Assembly: GCA_038087875.1 (NCBI GenBank) | Contig: CM075987.1 | Span: 25,050,001-25,114,000 of the forward strand | Reading direction: 5' to 3' | Source of the DNA: Malacoraja senta | Taxonomy: Eukaryota | Length of the DNA: 64,000 nucleotides | Part shown: positions 1 through 64,000 of the stretch, in pieces | Numbering within the stretch: the first letter of the stretch is position 1 | Layout of the letters: each line of letters begins with the position of its first letter | Notes under the pieces: generated by a model | Seen by the model: the letters and a program-made list of their open reading frames with translations, nothing else | Told to the model about the DNA's origin: nothing | Database searches by the model: none | Made by a program: the position numbers and the translations under genes

Positions 1-416
1 CCTTGTACAGTTTATCAGGTCATTTCACTGGGCGTAGGATCATCTTGGATTTAGTTTCCAATTTGGTATTGACTTGCTCTCGCCAACACTACTAATATCG
101 CTATGTTTTGGAGACTTGTTTTTAAGTTTTTGAATCTCCACTTTGTGAAAACGTCTTCCAAATTATTTTGCTTTTTGTTTGTAACATCATGATGGGGAAA
201 AGGAGCCTGATCCATAGTGAGCACTAGTCCATTGGAAGAAGACATCTAAAAACCAGACCGCTTATTCAACTTAAGTTGGAGACAGAGGGTCATCTAAATG
301 TTAACAGTTGCAGGGACCCTAAATCTGAAGACCAAAGTTTACATAATCCTTGGATGAAAGATCTCAAAACCATGGCAGCCTTAGAGAGGTGTGCTCAGTA
401 AATATTCTGGAGGATT

Positions 417-1150
417 CAAGAGCGGAACTCGCTATCAAAACATGGAGGGGACGGGGGACACAATTTTTTGGCGGCCACGCGCGCATGCGCACACTCACAC
501 ACACACACGCGCGCGAGGCTTCGGAGGCTCAATCCAGCGCTAGATGCAGCTCAACTCTGCCTGTCTTCACCGGGTTAACTACAGCCCTGCCTGGGCTGAC
601 AGGTTACCAGCGCTGCTTCTCCGCGCAGGCCATATTTCCCGCAAGTCCAGGAAGGGTAGTAAGCTCACCTGGCGGGACAGGCAGAGTTAGCTGGGTTTAG
701 CGCTGTTTCTCTGCGCTGGCCCGTCTGACTGCTGACCAAAGATCCTATAGCGGAGGATCTTTGCTGCCGACCTCTCTGGCCACCCGCGGGGGGGGGGGGG
801 GAGGGGGTACTCGGGTGGGGACGGGACAGCGCCGGAGACCCGGCCGGGATCGATCCTGCCTGCGGATGAAGCGCAGGTCTGTGCCACGTCTCCCTCCTCC
901 AATCACCGCACTCTATCCTCAGTCCCACCCCACCCCCCCACTCATCCCTCCTCCAATCATCGCGCCGAATCATGTCCCGCCCCCATTGCCTGCTGACCGA
1001 CGTCTCTCTCCTCCAATCGGCGCCCTCGATCACCGGATTTTAAAATCAGGATTACAAAAACTTGGGGGGATGTCCCCCACCTCTCAAAACATGGTGGGGA
1101 TGTGTCCCCTCTGCCCCCCTCCCCCCCCCCCCCTGGGTTTTCCGCCCCTG
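417..1150. mobile_element. Non-autonomous hAT-type DNA transposon, GC/CpG-rich
   Basis: Perfect 8-bp TSD GGAGGATT at 409-416 and 1151-1158. Imperfect TIRs: CAAGAGCGGAACTC vs reverse complement CAGGGGCGGAAAAC. Subterminal repeat TCAAAACATGG(A/T)GGGGA near both ends; internal CTCCTCCAATC repeats. Confidence 0.75.
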
Positions 1151-1194
1151 GGAGGATTGGAAGAAACATACGAGAGAAGGGCGGCACAGTGGTG

Positions 1195-1341
1195 CCGTAC
1201 GTCTTCGGAGTGTGGGAGGAAACCGGAGCTCTTGGGGGAAAACCCACGCAGGTCACGGGGAGAACGTTCAAACTCCGTACGGACAGCACTTTCTCTGGCA
1301 CTGTAGGGCAGCAACTCTGTCGCTGCGCCACCATGCTGCCC
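1195..1341 (-). mobile_element. HE1-like tRNA-derived V-SINE, partial
   Basis: Reverse complement of the SINE head and the V-domain GTTTCCTCCCACACTCC. Confidence 0.8.
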
Positions 1342-1348
1342 ATAACAG

Positions 1349-1862
1349 GTTTAGTTTAGTTTAGTTTAGTTTATTGTCACATGTACTAAGGTACAGTGAA
1401 AAGCTTTTTGTTTCGGGAGGAACTGCAGATGCTGGTTTCAGTCGAAGACTGAAACTAAATGCTGGAATAACTCAAGGGGTCAGGCAGAATCTCTGGAGAA
1501 AAGCAATAGGTGACGTTTCGGGTCAAGATTTTTGTCGTGTGCTAACCAGTCAGCGGAAAGATAATACATGATTACAATCGAGCCGTTCACAGTGTGCAGA
1601 CACATAATAAAGGGCATAACCTAAATAATGTTTAGTGCAAGATAAAGTCAGTAAAGTCTGATCCAAGATAGTCTGAGGGTCTCCAATGAGGCAGGTAGCA
1701 GTTCAGGACTCCTCTCTAGTTGTTGGTAGGATGGTTCAGTTGCCTGATAACAGCTGGGAAGAAACTGTCCCTGAATCTGGAGGTGTGCGTTTTTACACTT
1801 CTATACCTTTTGCCCGATGGGAGAGGGGAGAAGAGGGAGTGGCTAGGGTGCAACTGCTCTCT
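1349..1862 (-). mobile_element. Rex1/Babar-type LINE 3' end, interrupted by a Penelope fragment (about 1414-1530)
   Basis: Minus strand encodes [30 protein letters not shown], like the C-terminus of the 57844-60174 ORF; (AAACT)n tail. Confidence 0.75.
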
Positions 1863-1982
1863 GGTTGAATGCACCCGGGACTATGCTGTTGAAACAGGGT
1901 GGTCTTCTGGTGGGAAGTGAACTTACGGCACTGAAAGAAGCCCTGTTATATTTTCAATGGTTCCAACTATTGAATGGTTCCA

Positions 1983-2268
1983 GGGTGGCACGGTGGTGCA
2001 GCAGTAGAGTTGCTGCCTTGTAGCACTTTCAGCGCCAAAGACCCAGGTTCTATCCCGACGATGGGTGCTGTCTGCAAGGAGTTTATACGTTCTCCACATG
2101 ATCGCAAGAGTTTTCTCAGAGATCTTCGGTTTCCTCCCAAACTCCAAAGGTTAATTGGCTTTGTATAAATGCAAAATTGCCGCTAGTGTAGGGCAGCGTT
2201 AGTGTGTGGGGTCGCTGGTCGGCGCGGACTCACAGAAGGGCCTGCTTCCGCGCTGTATCTCTAAACTA
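1983..2268 (+). mobile_element. HE1-like V-SINE
   Basis: GGTGGCACGGTGGTGCAGCAGTAG tRNA-like head, B-box-like GGTTCTATCC, V-domain, 3' end GAAGGGCCTGCTTCCGCGCTGTATCTCTAAAC. Confidence 0.85.
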
Positions 2269-2440
2269 TCCCAACATTTAAGAAACAGTTAGACTGGTGC
2301 ATGGATGTGACAGTTTCGGAGGGATATGAACCAAACGCGGGCAGGTGGGACTAGTGTAGCTGGGACATGTTGGCCGGTGTGGGCTAGTTGGGTCGAAGGG
2401 CCTGTTTCCACGCTGTATCATTCTATGACTCTATGATTCA
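2265..2440 (+). mobile_element. CR1 (HER1-like) LINE 3' end
   Basis: 3' UTR ending GAAGGGCCTGTTTCCACGCTGTATCATTCTATGACTCTATG. Confidence 0.8.
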
Positions 2441-2707
2441 AACTAAACTAAACTAAACCACAATCTCAAACTGATGGATATTCAACTGGCTTTGGGCTTA
2501 AGGCCACAAAGTGGTAATTAAAATTCGCTTATGAAAGATGTTTAGAAGGTATCTGTATTATAAATAGGCCGGGATAAGTTCTCCTGTCACCAACATCTGA
2601 TCAATGTGCAACATGCATGGCCTCAGCAGTCAACATCGCTTTGTCAGCCTTTATTTTCATTTCAAAAATAAACTTCGTCCATAAAACACATATAAACACA
2701 GATATAG

Positions 2708-2790
2708 TCAAGTCAAGTCAAGTCAAGTCACATTTATTTATATAGCACATTTAAAAAACAACTCTCGTTGGCCAAAGTGCTTTACATTTG
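2708..2790 (-). mobile_element. L2-like LINE 3' tail
   Basis: (GTCAA)n followed by TTTATTTATATAGCACATTT...AAAGTGCTTTACA, similar to 63825-64000. Confidence 0.55.
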
Positions 2791-3595
2791 TTATAAGAAT
2801 AGCACAAACAAAACAAACTACAAGGCATGGATTTTTTTGCATTCACAGTGTCACCAGTCTATACATTCATGTCATCATATTTGCCCTGCTATCAAGTAGC
2901 TAAATTCTATGTATAAAATATCAAAGGGTGTGAGAAGGAACTGCAGATGCTGGTTTAAACCAAAGATAGACTCAAAAAGTTGGAGTAATTCAGCGGGACA
3001 GGCAGCATCTCTGGAGAGAAGGAATGGGCGATGTTTAGTGTCAAGACCCTTCTTCAGACACAAAACATCATCCATTCCTTCACTCCAGAGATGCTGCTTG
3101 AATTCCGAAGGTTAATTGGGTTCAGTAAAATTGTAAATTGTTCCTGGTGTGCGTACGATAGTGTTAGTGTGTGGCGATCTCTGGTCGGCACGGACTCGGT
3201 GGGCCAAAGGGCTTGTTTCTGCGCAGTATCTCTAAACTAAACTAAAAATAGGTTAGTAGTAGGAGAAACAGTTTGGGCTTTGGGTCAATGGTCGTTCATC
3301 AAAACTTTATCTGTATCTGATGAAGGATTAATACATCTCTATTCCCCTCTCTGGAGATGCTGCCTGACCTGAATATCTCCAGGACTTTAAAAATATATAT
3401 TTTTACATTAGGAGATAATTGTTTGTAAAAGAAAACACACATTTGAAAAGTACTTTCATACGCTGAAGACTTTCCAAACATAACCCCATCCAATTAACAG
3501 TTTGGAAGTGTGGTTCATGTATCATTTTGAGGAGCAAAGTAGTCAGTTAGAAAATTCCTATGCAGTGCTATAAATGGTCTGATAATTAATTTTAC

Positions 3596-3799
3596 TGTGC
3601 AGGAAGGAACTGCAGGTGCTGGTTTAAATCGAAGATAGACACAAAATGCTGGAGTAACTCAGGGGAACAGGCAGCATCTCTGGAGAGAAGGAATGGGCGA
3701 CGCTTCGGGTGGAGAAGGGTCTCGACCCGAAACGTCACCCATTCCTTCTCTCCAGAGATGCTGCCTGTCCCGTTGAGTTACTCCAGCATTTTGTGTCTA
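3596..3799. mobile_element. Penelope-derived fold-back (inverted pLTR) element
   Basis: Arm AGACACAAAATGCTGGAGTAACTC...GAAGGAATGGGCGACG followed by its reverse complement; partial hammerhead core GGGTCTCGACCCGAAACGTC. Confidence 0.75.
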
Positions 3800-4164
3800 A
3801 CTAACTACTTTTACTGAATTGTTTCTTTGGAGGTGCGAATACTGGCCAAGATACTGAGAGAATTCCAGTTTTCCTCCTGCGAACTCCAGAGTAGACTCGA
3901 TGGGCCGAATGGCCTAATTCTGGTTCTGCGTCTTCTGGTCTTATTCCGCAAAATGTACCCAACTTATTCTGCAACCACCCAAGCACTGCTTTGAACTAAC
4001 AATTGGGATTGTGTTCCTGAGGCTGATTTCATCATTGCTTGCAAGATAACTGGCATCAGAAACCACATAAAACAAATAAGAAAACAACTGGGAACCACAA
4101 TTGGAAATGAAGTTGATTTGATGTTTGCCACCAAAGCACACAGTTCTCCTGTACCAACCACCTT

Positions 4165-4610
4165 AGAATATACGAATTAAAGCAGGGATGTAATCCTGAG
4201 GCTTTGTAGGGTGATGGTCAGGCGGTATTTGGAGCATTGTGAGCAGCTTTTGGGCCCCATATCTGAGGAGCGATTTGCTGGCGTTGGAGTTGGTCCAGAG
4301 TAGGTTTACCAGAATGTTCCCTGGGATGAGTGGGTTAACGTGTGATGAGCGTTTGATGGCCCCGGGCCTGTACTTGCTGGAGTACAGAAGGATGAAAGAG
4401 GGATATCATTGAGACTTACTGAAAAGTGAAAGACCTGGATAGAGTGGATGTGGAGAGAATGTTTTCACTAGTGGGAGAGTGTAGGACTAGAGGACACAGC
4501 CTCAGAATAAATGGATGTAACATTAGAAAGGAGATAAGGAGGAATTTCTTTATTCATGTGGATTGCTGACTTATTGCACAGAGGCTTGTGGTGGAAGGCC
4601 AATATTCAGG
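4165..4610 (+). mobile_element. Degraded CR1 LINE RT fragment
   Basis: Aligns by eye with the other CR1 copies (e.g. GGGAGAGTGTAGGACTAGAGGACACAGCCTCAGAATAA). Confidence 0.7.
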
Positions 4611-4626
4611 TTTTGGTTTTTAATTT

Positions 4627-4838
4627 CAGAGATACTGCGCGGAAACAGGCCCTTCGGCCCACCAAGTCCGCACCGACCAATACTAACACTATCCTACACA
4701 CACAAGGGACCAAGCTAACATCTTTGGAGTGTGGGAGGAAACCAGAGCTCCCGGAGAAAACAGATAGCACCTGTAGTCAGGATCGAACCCTGGTCTCTGG
4801 CGCTGTAAGGCGGAAACTCTACCGCTGCACCACCGTGC
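4627..4838 (-). mobile_element. HE1-like V-SINE with internal deletion
   Basis: Reverse-complement SINE tail and head. Confidence 0.8.
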
Positions 4839-5106
4839 ATGAAGAGAGAATTGGATAATGTATAAAATAAGCAAGCACACATTGGAAGATAACTTAATCC
4901 AACTAATTCTATTAAAAGGGATTAACTTTCATAAACACTGGTTGTATTAAATCTTCAACAAAAGAACAGGTTTCAAAATTGATTCCAATATCAGGTAGCG
5001 ATTGTAAATCTTAATGAATATGTAGATAACTGGGCATGAAAAATGGATTAGATAAAGGTGTGCTGAGGAGGACTGGTTTAGCAAGAGCTCAGGTAAAGGG
5101 CTTTAT

Positions 5107-8100
5107 TATTATTATTTTTTTTTTTTGGAATTATTTTTTATTGGAGGTAGATACATATCATATTAAAATCGATACCAGTCTTACATTTTTATAAATTACT
5201 AATATCGTCCATTATTATTACAATGTCTCCAATACTTTAAAAAAAAAATTTTTTTTTAACTAAATAGAACTAAAAAGATAGATGAAATAAGGAAAGAAAG
5301 AGAAAAAAGAGAAGAAACAAAAAAAACCCCAAAACAAAACAAAAAAACAAAAACAAAAAAAACAAAAAAAGAAAAAAAGAAAAAGATAATAGAGAAGAAT
5401 GGAATAATTTACTACGATAAAAAACTTCATTGGAGATATATTCGTACATTTCAGAGTATAACCTTTCATCTATTCCTTGGCACGGGTGTTAGTCAGGTTC
5501 TCGTGCTGAACCATTCTGACCCTTTAAATAGTCAATAAAGGGAGACCATGTTCCGACGAATAGTTCCTGTTTGTCCAACAGGACAAGTCTAATTCTTTCC
5601 AAGTGTAAGGTCTCCGTCATTTCAATAATCCACATTTTAATTGTGGGGGTTATAGGGCCTTTCCAAAATTTTAGAATTAATTTTTTCCCAGTTATTATAC
5701 TATAATCAATAAAGTTTCTTTGAGTTGATGTAAATGTTTGATTTAGTTCTAATGTTCCAAGTATTATTAATTTTGGTTCCGGGTCCAATTGAATGCTAGT
5801 CACTTTAGATATTATTGTGAAAATATTTACCCAGAAATTTTTAATTTTTATGCAATTTGCAAACATATGAGATAAGTTAGCTTCTAAATGTTGACATTTA
5901 TCACATATTGGTGAGATATGTGGGAAGAATTTATTTAATTTTGTTTTAGAATAATGTAACCTATGTATTACTTTGAATTGTATTAGAGAATGTCTGGCAT
6001 TTAATGAACATTGATGTATGTGTTGTAAACTTTCTTCCCAAGTATCTTTCGTTATTATTTGATTTAGTTCTTTTTCCCAAGTTTGTCTGTGTAAGTCCGT
6101 CAATGGAATATCACTGTCTAATAAAATATTATATATATAAGATATTCGTTTTTCTGTATTAGGCTGTTTATTCCAACAGTCGTCAAAAATTTCTGAATTT
6201 CTAATTCTAAAATTTCGAGTATTTGCTTTTACGTAATCTCTAAGTTGAAGATATCTGAAAAAATCATTTACTTGAAGTCCATAAATCTGTTGCAACTCCT
6301 GAAATGAAAGAAAAGTGCCTTCCTTATAAAGTTGTCCCATCTTTTTAATTCCATAGTTTTTCCATTGTGTGAAACCTTTGTCCAACCATGAGGGCTTAAA
6401 CAAAGGGTTATTCGCAATTGGAAGAAAAAGTGATGAATTATCTAGTTTTAATGTCTTTTTTAATTGTTTCCAAATTCGCATAGTACTATATATTATAGGA
6501 GTTTCCCTATAATTTTTTTTATTTAATTTAGAAGTAGCAAATAGCATCGAGCCGATTTCAAAAGGTGAGCAATCTTCCTTTTCCATTTTTAACCAATCTG
6601 GTTGTTGATCTATTTCTTCCAACCAAAAATTCATATTTTTAATGTTAACTGCCCAAAAATAAAACAAAAAGTTTGGTAAAACCAAACCTCCATTTGTTTT
6701 TGATTTGCACAAATGTTTTTTGCTTATCCTATGATTCTTATAATCCAAGATAAAGTCACTGACAATGGAATCTAACTTTTTTTTAAAGTTTTTTGACAAG
6801 TATATCGGAATTGTTTGAAAAAGGTATAATATTTGCGGTAAGAAAATCATTTTTATGGCATTAATTTTGCCAACCATTGAGATAGGAAGTGTTTTCCAAT
6901 ACTGAATATTCTTATGTAGTTTATTCAGTAATGGAGGAAAGTTTGCTTTAAATAATGATGTATATGTCTTAGTAACATAAATGCCTAGGTATTTAAAATT
7001 TTCATTTACTATTTTAAATGGAAATTGTTGTATTATATGTTTATTATGTTCCCTTATTGGCATAATCACACTTTTATTCCAATTTATTCTGTATCCTGAG
7101 AGTGAACCAAATTGGGTTATTAGCTTTAATAAATTTGGAATACTCATTTCTGGTTTTGTAATGTAAATTAATACATCATCTGCGTAAAAATAAATTGTAT
7201 TCACTGTATCCTTTGTGTTATACCCATATATTTCCGGATGGGTCCTGACTCTTTCTGCGAGTGGCTCTATAACAAGCGCAAATAATAATGGAGACAACGG
7301 GCATCGTTGTCTACAACCTCTAGATAGGTTACATTTAGATGATAACCTTTGGTTTGTTAATATTCTAGTCGTAGGGTTGGTATATAATAGTTTTATCCAT
7401 GCACAAAATTTCTCGCCCAGCTGCAATTTTTCCATCACCGAAAATAAATAGGGCCATTCCACCTTATCAAAAGCTTTTTCAGCATCGAGTGAGATTATTG
7501 CTAGATCTTCATTAATATTTCTCTTTGAATATATTATATTAAATAATCTTCTTAAATTGTAATATGAATACCGCTTCTGAATAAAACCTGTTTGGTCAGG
7601 GTGTATTAGTTTATTCATCACTGTACTTAATCTGTGCGCTAAAATTTTTGTTAGTATTTTCTGATCTGTATTTAAAAGTGCAATTGCTCTATATGATCCT
7701 GGATCTTCCGGATCCTTATCAGCATTAGGAATAAGTGTTATTATAGATTCATTTAAGGTATCTGGAAGTTTCTGTTGAGTATAAATATGTTCATACAGCA
7801 TTTGTAAACGTGGAGAAAGCAAATCATAATTTTTTTTATAGAATTCAGAGCCTAAACCATCTGGTCCTACTGCTTTACCATTTTTTAAAGATCCAATAGA
7901 CTCTTCAATATCTTTTATCTTAATCTCCGCTTCTAATAATTCTCTATCTTTTGAATCTAAACCTTTTAAATTACATTTTTGTAAAAAATCTGCTATTCCT
8001 TCTGGTTGTACTGCAGTTTTAGTTGAGTAAAGATTATGATAGTATTGGAGAAATCTCTCGTTTATATCCATGGGCAATTTTAATAATTCTCCTGTATCTG

Positions 8101-8805
8101 CTCTAATTTTATGAATTATTCTTTCCCCCCTCCATTTTTCGTAGCTGACGTGCCAATAGTTTTTGTGGTTTGTCTCCAAACTCAAAATGTAATTGTTTAG
8201 TATGTTGATAAAGTTTTATTACTTGTTCTGAATACATTTTGTTTAGTTTATATTTCAGTACAGCAATTTTGTTATGTTTTAACATAGATGGCATTTTCGC
8301 ATTTTCTATATCTAGTTGCCTTATTTCCCTTTCCAGTGTTTGTTGTTTAATCCGGTTCTCTTTGTTATAAAATACTTGGGCAGAAATTAATGCGCCTCGG
8401 ACAAACGCTTTAAATGTTTCCCAAATAAGAGAGACAGATGTGTCAGGGTTGTCATTTGCCTCAAAAAATGTTTGCATCTGTTTAATAAGATATTCCTGAC
8501 ATGATCTTTCATTCAATATTTGTGGGTTAAATCTCCAATATGTTTGTTTCTCGGACATTCCATTTAATTTAATCATAAATGTTACCGGTGCGTGGTCTGA
8601 GATTATAATATTATGGTATTTTGAGTTATAAGTAAATGGGATAAACGTGGAGTCAACTAAAAAATAATCTAATCTTTGAGTATGTTTTATGTACCGGTGA
8701 GTAAAATGAGTATTCCCGTCCAGTTGGGTTTTCAATTCTCCAGACATCCTTAATATTAGTGGTATTAATAAATGAATTTAAAAATACACTTGATTGAGAT
8801 TTTAC
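5107..8805 (-). mobile_element. L1-clade LINE, 5'-truncated, young
   Basis: Perfect 13-bp TSD TAAAGGGCTTTAT at 5094-5106 and 8806-8818; poly(A) tail (T-run about 5114-5126); ORF2 with EN C-terminus, RT and CCHC. Confidence 0.93.
5489..8747 (-). pseudogene. L1 ORF2p (AP endonuclease C-terminus, reverse transcriptase, CCHC knuckle), split by one frameshift
   Basis: ORF 8109-8747 has RLDYFL and SDHAPV (EN). ORF 5489-8185 has GPDG, YRAIALLNTD, LDAEKAFDKVEW, YADD and CDKCQHLEANLSHMFANC. Frameshift lies in the homopolymers at about 8125-8139; QGCPLSP is mutated to QRCPLSP. Confidence 0.92.
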
Positions 8806-9034
8806 TAAAGGGCTTTATGATCGGCAGAATGAAAGATCACAAAGGATTAATGAGGCCTCTTAAATATAGCCTGGCCTCCAGCATTAAATGTAGTATTGGT
8901 TCCAGGTCAAAAAATTATAACACAGGCTAGATGGGAAGATATTATTTGGGACCAGTCTACAAGGAACTCATGATTAGCGAGTTACTGTTGGATACCAACA
9001 ATGATTACACTGCTTGCCCAACATCAGGATAATA

Positions 9035-9301
9035 GTTTCGTTTAGTTTAGAGATACAGCGCGGAAACAGGCCCTTCGGCCCACCGAGTCCGCACTGACCA
9101 GCGATCCCCGCACACGAACACTATCCAGCACTCGGGAGATTTTTTACATTTATACCAAGCCAATTAACCTACAAACCTGTGCATCTTTGGAGTGCGGGAG
9201 GAAACCGAAGTTCTCGAAGAAAACCCACGCAGGTCACGGAGAGAACGTACAAACTCCGTGCAGACAGCACCCGTAGCCAGGATCTGCGCCACCATGCCGC
9301 C
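9035..9301 (-). mobile_element. HE1-like V-SINE
   Basis: Reverse-complement tail, V-domain and partial head. Confidence 0.85.
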
Positions 9302-9364
9302 TGGAATATGGCCCTGAATTTCCAATCTCATGCAGTTTGTCAGAGATAGAGTCAGTGTCATCAG

Positions 9365-9565
9365 TTCATAAATTCTAGGAGCAAAATTTGGCCATTCGGC
9401 CCATCAAGTCTACTCCGCCATTCAATCATGGCTGATGTATATCTCTCCCTCCTAACCCCATTCTCCTGCCTTCTCCCCGTAACCCCTGACACCCGTTCTG
9501 ATCAAGAATCTATCTATCTCTGCCTTAAAAATATCCAATGACTTGTCCTCCACAGCCTTCTGTCT
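9365..9565 (-). mobile_element. CR1 LINE 3' end
   Basis: Encodes [35 protein letters not shown] plus CR1 3' UTR. Confidence 0.8.
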
Positions 9566-10203
9566 GGAGATAATCCAAAACGAAAAACTGATGAAATAAT
9601 CCTGCTCATCACAGACATGTTTTTGGCTGGGTCTTTGTTCATATCCTGTCCTCCAATTTTTAACGAGATTATCAGCAAATGAACGACAGAACTTGGAAGA
9701 TCCTTTGGCTGAAAGTATAGGAACTGGAGACTGCAGGCGTTTGCATCTCACTCATGGAAATAAGAGACATCAGACCTGAGCCAAGATTCACATCATTCCA
9801 TTTTACAGCATCCTGTCCGCATCTTTATTATATCAGTGATTTGGAAATTCTAATTTGAATACATTGAATACTCAAATTACCTTAATTGGTACATGAGACA
9901 ATTAAATTGAATCTTGAATCTTAAGTGAGCAAAATTAACTGAACCATCCTACCAACAACTGGAGAATAGTCCTGAGCTGCTATCTTCCTCATTGGAGAAC
10001 CTCGCACTATCTTTGATCAGACTGGACTATATCTTTACTGGACTATATCTTGCACTAAAAGTCGTTCACGTTATTCCCATTATCATGTATGTGTACAATG
10101 TGGTGTCTTTCTGCTGGCTGGTTAGCACGCAACAAAAGCTTTTCACTGTACCTCGGTACACGTGACAATAAACTAAACACAACTCAACTCTAGTAAAGGA
10201 AAT

Positions 10204-10512
10204 GGGGCGGCACGGTGGCGCAGAGGTAGAGTTGCTGCCTTACAGCACCAGAGACCCGGGTTTGATCCTGACCACGGGTGCTGTCAGTACGGAGTTTGTA
10301 CGTTCTCCCTGTGACCGCGTGGGTTTTCACCAGGTGCTCAGGTTTCCTCCCGCACTCCAAAAAAAGTACAGGTTTGTTGGTTAATTGGCTTCGGTAAAAA
10401 TTGTCCCAAGTGTGTAGGATAGTGCAAGTGTTCGGGATGATTGCTGGTCGGCGTGGCCTCAGTGGGCTGAAGGGCCTGTTTTCGCACTGTGTCTCTAAAG
10501 TCTAAAGTCTAA
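10204..10512 (+). mobile_element. HE1-like V-SINE, full length
   Basis: Head, V-domain and tail with (AAAGTCT)n. Confidence 0.88.
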
Positions 10513-10770
10513 AGAAATGACTAAATACACTGTTGAAGCTTTATTTTATAAACAGAAAACTATGTGAGCAGATGATGTCTAGTACCCTAACTTATACAGA
10601 AGTTTCCTAATTTATTCTGATGTTTATCATTCTATTTACTGATGGCACAAGGCCTTAAGGAACAATGTTTTCATCTGGGTGGATGCCGACCCTTTTCAGG
10701 CCCGATCTTTGTTTCTCTTCCAATCGTCTCCAGCAGCGTCTGCTCAAAACAGAAGTAAATCTTTCACATT

Positions 10771-11067
10771 AGGGCGGGCAGTGGCGCAGCGGTAGAGTTG
10801 CTGCCTTACAGTGCCAGAGACCCGGGTTCGATCCTGACTATGGTTGTTGTCTGTACGGAGTTTGTACCTTCTCCCTGTGACCGCGTGCGCTTTCTCCGGG
10901 TGCCCCGGTTTCCTCCCACACTCCAACGACGTACAGGGATGTAGGTTAATTGACTTTGGTAAAATTGTAAATTGTCCCTAATGTGTGGAGGATAGTGCAA
11001 GTGTACAGGGCGGCACGGACACAGTGGGCCAAAGGGCTTGTTTCCGCGGTTTTATCTCTAAACTAAA
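10771..11067 (+). mobile_element. HE1-like V-SINE, full length
   Basis: GGTTCGATCC B box, V-domain, CR1-type tail. Confidence 0.88.
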
Positions 11068-11247
11068 AGAAGCCAAGAAATATCAAGACCACAGAGGATC
11101 AGTTCTGAAGAAGACAAGAGACTCAGTGTGGCTATCCAATCTACTCCTCGCATGATTTTGTACACCTCTTTAACATCTCCCCCTGCGCTTAACAGCGCCT
11201 CCTGCGCTCCAAGCCTGCTCAACCTCTTCCTACAGGTCGAGACTCTT

Positions 11248-11275
11248 CTGAAGAAGGGTCTCGACCCGAAACGTC
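11248..11275 (+). ncRNA. Minimal hammerhead ribozyme core inside a Penelope pLTR fragment (about 11235-11378)
   Basis: CTGAAGA-A-GGGT(CTCG)ACCC-GAAA-CGTC gives CUGANGA, stem II, GAAA, palindromic ACGU stem III and a GUC cleavage triplet. Confidence 0.65.
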
Positions 11276-11494
11276 ACCCATTCCTTCTCTCCAGAGATGC
11301 TGCCTGTCTCGCTGAGTTACTCCAGCATTTTTGTATCTATCTTCGGTTTAAACCAGCACCTACAGTTCCTTCCTACATATGATGCCCAATATGTGCAGCG
11401 AGGAATGGTATCTTCCGTATACATATTGCGCTGTCCTCATTAAAACACATTCAAATTTATTGTACTTGCCCCTGATACAGCTGATGAATAACAA

Positions 11495-12140
11495 TAGATG
11501 CGCAGAGTCTCTTGCCCAGCGCAGGGGAATCGAGGACCAGAGGACATAGGTTCAAGGTGAAGGAAAAAAGATTTATAACCATATAACCATATAACCATAA
11601 CAGCACGGAAACAGGCCACCTCGGCCCTTCAAGTCCGTGCCGAACATTTTTTATAATTTTTTTTTTAAATTAAAAATAAATACTTCCCCCTAGTCCCATC
11701 TACCTGCACTCAGACCATAACCCTCCATTCCTTTCCCGTCCATATACCCATCCAATCTATTTTTAAAGGATAACATCGAACCTGCCTCCACCACTTCCAC
11801 TGGAAGCTCATTCCACACAGCTACCACTCTCTGAGTAAAGAAGTTCCCCCTAATGTTCCCCCTAAACTTCTGTCCCTTAATTTAATAGGAATCTGAGGGG
11901 TAATTTTTTCACACAAAGGATGGTGGGTGTATGGAACAAGCTGCCAGAGAAAGTAGTTGAGGATGGGACTATCCCATCAGTTAAAAAACAGTTAAACATG
12001 GATAGGACAGGTTTGGAGGGATATGGACCAAGCGCAGGCAGGTGGGACTAGTGTAGCTGGGACATGTTGGCTGGTGTGGGCAAGTTGGACCGGAGGACCT
12101 GGTTCCACACTGTATCACTCTATGACTCTCTGACTCTATT
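11495..12140 (+). mobile_element. CR1 (HER1-like) fragment interrupted by an antisense CR1 3' end (about 11576-11880)
   Basis: Host sequence GAAGGAAAAAGATTT resumes as TTTAATAGGAATCTGAGG at 11881; insert has (TAACCATA)n tail. Confidence 0.7.
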
Positions 12141-12609
12141 GTCACACAATTCTCTGCCAACCTTGGGCTTGAATCAGAACAACATCAATAAATAAGCCCC
12201 ACACGTCTTCAATGAAAGACACGTTATTTCTCCAGCAATTACTTCAATACTTGAATACACACTTCCTAAACACAAGATTGGGTGCTGTTAGTTTTCCATT
12301 TCAATTTGCCCCAGAACATTGTTGTTAAAACCAACATGATCAGGAGAACAAAACAAAAAGATTCACCGCTGGGCCACAAATGACATTTTCTGATATAAAC
12401 TAAAAAAAAACAATGGAAAAAGAAATGCTAATTTTAATTTATTCCTATCTTCTCATTTTGTTCTGAAATCTTCCAAACAAATCTGATTCCAAAAAGGATA
12501 TGGTATCTACTGAGGAATCCCTACTTCACATTCCTATTGGTTTGCCATAGGTGATGATAAGGCTTTTCCACATTTGGTTCCCTATTCTGCAGGTTGAGTT
12601 GGGACCGAA

Positions 12610-13585
12610 CGAAAAGGAAGATAGACACAAAATGCTGGAGGAACAGCGAGACAGGCATCATCTCTGGGTAGAAGGAATGGGTGACGTTAGGGGTCGAGAC
12701 CCTTCTTCAGACTGAGAAAGGTACAAAGGTGTTTTATTGTCACAAGTGCGAAGTGCAAACGCACAGTGAGGTTCTTTTCTTACAAACAGCACAGTAGAGT
12801 ATTACCATACCATCCCCGATTAGCAATGGTAGAGAAATAGTCTACTGAGACCGCATGCAAGAGGCGCCATGTTTTGCCGCCATTTTCCAAGTCCAGCCCA
12901 CGTACCAGTTGTTATGAGCGGAGCCCGATTCAGGCGAGGCCCAGGCTTCTGCGGGGCCTCCAGCCATTGCCTTCCTTGGTCGCTGCTTATTATTTCCATG
13001 GACACCAAATGCTCCATCATTCCAGTAGCACGTGCTGTACTTGATGCCGATTTCTCCTTCCAACTTTTAAAGGCAGTTGAGTCTGATGAAGGGTTCCAAC
13101 CCCAAACATCACCTATTCCTTTTCTAAAGGGATGCCCCCTGACCCGCTGAGCTACTCCATCATTTTGTGTCTATCTTCGGTATAAACCAGCATCTACAGT
13201 TCCTTCATATACATTTGGGTCTGAGGTAATGGATTATAATTTCCCTTTCATCAAATTCCTCTTTCTATTGTACTTCACGAGACTCGCGTTTGTCCAAAAC
13301 CAATGAACCAGGACGTATTTCTCCTCAAACGAAACCCAGTGATTCTCCCCTCTCTCAAGATCAATCCAAAGTGTCCATCTTCTTTAGATTTTACTTCCAG
13401 CAGCTTTTTTTTACTTCTTTTTGTCTTGAAGAACGTTATCTGAAGAAGTCTGAAGAAGGGCCTCGACCCGAAACGCCACCTATTCCTTCTCTCCAGAGAT
13501 GCTGCCTCACCCGCTGAGTTTCTCCAGCATTTTTGTCGGCCTTCAATTTTCCAGCAACTGCAGTTCTTTCTTTAACATTATCTTG
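12610..13585. mobile_element. Cluster of Penelope pLTR fragments (about 12617-12716, 13079-13212, 13440-13575) around an unclassified short element
   Basis: Degenerate CTGA(T/A)GA...AAAC cores at 12683-12710 (-), 13083 (+) and 13450 (+). The 12725-13075 element resembles 60615-60735. Confidence 0.55.
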
Positions 13586-14088
13586 AACAGATTACTTTTC
13601 AAACTGGCAAATGGAAGGTGTTCAGCAACAGACTGACACAGAGACTGTATCTTGAATACAACATTTCTCACTCAAGAGCCAATCTTTCTCAAATCTCCCC
13701 TCAGAGTTGTAGTTGGTTTGAAGCATCTAAAATGTTTCATGACAATTTTTTAAGCCTCATTTGACATACTCGTAGTTATACAGCGTGGAAACAGGCCCTT
13801 CGGCCCAACTTGCCCACACACTGACCAACATGTCCAATCTACATTAGTCGCAGATACCCCTTTAAAACCCGTCAGCTTTGCAGCTTTACAATTCAGATCT
13901 CAATATTTTTTCCCTCTTTGCCTCCTTTCCCTTTCACCTTCTAAGTCGATCGCATCACCATTTTAGAGAATAATTGGGGTTTATAACCTTTGCCCATGTC
14001 AACATTTAGTTCACACATATTGACACGTCTTTATTTTATCATTCAAATCACCAAAGAAAAAAATAACTTAGTCAAATAAGATTCATCG

Positions 14089-14985
14089 TGGGCGGAACGG
14101 TGGCGCAGCGGTAGAGTTGCTGCCTTACAGCGCCAGGTTGGATCCTGACTACGGGTGTTGTCTGCACGGAGTTTGTACATTCTGGGGATGTGGGGAGAAG
14201 GCAGGAACGGTGTACTGATTGTGGACGATCAGCCATGATCACATTGAATGGGATGGCGGGACTGTCATATGCTGAGAGAATGGAGCAGCTGGGCTTGTAT
14301 ACTCTGGAGTTTAGAAGGATAAGAGGGGATCTCATTGAAACATATAAGATTGTTAAGGGGTTTGGACACGCTAGAGGCAGGAAACATGTTCCCGATGTTG
14401 GGGGAGTCCAGAACCAGGGGCCACAGTTTAAGAATAAGGAGTAAGCCATTTAGAACGGAGACGAGGAAACACTTTTTTTCTCACAGAGAGTGGTGAGTCT
14501 GTGGAATTCTCTGCCTCAGAGGGTGGTGGAGGCAGGTTCTCTGGATGCTTTCAAGAGAGAGCTAGTTATGGCTCTTAAAAATAGCGGAGTCAGGGGATAT
14601 GGGGAGAAGGCAGGAACGGGGTACTGCTTGGGGATGATCAGCCATGATCACATTAAATGGTGGTGATGGCTTGAAGGGCTGAATGGCCTACTCCTGCACC
14701 TATTGTCTATTGTTTATCGAATGGCGGTGCTGGCTCGAAGGGCCGAATGGCCTACTCCTGCACCTATTGTCTATGCTCCACGTGACCTGCATGGGTTTTC
14801 TCCCAGATCTACGGTTCTCTCCCACACTCCAAAGGTGTACAGGTTTGTAGGTTAAGTTGTTTGGTACAAATGCTAAAATTGTCCCTGGTGTGTGTAGGAT
14901 AGTGTTTATGTGCGGGGGGATCACTGGTCTGCGCGGACTTGAAGGGCCTGTTTCCGCGCTGTATCTCTAAACTAAATTAAATTAA
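14089..14985 (+). mobile_element. HE1-like SINE split by nested CR1 3' fragments (about 14183-14776)
   Basis: SINE head to 14182 and V-domain resuming at about 14777; CR1 ORF end with duplicated tail GCCGAATGGCCTACTCCTGCACCTATTGTCTAT. Confidence 0.8.
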
Positions 14986-15782
14986 ATCATGACTAGTTTT
15001 TGAATTTGTAAAGCACAACTCACTTATGAAGAATTAGCTCAAGAACTGCAAAAATAATGCTCCTCCTGATCGTATTCGTTTAAAGCCAAGATCATTTATC
15101 ATAATGTTTGCAATCTTCTTTAGGTTACACCCGATCAATAAGGCAAAATTCTGGTGCAGTGTTTAATTTGTGTTGTTACTCAATAAAATCCGACCTTGAG
15201 CAATAAATTACTAACAGGTTTTATTGGGTTTTAAAACAAATTAAAAAGAGCCCTGTTGCTTTCCAAACTGCATCTTGCAGAGTCCTGATCTTGCGGTGAG
15301 GGTTAGTCACTAGTCTTGTTGGCAGAAGATTGACACAAAAGGCACAAAAAGGCCCCCACCCCACTCTCTGGGCAAAAAACTTGCCCCGTACATCTCCGTT
15401 AAACATTCCCCCTCTCGCCTTATAGCCATGTCCTCTAGTGTTGGATATTTCCACGCTGGGAAAACGCTTTTGTCTACCCTATCTATGCCTCCCATATTTC
15501 TACACGGCCTCCTCTCAACCTCTGATATTCCAGAGAAAACAATCCTAGTCTCTCCAACCTCTCCTTGCAGCTGAAAACCTCTCATTCAGGCAGCGTTCTG
15601 GTAAACCTCCTTTCCACCAAAGCGTCCACATCTCTCCTGTCGTTGGGCGACTAGTACTGCACGCCGTGCTCCAAATGTGGCCCAACCCAAGTCCGATAGA
15701 GACTGCTTGGAGAGATGTGTATTTTACATACAATGTTCACGACATCAGCAACACAGTGCTGATCTGCAAACACTTACAGGTT

Positions 15783-15955
15783 TAATCTGAAGACAGACAC
15801 AAAATGCTGGAGTAACTCAGCGGGACAGGTGGCATCTCTGGAGAGAAGGAATGGGTGACATTTCTGGTCGAGACTCTTCTTCAGAGAGATGCTGCCTGTC
15901 CCGCTGAGTTGACTCCAGCATTTTGTGTCTATCTTCAGTCTTATTGGCAGCATCT
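15783..15955. mobile_element. Penelope-derived fold-back element
   Basis: GACACAAAATGCTGGAGTAACTCAGCGGGACAGG arm plus its inverted copy. Confidence 0.7.
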
Positions 15956-16130
15956 GAAGGTGGCTTTCCACACGGAGCCAGCTCCTCCTTGCCGGCTGGC
16001 AGAGGTGGTCGGCGTGCCCAGAAACGTTATGGACCTAGGCCCATTTAATTCACCCAGACCCATGTCCCACCAAATCAATACGAAGTTTAAGAAGATTGCG
16101 AAGATCAGAACGCCATTGGTTACCCAACCC

Positions 16131-16588
16131 CTTACAACCCAGCGGTACGAATATTGATTTCTCTAATTTCAAGTAACCTTTGCATCCCCCCTCTCCCTCC
16201 AACCCCCCCCCCTCCCCCAAGCTTCAAAGTCATCTTGTTGAGTCTCATTGCAGTACAGAACATCACAGGAGATCCTTCGTCCCTGTGGCTATCAAACTGT
16301 ACAACTCCTCCCCCTTCTGTCGTGGGGTAGACTGACTCCACTTCTCCCCTCCCCCCCACCCCTCCCCAATCTTTGCACATCCCCAATCCTTTCCACTCGT
16401 CACTTTAATTTCATGTTTCACGTATCTTGTGTTTTATAACTGCTGGCAGATCATTTTCCCGGAATAAATAAAGTTCTATCGTATCGTTTTGTATCGTCTG
16501 TAACTCGTTTTCACCCAGCCCACAGCTAACAATGGCCTGTTTCCATTATCATCTTTACTTTTTTGCACATCTTTCACTCATTTGTTCT
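16131..16588 (+). mobile_element. Penelope 3' region, continuing at 19096-19240 after a LINE insertion
   Basis: LQPSGTNIDFSNFK* resembles the GIY-YIG C-terminus; host CTCATTTGTTCT|ATATC matches the copy at 46260-46520. Confidence 0.65.
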
Positions 16589-19095
16589 TGGTTCTTGGTT
16601 CTTGGTTTCTTGGTCCTCCAAAATATTCCAAATGGAATTTAAACTGGAGGTGGTGGAGGGAGGACTTAAGCCAGAAAGGGTTTTTGGGAAGAAAGAGCTA
16701 CCTTAAATTTAGTTGCATCTGGTTGGGTAACTATAGTAGGGTGGAGATTATTCCATGCTTTAATTGTGCGGGGGAAGAATGAATTGCTGTACACATCTGT
16801 CTTGGTAGCTGGAATCACAAATTGGATCGAATGCCCTCGTCTGCTCCTAGTTGGTTTGGGTTTGGTGTAGGTCTTGTAATCTATGTCGAGCTGACCATTT
16901 AACATTTTGTAAAAACAGGTCAAACGGTGAGCTTCACGTCTGTCTTGGAGAGGGTTCCACCCCAGAGAATTCAGAAGTTTGGTAACACTCGCTTCTCTCT
17001 CATAGGTGTTAGTAACAAATCGAGCTGCCTGTCTTTGGACACGTTCGATGGAAGAAATGTTTTTATTTGTGTATGGGTCCCATGCTGCAACTGCGTAGTC
17101 CAAATGAGGTCTAACGAGGGTGAAGTATAGATTCTCCTTGACAGAAGTTGAACAATGATGAAAGTTGCGTCTCAGAAAATTTAGGACACCTGTTGCTTTC
17201 ACCGTTGCATGATGAGGCTGACCATTCCAACGCAGATCATTCTGCAATTTGATGCCAAGATACTTGGTTTGTTTGGATTCTTCAAGGGTGGTACCAAGTA
17301 TATTGTACAATGTTTCGCCTGGATTCCTCTTTCTGGTGACACGCATGGTTTCACATTTGGAAGGGTTGAACTGCATGCCCCATTGGTGTGACCACTCAAC
17401 CATTGTATCGAGGTCCTTTTGGAGAGCATCTTCATCATCAGCTGACTTAATTGGACGGTACAGCAAACAATCATCAGCGAATAGTCTGGTCGTGCTTGCG
17501 ACTTTTTCATGGATGTCGTTTATGTAAAGCAAAAACAGATGTGGGCCAAGTACTGTGCCCTGAGGTGTACCACTCAACACTGGATGCCAATTGGAGCTCT
17601 TTCCATTCACACACACACACGCTGAAGACGTTTTGTCAGAAAACTGGAAATCCATCGTTTCGTGTTGGAACGAATACCATAGAAGTCAAGCTTCCGAAGC
17701 AGTCTCTGGTGTGGGATGACATCAAACGCTTTAGAAAAGTCCAGCACTACTAAATCCGTGATGACATTACCATCAAGATGTTTGGCCAGGTCATTTGTCG
17801 TCAGGATAAGCTGAGACTCACATCATCTATGCCTCCTAAATGCATGTTGGTTGTCAGCAAGAATATTATGTTTGCTCACGTGTCGCATCAGATTACTATC
17901 AATTACATGGTCCAGTAATTTGCAGCAAGTACTTGTTAATGAAACAGGACGATAATTTGCTTGGTTGGTGGTTGAACCTTTTTTAAAGAGAGGAGTGATG
18001 TTAGCCTTCCTCCAATCCAGCGGAACATCACCTGAGTCAAGCGATTGTTGGAAAATGAACTGCAAAACTGGAGCCAGTTCTTCGGCCGCGATCTTGAGGG
18101 CTTGATTCTGTATCTGATCTGGTCCAATTGCTTTTGTGGTATTGATGTTGAGCAATAACTTCTTGACACCTTCAACCTCAATTTTAATAGCAGGCATATC
18201 AGCATACGGGCTGGGCGGTAGAACTGGAAATGATGAAGGCTCCATATCTTCCCGGGTGAAAACGTGTTGGAATTGGTTTGCAAGAGCTTCTGCTTTCGCC
18301 TGGTCCTCAGTGATCAGACAGTTGTTCACTTTAAGCATCTGGACACCAGTGTTGTCTGTCCGTCTGGATTTCACATATCTCCAAAAAGCCTTGGGTTGCT
18401 CTCCCCCAAGAATAGAAGAAACATGTTGTCTATGAGCACTCCTAATAGCACGATCGACTTGCTTTTGCATTCTAGTCAAATTGTCCCAGTCCAGTTTTGT
18501 ACCCCTTTTTTTGGTACGGATATAAAACTTCTCTTTCTTACTGCAGAGACGTTTCAGTTTTGCCGAAAACCAAGGAGGACGCATACGGCCCTTAATGAGT
18601 TTTTGAGGAAAATGATTTGTAACAATATTATTTAAAGAGTCTCTCAGCCACACCCAGTTGTCATTTACGGATCTTTTACCTGGTTGCAGGTTGAAGAAAT
18701 CTTTTCCCAGTTTTTTTGCTAAGACTTTAAATTCCTCGCTGTGCACTTTTCTCCAGAGGGAAATGTTACGCGGTGGCTTTGAAGGAACTTTAAGCTTTGT
18801 GTGCAGTTTTGCTTGGATAATATAATGATCGCTAATTCCAGCACACGATGAAACTTCCGAAATTAAATCTGGGTGAGAAGTGAACAGTAAATCTAGAGTA
18901 TTTTCGGTGCCACTTGTCTCATCACGTCTGGTAGGGAAAGTGACTTTTTGGGACAGGTGATTTTCCAGAGTAAGGTCAGCTAGGGCTTCCTGGAGAGCTC
19001 CTTCTGGTTCACTTTGTATGCCGTCAGACCAATCTGTATGCCGTCACTTTGGATGCCGTCAGACCACTCGGCATACAATCTGACGGCATAAACAA
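16589..19095 (-). mobile_element. CR1/L2-group LINE of invertebrate-like (Daphne/Crack-like) type, 5'-truncated
   Basis: EN end (TLDLLFTSHPD, GISDH); RT motifs GPDQI, YRPVSLTS, GTPQGTVLGP, FADDC, SFFPRTIKAWNNL; (CCAAGAA)n tail; TGTTCT duplicated at 16583-16588 and 19096-19101. Confidence 0.85.
16666..19015 (-). pseudogene. EN-RT ORF with one nonsense mutation and one frameshift
   Basis: ORFs 17823-18746 and 16666-17655. TGA at 17823-17825 replaces S in RHRSCESQL; frameshift at the (CA)n run 17608-17620. Confidence 0.85.
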
Positions 19096-19269
19096 TGTTC
19101 TATATCTATTTATATCACTGTCTATATCTCTTGTATCCCTCTCTCCAGACTCTCAGTCTGAAGAAGGATTTTGCCCTGAAACGTCAGCTATTCCTTTTCT
19201 CCAGAGGTGCTGTCTGACCCGCTGAGTTACTCCAGCTATTGGGTGGGTGTGGCGGGTGGCAGCTCAAGT

Positions 19270-20056
19270 GGGTGTGGCGACGCCTAACGGCAGCGGCTCG
19301 ACTGCAGTCTGTTTGTCTTTTTTTATTTTTGTCTCGTTAAATGTAGTTGTTTGTGTGGGGTTTTTTAATACTGTTTTTAACTGTGTATATGTGGTGGGAT
19401 GGGGAAACTTTAAAAAATCTCTTCCCTGTACGGGAGACCCGACTTTTTCCCTGTCGGGTCTCCGTTGTCGTTGGGGCCTAGCTCCGTGGAGCGGCCTCCG
19501 ACCGGGACGACTTGGGGGCTCCAGTCGCGGAGCCTGCGGAGCTGCGGACTTACCATCGTGGGGCTGGCCGGCCTCGGAGCGTGAGGAGCGGTGGTGGCTC
19601 GCTGCTGCGGGTCCGGGTGAGAGACCGCTTTCCGGAGCTCCTGCAACGCGACTTCTCCAGCCCGTGTCGCGGGGTTGGAACGACCCGGAGCGGGGCCGTA
19701 AATCGCCCGGCGCGGCTTTAATGGCCGCGGGACATTCCAGCGCCCGCCGGGGGCTCCAACTTTGTGACTTTTGGGCCCGGAGCGAGGCCGTACACCGCCC
19801 GGCGCGGCCTTAACGGCCGTGGGATTTAACAGTGCTTCAACATCGGGAGAAAAATGGTGCAGGGGAGAGAAAAGACTTTGCCTTCCATTACAGTGAGGAG
19901 GAGATTCACTGTGATGGATGTTTTTCTGTAAATTGAATTGTTTGTGTGTCGTGTAGGAACTGTTTTGTTTGTATGGCTGTGGAAACGGAGTTTCGTTTGA
20001 GCCTCTTTGAGGTTCAAATGACAAGAATAAAATCTAATCTAATCTAATCTAATCTA
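19270..20056 (+). mobile_element. Non-coding structured retroelement with Rex1-type tail
   Basis: Homologous in layout to 25327-26050; hairpins at 19433-19463 and 19885-19917; ends AAATGACAAGAATAAA(ATCTA)n. Confidence 0.6.
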
Positions 20057-20384
20057 TTTGTGTCTATCTATGTTTTAGTTTAGTTTATCACCATGTGTAC
20101 TGAGGTACAGTGAGAAGCTTTTGTTGCGTCCTAACCAGTTAGCGGAAAGACAACACGATTACAATCGAGCCATCCACAGTGTACAGGTACATGATCAATG
20201 GAATAACGTGTGTGCATGTGTGTGTGTAGGATAGTGTTAGTGTACAGGATTGCTGAACGGTGTGGACTCAGTGGGCTGAAGGGCCTGTTGCTGCGCAGTA
20301 TCTCTAACCTAAACTAAGCAGGAGTAGCCTGAGAAATGGTCGACCACTAATACCCAATGAGCTCTGTGGTATCAGTTCCAATAT

Positions 20385-20650
20385 CTCGATCCTGACTACG
20401 GGTGCTGTCTGTATGGAGTTTGTAAGTTCTCCCCGTGGCCGCGAGAGATTTTTCCAAGATCTTCGGTTTCTTCCCACGCTCCAAAATCGTACAGGTATGT
20501 GGGTTAATTGGTTTTGGTATGAGTGAAAATTATCCCTCGTGCGTGTAGGCTTGTGTTAATATGCGGGGATCGCTGGTCGGTGCGGACTCGGTGGGCCGAT
20601 GGGCCTGTTTCCACGTTGCAGTACAGAACATCTCTGAACTAAGCTAAATC
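20385..20650 (+). mobile_element. HE1-like V-SINE, 5'-truncated
   Basis: V-domain and tail; a further partial tail at 20215-20317. Confidence 0.8.
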
Positions 20651-20992
20651 TGGTGTAACAATAATCTCAGCCGACTCGTAGAAGTATTCCCACAGTCAGC
20701 GACCGAGGGAAAAGCAGAGTTTTCAGCTGATATTTTAAACATTTTAATCAGCGCTCATTAAAACATTTAAACATCTGCATTCAATTAGGTGAAATATCAA
20801 ATATTGAAATTTAAAATCCATTATATTATATTGGATCATCTGAGCATGCAAAATCAGGCATTCTGGAAAACCAGAGACTCTTCCAAATAATAGTACATTA
20901 GATACACTTCCATGTCACGCACACCAGACAATATTATCGAGGTATTTTACACAATATAGATATGTATAAGATGTTGGTCACATTTCAAGTAT

Positions 20993-21185
20993 AGACACAA
21001 AATGCTGGAGTAACTCAGCGGGACAGGAAGCATCCCCGAATGGAAGGAATGGGTAACTTTTCGGATCCCAAAACAACCCAAAATGTCACCCATTCCTTCT
21101 ATTTGGAGACGCTGCCTGTCCCGCTGAGTTACTCCAGTATTTTGTGTTTATCTTCAGTGTAAAGCAGCATCTGCAGTTCCATCCT
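20993..21185. mobile_element. Penelope-derived fold-back element inserted in a CR1 fragment
   Basis: 15-bp TSD TCACATTTCAAGTAT at 20978-20992 and 21186-21200; inverted arms. Confidence 0.8.
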
Positions 21186-21409
21186 TCACATTTCAAGTAT
21201 TGTGTTCAGTTTTGGGCGCTGCGCTCTAGGAAGGATGCTGTTAAGGTGGAAAGAGTGCAGAGAAGATATGAGGATGTTGCCAGCACTTGAGGGCCTGAGC
21301 TATAGAGAGTGGTTGTGCAGGCTAGTTCTTTACTCCTTGGAGTGCAGGAGGATGAGGCCAGATCTTATTGAGGTGTAGAAGGTCATGAAGGGGATAGATG
21401 AAGAGAATG

Positions 21410-21662
21410 CAGCACCAGGGACACGGGTTCGATCCTGACCACGGGTGCTGTCTGTACGGAGTTTGTACGTTCTCCCCGTGACCTGCGCGGGTTTTCTCCG
21501 GGAGCTCCCACATTCCAAAGACGTACAGGTTTGTAGGTTAATTGGCGTGGTATAGTTATTATTGTAAATTGTGTGCGGAGGATAGAGTTAGTGTGCAGGG
21601 GATCGCTGGTCAGCGCGCACTCAGTGGGCCGAAGGGCCTGTTTCCGCGCTGTATCTCTAAAC
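21410..21662 (+). mobile_element. HE1-like V-SINE
   Basis: B box, V-domain, tail. Confidence 0.85.
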
Positions 21663-22371
21663 GAAGAACAAATAATTTGGGGACCACTTTGCGTGGGGTC
21701 TTGCGCACTTGCAACTGAAATTAGTTTGTCACATTGCTGGATGGCTTCCAAACTTCCACCCATATCCAACAACTTTATTTGTTTTGTATAGTTAGTCAAT
21801 ATTTTAGCTTAAATTGATTGAATCTTGGACAAGTTAGCAACTTGCACTGAGAGAACAATCCTAAACAACATGAGCTGTCACTTGGCAGCGAGTTAATAAT
21901 ACAGCATCCATTTATCAAAAGGCAAGTTGTGTTTCACTAACTTTATTAAGTCGCTTGCTGAGGTCATGGAGAGGGCAGATGAAGATTATGAGCTTGATGT
22001 ATATTTTCCTGGAGATATTCCCCAAAATACCGAGGGAGGATTACTTATGCGTGATTACATTTTGGTTCCGATCCAGCCTTGGGTAGCCCAATCTCTTAAG
22101 TAATTACAGCAACAGACAGGAGTAATCACGTTGTCCATCAGCCAGCCTGATCGGGGCAAATATCGGGAGTGGAAAAGCTAAAGCAGTGAATGTATCAGAA
22201 CTCTGAAATTAAAATATAATGGGGCGGCCAGAACTCCGCGCAATACTCCAAAAGCAGCCAAAACCAAAGGCCTATAGAGACTGCAAAAAGGGTCGTGTAT
22301 TTTACATACAATGCTCGCACTGTGATGATCTGCAAACACTAACAGGTTTAATTATTCTTATTCTTAATCAT

Positions 22372-22895
22372 TCTTGCTATTGAGGGAGTGCACCGTGGGC
22401 TCACCGGCTTAATTCCCGGGATGGTGGGACTGACATATGATGAAGAATGGATCAACTGGGCTTACATTCACTGGAATTTAGAATTGATGAGAGGGGATCT
22501 TATAGAAACATATATAATTCTTAAGGGATTGGACAGGCTAGATGCAGGAAAAATGTTCCCGCTGTTGGGGGAGGCCAGAACCAGGGATCACAGTCTAAGA
22601 TTAAGGGGTAGGCCATTTAAGACTGAGATGAGGAAAAACATTTTCACCCGGAGAGTTGTGAATCTGCGTAATTCTCTGTCACAGAAGGCAGTGGAGGCCA
22701 ATGCACTGGATGTTTTCAAGAGAGAGTTAGATATAGCTCTTAGGGCGAAAGGAATCAAGAGATATGGGGAAAAAGCAGGAACAGGGTACTGATTCTGGAT
22801 GATCAGCCATGATCAAATTGATTGGCAGTGCTGGCTCGAGGGGACGAATGGCCTACTCCTGCACCTACTTTCTATGTTTCTACGTTTCTATGTTT
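22372..22895 (+). mobile_element. CR1 LINE 3' end
   Basis: ORF 22388-22792 MRGDLIETY...GEKAGTGY*; (TTTCTATG)n tail. Confidence 0.88.
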
Positions 22896-23170
22896 CGAAT
22901 CTATTTATTTGTTTGCGGGTAAAATAGCAGACATAATTGCAGACGTGAGCGTGTTTGAGTTGATTATTGGAGGGGTTTACACCACCTGCAAAATGCCGCC
23001 TTAACCCATCCTTCATTCACCACTCCTCATTTATCCTCGATAAATACTATCACCCAAACAAGACAGACCTGAGATAGGCACAAAATACTGGAGTAACTCA
23101 GCCGGACAGTCAGCATCTCTGGATAGAAGGAATGGGTGACATTTCGGGTCGCGACCCTTCTTTAGAGTGA

Positions 23171-23416
23171 AGGGCCTGTCTCGCTTGGCGATTTTTTTCG
23201 GCGACTGTCGGCATCATTGACTGACGTATCAGGTCACCGAAAAACTCGAGGCGTGACGCGGCGTGATGACGTATCGACGCGCGGAGTCTCCTCAAGTGTC
23301 GTAACATTTTTTTGTCGCCGCTGGATTTTGAAATGTTCAAAATCTTTTGGCTACCCTAATACATCAGTCAATGACGCTGGCAGTCGCCGAAAAAATCGCC
23401 AAGTGGGACAGGCCAT
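23171..23416. mobile_element. PIF/Harbinger-type MITE inserted in a Penelope pLTR
   Basis: About 60-bp TIRs starting AGGGCCTGTC; 3-bp TSD TGA on both sides, whose removal restores the host pLTR. Confidence 0.8.
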
Positions 23417-23449
23417 TGAGAGTCAAGGGATAGGGGAACGAGAGATAGA

Positions 23450-23838
23450 GAAACGTACAAAATTCTTATGGGGTTGGACAGGCTAGATGCAGGAAGATTG
23501 TTCCCTATGTTGGGGAAGTCCAGGACAAGGGGTCACAGCTTAAGGATAAGGGGGAAATCCTTTAAGACCGAGATGAGGAAAAACTTTTTCACACAGAGAG
23601 TGGTGAATCTCTGGAACTCTCTGCCACAGAGGGTGGGTGAGGCCAGTTCATTGGCTATATTTAAGAGGGAGTTAGATGTGGCCCTTGTGGCTAAAGGGAT
23701 CAGGGGGTATGGAGAGAAGGCAGGTACGGGATACTGAGTTGGATCATCAGCCATGATCATATTGAATGGCGGTGCAGGCTCGAAGGGCCGAATGGCCTAC
23801 TCCTGCACCTATTTTCTATGTATCTATGTATCTATGTA
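23450..23838 (+). mobile_element. Young CR1 subfamily 3' end
   Basis: Nearly identical to 45487-46028 (-) and 43575-43820 (+). Confidence 0.9.
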
Positions 23839-23999
23839 GATGGTGCTTAGGGCAAATAAATGGGATATGCAGAAAGCAATGATAATTAAGGAAATATAGA
23901 GCCCACATTGTTGGCTGTGGGATAGGTGGGATAGGTGGGATAGGTGGGATAGGAAACAGTACAGACAGACATTTTCACACCTTATTCTGCATATCCCTA

Positions 24000-24155
24000 G
24001 ACTCCCTCTCCCATGACTCTCAGTCTGAAGAAGGGTCTCGACCCGAAACATCACCCATTCCTGCTATCCACAGTTGCTGCCTGTGCTGCTGAGTTACTCC
24101 AGCATTTTGTGTCTATCCTCGGAGTAAACCAGCATCTGCAGTTCTTTCCTACACA
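24000..24155 (+). mobile_element. Penelope pLTR with hammerhead-like core (24025-24052)
   Basis: CTGAAGAAGGGTCTCGACCCGAAACATC. Confidence 0.7.
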
Positions 24156-24434
24156 AGACAGACCTACCTGGCTTTGCATTGCGGAGCACAGGCTGCATAC
24201 CAGTGCTAATTTGTTTTCACTGAAATTGTGCTAGGAACATTATTTTCAGTTGCAACAGCATCAATCTTATCGGTCCGCTGAGAAATTCTTTACAAAAGAA
24301 GAATGTCAAAGTGAAGGACAAAAAGTCATCAATTTTGAGCTTTACGGCAGCTATCATTTCTATCTTTGCAGAAGTCAGCTCAATCAAAATACCTCTGTGC
24401 TACCACATATCTGCAACGGTTGATCAAGTATAGG

Positions 24435-24935
24435 TACGGGTCCACCGCCGATTTTCCGGCACCCTCGGTTCCAGAGCCTTGCCGGGTTATCCGTTTTGCC
24501 GGACCAACAGAGGTCACGGCGTTGGGGGGAGGGTGGGGGGGAGGGCTGAGATACCGGCCCGCAAAGATAGCCGTGGAAGTCGGCTGCGGGGAAGTGATCT
24601 GCCAGCTCTGGGCGGGCCGCAGTTCCACAACCCCGGCTGCAGGGGGGGGGGGGGGTGCAAATTCAGCTCAGTCTAGTTTAGTTTATTGTCACGTGTACCG
24701 AGGTACAGTGTAAAGCTTTCTGTTTTTGTTGCGTGCTATCCAGTCAGCTAAAGACAATGCATGATTACAATCGAGCCATTCACTGTGCACCCGCCGGTCA
24801 GCAAAGAAGTCCCGATGAGGTCGAGATCGGCCGCCTCACCCGGCCTAGACATTACATGTTCGTGGGGGGGGGGGGGGGGAATGGGGGGATTTTTGTCCGT
24901 ATCAAAGGGATGGCTAGATTACCAGTTGCTAGAAC
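24435..24935. mobile_element. Possible Tc1/mariner-like GC-rich element, split by a Rex1-type tail (about 24665-24790)
   Basis: Starts TA-CGGGTCCACCGCCGATTTTCCGGCACCC, with short TCCGG inverted repeats; no second TIR identified. Confidence 0.3.
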
Positions 24936-25326
24936 AACAGTTCCATGAAAAAACAGTGCGCTTGCTCAATGACGTGTTCTCCCATCTCCACCTCAGCTGC
25001 CGTGAATCTGATGCATGTCTAGTCAGCTTTCTCAGTTGGGCCACGTGAAACTGTGTCCTAGGAGATTATACACGTATCAGTGCACAGATTAAATATTGTT
25101 TTTTTTTTAATTAAATGTTTGCCTGGACCATCTGTTCAGCTGGGCCCGTCTGTTTAACTATAACAGATGTGAACGTACAAGCTCTGTGCGGGCAAGCGCC
25201 CGTAGTCAGGATCGAACCCAGGTCTCTGGCGCTGTAAGGCAGCAGCTACAATGCTGCGCCACCGTGCCGCACAAATAAAAACATCAAACTGAAGATCACT
25301 GTGAGGTTTTAGCCCGAGTGGACTAT

Positions 25327-26050
25327 TTAATCACAATCACAATCAGACTTTATCAGCCAAGTATGTTTTGCAACATACGAGGAATTTCATTTGCCAAGTC
25401 AGTCATACAAATAAAAACCAACGGGACACACAAAATATATTTTAACATAAACATCCACCACAGTGACTCCTCCACATTCCTCACTGTGATGGAAGGCGAA
25501 AATAAGTTAAATCTCTTCCCTTTGCTCTCCCGCGGTCGGGGGCCTTGAGCCCTCCTATGATGGGACGATCTTGACTATGATAGTCGGCAGCGTTTTGGGC
25601 CCCCCTCGTGGGGGGCGATCAAGCTCCTGCATCGGGGGATGTCAGCTCCCCCGCATCTGGCGATCGGGGCTGGTCGAGCCTCTACGTTTGTCGGAGCTCC
25701 CGACTAGCCTCTCCCGTGGCTGCGAGCTCTTGATGGTAAGACTGCAGGTAAGGGATCGGCTCCGATGTTAAGTCCGCGTCCCGCGATGGGGCCCAAGGTC
25801 AGTCCGAGGAGGCCTCCAGCTCCATCGATGATAGGCCGCAGAGCCACCGGAGATGCGATCTGGAAACATCGCGTCTCCGGCAAGGTACGAAACTGAAAGA
25901 AAAAAAATCCCCTTCCCCCCGCCCCCCCCCCACCCTCCCCCCACATAAAACAAACCAGAGAACATTTACACAAACTTACAAAACGCACTAAAAAAATTTA
26001 AAAAGACGAAAAAACAAACAGACTGTTGGCGGGGCTGCCAATCGTTCGGT
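25327..26050 (-). mobile_element. Non-coding structured retroelement with Rex1-type tail
   Basis: Hairpins at 25847-25880 and 25455-25492; tail matches Rex1 ends at 32410-32460 and 48565-48610. Confidence 0.6.
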
Positions 26051-26302
26051 GCCCCTGAGCACATTGCCGTAGGGGACGGTTTCTGGTCATTGGAAGCATG
26101 TTTACAGACAGCACCCTTGTACTTGTAATCCCATGCATTGAGATGCTTAGTGTGCTGGTTGTATGTGGCTGCGTCAAGCTGTGCATTTTTGGGCACCGTG
26201 TTATAGGAGCGATGTTGTCAAGCTGGGAAGGGTTGCAGAGAGCAGAGAACATTTACGAGGATGTTGCCAGGACTCGAGGACCTGAGCTGTAGGGAGAGGG
26301 TG

Positions 26303-26437
26303 GACGCAAAATGCTGGAGTAACTCAGCGGGACGTTTCGGGTCGAGGTCTGAGGAAGGGTGTCGACCTGAAACGTCACCCATTCCTTCCATCCGGAGATG
26401 CTGCCTGTCCCGCTGAGTTACACCAACATTTTGTGTG
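26303..26437. mobile_element. Penelope-derived fold-back element
   Basis: Inverted arms with core CTGAGGAAGGGTGTCGACCTGAAACGTC at 26349. Confidence 0.65.
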
Positions 26438-26813
26438 CTACTATTCCTGTTCTGTAAATAAGGACATTAATTTGGGAAGAAAAATAAATCACAACCCGCT
26501 AGGGCCTAATGCAAAGTAGTTCATCACTAAAGTTCGATATCTTGCTCTGTACAGGCAAGCACAGGAAAAATTAAACGGTTGTTTTATATGACATTAGAGC
26601 CAGGAGACTCTAACTAATCATTTGTAATTGAGATCCCAATGGGAAGACCGCTTCCAAATGGCTACAAAGCTCAATTCTTTATGCCACACATTAAGCTGGA
26701 AGGAAAGGAACCAGAAACCTTTCCCTACTGCAACATGTTCAGTGTTTAAATAGTCCACTCGGGCTAAGACCTCACTGTAATAATCAGATCGATTTTATTT
26801 TCTTCAGATCTAC

Positions 26814-27295
26814 CGCAGCATGGTGGCACAGCGGTAGATATGTTGCCTTACAGCACCAGAGACCCGGGTTCGATCCTGACTACGGTTGCTTGTCTGCACG
26901 GAGTTTGTACGTTCTCCCTTCGACCTGCGTGGGTTTTCTACGAGATCTTCAATTTCCTCCTCATATCCCTTGATACGCCTACGAATCAAGAACCTATCAC
27001 TCTCCACCTTAAAAGTATCCATTGACTTGGCTTCCACAGCCGTCTGTGGCAATGAATTCCACAGATTCACCACCCTCTGACTAAAGAAATTCCTCCTCAT
27101 CTCCTCTCTAAAGGTACGTCCTTTTATTCTGAGGCTGTTCCCTGCGAGGCGCTGAATTGTTACTCCCCAAATTTGACTAAATCACTTGATGGTCACCCTT
27201 GTTTATTCAAGTTGAGACCCTTACGAATCAATCTCCACTTTAAAAATATCCATTGACTTGGCCTCCACAGCCTTCTGTGGCAAAGAATTCCACAA
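26814..27295. mobile_element. HE1-like SINE 5' part (+) abutting CR1 fragments (-)
   Basis: SINE head to about 26955; CR1 ORF end [19 protein letters not shown]. Confidence 0.75.
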
Positions 27296-27678
27296 TTATC
27301 CTCTTGCCCGGTCCAAATCCATTGTACCTTTGGTTGGCCCCGTCACGTTAATGACTCGTGGGTTCTCCCCAAACCAGAGAAAAGGTCTTATGAATCTCCC
27401 AGCGAAAGGTGAATGCCAGCCTCCAGCAATACAAGCCAGCTCTAATGTATACCAGTGCTCCACCGTGTGGCTTCCTGCCTGTACCTCCAACCAATCCATC
27501 ACACTTGCTGGAGGCCAAGAAATAGGCAGCAGAAAGTTAGCACACAACCTGAATCACTAACAACAAGCAGAACTAAACATGCCAGTATTTTCAGAGGCTA
27601 TCGAATTTACACTCCCTATTTTTTTGTTTCTTTCAGATCAGACTGCGTTCTCTCTGGCATAATAGTTCTAGGAGCAGA

Positions 27679-27827
27679 TTTAGGTCATTCGGCCCATCCA
27701 GTCTGTTCTACCATTCAACCATGGCTGACCTATCTTTCCCTCTCAACCCCAGAATGAGGTTGAGAGGGAAAGATAGGTCAGCCATGGTTGAATGGTAGAG
27801 TAGACTGGATGGGCTGAATGACCTAAA
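27679..27827. repeat. Inverted repeat of a CR1 3' UTR; 70-nt arms, 9-nt loop
   Basis: 27679-27748 is the reverse complement of 27758-27827 with about 3 mismatches. Confidence 0.9.
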
Positions 27828-28305
27828 GAACAATACATGATTACAATCGAGCCATTTGCAGTGGACTAATCAGGAATTTATCAATCTCCACCTTAAAAAT
27901 ATCCATTGACTTGGCCTCCGCAGCCTCCACAGATTTACCACTCTCTCACCAAAGCAATTCCTCCTCATCTTCTTTCTAAAGCTACGTCCTTTTATTCTGC
28001 GGCTATGGCCTCTAGTCCTAGACTCTCCCACCAGTGTAAACATCATCTCCAATATCCACTCTATCCAGGCCTTTCACTATTTGGCGGGTTTCGATGAGGT
28101 TCCCCCTCATCTTTCTAAACTCCAGCGAATACTGGCCCTGTGCCATTAAAGGCTCATCGTATGTTAACCCAATCATTCCTGGGCTTTTTTTTCGTAAACC
28201 GCCTCTGGACCCTCCCCAGAACCAGCACATCCTTCCTCAGATATGAGGCCCAACACTGCTCACAGTACTCCACATGCGCTCAGACCAGTGCCTTGTAAAG
28301 CCTCA

Positions 28306-28928
28306 AGGGCCTGTCCCACTTGGCGATTTTTTCGGCGACTGCCGGCATCATTGACTGACGTATCAGGTCACCGAAGACGTCACGGCGTGATGTGGCATGA
28401 CATGGCGTGATGCGGCGTGACGTGGCGTGATGTGGCATGACATGGCGTGATGCGGCGTGATGTGGCGTGACGTGGCGTGATGCGGCGTGACGTGGCGTGA
28501 TGCGGCGTGACATGGCGTGATGCGGCGTGACGTGGCGTGATGCGGTGTGATGTGGCGTGATGCGGCGTGACGTGGCGTGATGCGGCGTGACATGGCGTGA
28601 TGCGGCGTGACGTGGCGTGATGCGGCGTGACGTGGCGTGATGCGGCGTGACGTGGCGTGACGCGGCGTGATGTGGCATGACATGGCGTGATGCGGCGTGA
28701 CGTGGCGTGATGCAGCGTGACGTGGCGTGACGTGGCGTGATGCCACGTGACGTGACGTGGCGTGACGCGGCATGATGACGTATTGATGCGCGGTGTCTCC
28801 TCAAGTGTCGCAACATTTTTTTTTGTCGCCGCTGGATTTTGAAATGTTCAAAATCTTTCGGCGACCCTGATACGTCAGTCAATCACGCTGGCAGTCGCCG
28901 AAAAAAATCGCCAAGTGGGACAGGCCCT
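28306..28928. mobile_element. PIF/Harbinger-type MITE with an internal minisatellite
   Basis: TIR AGGGCCTGTCCCACTTGGCGATTTTTT at both ends; flanks TCA/TTA; same family as 23171-23416. Confidence 0.85.
28384..28775. repeat. 10-bp minisatellite GGCGTGA(TGC/CGT)
   Basis: About 39 tandem units; source of the spurious repetitive ORFs 28280-28882 and 28363-28773. Confidence 0.92.
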
Positions 28929-29469
28929 TTAGCATTACATCCCTGTTTTTATATTCTATCCCTCTTCCACTTGTGGAAACATCCTCTCCACATCGACTCG
29001 ATCCCGGACACAGTCTGAACAAGGGCACAAGTCTGACCCGATGCCAAAGGAAAAAGCAAAACATATCACGACTGCTCGAGATAAGGGCAACAAGTAGTGA
29101 AAATAGCACGGCAATTAACGAGGGCCCCGAGCAAACCGGCATCAGGTATGGGAAGGTTGGCATGCACCGAAGATGAGAAAATGGCAAACGTCAAATAAGA
29201 CATGACATTTAATAAAAAACTACTGACCTGTCAGCCAAACAAGTCTGAAAAGATGAGAGGGAGATTAAGGAGACCTTTGATCATATCTAATCATCAGGCC
29301 TGTTCATGAAAAACTGTTGATAGGTTGAGAACGGACTAACAGAAGTACTGACCTCCATGAGTATTAATATATTGACTTCTCTAACCTCAAGTAACCCTTG
29401 CTTTCCCTCTCTCTCCGTCCCTCCGCATCCTAGTTCTCCGACTACATTTAAATGTCTTCCTGAGTAAAT

Positions 29470-29830
29470 ATTAATAATAATAATAATAATAATACATTTT
29501 ATTTATGGGCGCCTTTCAAAAGTCTCAAGGACACCATACAAAGTTTAACATGTAAGCGGAATGAAATAAATATTAAAGACATCACGAGTACACAAATTAA
29601 AGCCAGAATTCAATCCAAAAACAAAAATCAAAAACACACTATGGAAAAGAGAGCAGCGGCTGCTAAAGCGCGCCAGCGTCCACTCTCCCTTCCGACCGCC
29701 ATCTTGGACAAAGACTAACATAGACACTACACATTACACACAAAATCATCCCCCCACAATGATTACCACTGTGGGGGGAGGCACAATGTCCAGTCCCCAA
29801 CCCCAGTTCAACCCAAAGTCAGGCCTATTT
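29470..29830 (-). mobile_element. Short non-autonomous elements nested in a Penelope remnant (about 29365-30520)
   Basis: Minus strand AAGATGGCGG start with an L2-like tail GTGTCCTTGAG...GAAAGGCGCCCATAAATAAA(TAT)n; adjacent hairpin at 29750-29778. Confidence 0.5.
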
Positions 29831-29956
29831 CCTGACTGTATGCGTCGTTGCCTCCTTCCCCTCTGCTAATAATGTATCATTCTACATGATCGTCGTCCCC
29901 TTTGATCTCTCTTTTTCCCACCTCGCCCTTCCATATCTCTATAACTCCCTCTCCCC

Positions 29957-30409
29957 GGAAAACATTAGGCTTGTCTCGGTAGAAAAAAAACAGATCAATT
30001 TCTCAAGACATGGACAGCCTTCACCGAATTCTTACAACAGCAGCATGATGCAACGCAAATTTAAATTTAAATCCGATGCTGGGTTGGGTGAGGTGGGCGA
30101 GGGGGGTGGGGGGACGAGGGGAAAGGTATATCTCCACCTTTCTTTTTCTTTTTTCTTATTTCTATATCTTTCGGACACACTACTTTGGTAGTTTAGGGGT
30201 CTTTCTTTTGTTCTTCTTCGATCTATCTTTTCACTTTCTACTTTTTTCCTTTCTTGTTTTTCTTTTTATTTTATTTTTTCATTTTCATAGTTCAGGTTAG
30301 AAGGTTAAAAATGAAGCTGTGCAATAATTGTATAATTGTAGACGCCGAATGTTTCATCTCTGTACAATTGCTTCTAATAAAAATAAATTAAAAATTAAAA
30401 ATTAACAAA
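29957..30409 (+). mobile_element. L1-clade 3' fragment
   Basis: 14-bp TSD AACTCCCTCTCCCC at 29943-29956 and 30410-30423; ORF2 C-terminal remnant (ENIRLVSVEK..FLKTWTAFTEFL); AATAAA and A-rich tail. Confidence 0.8.
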
Positions 30410-31114
30410 AACTCCCTCTCCCCTGACTCTCCGTCTGAAGAAGGGTCTCGACCCAAAACTTCACCCCTTCCTTCTCTCCAAGGATGCTGCCTGACCTGAT
30501 GAGTTACCCCAGCATTTTGTGTCTATCTTCCATGGGAACATGTTGTCTACTCATTCATTCATTCATTATTTTTTAATGATTTGTTCCTACTTATTAACTT
30601 CACCCGTACTAGCGACAGAAATTGTTTGCAAATGTTCTATGCTTCCCGGAGAGGGGGGGGGGGCAAAGAAAAAGCTGCCACCATCAGCTAAAGCTGCCTC
30701 CCATAGCCAAAGGGATTAGATTTATTTTAATATCATCGGCTTAACATTCTGCGCCAGATAATGTCATATTTATCGCAAGCTGTATTCAAATTTACTGCAG
30801 TATTCACTTGCACACAGCACCTGCTTGCTCCATAGACTGCACAAGGTCACGCCAGGCAGTATGAAGCGTTTCAGTACATGATCCAACATTAGCCACTGAA
30901 TGCTGATGCAGGATCAATTAAAGAATCGCAATGTGGACGTGCCACTGGTTCCCAGAGTGGAGGCGTTTGCCTGAATGTCCCCACCAATTACTGCTGTATC
31001 AGTCTGCCGCTCTGATACTGGACTGTTGAAATAGACTCTGCAGGTACATACACTTTGTTGGAAGTCCGTTTCCAAGTCCAACTCCTACTTCAAGCTAATT
31101 AGCTGGCACAATAT

Positions 31115-31522
31115 AGGGCCTGTCCCGCTTGGCGATTTTTTTCGGCGACTGCCGGCGTCATATCAGTGTCGCCAAAATGATTTTGAACATTCCAACAACG
31201 CTGCTTGAGGAAGATCCTGAAAACTAGCTACAGAGACCATCAGTTTGAGAATAAGGTGTAAGTCATTTAGAACGAAGACGAGGAAACACTTTTTCTCACA
31301 GAGAGTGGTGAGTCTGTGGAATTCTCTGCCTCAGAGGGCGGTGGAGGCAGGTTCTCTGGAGAGAGCTAGATAGGGCTCTTAAAAATAGCGGAGTCAGGGG
31401 ATATGGGGAGAAGGCAGGAACGGGGTACTGATTGGGGATGATCAGCCATGATCACATTGAATGGCGGTTCTGGCTCGAAGGGCCGAATGGCCTACTCCTG
31501 CACCTATTGTCTATTGTCTATT
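31115..31522 (+). mobile_element. Stack of fragments: Harbinger MITE end, RTE piece (31193-31241), CR1 3' end
   Basis: AGGGCCTGTCCCGCTTGGCG; CAACAACGCTGCTTGAGG as at 39562; CR1 tail as at 14440-14775. Confidence 0.7.
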
Positions 31523-32500
31523 ATCATCTCCAGGGACCTTAAATGGGAGGCCACCATCGACTCCATCAGGAGTGGGAAACCTTGTTCAGCATAGGAGCCA
31601 GGAACCATGTCTGTGAGTGGATGGCGGGCCACATCTATCGCCATAGTGTGACACTTGGTGATGTTTTTCGCATTATTTTTCACGTGTTTTTTCAATGAGT
31701 TGGCTGCAGTTCCCAGGTCGCCTGCGTGCCCCAGGACTGGCTGAAGTTCCCAGATCAGCTCGCGCCCAGGTGACTGGCTACAGTTCCCAGGTCGCGAAAA
31801 CTAATTGAAAAAAAATACGTCTGCGGGCCTGAGGATTTCGGATCAGATCCGGCGCCTGGGCTGCAGGATGCCAACCCCTGGACTACATAGTCAAAAAGGC
31901 CCAACAGAGGATGTACTTCCTGCAGCAGTTGAGGAAACACAATCTGCCACAATCAGGCAATGATGGTCCAGTTTTATACTGCCATCATGGAGTCTGTCCT
32001 CACCTTCTCCATCATGGTCTGGTTTGGCCCAGCCACCAAGCACGACACCTGGAGGCTGCAGCGAATCGTTCGATCAGCCGAGAATGTTGTTGGCTGCAAC
32101 CTTCCCTCCATTGACGAACTGTACACTGCAAGGGCCAAGAAGCGAGCGGGTAAGATCATCTCTGACCCCTCTCACCCTGGCCACAAACTCTTTGAAGCAC
32201 TTCCCTCTGGAAGGTGACTCCAGACTGTCAAAGCTGCCACTGCCAGACATAAAAACAGCTTTTTTTCCACCAGTAGTAGCTCTACTCAACAGCCAAAAGT
32301 CTGTAGCCTCCTTTTGCTCTGGTATTTTATTTCCTTCTTCACATGTTTAAATTATAATGTTTTATTCTTAATTGTCTACAGTATATCGTGTTGTTACTTG
32401 CGAGCAAAGCACCAAGGCAAATTCCTTGTATGTATACATACTTGGCTAATAAAATGTATTCAATTCAATTCAATTCAATTCATTCATTCATTCATTCATT
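31523..32500 (+). mobile_element. Rex1/Babar-type LINE 3' fragment
   Basis: KKAQQRMYFLQQLRK...HKLFEALPSGR; (ATTCA)n/(ATTC)n tail; sister copy at 47907-48617. Confidence 0.85.
31567..31880. mobile_element. Non-autonomous hAT-type element
   Basis: 8-bp TSD GACTCCAT/GACTACAT (31559-31566, 31881-31888); TIRs CAGGAGTGGGAAAC and reverse complement CAGGGGTTGGCATC; the empty site is visible in the sister Rex1 copy at 48042. Confidence 0.8.
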
Positions 32501-34678
32501 CAGTCAAACTTTAAACTGGTCAATTTTGAAACACGACCATGGTACGTCCACTTAATTGCAAAAAGGACAAGGTTGAATTAAAGCCTGCACCTAACCCACA
32601 ATTCGAAGATTCATCATTCCCAGTGCTACAAATGCATCTTGAACTGGCTTCTAATGCACTTGGCATTACAACCAGATAGATGGTTCCTTAAATACAAGTT
32701 GCAATAAATTCTACATTTTCTTTTGGAAGCATGAAGGACAAGATTACAAGATTAAATGCCGCGATTTTCATTTCTAAAGACATTAATTGAACTTGTATTT
32801 CAAATTTAGAGTCATTAACAATACAGCGGACAGCCAACCTTTTTAACAATTCACCTCCACAGCAGTTTCGCCAGCTGCAGAGAGATTTAACTGCGGAATA
32901 TTATGTTTAGCAAGGACTTAAAGTGCCCTGCCAAAAGAATTTGGGATAAAAAAACTGACTGGAACACCAAATGTGCCTCATGCATCCAATCAGTCTTGTA
33001 AATCAGACTAGCTTTAAGCTGTTACATTGCTAAGACGCTTTTCGAGTAAGCAACAGATATTTGATGCTATTCACCAATATCTGGAGAACCGTAAAAGATA
33101 CAGCAGGTTTAGATGGAGGCAACAGATTACACACAATTCCTTTTTGAAGCGATTCTCAGATTGCTTCAAACTGCAAGGGAGGTGGAAGATTAAAATCAAG
33201 GAAAGTTCATGAAGATAATTAACTACGGGAGACCCAAACTGAGCCAGAAGGCAAGGTCTTACAAAAGTGAGGCAGATATATTCCAAAGCTTATAATACGA
33301 TAAACCTACCCATGTGTTGGCCCCGACGCATATCTTTGGATGCAGGTTCTTAAAAAATTAATGCAACATGAGAAAAGACAGAGCAATTAACAGGACACGG
33401 AGAAATGTTAGGTATGAAACTTGGATTATATTTGATAGGATTCCTACGCAGCGACAATGTTAGGCCTAATATCGTCTGATTTCGGGGAGAAAAAGACCCA
33501 TGGTCCTCATGAATATTCACTCAAAGCAACATCAATATTCAAAGCCACGTGGCATTATTGACATAAAGGAGTTACAACAGGTTTCTGAATCACTCAGAAT
33601 ATTTATGATATCCAAGTATCTCAGTCCCGGTGGAAACAAACTTAATATCACACTCAAATATTTTTTCAATGCGCTTTTCAATGAGCAAAATATTCCTCAA
33701 TTAGACACAAAAAGCTGGAGTAACTCGGCGGGACAGGCGGCATCTCTGGAGAGAGGGAATGAGTGACGTTTCTGGTCGAGACCCTTCTTCCTTCTTCACA
33801 GCCAGAGGACATCCACACGGTCACGGGGAGAAGGTACAAAGACTGTACAGACAGCACCCCTAGTCAGGATCGAACCTGGGTCTCTGGCGCTGGAGGCCTG
33901 GAGAAAAGTGCCAACTCCACATAGATTGAATCTGGGTCTCTGGCGCAGTGAGGCAGCAACCCTACAAGCTGCAGCACTGTGTCTGCATCCAATCCACAAC
34001 TTTAATTTCAAGCTTCTTGTCCCTACACGACATCGCACGGCTCTGCGATTTCTCCACCATCCTACGTCATTTCCACAAGGTCTCATATATCAAGCAGCTG
34101 ATCCTTTTCTATTCCGGCACTGGGACCATTGAATGATTTGCAATCGATAACAATTCCTGTCCCAATTGTAACCTAAAATATCAGCTCGCGTTTTAGAACA
34201 GCACCAGCCGCCGTTTCAATCACAGCTGTGAAGCTCGGAGAGCGACAATGGAATGTGACAGCTCGCATCGTTATAAATTTTCACGTTAACATGATGAGCC
34301 TCAAAGCAGTGCTTAGGACAAGGTCAGATGCAAGATTCTTGCAGGAGTGCAGTGCACAAACCCTCACAATGAAAATCAACAATGAAGCTACAGGAGCTCA
34401 TTTCAGCAGCGGCACAAACATTCAACTTGTTCGCCAACGCTCTCTCACATTGCGTCCCTGTCAATTCCCAGAGATAAGTCTTTCTATTTGGACAAGTTTT
34501 GTTCAACTATTCCTTATCTATCCCACCATATTGACAGGCGGTACATGGGGAGGTTGAGCTGAAAGCATTGTGCCCTTGGTATGGAAACTGCAATCTTCAG
34601 AACACCACGGTCTCACAAGTGTTTGGTGACCAGAAATTTACAACAATGACATGCATCCTTTTGCTGGTCAAAAAGGAA

Positions 34679-34960
34679 GCAGGCCCTTCAGCCCACCGGT
34701 TCCGCTCCGACCAGCCATCCCCGCACACTTAACGCTATCCTACACAACGGGGACAATCTACAATTTTTACCGTAGTCAATTAACCTGCAAACGTGCACGT
34801 CCTTGGAGTGTGGGAGGAGCCCGGGGCACCCGGAGAAAACCCACATGTTCACGGGAACAACATACATACTCTGTGCAGACAAGCACCCGTAGTCAGGATC
34901 GAACGCGGGTCTCTGGCGCTGTAAGGCAGCAACTCTACCGCTGCGCCATCCCCGCCACCC
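34679..34960 (-). mobile_element. HE1-like V-SINE
   Basis: Reverse-complement consensus. Confidence 0.85.
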
Positions 34961-35029
34961 CTGAGATTGGCCTCATTCTGCGTCAATCTCGCTCAAATGA
35001 TGCAATATTAATAATAATTGAGGTGCAAA

Positions 35030-35345
35030 AAATCATGAGAGGGATAGATCAGGTAGACTATTCTCCAGAGTCGGGGAATCGAGAACCAGAGGGCATCGGT
35101 TTAAGGTGAAGGGGGAAAGATTTAATAGAAATCTGAGGGTTACTCTTTTTCCACACAGAGGGCGGTGGGTGTATGGAACAAGCTGCCGGAGGAGGTAGTT
35201 GAGGCAGGGTCTCTTGCAATGCTTAAGAAACAATTAGACAGGTTTAGAGGGATATGGGCCAAAAGCAAGCAGGTGGGACTAATGTAGATGGGGTCGGTGT
35301 GGGCAAGTTGGGCCGAAGGGCCAGTTTCCACACTGCATGACTCTG
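35030..35345 (+). mobile_element. CR1 (HER1-like) 3' end
   Basis: Tail GGGCCGAAGGGCCAGTTTCCACACTGCATGACTCT. Confidence 0.8.
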
Positions 35346-35513
35346 TTCTCTAATAAGGAAACTCGACCATTGCAGAACCATGTCTCAAAAAAACCCAAAG
35401 GATGAAAACAAAATGGAGCCATAGCAACAGTACCGTGTACCAACTTAATGCCCGTAAATTCACTTCAATACCTCCGGACCAAAAACGGACACACTTTTAC
35501 AGTGAACCTCGAA

Positions 35514-36128
35514 CTGCGGCACAGAGTTGCTGCCTTACAGCGTCAGAGACTCGGGTTCAATCCCGACAACGGGTGCTGTCTGTACGGAGTTTGTACGTTC
35601 TCCCTGTGACATGCATACGTTTTTTTCCGGGATCTTCAGTTTCCTCCCACACTCCAAAGACATGCAGGTTTGGAGAGCTAATTGGCTTGGTAAATTTGTG
35701 AAATGTCCCTCGAGTGATAGTGCTAGTTTAGTTGAGTTTTTTTTTATAGAGATACTGCGCAGAAACAGGCCCTTCGGCCCACCAGGTCCGCGCCGACCAG
35801 CGATCCACGCACATTAACACCATCCTACAGCCACTAGGGACAGTTTTTACATTTACCAAACCAATCAACCTACAAACCTGCACGTCTTTAGAGTGTGGGA
35901 GGAAACCGAAGATCTCGGAGAAAACCCACGTGGGTCACGGGGAGAACGCGCAAACTCCGTACAGACAGCACCCGTAGTCTGGATCGAACCCGGGTGTCCG
36001 GCGCTGCAAAAGGTGCAAGGCAGCAACTCTACCGCTGCTCCACCGTGCGGGTGTGCGGGGATCGCTAGTCGCCACTGACTCGGTGGGCCGAAGGGCCTGT
36101 ATCCACGCTGTATCTCTAAACTAAACTA
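35514..36128. mobile_element. HE1-like SINE (+) with an antisense SINE (35747-36047) nested in it
   Basis: The + copy breaks at about 35730 and its tail resumes at about 36050. Confidence 0.8.
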
Positions 36129-36479
36129 TGACGTACTCGCACTGCAGCTGAAAGTGCACCTGAACATTTTTGTTCCTGAAACACCTTCCTGGTGCGTTTT
36201 CAGAACCACTGCGAATTTTACTTAATGCATGAAAAACAGGTGAAACCTTGCATTTCTATCTTCGGTTTAATGATGCTATAAACGTCTCTGCGCAGAAATG
36301 TCAGATTTCTTTCAAACACCAAGTAGGCAGTCAAGGTAAAGTCAATTTAACATTAATCTGCGAAGCCATATGCTCCTTACTTTCTGGTAACTGAGCACTA
36401 AATAGAAAAACAGAATACTAAAGTGCCCGATGTTTCATTAAGTATGTACCTTTTTCATTTCACCTACATCAGTTCACAA

Positions 36480-37185
<706 letters not shown>

Positions 37186-38355
37186 AATTTGAGTGACTGG
37201 TCCAATTTATTTCTCCCCTCAAAGCAAAGAGTAATGAAGGAAACAACACACCAGATATGTGACATCAATGACATTGATGTTTCCCTTCAAGTTAAAAGAG
37301 CTTGAGTCCGGAGACTATGAGGAGTCGTCAGCTCCAGGCCAATCAAATATTCTTGATCAATCAAATAATTGAACAAATCTCAAAAGCATTTTGACTTTAA
37401 TGATTGTTTAACGACATAGAACGATTCAATGTGGTTGAGAGAGAAGGATAAGGTCATAAGGTCATGTGATTGGAGTAGAATTAGGCCATTCTGCCCATCA
37501 AGTCTACTCCACCATTCAATCATGGCTGATTTATCTCTCCCTCCTATCCCCATTCTGCTGCCTTCTCCTTATAACTCCTGACATGGATAGATCAGCCATG
37601 ATTGAATGGCGGAATAGACTTGATGGGCTGAATGGCCCAATTCTCTCCCTATCCCTTATGACCATGTGAGGTTTTCAGGTGCAGTGCTCAGAGATTAGTA
37701 CAGGTGTTAGGGGTTATGAGTGGAATGGGGTTAAGAGGGAAAGATAGATCAGCCATGATTGAATGGCAGAGTAGACTTGATGGGCCGAATGGCCTAATTC
37801 TGCTCGTAGAATTTATGACCTTATGATTCTTGCGAAGACATTAAGGAGAATACTCGAAGCAAAGTTTGAGCAGTTTACCTTTGAAGGTCCATTATAACTG
37901 ACATGGTTCTTGCAGAATAATTGCATCCTGAGATCCCAGACTGAGCAAAACCAAAGTCAAAATGCAGCTTTAAATGCAAAAGGAGGTGAAAAAATGATTG
38001 CCGTCTCTGACCTGAATGGAAGACAGATGTGTGGGGAGAGAGAGAGAGAGATTGTGGGGAGTCTGTTAAACAATGCCAAAGCCAGGGAAAGTTAAGCGCA
38101 CCGCATAAGATATTCAATCCCAGGCTCTGATGATGTCAGAAAGTAGGACCAATTATACTTGCACTCAATGAGGATGCTTAACTCTCTGAAAGCAGTAACA
38201 ATTCCTTCCAGAGGTAATTATAGGTAATAAAGGTGAGAATATTTGGCACCAAAGGGCAAAAGGCTGGTGGGTGTATGGAATGAGCTGCCAAAGGAGGTAG
38301 TTGAGGCAGGGACTATCCCAACATTTAAGAAACAATCAGACATGTACATGGATAG

Positions 38356-38696
38356 TGTTAAAGAAGGAACTGCAGATGCTGGAAAATCGAAGGTACACAA
38401 AAATGCTGGAGAAACTCAGCGGGTGCAGCAGCATCTATGGAGCGAAGGAGATAGGCAACGTTTCGGGCCGAAACCCTTCTTCAGACTGATAGGGGGTGGG
38501 GAGAAGAAAGGAAAAAAGGAAAAAGGCGGAGGAGGAGCCCGAGGGCTGGGGGAGGGGAGGAGACAACCAGATGGCTGATGATGGGGAGGGGACAGCAAGG
38601 GCTAGCAGAATTGGGAGAATTCAATGTTCAGGCCACCAGGATGTAGACTGCCCAAGCGGAATATGAGGTGCATTTCCTCCAATTTACGGTGTTGGC
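38356..38696 (-). mobile_element. Penelope-like element 3' end (GIY-YIG C-terminus plus pLTR with hammerhead core), inserted in CR1
   Basis: 38602-38691 (-) encodes HRKLEEMHLIFRLGSLHPGGLNIEFSQFC*; intact core CTGAAGAAGGGTTTCGGCCCGAAACGTT at 38457-38484 (-); 10-bp TSD ACATGGATAG. Confidence 0.85.
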
Positions 38697-39156
38697 ACAT
38701 GGATAGGACAGGTTTGGAGGTGATATGGACCAAACGCAGGCAGGTGGGACTAGTGTAGATGGGACAGGTTGGTCAGTGTGGGCAAGTTGGGCCGAAGGGC
38801 CTGTTTCCACGATGTATGACTCCAGGACTACACAAAAAAACAAAAAACATAACTGGCAGCTGTCGACAATTCAAGCTGTAATAAATGCACACATTTTGCA
38901 AGATATCTTTTTGATGAAACATAAAATTAAATACGTTTGTTGGAAGGAGCAGCAGCACACGTCTCTTTCTGATCTACTGTGGCTGCCCTGGGAGTAGAGT
39001 TGCAATTTGTTCATCTGATATTTTATAATCCCTGGGAATAGAAAGGTCATGTCCAAGCGGCTCACACCAGCGTTATTCAAGAAAAACAGAAGCAGCGGTG
39101 TTGAGACTAATGCAACAGAACGCACAATTAAGATGCTCCGCTCCCATCATGATCGA

Positions 39157-39467
39157 AGGCACGGTGGCGCAGCGGTAGAGTTGCTGCCTTACAGCGCTTG
39201 CAGCGCCAGAGACCCGGGTTCGATCCCCACTACGGGAGCTGTCTGTACGGAGTTTGTACGTTCTCCCCGTGACCTGCGTGGGTTTTCTCCAAGATCTCTG
39301 GTTTCCTCCCACACTCCAAGGACGTACAGGTTTGTAGGTTAATTGGCTTGGTATAATTATAAATTGTCCCTAGTGTGTGTAAGATAGTGTCAGTTGCTGG
39401 TCGCTGGTCGGATCGGACTCGGTGGGTCGAAGGGCCTGTTTCCGCGCTGTATCTCTAAATTAAACTA
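39157..39467 (+). mobile_element. HE1-like V-SINE, full length
   Basis: A/B boxes, V-domain, tail. Confidence 0.9.
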
Positions 39468-39561
39468 ACATTTTGTACCAGATTATCGGCACCACACCAG
39501 GTATCAAATGTTACATTCCTCAGCGTATTATATTTCCATCCATTTTGTTTGTGCTTTTCCC

Positions 39562-39963
39562 ACAACAACGCTGCTTGAGGAGGATCCTGAAGACTAGCTA
39601 CAGAGACCACATCGCAAACGAGGAGATCTACCGGGAAACTGCAATAACGCCTCTCAGCCAGGACATAGAGGGACGCAGGATGAAATTTGCAGGACGCGTT
39701 CTCAGAATGTCACCATGAACGTGCACCTGAGATAGCATTGACATGGCAAGCTGACGGAAGAAGGAAAAGAGGCCGACCAAAACTCACATGGAGGCGAACA
39801 TTCCCAAAGGATTTGGAAGCCTGGGACCAAAGATCTATGATCTTTGCCCGGGACGCTAACCTATCGAGCGTGGAAGACATCGCACATGACCGAACAGAAT
39901 GGCGAAGGCTTGCTGCCCAATGCACTCAACAGTGTGGGTGGAACTAAGTCTAAGTAAGTAAGT
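39562..39963 (+). mobile_element. RTE-clade LINE 3' end
   Basis: QQRCLRRILK...GRRKRGRPKLTWRRT...DRTEWRRL; (AAGT)n tail. Confidence 0.8.
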
Positions 39964-39974
39964 TTCCCCCAGGG

Positions 39975-40635
39975 TAAAGAGGCATGGAATAGATCGGGTA
40001 GATGCACAGAGTCTCTGGTCCAGAGTAGGGAAATCAAGGACCAGAGGACATTGGTTTAAGGTGAAGGGGAAAAGATTTAATAGGAATCTGAGGGATAACT
40101 TTTTCACACAAAGGATGGTCGGTATATGGAACGAGCTGCCAGGGGAGGTAGTTGAGGCTGGGACTAATGCAACATTTAATAAACAGTTAAACAGGTACAT
40201 GGAAAGGACAGGTTTAGAGAGATTTGGGCCAAAAGCAGGCAAGTGGAACTCGTGTAGATGGGACATGTTGGTCAGCATGGGCAGGTTGGGCCGAATGGCC
40301 TGTTTCCGCACTGCACTATGACTTGTCTAGGGCAGGTAGGTTTGTGCCCAGAATAATTTTTTTAATTTTAGGAACCTGGTCCAGGTGTACTGGGTGGTAC
40401 TGTATTGCAACCTAAACACTACCTCCGTTCCAAATCTGCCGATTGATCTGATGGCTTGTTCTGAAGTCCAACGGGATTATAACAACGTTTGAGAAACATT
40501 TGGACAGGTACATGGATAGGACAGGTTTAGAGGGATATGGGCCAAAACACAGGCAGGTGGGACGAGTGTAGATGGGACATGTTGGTCGGTGTGGGAAAGT
40601 TGGGCCGAAGGGCCTGTTCGCACACTCTCATGACT
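39975..40635 (+). mobile_element. Two CR1 (HER1-like) 3' ends
   Basis: KGKRFNRNLRDNFFTQRMVGIWNELP; tails at about 40320 and 40630. Confidence 0.8.
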
Positions 40636-40979
40636 GGCAATGGAGTATGCTAACTCTGATTTGACTTATTCCTTGAGGTTACATCTCACGATATCCATTG
40701 CGTTTTGTAAATGTTAATAGAACATTCTGAAGGCCCTCTGAAGTCTCAACAAGCTACTGGGAAGCTATGGGGCAAATAGTCTTCTCAGGTGCAAGGAGCA
40801 GTGCAGACAGCATGAAAATGTACTGTAACCTCAGCCAACTGCACCATACACCACTCAGCCACACTGCTAAGCATGAGAAGGCATTATGGAAAGGTTAATT
40901 AAGGAAAGTTTTTTTTTAACTGAGTAGGTTTAAAAAAAAAAGGCCATCAATTTCCACATTGATGGAATTAGTGTATTTT

Positions 40980-41290
40980 TAGATTAGTTCAGAGATACAG
41001 CACGGAAACAGGCCCTTCGGCCCACCGAGTGTGCGCCGACCAGCGATCCCAGCACACTCACACTGTCCTACACACATTAGGGACAATTTACAATGTTACC
41101 AAGCCAATTAACCTACAAACCTGTACGTCTTTGGAGTGTGGGAGGAAACCGGGGATCCCGGAGAAAACCCACGCAGGTCACGGGGAGAACGTGCAAACTC
41201 CGTACAGACAGCACCCGTACCCAGGACCGATCCCAGGTCTCCGGCGTTGTAAGCGCTGCAAGGCAGCAACTCAACTGCTGCGCCACCGTG
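40980..41290 (-). mobile_element. HE1-like V-SINE, full length
   Basis: Reverse-complement consensus. Confidence 0.9.
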
Positions 41291-41823
41291 CTTGTGTTGC
41301 CTGCTACACATACACATCACCATACATAGATATCACTATCCATAAGCACTCGCACACATTTTTACTTAAATCTGCAGAAAAACATACATTTTTCCATCGA
41401 AGCCGATTGAAAAAATCTATTGATCAGTTTTCAAGGACTTCACCTCTCGCAAATTTCTATCTTCCTCGTGTATTTGCTCGTTGTACAAGTTCCATGGCAG
41501 CACCACCATTGTGTAATTTATTTAAGGTATGCATGCTTATACCCCTGGTGAATTTTCAATCAGATTGCACCTCAGTTGGTTCAGATAAGTCTTGCTGGAA
41601 ACTAACTCAGCAGTCAAATCTGCAAACCTATTCTCAAGAGTTCTCATTAAAATTGGACCAACATGCCCAAAGATGTGCTGGTGCATAAGGTTTCTATTTC
41701 TCTTGTGCTAATTAAGAACAAGAGGGAATATAACACAGAGCTGCATTATATTTGGTTATTGGAAATGTTACCTGGGGTTTGCGCACTGAGTTATTGAATT
41801 GATAATATGCTGAGGCTTTGTAA

Positions 41824-42060
41824 AGGGCCTGTCCCACTGTACGAGGTAATTCAAGAGCTCTCCCGAATTTAAAAAAAAAATCAAACTCGTGGTAAGCACG
41901 TAGAATGTACGTAGCGGATACGTCGGAGCTCGGGGACGTCTCTTCGCGGCTCGTAACGCTAACGGCAGGTACACGGGAAACGCAGTAAGAACGTGAAGAC
42001 TCGAAGATTTTTCAACATGTTGAAAAATGTCCACGAGAGCCCCTAGTACCTACGAGCGGG
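41824..42060. mobile_element. Second Harbinger-type family, one end only
   Basis: TAA followed by AGGGCCTGTCCCACT terminus, then a different CpG-rich body. Confidence 0.55.
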
Positions 42061-42121
42061 TCAGGTCATAGTTCTAACTGATACCACACTGAAAAACGAA
42101 GTGTATTACAACTTCAATTGA

Positions 42122-42338
42122 ATGTACACAAATATGCTGGAGAAACTCAGCGGGTGCAGCAGCATCTATGGAGCGAAGGAAATAGGCAACGTTTCGGGCC
42201 GAAACCCTTCGTCTGAAGAAGGGTTTCGGCCCGAAACGTTGCCTATTTCCTTCGCTCCATAGATGCTGCTGCACCCGCTGAGTTTCTCCAGCATTTTTGT
42301 GTACCTTCGATTTTCCAGCATCTGCAGTTCCTTCTTAA
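42122..42338. mobile_element. Young Penelope-derived fold-back element with intact hammerhead core (42213-42240)
   Basis: About 87-nt arms (42124-42210, 42218-42304) with 1 mismatch; 14-bp TSD ACAACTTCAATTGA at 42108-42121 and 42339-42352. Confidence 0.88.
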
Positions 42339-42352
42339 ACAACTTCAATTGA

Positions 42353-43050
42353 GTTTAGTTCAGAGATACAGCGCTGAAACAGGCCCTTCGGCCCACCGAG
42401 TCCGCACTGACCTGCAACCCCCACACAATAACACTATCCTACACACACTAGGGACAATTTACAATTATATCAAGCCAATTAACCAACAAACCTGTACGTC
42501 TTTGGAGTGTGGGAGGAAACCGGACATCCCGGAGAAATCCCACGCGGGTCACGGGGAGAACGAACAAACTCCGTACCGACAGCACCCGTAGTCAGGCTCG
42601 AACCCGGGTCTCTGCCGCTGTAAGGAGGCAACTCTACCGCTGCGCCACCGTGCACTCCTGTGAAAATAATGTGAACATCAACTGCTCACGTCCCATAACC
42701 AGGCAATCACACCCACACTACTGCCGGAATCATTAGTAGATTGCAGCTAAATGCACAGGGCGGCACGGTAGCGCAGCGGTAGAGTTGCTGCCTTACAGCG
42801 CCAGAGACCCGGGTGCGATCCTGGCCATGGGTGCTGTCTGTACGGAGTTTGTACGTTCTCCCCGTGACCGCGTGGGTTTTGTCCGGTTTCCTCCCACATT
42901 CCAAGACGTACATGTTTGTAGGTTAATTAGCTTTGGTAAAGATTGTATATTATCCCCAGAGTGCGTAGGATAGCGCGAGTGAACGGGGATCGCTGATCGG
43001 CGCGGACACGGTGGGCCGAAGGGCCTGTTTCCACGCTGCATCTCAAAACT
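42353..43050. mobile_element. Divergent pair of HE1-like SINEs (42353-42652 -, 42757-43050 +)
   Basis: Two full-length copies head-to-head, about 105 bp apart. Confidence 0.88.
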
Positions 43051-43574
43051 GGGGTCAAGGAAAGAGCGTTCCAGTCGCGGCCCTGTTTCCACCAATCTTT
43101 CCACCACCACTCACAAGAAGCGACGAGACAAGCACCATTGTACGCAGATGCCGAGAAGTGTGTTCAGCTCTGGCTGAACAACTTCTAATCTTGTGTGTGG
43201 ACTCGATAAGAAGAAGATCTCAAAACTAAACTAAATTAAACTAGAATCTCTGTGAGTGTGTTAGAAGGAACTGCAGATGCTGGTTTACACCGAAGATAGA
43301 CACAAAATGCTGGAATAACTCAAAGGGGCAGGCAGCATCTCTGGAGAAAAGGAATAGGCAAAATCCCAACTCTGCACCAGAAGGAAAAGACACAGGAAGA
43401 AATCGTATTATTGTGCAAGTAATTTAATGGCGAACAAAGTCCTCTCATACCATCAAATATTGATGAAACATGCTGGAAGCTGCCAGCCTATGGTCCAAAT
43501 AATTCTGCTCAAATCCTATTATCCTCCAGGGGTCTGAAAAACTGGCCAAATACTTGGCATGAAACTAAAATTCA

Positions 43575-43820
43575 TTTCACACAGAGAGTGGTGAATCTCT
43601 GGAACTCTCTGCCACAGAGGGTAGTTGACGCCAGTTCATTGGCTATATTTAAGAGGGAGTTAGGTGTGGCCCTTGTGGCTAAAGGGATCAGGGGGTATGG
43701 AGAGCAGGCAGGTACGGGATACTGAGTTGGATGATCAGCCATGATCATATTGAATGGCGGTGCAGGCTCGAAGGGCCGAATGGCCTACTCCTGCACCTAT
43801 TTTCTATGTATCTATGTATG
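43575..43820 (+). mobile_element. Young CR1 subfamily 3' end
   Basis: Near-identical to 23590-23838. Confidence 0.88.
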
Positions 43821-44023
43821 TATTAGTCTTGGTGGGCACAAGGCTGACTAAGTAGGTACTATCTACTCCGCAAGATGAAAATGAAATCCAAAATGCCTGC
43901 CCGATTGGAAGATTACCCTTTAAACGTCTGCTTGTACTCGTGTGATTGCAGCAGCATTGAAGCCACATTCTTAATTTACTGAAATGCCGGACAAAATTCA
44001 AGGACACTTGTCACACCATTGCT

Positions 44024-44240
44024 TAGTTTTAGTTTGGAGAAACAGGCTCTTCGGCCCATTGAGTCCGCGCTGACCATTGATCACGAGCACTGTCCTACAA
44101 TTTACAGTTGGACCTACCAACCTGTACGTCTTTGGAGTGTGGGAGGAGACCAGAGCACCCGGGGAAAACCCACGCAGGTCCCAGGGAGAACGGACAAACT
44201 CCGTGCAGACAGAATCGAACCCGATGTGAGGCAGCAAGTC
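44024..44240 (-). mobile_element. HE1-like V-SINE, partial
   Basis: Tail and V-domain. Confidence 0.75.
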
Positions 44241-44871
44241 TAATAGTGCTCAGTGTACAGCTGTATCCCATTCCCGTTAGCACAGTGGAAAACAAGAGTT
44301 CCACAAGGGCAGTATTAAATTTGTCCACTGCCAAAAGGCCTCTTTGTTACAAGTCATCGAAGTGACCTTTAAAATAGCTCACAACCTAATTGATGAGAAA
44401 CTCAAAGCAAGGCCAATTTCAAGGCACAAACACTTGGCAGTAAAGATTCAACCCGACACGGTGGGATTATTGAAGGAAAATGCCCACCTCAGTTTCAAAG
44501 CAGAAAATACTGCAAAACACTAAGAGGGTCAGGCACCATGGGCGAGTGAGAGACAAAGTTTACATTTCAGATCAATGAGCTCTCAGTAGAATGGATCCAT
44601 TTTCAGTACTGTGTTGATCCAGTATTTTGTTTCTCTTTCAGACATTCTGTAATTGCAGCTGTTCTACTTTTCATGTGCGGCATTAGGTTCATCAATATCT
44701 TCTCACCGCTTACCGGCTGCTACTCGGTTGAGGGAAGGTTGCGAGCCTGGACTAAGGATGGGGGATTTCTTCCCCTGAAGTGCACCAGTGAACCCATTGA
44801 GTTTTCACAACAATCCAGCTGTTTTGTGGTCATGCTTACTCAAGAGTCCATGTTGATTTTAAAGCTGGGTT

Positions 44872-45487
44872 GTTTAGTTTAGAGACAGATACAGTGCGGA
44901 AACATGCCCTTTGGTCCACCGAGTCCACGCCGACCAGCGATCACCCCCCTCATTAACACTATCCTACACACAATAGGGACAATTTACACATACACCAAGC
45001 CAATTAAACCTACATACCTGCACGTCTTTTGAGTGCGGGAGGAAACCAAAAGATCTCGGAGAAATCCCACGCAATGTCACGGGGAGAACGTACAAAATCT
45101 GTACAAACAGCACCTGTAGTCAGGATTGAACCCGGGTCTCTGGCGCTGCAAGGCAGCAACTCTACCGCTGCGCCACCCTGCCACCCTAGTTTAGCGATAC
45201 AGCACAGAACCAGGTCCTTCGGCCCACCGAGTCCGTGCCGACCTGCGATCCCCGTACACTAGCACTATCCTACACACATTTACAATTTGCCTATTTACTA
45301 TTTACAATTTTACCCAAATCAATTTGCCTACAAAGCTGTACGTCTTTGGAATGTGGGAGGAAACCGGAGCGCCAGGTGAAATCCCACGCAGGTCACGGGG
45401 AGAATGTACAAACTCCATACAGACAGCACCCGTACTCAGGATCGAACCTGGGCCTCTGGTGCTGTAAGGCAGCAACTCTACCGCTGC
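44872..45487 (-). mobile_element. Two tandem HE1-like V-SINEs
   Basis: 44872-45187 and 45188-45487. Confidence 0.85.
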
Positions 45488-46028
45488 ATAGATACATAGA
45501 TACATAGAAACATAGAAAATAGGTGCAGGAGTAGGCCATTCGGCCCTTCGAGCCTGCACCGCCATTCAATATGATCATGGCTGATCATCCAACTCAGTAT
45601 CCCGTACCTGCCTTCTCTCCATACCCCCTGATCCCTTTAGCCACAAGGGCCACATCTAACTCCCTCTTAAATATAGCCAATGAACTGGCCTCAACTACCC
45701 TCTGTGGCAGAGAGTTCCAGAGATTCACCACTCTCTGGGTGAAAAAGTTTTTCCTCATCTCGGTCTTAAAGGATTTCCCCCTTATCCTTAAGCTGTGACC
45801 CCTTGTCCTGGACTTCCCCAACATCGGGAACAATCTTCCTGCATCTAGCCTGTCCAACCCCATAAGAATTTTGTACGTTTCTATAAGATCCCCTCTCAAT
45901 CTCCTAAATTCTAGCGAGTACAAGCCGAGTCTATCCAGTCTTTCTTCATATGAAAGTCCTGACATCCCAGGAATCAGTCTGGTGAACCTTCTCTGCACTC
46001 CCTCTATGGCTATAATGTCCTTCCTCAG
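45487..46028 (-). mobile_element. Young CR1 3' end with open RT C-terminus
   Basis: ORF 45594-46037 LRKDIIAIEGVQRRFTRLIPGM...GTGY*. Confidence 0.92.
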
Positions 46029-46254
46029 CTGCACCACTGTGTCGCCCCAATCTATACCTACAATAACTTATGGGATGTTATAGTTATATTTAACTTATTT
46101 CCAATTCCACATCATAGTGGGTTTTGAACTCAAGTGTCTGTAGAGTCCAGGCCTCTGGATCACTCGCTGGATAATTTGGCCACTGTGGTGCCTCATTAAG
46201 CTAAATATGGGATGGTACATATTTGTAGAAGATTTAAAAATAGATAGAAGATGG

Positions 46255-46580
46255 AGACAAAAAGCATGAATAACTCAGCGGGTCAGGCAGCATCTCTGGA
46301 GACAAGGAGCAGGTGACGTTTCTGGTCGAGACCCTTCTTCAGACTGAGAGTCGGGGGAAAGGGAAACAAGAGATATCGACGGTGATGTAGAGAGATATAG
46401 AACAAATGAATGAAAGATTTGCAAAAAAAAGTGACGATGATGAGGGAAATAGGCCATTGTCTGCTGTGGGCTAGGTGAAAACAAGTTACAGACAATGAGA
46501 CTCACCTGGACAACAACTAGGGTGGGGGTCAGGGGAGAGGGAAACTAGAGGTATGAAAGGGTTAAAACAAATCAGAGCCG
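46255..46580 (-). mobile_element. Penelope pLTR fragment(s)
   Basis: Core at 46315-46342 (-); homologous to 16480-16588 plus 19096-19240. Confidence 0.7.
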
Positions 46581-46631
46581 GCATGTGGAAGAGGTGACCA
46601 AATTAAAATTTGATCTGCCTAGCATAAAGTT

Positions 46632-46928
46632 AGGTGGCACGACGGCGCAGCGGTAGAGTTGCTAGCTTACAGTGCCAGAGACCCGGGTTTGATCCTGACC
46701 TCTGGTGCTGTCCGTACGGAGTTTGTACGTTCTTCCCGTGACCACGTGGGTTTTCTCCGGGTGCTCCAGTTTCCTCCCACACTCCAAAGACGTGCAGGTT
46801 TGTAGGTTAATTGGCTTTAGTAAAATTGTCAATTGTCCTGGGGTGTGTAGGACGGCGTTCGTGTGCGGGGATCGCTGATCGGCGTCGACTCGCGTGTTTC
46901 CGCACTGTATCTCAAAACTAAACTAAAT
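46632..46928 (+). mobile_element. HE1-like V-SINE, full length
   Basis: Consensus head, V-domain, tail. Confidence 0.88.
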
Positions 46929-47906
46929 AATCTGCGATGTGTAACTTGTACAGGACCTTCCTTCATTAAAATATTATGCATGACAGGAATAATTTTTAGT
47001 TTTTAAAACAGTGCGAATCATTTCTGCTCTTCTGCCCCATGCAATGCAAGAGAAAAAAACACAATTAGTTCTCCACGTTCTCTAATTTATTGTGAATGCA
47101 AAAATTTCACTAGTCATGCCCTCCTGAATATATCGGCTGTAAGAACTGACATTGCCACCTGGATGTTCATTAACAACCTGGAATAGACAACGGAGAGCAA
47201 ACTCTATATTTATTGACCTGATGTGTCTGTGAAATGACAGCAATTGTTACTGGTACCTTTGCTCATCAACTCTGCTAAAATTAGAAGCATTTCCAATTAT
47301 AGCAGCACAAGGTACAACTGGTTCAGTCATCTCTTCTTCAGTGCCTTCTCCACAGCTGTGGGGGCTCAGCTCTTCCTCCCACATTAGCTGCTGTGCAGCT
47401 GTAATTCTTCACAATCAATGAGGCCAACAATGTGGCCCAGTGTCCAGAACCAGGGAGTCACAGTTTAAGAATAAGGGGTAGGCCGTTTGGGACTGAGATG
47501 AGGAAAAAACTTTTTCAGTTGTGAATCTGTGAATTCTCTGCACTGAAGGCAGTGGAGGCCAATTCGCTGGATATTTTCAAGAAAGAGTTAGATTTCGCTC
47601 TCAGGGGTAACGGAATCAAGGATATGGGGAGAAAGCAGGAACGGGGGCACTGATTTGGATGATCAGCCATGATCATATTGAATGGCGGGGTGCTGGCCTC
47701 GAAGGGTGCCACTCCTCCAGTGAGGGAGGAAACCAGAGTTCCCGGAGGAAACCCACGCAGGTTACAGGGAGAACGTACAAGACAAGTACAAGACAAGTAC
47801 CCATGGTCGGATCTGAACCTGTGTCTTTGGCACTGTAAGGCAGCAACTCTACCACTGCACCACAGTGCCTCTTGTGGAAAAAAATGACAATGAGATGCCA
47901 ATGTTG

Positions 47907-48617
47907 CAAAAACACCAACAATTAGACTTTAGGAGAGCTCCACCTCCCCCTACCATCGACAACACCACAGTCACATCTGTGGAGTCTTTTACGTTCCTGG
48001 AGACCATCATCTCCAAGGACCTTAAGTGGGGGGCTACCATCGACTCCACTGTCAAAAGGCACAACAGAGGATGTACTTCATGCGGCAGCTGAGGAAGCAC
48101 AATCTGCCACAGGCAATGATGGGCCATCGTAGAGTTGGTCCTCACCTTCTCCATCATGGTCTGGTTTGGCTCAGCCACCAAGCACGATACCTGGAGGCTG
48201 CAGCGCATCGTTCGATCAGCTGAGAAGGTTATTGGCTGCAACCTTCCCTCCATTGATGAACGGTACACTGCAAGGGCCAGGAAGCGAGTGGGTAAGATCA
48301 TCTCTGACCCCTCTCACCCTGGCCATAAACTCTTTGAATCACTCCCCTCTGGAAGGCGACTCCGGACTGTCAAAGCTGCCACGGCCCAGACATAAAAACA
48401 GTTTTTATCCACGAGTAGTTGCTCTACTCAACAGCCAAAAATCTGTAGCCTCCTTTTGCTCTGATATTTTATTTAATTCACATGTTATATTATTAATGTT
48501 TAATGTTTATGTATCATTCTTAACTGTCACTGTATGTCATGTTGTCACTTGTGGGCGGAGCACCAAGGCAAATTCTTGTATGTGAATACTTGGCCAATAA
48601 ACTTATTCATTCATTCA
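47907..48617 (+). mobile_element. Rex1/Babar-type LINE 3' fragment
   Basis: DFRRAPPPPTIDNTTVTSVESFTFL...LPSGRRLRTVK. Confidence 0.85.
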
Positions 48618-48739
48618 TTATTGCTGATCTTTGTCTTTGAGTTGGCAGCAGCAAGACAGTGATGTTATGAAATATTCTTTTAAATAATAAAGGCTGCAGG
48701 TTTGTGAGACGCTGTTGAACAGGTTTCTCCAAGCAGTGC

Positions 48740-49033
48740 ATGGTAGAGCTGCTGCCTCACAGCGCCAGAGACCCGGGTTAAATCTTGATCTTGGGCGCTG
48801 TCTGTGCGGAGTTTGCACGTTTTCACTATGACTGAGAGGTTTCCGCTGGGTGCTCTGGTTTCATCCCAAGGACCTGCGTGTTCGAAGCTTAATCGGTTTC
48901 TCTAAATTTCCCCTTGTGTGTAAGGAGTGGACGTAAAAGCGGAACAACATAGAACTAGTGTGATCGATGGTCGGCGTGGACTCAGTGGGCCAGAAGGGCC
49001 TGTTTCCATTCTGTATCTCTAAACTAAACTAAA
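48740..49033 (+). mobile_element. Older HE1-like SINE variant
   Basis: Diverged V-domain, conserved tail. Confidence 0.7.
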
Positions 49034-49582
49034 GTGATAGGGTAGGTTTCATAGAGACTTCCGTGGAGCATTAGAGATGGAATGGCTGAGTGTCTCCAAA
49101 AAAAAATACAAAGGCCTGATGCTTAATTTGTATCCTTTTCATTTCATCAGCAATCATAATGGATGCTGACATAATTTGGGCCACAGTTTCTGCCCATTAC
49201 CTGAAATATATATGATTTCAATAGTGTGTAATTCATAACCATGTTTTCGTGAAAATTACAATCCTTAATATTCCCTCAAAAATAACATCAAAGATGCATC
49301 GGAGAGTGGAAACCTTGGTTACGTAGCAGCAACCGAACGAGTGATATTGCCAAATTGTTGTTTAATAGAGAGGCAGACACTCAATTAGTAGTGGCTGAGG
49401 TGATGCAACTTGTGTCTTTAGTTCAGCAAGTGTTGATGTTTCATGTGTGTTCGGGCAAGCGTTGTGGTTTTAGCAAGTGACATCTAAAAATGTGTCTATC
49501 AGGGGATAGGTCACATTATCGACTACACACCAGCTATGAACCTGCAAAATAAAAAATACTGGATAAAGCAATGGTCCAGTAT

Positions 49583-49866
49583 AGGGCGGCACGGTGGCGC
49601 AGTGGTAGAGTTGCTGCCTTACAACGCCAGAGGCCCGGGTTCGATCCTGGTTACGAGTTTGTATGTTCTCTCTGTGACCACGTGGGTTTCCCCCTGGTGC
49701 TCTGGTTTCCTCCCACATTCCACAGATGTGCAGGGTTGAAGGTTAACTGCCGTATGTAAATAGTCCCTAGTGTGTAGGATAGAACTAGTGTACAGGTAAC
49801 TGTGGTCAGCGAGGCTCTGGTGGGCCGAAGGGCCTGTTTCCACGCTGTATCTCCAAACTATCTAAA
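49583..49866 (+). mobile_element. HE1-like V-SINE
   Basis: Consensus head and tail. Confidence 0.85.
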
Positions 49867-50094
49867 TTGTAACATCGATGTTACAAACCTAATAAGTTAT
49901 CCGCATCAATGAATTTAGCATGTGCGCTCAATACTTTGAAAAAGTATTGCCTCCCACAATGAGAATGATGGTTCAATGGTCCTTTATTGTCACATATGCC
50001 GAGGTCCAGTGAAATTTGATTTACCATAGTCATACCAAAAAAGCAACAAGATACAAAACTACATAAAGATTAAACATAAACAGCCACCACAGCG

Positions 50095-50385
50095 GCGTGC
50101 GAGAATCCCCAGGGCACTCAGCATAAGTGGAGACCCACAGCCATCAGTTCAATGTCCGGGGCACACAAACACACACGTTCCTTCACCGTGATGTGACCAG
50201 AGTTGTACCGATCGCTGTCACTCTCTCTGCAGTCCCTGTCCGCCCGAACAGTCAGAAAGCCGTCCGCACTCGCATCAGACTCCGGGATGTCGTCACGGAG
50301 CGATGTCCCTGCAAACACCGAGAGCACTGCACTCACGGCACTCCCTCCGCAGGCAGCAGCGTCCATCTTGTTTTTCGGCGACCTC
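50095..50385 (-). pseudogene. Decayed Rex1-type AP-endonuclease N-terminal fragment
   Basis: RSPKNKMD...LRDDIPESDASADGFLTVRADRD...GHITVKERVC..PDIELMAVGL. Confidence 0.6.
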
Positions 50386-50761
50386 ACATTTCCCCACTGT
50401 GATGGAAGGCAAAAAACGTATTTCTTCTTTCCTCCTTGATGTGAAGAGTTTTAAATCAGGTCTTAAAACCACAGGCTCTGATGGGTTACATTGGACCCAG
50501 CAGGTTTGGCCTCTGGAATTTTCTCCAATTTTGATCCCAATCCTGCATCGCTCCTCTACAATTCTACATGATCGCTGTTTTCTCGTTTTACTCTGCGGAG
50601 GTGTAATTTCAATCCTGGTGCCCATGGCTCTCCAGCCAAGCATTAGACACAAACAATCAGATTACCAACACTTGTAGGTTATTCCAATCACGAAAACTAA
50701 TCTGCCCTTTGTCACAAAAGCTGCTGAAGCTGCTTCAAGGAAAAGACGACTTGGAAGCTTT

Positions 50762-51077
50762 GTTTAGTTTAGAGATACAACGCGGAAACAGGCCCTTCGC
50801 CCCACCGAGTCCACGCCGACCAGCGATCCCCGCACATTAACACTACCCCACACACACTAGGGACAATTTACACTTATACCAAGCCTATTTACCTACAAAC
50901 CTGTACGTCTTTGGAGTGTGGGAGAAAACCGAAGATCTCGGTCGAACCCCACCGGATCAGGGCGGGAGAACGTACAAACTCCGCACAGACAGCACCCGTA
51001 GTCGGGATCGAACCCAGGTCTCCGATGCTGCAAGTGCGGTAAGGCAGAAACACTACCGTGTGCCACCGTGCCGCCCT
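50762..51077 (-). mobile_element. HE1-like V-SINE, full length
   Basis: Reverse-complement consensus. Confidence 0.88.
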
Positions 51078-51210
51078 AAGTGAATGTATAACAAAACTCT
51101 GTTAATCAGGAACTCTGTGGTTTTTTGGCAGTTTCATACTGATAGACAAACTACCTGGACTATTGGCTGTAGTTTCTAATCTTAAGCCAACACGCTTGTA
51201 AATCGCATTT

Positions 51211-53238
51211 ATAAAAAAAATAAAAAAATATATTTTTATTTATTAGAAGTATTGTACAGTGATATCAACCAAAAATAACATAATACATTTCTTGTACCAC
51301 TTCTTATTTTAAACTTTAAAAAGAAGAAAAATAGAAAGAGTTAGATAAGATAGTGAGTGCGTGAAAGAGTGGTCGAGAGAATTACCCGTAGGAACGTAAA
51401 CCATGAGAAAGAGTTAAAAAGAAAACCAAAGAAAAAGAAAGAGAAAAATAGAGAACAGAAGAGAGTAAAATAAGACAAGATAAAAGGGATGTACCTACTC
51501 CGTATCTTTACACACCCCTCACCAGGTCCTGAAACCATTTATTTTCAAAGTTATGTTGCACCCTATGTTTGTAATAAGTCGACAAATGGAGACCAAATCT
51601 TTTGGAAATGGTCTGATTTGCCTGCTAGGAGGAATCTCATGTCTTCCAGGTGTAACAGTTCGGACATATTTGAAATCCACATTTTTATCGTTGGTGTGGG
51701 AGCGTTTTTCCAGAATTTAAGTATAGGTTTTTTTGCCATTATTAAGCCGTAATTAAGGAAGCTCTTTTTGGAACGAAGTCATCTCAAAGCTGGCTTCCAT
51801 TGTTCCGAAAATAATCAGTTCTGCGTTCGGTTTCAGTTTTATTTTAAATAATTTTGTAAAAATTTCAACGATTTAATTCCAACATTTTTGGATTTTTATA
51901 CAAAAAACAAAAGAATGTGCTATAGTTGCTTCTTGGGATAGACATTTATCACAGATGGAAGAGACATTTGGATAAAATTTACTTATTTTAGTATTTGAGT
52001 AATATAGTCCATGTAAAAATTTTAATTGGATTAGAATATGTCTTACATTGATCGAGCATTTGTGCACATATAGCAAGTGTTTATCCCAACTCTCTTTCGA
52101 GATTTTTATAGCTAGTTCTTGTTCCCAATCTCTTCTAATTCTATCGGATGATGGTATTTCTATATTTAGGATGATATTATACAAGTATGATATTAAATTA
52201 GTTGATTCCGCCTTTATATTCATTGCATCGTCTAATAGGTCTGGAGACAAATTTTGATATTCTTGTGTATATTTTTTCAAATAGTCACAGATTTGAAAAT
52301 ATTTAAAATATTGATTACTCAGATTGTATTTAAGTTGTAGTTGGTGAAATGGTTTTAAAAAATCCATTTTCATACACGTCTCCAAACGTTTAAATTCCTA
52401 TTCTATCCCAGTATGTAAATGATTTATCTATAATAGACGGTTTAAACGACGGATTATTAACTATTGGAGAGAGAAGCGATAGGTTTCTTAATTTTAAAGT
52501 TAATTTTATTTGTTTCCAAATTCTAATTGTACTATGAATAATTGGAATTTTACAATATATTGTATTATTCAATTTTGTTGGTGAGAGAAGGATCGCTCCT
52601 ATATTAAAAGGGGAACAATCCTCTCTCTCCATTACTATCCAATCCACCTGCTGGACGGAGTTGTCCAACGGGTGAATCACATTTTTGACATTTGCTGCCC
52701 AATAATAATACAAAAAATTAGGGAGTATTAATCCACCAAATTCTTTAGGTTTGCACAAATATCTTCTTTGAATTCTATGGGATTTATAGTCCCATATAAA
52801 ATTTGTGATATCGGCATCCAGTTTAAAAAAAAACTTTTTTGGTAAGTATATTGGTATTGATTGGAATAGATATAAAATTTGTGGTAGGAAGATCATTTTT
52901 ATAGCATTTGTTCGGCCTATTAAAGACATCGGAAGAGTTTTCCAAAATTTAATCAAGGCGTCTAATTTATTAAGTAGGGGCATATAATTTGCATTAAATA
53001 AAGATTTATATTTTCTAGTAATTTCAATTCCCAAATATTTAAATTTTTCTGAAGCAATTTTAAAAGGGAATTTTAACAGGTGTGTTGAGTCTTGAGGTTG
53101 TATCGTCATAATTTCACTTTTATTCCAATGTATTCTATATCCTGAAAAGGATCCAAATTTCTCTATTAGATTTAATATATTTGGTATACTGATTTATGAT
53201 TTTGTGATGTATAGTAGCACATCATCTGCGTATAATGA
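51211..53238 (-). mobile_element. L1-clade LINE, truncated at the RT YADD motif, frameshifted
   Basis: 12-bp TSD TAAATCGCATTT at 51199-51210 and 53239-53250; begins SLYADD; ORFs 52390-53109 and 51873-52385 are homologous to the 5489-8185 protein; CDKC..H..C knuckle. Confidence 0.9.
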
Positions 53239-53269
53239 TAAATCGCATTTTTAAGATGTCAAATAGCAC

Positions 53270-54046
53270 AGGAAGTGCAAGACCATTGTATGCAGATGCC
53301 GAGAAGTGTCTTCAGCTGAACAACTTCTAATCTTGTGTGTGGACGCAATAAGAAGAGGACCGCATCTTCCAATGTTCTTCGCTCCTGGGCGTTCGAGTTG
53401 CCAAACCAGGCCGTGATACAAGCAAGCAGTCAATATACTCTCTAGTGTACAATCTGTACAAGTTGAAGAAAGTATTCGTTGACAAACCAAATCTCCTTGA
53501 TCTTCTCAAGAAGTAGAGGCACTGAAGGGCTTTCTTTATGAATGCATCAATGTGCTGGATCCAGGACTGATCTTCAGAAATATGCACACCCAGGGATTTG
53601 AAGTTATTGACGCTCTCCACCATCGTCCCGTCGATGAAGACAGGTGGTGGATCCTTGACATTCCTCTTCCAAAGTCAACAATCAGTTCCTTGGTTTTACT
53701 GACATTGAGAGGAGGCTGATTGCTCAGGCTCCATTTGGTCGGTCGATCGATCTCCCTCCGAAACACTCACTCATCGTCATCTGCAATTCATCCAACGACG
53801 GTGGTGTCGTCGGCGAATTTGAGGATGGAGTTGGAACTGTGTGCGGCTACACGGTCATGAGTATAGAGTGAGTAGAGCAGGGGGCTGAGCACACAGCCTT
53901 GAGGTGCTCCAAAGCTGATGGTTATCAAGGAGGAAGTGTTGCTGCCAATTCAGACAGGCTGTGTTCTGTTGATGAAGTCGCTGAGAGTCCAGTTGCAGAG
54001 GGATGCGCAGAGACCTAGTTCCGTGAGCTTGGTAACCTCCAACGCT
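53270..54046 (-). mobile_element. Rex1-type RT fragment
   Basis: [31 protein letters not shown] remnants. Confidence 0.8.
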
Positions 54047-54233
54047 TGTGTAGGAAAGAACTGCAGATGCTGGTTTAAATCGAAGATACACAAAATGCTG
54101 GAGCACCTCAGCGAAACAGGCAGCATCTCTGGAGAGAAGGAAGACTGAAGAAGGGTCTCGACTCGAAACGTCACCCATTCCTTCTCTCCAGAGATGCTGC
54201 CTGTTCCGCTGAGTTACTCCAGCATTTTGTGTC
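54047..54233. mobile_element. Penelope-derived fold-back element with hammerhead-like core (54145-54172)
   Basis: Inverted arms; AACCTCCAA repeated on both flanks. Confidence 0.75.
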
Positions 54234-56594
54234 AACCTCCAAGACTTTGTGGTTTGTTCAAGATTCCAGCATCTGCAGTCCCTTGTCTCTCTCTTCCTGG
54301 GGAATATAATTAGACCTGCAGACCCCATCTGAAAAGGAACGTCTGTCCCTCTCACATCTTCGCCCGAACAAGACAATTTAAGGGCCAAAGTTCTGATTTT
54401 CATTGTCAATTAGAAATCAAACAAATTGAAATTTTATGGCCGATGACATTGAAGCAATCCAAGGGTGAAGAGTTTTTAATTATGAGACATTATTGGAATT
54501 TCTTTACAAGAGAATATCTGCGGTTACAGTGATTTGAGTCTTTGAATATAATGACTCGGGATTAAACGTTTATGACACCACAAAAACTATAATGTCAAAC
54601 TAGTGTTATAGTACCTTAGAGAGCTTATGTCTTATAATAAAATTGTGATTATTTTCCCAACTCTGTTCTTGGGACTGACAAACTACCACTTTAAATTAAA
54701 AGTACAAAAAGTTTAGTTAGGTTCAGTTAAAAGTTTGCTTCACTTGTCATGGAGTTATGGGGAGAAGGCAGGAGAATGGGGTCGAGAGGGAGAGAAAGAT
54801 CAGCCATGATTGAATGGCGGAGTAGACGTGATCAGTTTCAATTTAGTTTCTTTTACTGTCACGTGTACCGAGGCACAGTGAAAACCTTTCTCACTCAACC
54901 TCTGATGGGCCAAATGGCCTAATTCTGCTCCTAGAACGGATGAATTGTTATGAAAATTTCAACTCATTGTTAAACCACACACCTAAAAGATTTGGGGCGT
55001 GAGACTTATCACAGTGGTTACATGCCATTAAACCAGGGTACAGCTTAAGTGATCAACAAGACATCAGAACGTACAAGACTTATGATCCTTGGCTGTATGA
55101 GAAACTAAGGGTTGGCATGGTAGCGCAGCTTTTTGTACAGGTTTTTAGGTTTATTGGCTTCAGTAAAATTGTCGCTAGTGTGTAGGATAGTGCTAGTGTA
55201 CAGCGATCGCTGGGCGGCGTGGTCTTGGTGGGACGAAGAACCTATTTCCGCGCTATATCTCGAAACTAAATTGAACTAAATTAAAGACTAGTCTTTGTAA
55301 CCAACTACTGGTCCAAGGTTATTGGACATTAATGGTGAATTCTTGCTTAGACTTTTTTTGGAAAGACACCACTGTTTATGGAAAACATAACATGAAAACC
55401 ACATCACAATGTTACTTCAATTCCAAAAGAATTCAATTAGAAATCGATCATATTTGATCAATGCTAATCCTCTCAGCTTAATTGAGTTCATTTTTGCTTA
55501 ACATGCAAGCAAGCACATCATTCTTCCATTGCACATCAGTTTTGAAACACATAAAGACACCAAGCAAAATGTAGAATGTGACTGCGTTTAAAGAATGAGA
55601 AAACAAAAATAATCCATTTGAATTCTTTGCGGCTATTACTCATTTTAATTTTGATGCAACTCCTATTTCACTTAGTAATACTTTACAATATGTTTTTATT
55701 GTATTACTGAAAATCTCATTATATTCAAAGGATATTTCGAAATATTCAAATTTTGGTTCATAACAGATCGGAGCCGGTGGCCAAGGAAAGGTGGGTGTGG
55801 AGTCCACAATGGTCCATTGTTGGCTGTGGAAGAGGTGATAATGAAGGGATATATAGATGCCAAGAGTGGAACCAGCTAGCCACCAAGTTCAGGACTGCAC
55901 AAGATGCTCTTACACACACGGAAATTCCATACTTGCTGGCACATACGTCAGGATGTGTGGGGGTCTGCCAGCGCCTTTGGTGTAAAATCCAACTCATCGT
56001 TTTCCATTATCAGGGCACTACGTGACACAGTTTTGCAACCAAATGCGTCCCCATGCATCTCAGGAGAATTCCCACAAACGACAAAAGTGCCATACACCAC
56101 TTTTTCCGATAACACTTCAAATTACTCACTTTCCGCCGCATGACCACCAGCTATGAATACGTGCTTCATTCTCAAAGCAATCTGATATCATCACTCAGCA
56201 GGGGAACAAAAACCCTTCATAAAAGACCATTACTTTCGGAATACAAGTTGTCCCACAACTTTAGGCCGTGCACGCCATACGCAAGAAGAAGGAGGCTTTC
56301 GGAATTATTGCAGAGTAATGAATGAACACAAATTCTTTCTCTAATAACGAATCCTCGTGATTCTTCTTTCAAATATCACATCAGCATAGGCTTGGGTACA
56401 AAATCATCTGGATTTCTGATCAGACCCAGTTAAATCATCAGATAACTTATTTTGTTTTTGAAAATATTGGCGCCTAAATCTTTCTATCCATATTTGGTGA
56501 AGCAAAGGAGTACTGTAATTCACTCCTGCGCTCAGTCAGAGCACACCGTCCATAATTAAAAACCAAATTAGTGAAATTTTCATTCTAGAATTAT

Positions 56595-56920
56595 GGGTGG
56601 CACGGTGGCGCAATGGTAGAGTTGCTGCCTTACAACACTTGCAGCGCTGGAGACCAGGATTTGATCCTGACTACGGGTGCTGTCTGAATGGAGTTTGTAC
56701 GTTCTCCCCGTGACCGCGTGGGTTTTCTCCAAGAACTTCGATTTCCTCCCACACTCCTAAGACGTACAGGTTTGTACGTTAATTGGCTTGGTATGATTGC
56801 AAATCATCCCTAGTGTGTGCAGGGTAGGGTTAATGTGCGGGGATCGCTGGTCGGTGCGGACACGGTGGGCCGAAGAGCCTGTTTATTTTTACAGAGATTT
56901 AGTCACTGTAAATCTAAACT
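56595..56920 (+). mobile_element. HE1-like V-SINE
   Basis: Consensus head, V-domain, tail. Confidence 0.85.
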
Positions 56921-57389
56921 AAATCACTAGCCTGTTTACCCTTGTCCCCTTCTCAAATTTGCTGGGTTAAAATGTAAGTCCTAGTTGCTTGCAAAGCATG
57001 CAACTGCAGTTGGGAAGAGGGGTAGTGTTTAAAGTACACCTTCCTTTGCTGTCACAATAGATAATCATCAGGCTGTCTTCAAGACAATGGAATCGCTTTG
57101 TCTCTGATCATGACCACAGAGCCATCGCTGTGCCGTAAGTAGGTCCCAGCCGCCACAAGTTGTCGGCTCGTGGTTCAGTCAGGGATCGTGGCATTGATCT
57201 CTGCAGAGAGATGTTCCTGCAAGCACTCTGGAACTAATGATCTCCAGTGCGATGCAGTGCAGTGACCTGCCAGGCAAGTGGGATCAAAGAGCAAAACATC
57301 GATGTACAGTCATGGACATTTTGGCGCACAAATGGTTGGGACATGTTAAGGAGCTCGCTCCATGTTCACTCGAGAATAAATATAAACAA

Positions 57390-57760
57390 GGTTGTAGTTT
57401 GTCAAAGAGGACTCTCTTGAACTTCTACAGGTGCACAGTAGAGAGCACACTGACTGGCTGCATCGTGGCCTGGATCGGCAACTTGAACGTCCAGGAGCGG
57501 AAAAGACTGCAAAATGTTGTGACCACTGCCCAGTCCATCACTGGCTCTGACCTCCCCACCATCGAAGGGATCTATCGAAGTCACTGCCTCAAAAAAGCAG
57601 CCAACATCATCGAAGACCCACACACCATCCTGGCTCATTTCACCCCTGCCATCGGGATGAAGGTACAGGAGCCTGAAAACTGTAACTTCCAGGTTCAGGA
57701 ACAGCTTCTTCCCTACAGCCATCAGCCCTACAGCCATCAGGCTATTAAACACAACAGCGA
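57390..57760 (+). mobile_element. Older Rex1-type fragment; its 3' UTR resumes at about 60346-60530
   Basis: LLNFYRCTVESTLTGCIVAW. Confidence 0.75.
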
Positions 57761-57761
57761 A

Positions 57762-60345
57762 ACACAACAGCCGACCCTTCTACTTACCCAGGGAGCTAAC
57801 AGCAGTCTTCATAACGGCCGTCTATGTACCACCGAGCGCGGACGTGAAGGATGCTATGACAGAACTCTACAACAACATCAGTGAGCAGCAGAGGGAACAT
57901 CCAGATGCTTTCTTCATGGCAGCTGGGGATTTCAACCAGGCAAGTCTTACATCTGTTCTGCCTAAATTTTACCAGCATGTGAACATTGCAACCAGGGGAA
58001 AGAACAAACTAGATCTGGTGTACACCAACATTAAAGATGCATATAGAGCAGCCCCCCTCCCCCATATCGGCAACTCTGACCACCTGGCGGTTATGCTCAC
58101 ACCTGCATACAGACCCAGGGTGAAACAGGACAGGCCAACGGTCAAAGAAGTCAGAACATGGCCACAGGGAGCTACCGCAGCACTACAAGACTGTTTTGAA
58201 ACCACACAGTGGGCCATTTTCAGGGAGGCAGCAACAGATGACAGTAGCATCAACCTCCAAGAATACACAGAATCCGTCATCGGATACATCAATAAATGCA
58301 TTGATGATGTAACGGTGGTAAAAACCATCAGGAGGCGTGCCAATCAGAAACCTTGGCTAACTGGGGAAGTGTGTTCCCTACTGAGAATCCGGAATGCTGC
58401 ATTCAAATCTGGGGACAACGCAGCATACAAACTGGCAAGGAGTAACCTATCCCGGGGGATCAGGGAAGCGAAGAGGCTGTATGGACAAAAACTTAACAGC
58501 CACTTCGCAAATGACAAAGACACACGTCGCTTGTGGCAGGGATTTCATACCATCACGGACTACAAGCCCCCCCCGCTGCGAATATGCCAAAACGACCCCT
58601 CTCTACCAGATGAACTGAACGAGTTCTACGCACGGTTTGAGGTTGGAAACACCACCCAGACACGTGCACTACTGCCATCTCCAAGTGACCAGTCGCTCAG
58701 GCTGTCTGCAGCCGGAGTTAAAAAGGCCTTTGCCAGCATCAACCCACGCAAAGCTGCAGGGCCGGACAACATTCCTGGATGCGTTTTAAGAGACTGCGCC
58801 GAGCAACTGAAAGATGTTTTCACAGACATTTTTAACATCTCACTCAGCCAGGCAGTAGTGCCCAACTGTCTTAAGAGTGCCACCATCGTCCCTGTCCCGA
58901 AGAAACCAAACCCAGCCTGCCATAATGACTTTCGACCAGTGGCTCTAACACCCATAGTAATGAAGTGTTTTGAGCGACTGGTTATGCAGCATATCAAAAA
59001 TAGTCTACCTGCCGACCTAGACCCACTGCAGTTCGCCTACAGAGCCAACCGATCCACAGAGGACGCAGTCTCAACAACACTGAACCTCGTACTGTCACAC
59101 CTTGATCGGAAAAATACTTATGCCAGGATCCTCTTCATAGACTTCAGCTCTGCTTTTAATACAATCATTCCGCTGCAGTTGGTGGAGAAGTTGGAGCTAT
59201 TGGGAGTTGATGCTGGCACATGTAACTGGGTCCTGAACTTTCTGTCGCAACGGCAGCAGACAGTCAGGGTGGGCAGTAGGACATCAAAAACCATAGCCGT
59301 GAGCACTGGCTCGCCCCAAGGCTGTGTCCTAAGTCCCCTGCTGTTTAGTCTGCTAACACACGACTGTACTGCTAGACTCAACAACAACTTCATCAACAAG
59401 TTCGCTGATGACACAACAGTGGTGGGTCTCATCAGTGACAATGATGAGTCGGCGTACAGGATGGAGGTGGAGCTGCTCACAGGATGGTGCAAATCCCACA
59501 ACCTCATTCTCAACGTGGGAAAAACTAAGGAGATGGTGGTTGACTTCAGGAGGGCGGGAAAACAACACCATACACCTCTGCACATCGATGGAGCTGATGT
59601 GGAAAGGGTCAACAGCGTGAAGTTCCTAGGACTCCACCTGTCAGATGACCTGACGTCCACGACCAACACCACAGCACTGGTCAAGAGAGCCCAGCAGCGA
59701 CTACACCCTCTCCGAAGACTACGTAAAGCAGGTCTCTCCACTACACACCTACGAACTTTTTATAGGGGGACAATCGAGAGCACATTAACCTACGGCATCA
59801 CTTCCTGGTTCGGGAGCTGCAAGGCGTACGAACGGCACCAACTAGACAGGATTGTGAAGACCGCCAGCAGGATTATTGGTGCTCCACTCCCTTTCCTGCT
59901 GGACATATACAGGAAGAGATGTATCAGCAGAGCCATCTCCATCATCAAAGACCCCTACCACCCATCCCATCACATATTCTCCATCCTGCCATCTGGGAAG
60001 AGGTACCGGAGCATTAGGTGCAAAACCAGCAGGATGCTCCTCAGCTTCTTCCCGCAGGTTATAAGACTGATAAACGGACTTTGTACCCTGCCAAAGTATC
60101 GTGCACCAACCACCAACCTGGACACACTGCAGCAGAGCCACTGTCGTGCCGCTGCCGATCGGAACGCCTGTTGATGTTTACTAGAGTAGAGTGTTAATTT
60201 GTTCATGATATATGTATTTTTACTTCTATTTATTTTTTACTGCACACTGAAATGGACACTGGTTGAGGAACGTTTTTTTGTTTCCTCTGGGTATGCGAAT
60301 ACTCAGGAAATGACAATAAAGATATACAATACAATACAATACAAT
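57762..60345 (+). mobile_element. Young Rex1/Babar LINE, 5'-truncated
   Basis: Starts in the EN domain at RPFYLPREL; (AATAC)n tail at 60325-60345. Confidence 0.9.
57844..60174 (+). CDS. Rex1/Babar EN(C-terminal)-reverse transcriptase, uninterrupted 776 aa, N-terminally truncated
   Basis: [54 protein letters not shown]. Confidence 0.9.
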
Positions 60346-60854
60346 AAGCTCTGAACTACAACAGACTATTATTATTATTAAGCTATATTTGTTAATTATA
60401 TACACACACTGAACCTTTTTTCTCCAGTTATGTACTCTGTTTACATATTCTGTTGTGCTGCAGCAAGTAGGAATTTTATTGTCCTATCTGGGACATATGA
60501 CAAGATAACACTCTTGACTCTCTTGACCAGTTTGTACTTCACTGCTCTGGTCTCTACAGTAAGACGAAACGTCCATTGTGCACATTGACAACTTAGTCTA
60601 ATGTGTTCAGTGGTTCAATAATGCTTTATTGTCACACGTGCAAAGTGAAATTCTTCTCTTACAAACAGTTCTCACCACACTGCCCCCAATTAGCAGTTGT
60701 ACAGAAATAGTCCACCGAGCCCGCGTGCAAGAGGTGTGATGTGTAGGAAAGTACTGCAGATGCTGGTTTAAATCGAAAATTTGTACGTTGGAGAAACTCA
60801 GCGGGATGGGCAGCATCTCTGGAGAGAAGGAATGGGTGACGTTTCGGGTCTTTT

Positions 60855-61185
60855 TAGTTTTTTAGTTTTAGTTTTAGAGATACAGCGGGGAAACAGGCCC
60901 TTTCGGCCCACCGGGTCCGCGCCGACCAGCGATCCCCGCACATTAACACTATCCTATCACCCACCAGGGACAAGTTTTACATTTACCAAGCCAATTAACC
61001 TACAAACCTGTACGACTTTGGAGCGTGGGAGCAAACCGAAGGTCTCAGAGAAAACCCACTCGGGTCACGGGGAGAACGTGCAAACTCCGTACAGGGAAGC
61101 ACCCGTAGTCGGGATCGAACCCGGGTCTCTGGTGCTGTAAGCGCTGTGAGGCAGCAACTCTACCGCTGCGCCACCGTGCCACCCT
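60855..61185 (-). mobile_element. HE1-like V-SINE, preceded by a Penelope fragment (60740-60851)
   Basis: Reverse-complement consensus. Confidence 0.88.
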
Positions 61186-62279
61186 GGCTGTTGGAAAGAA
61201 GCTGTACTTGAATCAGTTTTATAAATATCTCCTATTTAAGTGACCAGTCACACATCACCTTAGTTTCAGTGGATCATCTGTCTACCATTGGTACTCGGGC
61301 AATGTGATCATTCATCTGAAAACAGTATGTTTTATGATCTTGGTGTTGAAGTGAAAGATTATGTGCTTAATTTCTGAAGTGGGGCCTCAAGTCTAGGGTT
61401 GGTAGAACCAATGAAACGTGTCTCCATTATAAAATACCTCCTCAAATACCTCTGTCAAATCGTTTATCATGGTTCCTGTTTCCATTTCCTCCCTTCTTTT
61501 GTTCCCATAGGCCTCTAAAAATGAATTTTAGGATTTTTTTTCCTTAATCCTTTTTTTCAGATTTTCTATTTTCAGCCAAGTACTTTCAGATTGCACACAT
61601 TTAGTTTCTCCCCTTAAATTTACTCCGAATGTATTTCATTAACCGGTCTTGCGTGTGTGAGCTTTCTTATATCGATTCTCCCGACTGCCAACTCGTGACC
61701 AATGAGTCGACCTCTCACATTGCTTTTACAGTCAGTTTTTAGCCAAGCTACGAGACGGAACAGGATTGTGAGGTTTTGGATTCAAACCATTCACACAACG
61801 GTAGAGTTGCTGCCTTTCTAAGAGGGTGAGATTTAGCTCTTGGGGCTAACAGAATCAAGGGATATGGGGAGAAAGCAGGAACGGGGTACTGATTTTGGAT
61901 GATCAACCATGATCACGTTGAATGGGGGTGCTGGCTCGAAGGGCCAAATGGCCTACTCCTGCACCTATTTTTCTATATATGTTTACAGCGCCAGAGACCC
62001 AGGTTCGATTCTGACTACGGGTGCTGTCCATACGGACTACAGCATACAACGTACAACATAAGGCCCTTCAGACAACAATGCATTCGTTGCACATAATGCC
62101 AAGACCAATTTATCTGCCTGCATATAATCCAATCCCACTATTCCCTGCTTATCCAGGTAACTATCTAAAAGTCTCTTAAATGCTAATATCATGCCTATTT
62201 AGTTGGAACGTTATTCAAAACAAGATTTGACTCATGGCAGTGGAGTAGAATCGAGATAGGAAATAGGAGAGTGTAATGA

Positions 62280-62632
62280 ATCATAGTCATCCAGCATGGA
62301 AACAGGCCCTTCGGCCCAACTTTCTCACATCGACCAACATGTTCCATCTACACTAGTGCCACCTACCTGCATTTGGCCCATATCCCTTGAAACCTCTCCT
62401 ATCCATGTATCTGTAAACGTTTCTTAAACGTTGCGATACTACCTACCTCAACTACCCCCTCCGGCAGCACGGTCAATATACCCACCACCCTTTAGTTTGT
62501 GTAAAAAAGCTACCTCTCAGGTTCCTATTAAACCTTTCCCCCCTCACTTTAAATTATGTCCTCTGGTTCTCGATTCCCCTACTCTGGGTCAGAGACTCTG
62601 TGCGTCTGCCCGATCTATTCCTCTTATGATTC
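62280..62632 (-). mobile_element. CR1 (HER1-like) 3' end
   Basis: Reverse complement of the 39975-40325 type sequence. Confidence 0.8.
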
Positions 62633-63109
62633 TGTGAAGAAAATTGTGATTCTATTACAGTGTCTGGGCATTATTCCAGTGGAATATTTCCAGTGGTCAA
62701 GTTTACGTTCAGCTCAAAATAATAAGAAATCCATTAAAGGAAGCTTTGAGTAGGATACAATACAAATGCTGATTCAGGATCAATATACATGCAGAACATG
62801 TGGCAGATTCAATCTGATTGATTCCGGTTAAAAAAATCTAATATGTTTCAAGCATCTGGAAGCTGAAATGGACTACTAAGTCGAGCAATGTAATCTCATT
62901 ACATGCAAAACCCGGAAATGCCAGCAGTTCAATGTCTTCTCACCAGCATGACAAAGGCCATAGGAAATACGGGGTGTTCCACAATGTAACTCACCCTACA
63001 ATCATTTATAGACACTGATTAAGTTTCACCCCTTTCTTAGTGGTGATTGCATGGACAGTTTTAAATAACATGTGGAAATAACGTGAATGCATCAAATTTA
63101 GACGTTAAA

Positions 63110-63381
63110 GACTTCGGAGATACAGCGCGAAAACCGGCTGTTTGACCCACTGACCAGCGATCACCCTGTACACCAGCACTATCCTACACGCTCAGGACAA
63201 TTTACAATCTTACCAAAGCAAATTAATCCACAGACCCGTACGTCTTTGGAGTGTGGGAGGAAACCGGAGCACCCAGAGAAAACCCACGCAGCCACAGAAC
63301 GAACGTACAAACTCTGTACAGACAGCACCCGTCTCTGGTACTGTAAGGCAGCAACTCTACCGCTGCGCCACCCTGCCGCCC
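63110..63381 (-). mobile_element. HE1-like V-SINE
   Basis: Reverse-complement consensus. Confidence 0.82.
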
Positions 63382-63824
63382 TTTTAGTCAGTAGAAGAAT
63401 TGTTTCTACGAGCTACGTGGAATCGTGGAAGCAGATGTAATTATAACATGAAAATGTGGTAAAGTGCGGATTAAATGCAAAATTGTGCGTTTTAACGTGG
63501 TTATCACAAAACCTATCATTTCTGTAACTAGGAGAGACATTTCTGTTTGCAATAAACAAGATCTCTTCTTTTCATGTTTGCCACCTATGAAGTTTGTCTC
63601 TATTTTCTTCATTAATTCAGTCCTGGATTTATTCCTTACAATGTTCTGTATTTCAAGTGATAATCAATACACATATTATGCAGCTATTTCTGCCTATGAT
63701 CGACTGCAAAAACAAAATGCCGTAATTTAACCCAACGTCAGTTCAGAAACGTATTCAATGAAGGTAAAGATAATAACACATAACCTTTCAACACAAAGGG
63801 AAAAGGAAACAGAACAGGATAGAA

Positions 63825-64000
63825 TAATAATAATAATAATAATAATAGATTTTATTTATATAGCGCTTTTCAGGACTCAAAGTCGCTTTACGTTGAGAGT
63901 CAAGAATAAACAAAACAAAATAGAGCAGTAAGACAGAGATGCAAAGGGGAGGGGGACATGGGACTAAGGGTATGCAGAGGTGAAGAGATGGGTCTTGAGG
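63825..64000 (-). mobile_element. L2-like LINE 3' end, running off the window
   Basis: (AAT)n then TTTATTTATATAGCGCTTTTCAGGACTCAAAGTCGCTTTAC. Confidence 0.6.

Follow-up and report, generated by a model that had tools for sequence, protein, structure and literature searches.

The motif that recurs through the window, the whole 64-kb stretch of DNA analysed here, is very probably a minimal type I hammerhead core that lacks helix III and is carried by an abundant Penelope-like retroelement (PLE). It belongs to a 95–135 nt module at the 3′ terminus of this element. The finding is correct but ordinary, because the core is of an already described type and occurs here in cut-short, mostly decayed copies.

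The pattern CTGANGANGGGTYTCGRCCCGAAAC, with up to three mismatches allowed, matches the window 17 times, against a mean of 0.00 matches in 100 dinucleotide shuffles of the same DNA. A looser scan over 28 nt (the core and GU-H, with five substitutions at most) identifies 18 cores, starting at 3709, 11248, 13083, 13450, 19158, 24025, 26349, 30435, 42213 and 54145 on the plus strand and at 3030, 12683, 15857, 23138, 33765, 38457, 42188 and 46315 on the minus strand. All 16 positions named in the initial annotation are recovered with an offset of 0–4 nt, confirming that the motif recurs on both strands; the cores at 3030 and 42188 are additional. The multiplicity stems from one repeat family, so these copies are not independent occurrences.

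The core, which has the consensus CUGAAGA-A-GGGU(C/U)UCG(A/G)CCC-GAAACGU(C/U) in the element, matches the published minimal hammerhead of PLEs. Four traits that PMC4209133 describes for this class, and that fall outside the usual descriptors, are all present: recurrence across the family, one additional nucleotide separating A9 from G10.1, a G10.1–C11.1 pair and a palindromic 15.2–16.2. The initial description also holds for both variants of stem II, for the ACGU palindrome and the GUC and GUU triplets, and for a stem I of about 2 bp. The A and B variants differ on one side of stem II (U-A to U.G, plus one loop base), which is not a compensatory change, and comparison of the two revealed no compensatory covariation in this stem. 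Helix II has 4 bp. Helix I has at most 2 bp with the native flank included, and cannot extend because both flanks are pyrimidine-rich. When the native flank is included, an A copy is predicted to have helix II as its minimum-energy fold (probability 0.67–0.79). In the young B family, an alternative pairing (−7.2 kcal/mol) is predicted for the 44-nt region, with the canonical helix II at −5.1 kcal/mol and a predicted pair probability of 0.02.

The full element is ~2.7–3.3 kb long. The ORF stop lies 117–120 nt ahead of the core in all eight long copies, and the element ends ~70 nt past the core in six of these and ~110 nt past it in two. Its 3′ end runs from the ORF through a ~117-nt pyrimidine-rich 3′ UTR and the core to a short 3′ end 70 nt further on, the distance of ~110 nt probably reflecting an extra ‘tail’. 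The initial annotation placed the motif in Penelope pLTRs. It sits instead in the 3′ untranslated tail, and no adjacent upstream repeat that could be a pseudo-LTR copy is present in L036 or L037, the two full-length copies that reach a common 5′ end.

The proposed link to a GIY-YIG C terminus is real. Positions 38605–38697 (−) hold the final 31 codons of the element ORF (the GIY-YIG end) before the stop; the ORF is broken further upstream at this site, and the same peptide ends ORFs of 620–900 amino acids containing RT and GIY-YIG in many genomic copies. In the ORF at L028:2057–4090, RVT_1 (E 1.2e-5) and GIY-YIG (E 8e-4) both score slightly below the Pfam cut-offs. Another PLE family of the same genome gives an end-to-end alignment with the 900-amino-acid L037 ORF (31% identity, E 2e-88), and the GIY-YIG of that family is above the Pfam cut-off (27.3–30.8 bits). 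Homologues number 681, of which many carry a precomputed PF00078 annotation and some PF01541; the best named ones are labelled only ‘uncharacterized protein’ of a shark (66–69% identity). The element ORF also shows a DKG motif and a CX4CxxC linker, features that PMC8557442 names as marks of PLEs and of Neptune/Nematis.

Modules were delimited by blastn with module queries, giving boundaries that are fuzzy by a few bases, and positions within them are counted from C3. Four of the 18 cores in the window are intact throughout, three on the plus strand and one on the minus strand. The core at 11248–11275 is in a module (11235–11377, +) that begins at C3 without the native helix I strand; directly upstream of C3, a 13-nt stub copies part of this core in inverted orientation and is predicted to sequester the core. 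A second module from C3 (54142–54233, +; core 54145–54172, with one helix II G.U) likewise has no native helix I strand, and pairs head to head with an inverted arm beginning at ~+33 (54045–54142, −). The core at 42213–42240 (GUU) lies in one B-type arm (42211–42340, +) of a near-perfect head-to-head pair; the core of the other arm (42116–42216, −; core 42188–42215) has U4>A. The fourth (38457–38484, triplet GUU) is in a B-type module that is young and retains the native 3′ UTR (38354–38604, −). The initial annotation listed six copies as intact or nearly so, of which these four are intact throughout. The other two, both in modules with native upstream flank, are changed at 24025–24052 (module 23991–24164, +), where the core is complete except for G16.2>A and the ACGU palindrome is gone, and at 46315–46342 (module 46247–46376, −), which has C11.1>A. 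Its inference that a transcript of the locus would carry numerous possible self-cleavage sites, whichever way it runs, is overstated given four intact cores, and is further weakened by the inverted pairing of 42213 and 54145 and the predicted sequestration of 11248.

The other cores are altered to varying extents. G12 and the ACGU palindrome are lost at 3030–3057, in the left arm (2928–3059, −) of a head-to-head pair whose short partner begins at ~+15 (3057–3100, +), and at 13083–13110 (module 13080–13213, +). Helix II retains two of four pairs at 15857–15884, in a head-to-head arm (15779–15885, −) next to an inverted arm from ~+47 (15887–15973, +), and at 19158–19185, in a module that reaches 34 nt upstream of the core (19124–19236, +). 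C3 and A6 are altered (GTGGAGA) at 3709–3736 (module 3709–3799, +, with the inverted arm of a head-to-head pair at 3596–3715, −, beginning at ~+11), G12-A13 (CTA) at 12683–12710 (module 12617–12717, −), and C3-U4 and C11.1 at 33765–33792 (module 33702–33792, −). Substitutions are U16.1>C at 13450–13477 (module 13447–13576, +), G5>A at 23138–23165 (module 23073–23170, −), C11.1>U at 26349–26376 (module 26347–26436, +, near a short inverted arm from ~+63 at 26296–26328, −), and G12>A with G16.2>U at 30435–30462 (module 30411–30530, +, with native upstream flank). Truncation inside the core leaves a module from ~+11 at 1408–1528 (−), and another module is 5′-truncated at ~+15 (60740–60850, −). 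Two inverted arms begin at ~+15 (20988–21067, −) and ~+16 (21076–21190, +), and a module without a core (43257–43358, −) begins at ~+29, one base from the predicted start of the cleavage product (+28). The window copies are probably dead-on-arrival insertions, shortened at the 5′ end, often paired head to head and without a role for the locus. Most of them have decayed since insertion, with the three CpGs in the core accounting for much of the change.

Nothing sets the window apart. It holds 28 modules, compared with 56 in genome stretches picked arbitrarily and totalling 120 kb, which is an equal density. Exact 27-mers number 42,315 genome-wide, against 0 for a reversed-pattern control, and extrapolation gives 8 × 10^5 modules in the genome.

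Among 84 module copies, the 5′ ends of 38 fall within −8 to +5 of C3. These are 38 of the 48 modules that include +5; upstream of them lies unrelated DNA in 19 cases, an inverted arm in 15 and pyrimidine-rich DNA in four, which may be longer copies. Only 10 of the 84 reach past −8. Judged by their target-site duplications, inserts begin at 0 (L020), −3 (L045), 0/+1 (L049) and 0 to +4 (L014), and in two copies 9–13 nt of the 5′ end recur as an inverted stub. Neighbouring copies form 18 head-to-head, no tail-to-tail and two tandem pairs; in 14 of the 18, one arm runs to −9 to +5 and its partner ends between +1 and +63 (at +11 or beyond in 11 of the 14). No excess of 5′ ends is seen at the predicted start of the cleavage product, with three of the 84 modules at +26 to +31, about background. 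Two 3′-end classes lie ~35–40 nt apart, which fits the PLE ‘tail’. This anatomy matches PLE traits described in PMC8557442, including heavy 5′ truncation and an inverted, 5′-truncated copy adjoining the 5′ end.

These features bear on a possible but doubtful alternative, that the block is kept for a non-catalytic reason, as the 5′ edge mark of a self-contained module, with little or no cleavage in the family. Such an edge may be where the template RNA starts, where an internal promoter or start region lies, or where RT stops or turns round. The clustered starts and what lies upstream of them, the target-site duplications, the inverted stubs and the long arms of the head-to-head pairs all point this way, as do the 2-bp helix I, a conserved block that begins at ~−6 between lineages, the TCAGTC at −5 to 0, a putative initiator-like element, and the internal LINE-like promoter of the D. 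virilis Penelope repeat. However, the 5′ ends are spread over ~6 nt, with the blastn imprecision added, and all catalytic core bases are at consensus in the intact copies of both lineages, which a mere boundary would not need. Hammerheads are also reported in every PLE sequence then available (PMC6155905), and the Anolis Poseidon hammerhead is described as cleaving once its protein is added (PMC11167929). In one pairwise comparison of natural copies from the two lineages, identity is 85% (29/34) in the hammerhead block, 82% in the tail, 72% in the last 300 nt of the ORF and 55% in the intervening UTR. The block is no more conserved than the tail that follows it, which counts against the hammerhead reading.

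It is improbable that the modules are independent non-autonomous non-LTR retrozymes, spread through hammerhead-cut circular RNA copied by the PLE enzyme. Modules do outnumber ORF-bearing copies, only ten of the 84 extending past −8, related species' contigs contain some tandem modules (‘goes back’ joints, ~4338 to 4205), and a 2026 preprint (10.64898/2026.07.22.740005) argues for an origin of vertebrate retrozymes from PLE pseudo-LTRs. Retrozymes are, however, expected as tandem arrays with a hammerhead per unit, whereas same-strand neighbours here are two against the 18 head-to-head pairs; permutation of the units about the cleavage site is not seen, and starts do not accumulate at +28.

The Rfam search suggested in the initial annotation matched no hammerhead family, whether at gathering score, at E ≤ 10 over the window, or with lax filters over 161 nt around one intact copy; only weak miRNA-like hairpins appear at inverted pairs (for example mir-722 at 42180–42248, scoring 54 bits where the gathering score is 81), because of the head-to-head insertions. 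Chance resemblance of a GC hairpin or miRNA-like palindrome without hammerhead homology would fit these results but is extremely unlikely, given that ~13 fixed core positions, the right spacing, G10.1–C11.1, the bulged base, the NUH triplet and the ACGU palindrome coincide where PLEs are reported to carry hammerheads.

If the motif is a minimal hammerhead, as we favour, its action in master elements is most likely the one published for hammerheads of other PLEs. Pairing of two copies through the ACGU palindrome would build helix III, possibly with the aid of the protein that the element encodes, and the cut in the RNA would then fall after GUC or GUU. We draw dimer formation and cleavage from the literature on those hammerheads, in which cleavage in vitro is reported to be poor for the minimal forms (PMC4209133) and the Anolis element inserts in vitro without needing its ribozyme (PMC11167929).

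The core resembles the metazoan PLE hammerheads described by Cervera and De la Pena (2014, PMC4209133) in its type I order (CUGANGA, helix II, GAAA, cleavage triplet), in having no helix III of its own and a palindromic ACGU that can pair two copies, in the extra base at A9/G10.1, the G10.1–C11.1 pair and the PLE carrier, and in occurring as thousands of dispersed, mostly truncated singles, some close together on opposite strands. It differs from most of them in a helix II of 4 bp rather than 6–8 bp and a helix I of 2 bp rather than 4–5 bp, 2 bp being reported there only for D. virilis. No upstream pseudo-LTR copy is seen in L036 and L037, and the exact cores and extrapolated modules far exceed the counts given for coelacanth (~4,000) and Xenopus (9,000).

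Like Poseidon PAc of Anolis carolinensis (Frangieh et al. 2024, PMC11167929), the element is a vertebrate PLE with a GIY-YIG endonuclease and a hammerhead of stems I and II only. PAc is described as cutting and extending both target strands and as gaining a ‘tail’ from an internal reverse-transcription start, which the head-to-head pairs and the two 3′-end classes fit. The PAc hammerhead overlaps the ORF start, whereas here it lies behind the ORF stop, and the PAc ribozyme was shown to need the protein. With the endonuclease-positive PLE clades Neptune and Nematis (Arkhipova 2006, cited in PMC8557442) the present element shares an RT with the DKG motif, a zinc-finger-like linker of the form CX2-5CxxC (C-NRKR-C-NT-C in this case), GIY-YIG at the C terminus and a hammerhead close to the 3′ end, and its copies likewise show 5′ truncation, an inverted copy alongside and a tail of 30–40 bp. 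The modules are also like the animal non-LTR retrozymes described in PMC7229834 and 10.64898/2026.07.22.740005 in that they are short, do not code, carry a type I hammerhead, are related to the terminal repeats of PLEs and occur in far greater numbers than the coding element; those retrozymes form tandem arrays that yield circular RNAs, whereas the modules here are dispersed singles or head-to-head pairs.

By its sequence, the window motif is a homologue of the minimal hammerhead of Penelope-like elements (PLEs). The pattern CTGANGANGGGTYTCGRCCCGAAAC has 17 matches in the window at three or fewer mismatches, and none in 100 dinucleotide-preserving shuffles. A 28-nt scan spanning the core and its G-U-H triplet, with five substitutions allowed, identifies 18 cores; it recovers all 16 places named in the initial annotation, offset by 0–4 nt, and adds cores at 3030 (−) and 42188 (−). 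The same ~70–110 nt trails every core, so the multiplicity of the core is that of one repeat family. Across the 1.94-Gb genome (the window being 25,050,001–25,114,000 of its contig 11), there are 42,315 exact matches to the 27-nt core and none to the same pattern reversed.

Both hammerhead boxes, C3 U4 G5 A6 N7 G8 A9 and G12 A13 A14, are at consensus in the four intact window copies, and 11 of the 18 window cores have these boxes at consensus when nothing else is asked of them. The A15.1–U16.1 pair and an N-U-H triplet are present, as GAAA-CG-U-C in the A type and GAAA-CG-U-U in the young B type, the two stem II variants of the core. Helix II has 4 bp and is closed by G10.1–C11.1 (GGGU-NUCG-RCCC). 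An extra A separates A9 from G10.1 in all 18 cores. The ACGU palindrome (15.2–16.2) is kept in 11, including the four intact ones, and lost in seven, five through CpG decay and two through other changes. In the accessible text of Cervera and De la Pena (PMC4209133), the extra base at A9/G10.1 and the palindromic 15.2–16.2 are traits of PLE minimal hammerheads that lie outside the search descriptor, and the four non-descriptor traits found in that text are all present in the intact copies here. The NUH triplet and the ACGU palindrome, proposed at first reading as stem III, are likewise seen in the intact copies, with GUC or GUU as the triplet.

Upstream, the copy at 38354–38604 (−) leads into an ORF whose final 31 codons occupy 38605–38697 (−). 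A whole-genome search with this 31-codon peptide gives 53,889 first-look candidates, and all 150 of those scored matched; most matches are identical across 30 residues, and some lie inside open frames of 600–681 aa. In each of eight long copies fetched for comparison, the ORF stop is 117–120 nt before the core, and the common sequence ends ~70 nt past the core in six and ~110 nt past it in two. One full-length copy (L037) has an uninterrupted 900-codon frame. Pfam scores for the element ORF fall just under the cut-offs, at 24.5–29.1 bits for RVT_1 (cut-off 29.6) and 17.3–20.2 bits for GIY-YIG (cut-off 22.6). The L037 ORF is collinear with that of a second PLE family in the genome (31% identity, E 2e-88), in which GIY-YIG scores above the Pfam cut-off. 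A single ORF with a reverse transcriptase ahead of a C-terminal GIY-YIG is the layout of endonuclease-positive PLEs, and the proposed link between the motif and a GIY-YIG C terminus is real, the 38605–38697 (−) peptide ending frames that carry both domains in many genomic copies. A large protein collection holds 681 homologues of the ORF, many with precomputed PF00078 and some with PF01541; the best named ones are an ‘uncharacterized protein’ of a shark (66–69% identity), and the PDB contains nothing related in sequence to the 900-aa ORF. The element is a canonical endonuclease-positive PLE with a minimal hammerhead near its 3′ end. The cores had been assigned to Penelope pseudo-LTRs (pLTRs); they lie near the PLE 3′ end, and no upstream repeat is seen beside L036 or L037, the two copies extending as far as the shared 5′ end.

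A DKG motif and a C-X4-C-X2-C linker are visible in the translation of another copy (L028), and L037 has NKG. As far as the consulted part of PMC8557442 goes, DKG and a CX2-5CxxC linker are marks of PLEs and of the Neptune/Nematis clades; placement there, which comes from motifs and not from a tree, is tentative. Over ~400 nt at their 5′ ends, the full-length copies (L035–L042; for example L036:1512–1811) carry 2–4 tandem GC-rich repeats of 77–78 nt together with repeats of 26–27 nt, which, when translated, also extend the ORF at its N terminus with proline-rich sequence. Immediately upstream of the ORF remnant in the window, at 38698–38780 (−), the frame enters unrelated sequence, breaking the element; similar stretches occur elsewhere, and this sequence may come from another repeat.

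The second PLE family, with a 759-aa ORF and its above-cut-off GIY-YIG, is found at loci L006, L007 (including L007:1786–3252), L009 and L011 and on contig 14 at ~18.24–18.41 Mb. It is arrayed in tens of copies, and many of these lie on small unplaced contigs; in L007 its 3′ UTR leads directly into a long CCCTAA-like array (units CCCTAACGACCCTAAA). In L007, the stretch from 1,701 to the locus end, which covers the entire 3′ region, lacks a CTGANGA box. A candidate second hammerhead in other PLE families (L002, L004 and L005), a single CTGACGA...GAAA match, was rejected because no U16.1–H17 follows it. The window also contains four non-PLE LINE-type reverse-transcriptase ORFs, at 5492–8215 (−), 16669–19043 (−), 51876–53193 (−) and 57661–60171 (+) (RVT_1 E 1e-36 and 9e-31), with an Exo_endo_phos_2 endonuclease fragment in one ORF and an ALKBH8_N-like stretch in one.

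Rfam hammerhead models do not recognize the motif. The Infernal check proposed for it gives no Rfam hammerhead match in three scans: at gathering score, over the 64-kb window at E ≤ 10, or with lax filters over 161 nt around an intact copy. Rfam gives only weak matches, of hairpin or miRNA-like type and placed at inverted pairs, those at 42180–42248 being head-to-head pairs of the module, the 95–135-nt 3′-terminal unit that holds the core. Elsewhere in the window, a near-perfect 73-nt inverted repeat of unrelated sequence (27679–27827; 95% complementary, 3 nt between arms) also has weak miRNA-like matches (MIR1219, 43.5 bits where the gathering score is 79). At 43040–43102 (+), a match to the CPEB3 (HDV-like) ribozyme model scores 22.7 bits, below its gathering score of 35, with E 4e-4 on 181 nt; the match lacks part of the model, with 5 nt where 18 are expected, and is probably not a ribozyme.

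Helix I reaches 2 bp at best, even with native flank (A/G1.1–U2.1 and C1.2–G2.2), as the initial annotation had estimated; both flanks are pyrimidine-rich, so it cannot extend further. Helix III is absent within a single copy, and the ACGU palindrome alone could supply 4 bp between two copies, but when two B-type 44-mers are co-folded, ACGU helix III is not in the top structure. The A and B types differ in stem II by a one-sided U-A to U.G change plus loop differences, with no other change seen in the helices; there is therefore no covariation, and the A and B lineages show no compensatory helix changes. In predicted folds of the 44-nt region of the young B family, an alternative pairing (−7.2 kcal/mol) is favoured over helix II (−5.1 kcal/mol), which has a probability of 0.02, whereas in an A copy with native flank helix II forms with a probability of 0.67–0.79. 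In one pairwise comparison of natural copies from the two lineages, identity is 85% in the hammerhead block, 82% in the tail, 72% across the ORF’s final 300 nt and 55% in the UTR between. The block is thus kept far better than its upstream flank and no better than the tail downstream. PLE minimal hammerheads are described in the accessible part of PMC4209133 as cutting weakly, as dimers, and the Anolis Poseidon hammerhead, in that of PMC11167929, as cutting only with the element’s own protein.

The window copies themselves are inert relics. Four of the 18 cores, at 11248 (+), 38457 (−), 42213 (+) and 54145 (+), are intact by every measure; the others are damaged in C3–A9, G12–A14, 10.1–11.1, 16.1 or the palindrome, with many changes at the three CpGs. 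Because the copies at 11248 and 54145 begin at C3, the native helix I strand is missing from both. That at 11248 also opens with a 13-nt inverted stub, which is predicted to tie up the core (−11.9 kcal/mol), and those at 42213 and 54145 belong to head-to-head pairs, transcripts of which would fold into long hairpins. The suggestion that a transcript of either orientation would carry many potential self-cleavage sites is therefore overstated. Because most copies are mutationally dead, genome-wide counts of the hammerhead motif put the number of possible cleavage sites too high.

Module abundance and anatomy were assessed in a 184-kb sample comprising the window and twelve arbitrarily chosen 10-kb stretches (120 kb). 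The sample contains 84 modules, occupying 4.4% of its bases, which extrapolates to ~8 × 10^5 modules genome-wide. The window is not enriched: a blastn search with a pair of module queries places 28 copies or fragments in its 64 kb, 10 lacking a full 28-nt core, against 56 in the 120 kb of arbitrary stretches. Ten of the 84 modules reach further than 8 nt beyond the core on its upstream side, and 74 have nothing upstream of −8 (offsets counted from C3, with which the hammerhead box opens). Module 3′ ends form two clusters ~35–40 nt apart, at about +61 to +75 and +98 to +108 after the core. Neighbouring modules comprise 18 head-to-head pairs, no tail-to-tail pairs and two tandem pairs (same strand, within 60 nt). 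In one head-to-head pair (L052:2637–2903) both arms reach −3, and the 29-nt spacer itself lies within a palindrome. The modules share strong 5′ truncation, an abutting inverted 5′-truncated copy at the 5′ end and a 30–40 bp tail with the PLE insertions described in the available portion of PMC8557442. For the Anolis Poseidon enzyme, the consulted part of PMC11167929 reports that both target strands are cut and extended and that reverse transcription starts internally.

The 5′ ends of modules are unevenly placed. Of the 84 modules, 38 start within −8 to +5, and among the 48 copies that include +5 these 38 end there at their 5′ side. Upstream of the 38 lies unrelated DNA in 19, an inverted arm in 15 and pyrimidine-rich DNA in four, the last being possible diverged longer copies. 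Where target-site duplications set the start of the insert, it falls at 0 (L020), −3 (L045), 0/+1 (L049) and 0 to +4 (L014). Two copies open with 9–13-nt inverted stubs of their own start. In 14 of the 18 head-to-head pairs one arm reaches −9 to +5 and the other ends between +1 and +63, at +11 or beyond in 11 of the 14. A cleaved RNA would start at +28, and starts at +26 to +31 number 3 of 84, about the background rate. The RNA that is retro-copied thus seems to have a defined 5′ end where the hammerhead box begins, and cleaved RNA seems to be an uncommon template, the latter in agreement with the Anolis in vitro result as given in the same portion of PMC11167929.

In sequence contigs of four runs from related organisms, summed depth rises about thousand-fold at the module start (bin 4204–4227), and opposite-strand and ‘goes back’ joints occur. 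We rejected this depth as a sign of expression or cleavage: it reflects copy abundance, and contigs carry no RNA ends, strand or level.

Possible causes of the C3 boundary are a transcription start, termination by the enzyme, or its turning round. An initiator and downstream-element reading of TCAGTC...ACGU was dropped as evidence, its spacing being 3 nt off the Drosophila downstream element by hand count. D. virilis Penelope is described, in the text available, as having an internal LINE-like promoter within its repeat. We tentatively raise the possibility, on balance a doubtful one, that hammerhead and tail form a self-contained SINE-like unit whose RNA starts at C3 or up to ~3 nt upstream and not at the cleavage site. 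The reverse transcriptase of such a unit would reach the discrete 5′ end and then either join the target or reverse along the cDNA it has made; such reversal would yield the observed continuum from inverted stubs of 9–13 nt to complete head-to-head pairs. In such a unit, the motif would signal where the template starts at least as much as it serves cutting, with a possible initiator-like TCAGTC at −5 to 0. If the SINE-like unit exists, a short module and not the coding element has filled ~4% of the genome, at the extrapolated 8 × 10^5 copies. That starts pile up at C3 and not at the cleavage site bears on what PLE ribozymes do for their element, and the interest of the window motif rests mainly on this pile-up, of which literature searches aimed at other points returned no published mention.

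Descriptions of PLE minimal hammerheads date from 2014, with others in 2017, 2021 and 2024, according to the parts of those reports available, so the present case adds a family and not a principle. Literature searches on hammerheads of cartilaginous-fish PLEs returned nothing specific, one match using ‘shark’ for the shape of the motif. The present case differs in its very short helices I and II; helix II of metazoan PLE hammerheads is mostly 6–8 bp in the accessible text of PMC4209133, against 4 bp. It also differs in that no upstream pseudo-LTR is seen in the two copies reaching the common 5′ end. Non-LTR retrozymes are tandem repeats with a type I hammerhead in each unit; with two same-strand neighbours within 60 nt among 84, the modules do not form such arrays and, judged by tandem arrangement, are not retrozymes. 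The Anolis element, as described in the consulted part of PMC11167929, has its hammerhead at the start of the ORF, whereas here it lies behind the ORF. Published hammerhead counts for coelacanth and frog are far below the 42,315 perfect cores, and the 4.4% of 184 kb, found here.

What the first reader, a model, noticed from the sequence alone, without database searches (positions are those of the whole stretch)
42108..42352. A ~200-bp fold-back, ribozyme-bearing, non-coding unit inserted with its own TSD (retrozyme/MITE-like Penelope derivative)
Seen: 87-nt inverted arms with one mismatch, an intact hammerhead core next to the loop, no coding sequence and a perfect 14-bp TSD. The same architecture recurs at 20993-21185 (15-bp TSD), 54047-54233, 3596-3799, 15783-15955 and 26303-26437, each with a different fold-back point but always at or near the ribozyme core. 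Established: PLE insertions often have inverted 5' pLTR portions. Inference: reverse transcription repeatedly stalls or snaps back at the hammerhead, or a small hairpin RNA is mobilised in trans.
Basis: partly seen in the sequence, partly recalled or inferred. Interest (0 to 1): 0.7.

Follow-up and report, generated by a model that had tools for sequence, protein, structure and literature searches.

The report
Truncated fold-back Penelope retroelement insertion
This 220-base hairpin is the stub of a Penelope-type jumping gene that left two head-to-head copies of its end sequence at one cut site, a layout already known for this class, so it is mostly ordinary, though such stubs may show where the element's RNA begins.

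Summary
In detail: 87-nt inverted arms (one mismatch), a 7-nt loop, a minimal hammerhead motif and a perfect 14-bp TSD. It is neither a retrozyme nor a MITE. The right arm is 98% identical to a nearby non-folded copy (38356-38691) that still carries the end of a GIY-YIG ORF; that ORF's relatives are Neptune-type Penelope-like proteins. The unit is the published PLE layout (inverted pLTR + direct pLTR + 35-nt tail + TSD) with the ORF missing. Its two outer ends sit on the family's two 3' ends seen in public runs, matching the two RT start sites known for a lizard PLE. All 8 fold-backs in the window have different junctions, and no arm starts at the ribozyme cleavage site. As RNA the ribozyme would be locked in the duplex. 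Best mechanism (inferred): both nicked target strands prime short cDNAs that end at a boundary just 5' of the hammerhead core and are joined head-to-head. That boundary looks like the template's 5' end (initiator or splice acceptor) more than a stall, but this is untested. A genome-wide junction histogram could not be made.

The parts
42108..42121 (+). Left target-site duplication (14 bp)
42122..42210 (-). Inverted pLTR copy without tail: element positions +6 to +94 (position +1 = C3 of the hammerhead core, 42213)
   Evidence: its outer end falls on the short 3' end seen in runs (loose ends 38389-38392 = +96 to +93)
42211..42217 (+). 7-nt loop = positions -1 to +5 of the direct copy; blunt junction without microhomology
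42211..42306 (+). Direct pLTR copy, 5'-truncated at position -1
   Evidence: 98% identical over 131 nt (with tail) to the ORF-bearing copy at 38356-38486
42211..42242 (+). Minimal type I hammerhead motif of PLE kind; predicted cut between 42240 and 42241 (GUU triplet); paired into the long duplex from 42218 on
   Evidence: descriptor from PMC4209133
42307..42341 (+). 35-nt PLE 'tail' between the short and the long 3' end
   Evidence: loose ends at 38356 (+129) and 38389-38392; tail as defined in PMC8557442, PMC3846280, PMC11167929
42339..42352 (+). Right target-site duplication; first 3 nt shared with the element end
38356..38691 (-). Sibling non-folded copy of the same young subfamily: ORF end + 3' UTR + pLTR + tail, 10-bp TSD
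38602..38691 (-). Last 29 codons and stop of a PLE ORF (C-terminus of the GIY-YIG domain)
3596..3799 (.). Fold-back, arms start at +2 / +17; degenerate 15-bp TSD
20993..21190 (.). Fold-back, arms start at +16 / +18 with about 9 nt between; perfect 15-bp TSD
54047..54233 (.). Fold-back, arms start at +1 / +34; TSD 9 bp exact, 14 bp with 2 mismatches
15783..15975 (.). Fold-back, arms start at 0 / +46; no TSD found
26303..26437 (.). Fold-back, arms start at +13 (internally deleted) / -1; both arms lack the tail
2928..3101 (.).
11233..11378 (.).

Best explanation
A dead-on-arrival, extremely 5'-truncated insertion of an endonuclease-bearing Penelope-like element (Neptune type) in a skate-like genome, laid down in the known layout: inverted pLTR, direct pLTR, tail, TSD. 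Shown: the anatomy, the parent family, the two 3' ends, unique junctions. Inferred mechanism: the GIY-YIG endonuclease makes staggered nicks about 11-14 nt apart; one nicked strand primes reverse transcription at the downstream start site (+129, giving the tail), the other at the upstream site (about +94); both cDNAs stop at or shortly before a boundary at about -2 to +2 and are joined end to end. The boundary is most simply the 5' end of the RNA template (RT starting in the upstream pLTR runs off after 95-130 nt); the hammerhead is at the junction because it lies at the head of that RNA. Odds: about 0.9 that it is a truncated PLE insertion, about 0.6 for two primed cDNAs, about 0.5 for template end over stall.
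For: Right arm 98% identical to an ORF-bearing copy; that ORF end matches skate and shark proteins with RT and C-terminal GIY-YIG and a CX4CxxC linker (linker marks Neptune/Nematis). Layout published. Two 3' ends 33-36 nt apart with unrelated AT-rich flanks in three of four runs, as for the two RT start sites of PAc, which cuts and extends both strands. Inverted-arm outer end at the short site in 5 of 8 fold-backs. In 3 of 8 units the inverted arm holds sequence absent from the other arm. 9 of 16 fold-back arms start at -1 to +6, none upstream of -1 (scan-corrected p about 1e-4 against uniform -30..60); with solo copies 14 of 29 start at -6 to +6 and 0 of 29 at -19 to -7. Copies that reach upstream show a 74-93% pyrimidine tract and TCAG|T right at this edge. 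Primer-template pairing at both ends of the focal unit: 3 bp, and 6 bp with one G.T. In PAc, product length follows the template's 5' end and is unchanged by ribozyme mutants.
Against: Only 8 fold-backs and 13 solo copies from one window; starts were called by hand and the bins chosen after seeing them. The focal unit alone (inverted arm inside the direct arm) fits snap-back equally well. The three asymmetric units are older (arms 88-93% alike) and may have lost their centres later; palindromes with spacers under 9 bp are nuclease targets in yeast. In 3 of 8 units the inverted arm does not end at the short site (+106, +59, +19). Microhomology at the short end is absent or 2 nt in the three other units with a TSD. 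PAc showed no strand difference in start-site use and no primer homology, and it is a Poseidon, not a Neptune. No data here map the RNA 5' end. No full-length parent was seen.
Confidence: 0.7

Rival explanations
1. One cDNA made from the tail end snaps back on itself near the hammerhead (or self-primes, as proposed for rotifer PLEs) and is copied back; the endonuclease then resolves the intermediate at the pLTR end.
For: Fits the focal unit and 3 others in which the inverted arm is nested in the partner. Short microhomologies at 2 junctions and at the one opposite-strand joint printed (+42/+3, 4 nt). Self-priming proposed in PMC3846280.
Against: 3 of 8 units have inverted arms with sequence the partner lacks, a fourth by 2 nt. 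The focal junction is blunt. The inverted arm's outer end coincides with the 3' end used by solo copies, as expected of a primed start. Both-strand extension is shown in vitro for PAc.
Confidence: 0.17
2. Two cDNAs as in the best explanation, but they stop because RT stalls at the folded hammerhead or the pyrimidine tract, not because the template ends. (Alternative to one step only; overlaps with the best explanation.)
For: 14 of 16 fold-back arms start between -1 and +18, across the ribozyme, not at one base. Helix II is intact in the focal copy.
Against: The pile-up is on the far (5') side of the ribozyme with an empty zone beyond; helix II is only 4 bp; 5 of 13 solo copies run well past it; PAc RT reads through its ribozyme in vitro.
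Confidence: 0.3
3. A true non-autonomous family: a hairpin RNA carrying the ribozyme (retrozyme- or MITE-like) is transcribed and re-inserted in trans.
For: Each unit has its own TSD. One fold-back joint (+42/+3) occurs in two organisms. PLE pLTRs can mobilise other sequence in trans; tandem retrozymes derive from pLTRs.
Against: 8 of 8 junctions differ; focal arms are 97-98% like the solo copy and at most 82-86% like any other arm. The focal junction is not among the 27 of 452 joint rows printed (weak, contigs can drop hairpins). Folding the ribozyme costs at least 34.6 kcal/mol and the RT start region would also be double-stranded. No tandem pair of ribozymes. No pile of read starts or ends in a polyA run of a related organism (blind to small and circular RNA). 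The recurring joint sits on a 4-nt microhomology.
Confidence: 0.05
4. Template cut by the ribozyme: cDNAs end at the self-cleavage site.
For: Core complete in 9 of 15 copies that span it; one solo copy starts at about +29.
Against: 0 of 16 fold-back arms and 1 of 13 solo copies start within 3 nt of +29; 14 of 16 arms read past it. No read ends there. Same negative for PAc.
Confidence: 0.02
5. Assembly or library artefact (palindromic chimera).
For: Fold-back chimeras occur in sequencing libraries (own knowledge). The focal locus itself was not checked against reads.
Against: Flanking TSD, two differences between the arms, tail on one side only, and 7 older units of the same build with diverged arms.
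Confidence: 0.01

Closest known systems
Canonical EN+ Penelope-like element insertions: inverted 5'-truncated pLTR + direct pLTR + 30-40-bp tail + TSD (A. vaga Pen2a, PMC3846280; PMC8557442 Fig. 2 legend; D. virilis Penelope, PMC2377424)
   Same: Head-to-head pLTRs, tail on one end only (35 nt here), 9-15-bp TSD, palindrome at the junction, minimal hammerhead in the pLTR.
   Different: No ORF between the repeats, so the whole insert is 220 bp; very dense (21 loci, 8 folded, in 64 kb).
PAc (Poseidon, Anolis) in vitro mechanism, PMC11167929
   Same: Two adjacent 3' ends bounding the tail; AT-rich targets; no sign that ribozyme cleavage sets the ends.
   Different: Parent here has the Neptune/Nematis linker; short primer-template microhomology is seen in several copies here, whereas PAc started without homology; in passages read, that paper does not discuss inverted pLTRs.
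Minimal type I hammerheads of metazoan PLEs, PMC4209133
   Same: Core, extra base between 9 and 10.1, G10.1-C11.1, palindromic 15.2-16.2; that paper already notes pairs 100-700 bp apart on opposite strands; 2-bp helix I and an intron end abutting helix I in D. virilis.
   Different: Here the only complete motif is blocked by its own antisense copy; GUU triplet in this subfamily.
Non-LTR retrozymes (PMC7229834; bioRxiv 10.64898/2026.07.22.740005)
   Same: Non-coding, pLTR-related, type I hammerhead.
   Different: Retrozymes are direct tandem repeats with two or more complete ribozymes and give circular RNA; this is one inverted pair with one complete motif.
L1 twin priming (recalled; no call)
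   Same: Both target strands prime, giving an inversion between TSDs.
   Different: L1 arms are different parts of one RNA; here both arms copy the same 89 nt, so the segment was copied twice.

Membership tests
EN+ Penelope-like element (truncated copy) | Derives from an element with RT and C-terminal GIY-YIG endonuclease | tested here: met
   Indirect: sibling copy (98%) carries an ORF end matching P0001-P0005; P0002 has RVT_1 (E 9e-5, below cut-off) and GIY-YIG (E 9e-5, above cut-off). No full-length skate ORF seen.
EN+ Penelope-like element (truncated copy) | pLTR with minimal hammerhead motif | tested here: met
   descriptor. Rfam gave no hammerhead match.
EN+ Penelope-like element (truncated copy) | Optional 30-40-bp tail / two 3' ends | tested here: met
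   loose ends at +129 and +93 to +96; alignment
EN+ Penelope-like element (truncated copy) | Inverted 5'-truncated pLTR and variable TSD | tested here: met
Neptune clade | CX2-5CxxC linker between RT and EN | tested here: met
   Seen by eye in P0002, P0004, P0005; definition. Shared with Nematis; read on relatives, not on the window's own element.
Neptune clade | RT phylogeny groups with Neptune | not tested
   No named reference set at hand.
Non-LTR retrozyme | Two or more consecutive direct repeats each with a complete hammerhead | tested here: not met
   One complete motif, partner inverted and lacking the first five core bases; definition.
Non-LTR retrozyme | Abundant small linear/circular RNA | tested here: inconclusive
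   Only a polyA run of a related organism: no pile of ends, 95% of reads run into other sequence, both strands alike.
Non-LTR retrozyme | Self-cleavage | not testable with these tools
   Folding predicts sequestration; no assay.
MITE (definition recalled) | Terminal inverted repeats at both ends and fixed short TSD | tested here: not met
   35-nt tail lies outside the arms; TSDs of 9-15 bp vary.
MITE (definition recalled) | Many copies of uniform structure | tested here: not met
   8 of 8 junctions differ in the window; genome-wide not settled.

The most novel reading that the evidence does not exclude
The main mobile unit of this family is a short, about 130-nt pLTR RNA that begins at the initiator/splice-acceptor edge two bases before the hammerhead core. 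Neptune protein copies it from both nicked strands of one target, using a different start site on each strand, so every fold-back is a double insertion whose junction records the RNA's 5' end. The skate genome would then hold a very large natural library of PLE transposition intermediates, and solo pLTRs would act as SINE-like partners.
Probability: 0.3. Interest if true: 0.55.

Novelty: new member of a known kind. Interest (0 to 1): 0.3.

Why it matters
As an object it is ordinary. Its value is as evidence on an open question: how PLEs make inverted pLTRs. Published ideas are self-priming (PMC3846280) and endonuclease resolution (PMC8557442); the in vitro work on PAc shows both-strand extension and two start sites. 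I found no paper joining these for inverted pLTRs in my searches (open-access library only, no supplements read). With 8 fold-backs per 64 kb here, a skate assembly should give enough junctions to decide between two-cDNA joining, snap-back and stall by counting alone. Short-spaced palindromes at this density could also be a source of DNA breaks (yeast data; inference for skate).

Tried and rejected
No whole genome is held, so no genome-wide histogram or empty-site test. Two scans of metagenome contigs for the motif: 0 matches. Rfam: only generic hairpin (miRNA-type) matches below gathering score; miRNA reading rejected. No RNA holder was listed for the region (no evidence either way). Reads were laid on the non-folded sibling, not on the focal locus, so the focal junction and its empty site remain unchecked. 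I first read the top rows of table 5c (from 38487 or 38476 to 38443-38446) as fold-backs with a cap-derived extra base; their order and in-between letters fit same-strand duplication better and their kind is not printed, so I dropped them as evidence. The steep fall in depth upstream of the core (X6 15.3M to 0.5M; X23 about 1500 to 35-54) fits the boundary but is confounded by subfamily divergence at 88% likeness, so it is not counted. ADAR editing: A>G plus T>C places are 36 of 132 in RNA against 18 of 78 in DNA contigs of the same organism, no signal. Pfam on the 29-aa ORF end: 0 families. The stretch 15976-16131 has no second copy in the window, so 15783-19240 could not be shown to be one element. 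Look-ups of earlier findings by place, sequence and a second word set gave nothing.

Full report
Observation. The sequence at 42108-42352 is as described. Arms 42124-42210 and 42218-42304 pair over 87 nt with one mismatch around a 7-nt loop. The 14-bp TSD is exact; 16 of 5000 random pairs of window stretches at that spacing share a word that long. I number the element from C3 of the hammerhead core (+1 = 42213). The direct copy runs from -1 to +129, the inverted copy from +6 to +94.

Parent. A BLAST of the right arm over the window, extended with two longer copies as queries, gives 21 loci: 8 fold-backs and 13 solo copies, 29 arms. The closest is 38356-38691 on the minus strand, 98% identical over 131 nt, not folded, with its own 10-bp TSD. 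Upstream of the pLTR it keeps a 3' UTR and the last 29 codons of an ORF. That peptide found one protein, from Leucoraja erinacea (83% identity; 1 hit of 2 candidates), a chimeric gene model whose C-terminal part has a weak GIY-YIG match. Its C-terminal region found 5 proteins among 141 candidates; of the four examined, three show RT and C-terminal GIY-YIG matches and one GIY-YIG only, most below Pfam's cut-off, and all four align back to the window's ORF end. Three show a CX4CxxC linker (by eye), the mark of Neptune/Nematis rather than Penelope/Poseidon (PMC8557442, passages). So the unit comes from an endonuclease-bearing Penelope-like element, probably Neptune, in a skate-like genome. No full-length copy was seen.

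Two 3' ends. I laid three contig sets and one polyA RNA run on the solo copy. Loose ends with unrelated AT-rich flanks pile up at +129 (195 contigs in X2, 261 in X6, 619 reads in X23) and at +93 to +96 (164 and 150; 250 and 235; 373-420). These rows are among 24 printed of 1250, and X1 shows neither among its six. The 35 nt between the ends is the PLE tail. In the lizard element PAc the tail is the stretch between two RT start sites, and the protein cuts and extends both target strands (PMC11167929, parts 1-2 of 4 and passages). The focal unit uses one end on each side. Five of 8 inverted arms end at the short site; three do not.

Known layout. Inverted 5'-truncated pLTR, direct pLTR, a 30-40-bp tail on one end and a TSD are described for PLEs in general (PMC8557442, passages) and for A. 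vaga Pen2a, with a 31-bp tail, 9-bp TSD and an initiator-like motif in the pLTR (PMC3846280, passages). Pairs of minimal hammerheads 100-700 bp apart on opposite strands were noted in 2014 (PMC4209133, parts 1-2 of 4). The focal unit is this layout without the ORF.

Family or by-product. The eight inner junctions are +6/-1, +2/+17, +16/+18, +1/+34, 0/+46, +13/-1, +16/-1 and +5/0: all different. The focal arms are 97-98% like the solo copy and at most 82-86% like any other arm, so folding arose separately in at least two subfamilies. In one search, 15 of 133 plain joints and 12 of 319 joints with inserted letters are printed; one is marked opposite-strand (+42/+3, on a 4-nt microhomology, in two organisms). 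The focal junction is not among them. This is weak evidence, because contigs can drop hairpins and the runs need not be the window's species.

Ribozyme. Core bases, the extra base after A9, a 4-bp helix II and the palindromic 2-bp helix III are present; helix I has 2 bp; the core is complete in 9 of 15 copies spanning it. Such motifs need a dimer and cleave poorly in vitro. In a transcript of this unit every base from G8 on is paired with probability above 0.99, and forcing the ribozyme fold costs 34.6 kcal/mol. Retrozymes are direct tandems with at least two complete ribozymes (bioRxiv 10.64898/2026.07.22.740005, parts 1-3 of 5; PMC7229834, passages); that test fails. No fold-back arm starts within 3 nt of the cleavage site at +29, and 14 of 16 read past it. 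In the RNA run, 7682 reads were laid from about 6% of the run; 95% continue into other sequence, both strands are alike, and no place collects starts or ends. That is a related organism and a polyA library, blind to small or circular RNA.

Where the arms stop. Nine of 16 fold-back arms start at -1 to +6 and none further upstream (p about 1e-4, scan-corrected, against an arbitrary uniform range). With solo copies, 14 of 29 start at -6 to +6, none at -19 to -7, and 5 solo copies much further up (starts called by hand, bins chosen afterwards). Four copies that reach well upstream show a 74-93% pyrimidine tract followed by TCAG and then position 0. This reads as an initiator with its A at -2 (consensus recalled) or as a splice acceptor; in D. 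virilis the intron ends at helix I and the promoter lies in the pLTR (PMC2377424, passages). In PAc the RT start sites lie near the head of the ORF, product length follows the template's 5' end, and ribozyme mutants change nothing. I infer that RT starting in the upstream pLTR runs off the RNA after 95-130 nt. This is not shown; a stall at the ribozyme or the pyrimidine tract remains possible.

Two cDNAs or snap-back. Snap-back needs the inverted arm to lie within its partner. That holds in 4 of 8 units, the focal one included; it fails clearly in 3 and by 2 nt in one. The three are older, and later loss of the centre could explain them; palindromes with spacers under 9 bp are cut in yeast (PMC8053094, passages). 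For two priming events: the inverted arm begins where solo copies end, and in the focal unit the target ends can pair with the template at both starts, 3 bp at the tail and 6 bp with one G.T at the short site. Overlap of TSD and tail end is 4, about 2, about 1 and 0 nt in four other copies with a clear TSD (read by eye), so it is common but not required; at the short site it is 2, 0 and 0.

Earlier notes of this scan on two other, shark-type genomes reached the same general verdict; they are unchecked notes and not counted as support.

Verdict. A real, young, truncated PLE insertion of known build; not a retrozyme, not a MITE, and unlikely to be a family of its own. What may be new is the reading of these stubs as double-primed products that end at the head of the element's RNA. 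I did not find that link in the searches or in the passages; subscription papers and all supplements were unseen. Interest 0.3.

Noticed in passing
window 27679-27827 and 37468-37805: Fold-backs of a different, non-Penelope repeat: 73-nt arms, 95% complementary, 3-nt loop at 27679; related inverted pairs at 37468-37653 and 37473-37805; solo pieces at 9387, 36503, 54773. Head-to-head doubling is not limited to the PLE here.
   Followed up: partly
table 5c, monomer places 38487/38443 and 38476/38444: Strongly supported joints (depth 993 in X2, 181 in X1; 429 in X2, 375 in X6) that best fit same-strand duplication of about 33-45 nt of the hammerhead region; if real, a variant with two ribozymes in tandem that could form the active dimer. 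Kind not printed.
   Followed up: partly
table 5, 38485 to 38390: Head-to-tail joint of a copy ending at +95 to one starting at 0 (X6, 2 contigs): a short-pLTR tandem, closer to a retrozyme than the focal unit.
   Followed up: no
window 16132-16600 and 19096-19240: One long copy of the commoner PLE subfamily (ORF end, 3' UTR, pLTR) split by a LINE-type RT insertion at about 16600-19090.
   Followed up: partly
window 23170-23417; similar terminus near 41823: A repeat with 28-bp terminal inverted repeats and 51-bp inner arms, likely a true MITE, abutting and probably interrupting a hammerhead-bearing PLE copy.
   Followed up: no
window 42353-42660 and 42754-43010: An old SINE-like repeat (46 BLAST pieces in the window; resembles the elasmobranch HE1 SINE, name recalled) begins right at the right TSD; a second copy lies inverted beside it.
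   Followed up: partly
window 11226-11377: Copy whose left flank repeats the last 9 nt of its own tail, with a 15-nt inverted piece ending at +19: priming on a tail-like target, or insertion behind an older copy's end.
   Followed up: no
window 43040-43102: Weak Rfam match to the CPEB3 ribozyme model (22.7 bits, gathering 35, E 0.15); probably chance.
   Followed up: no
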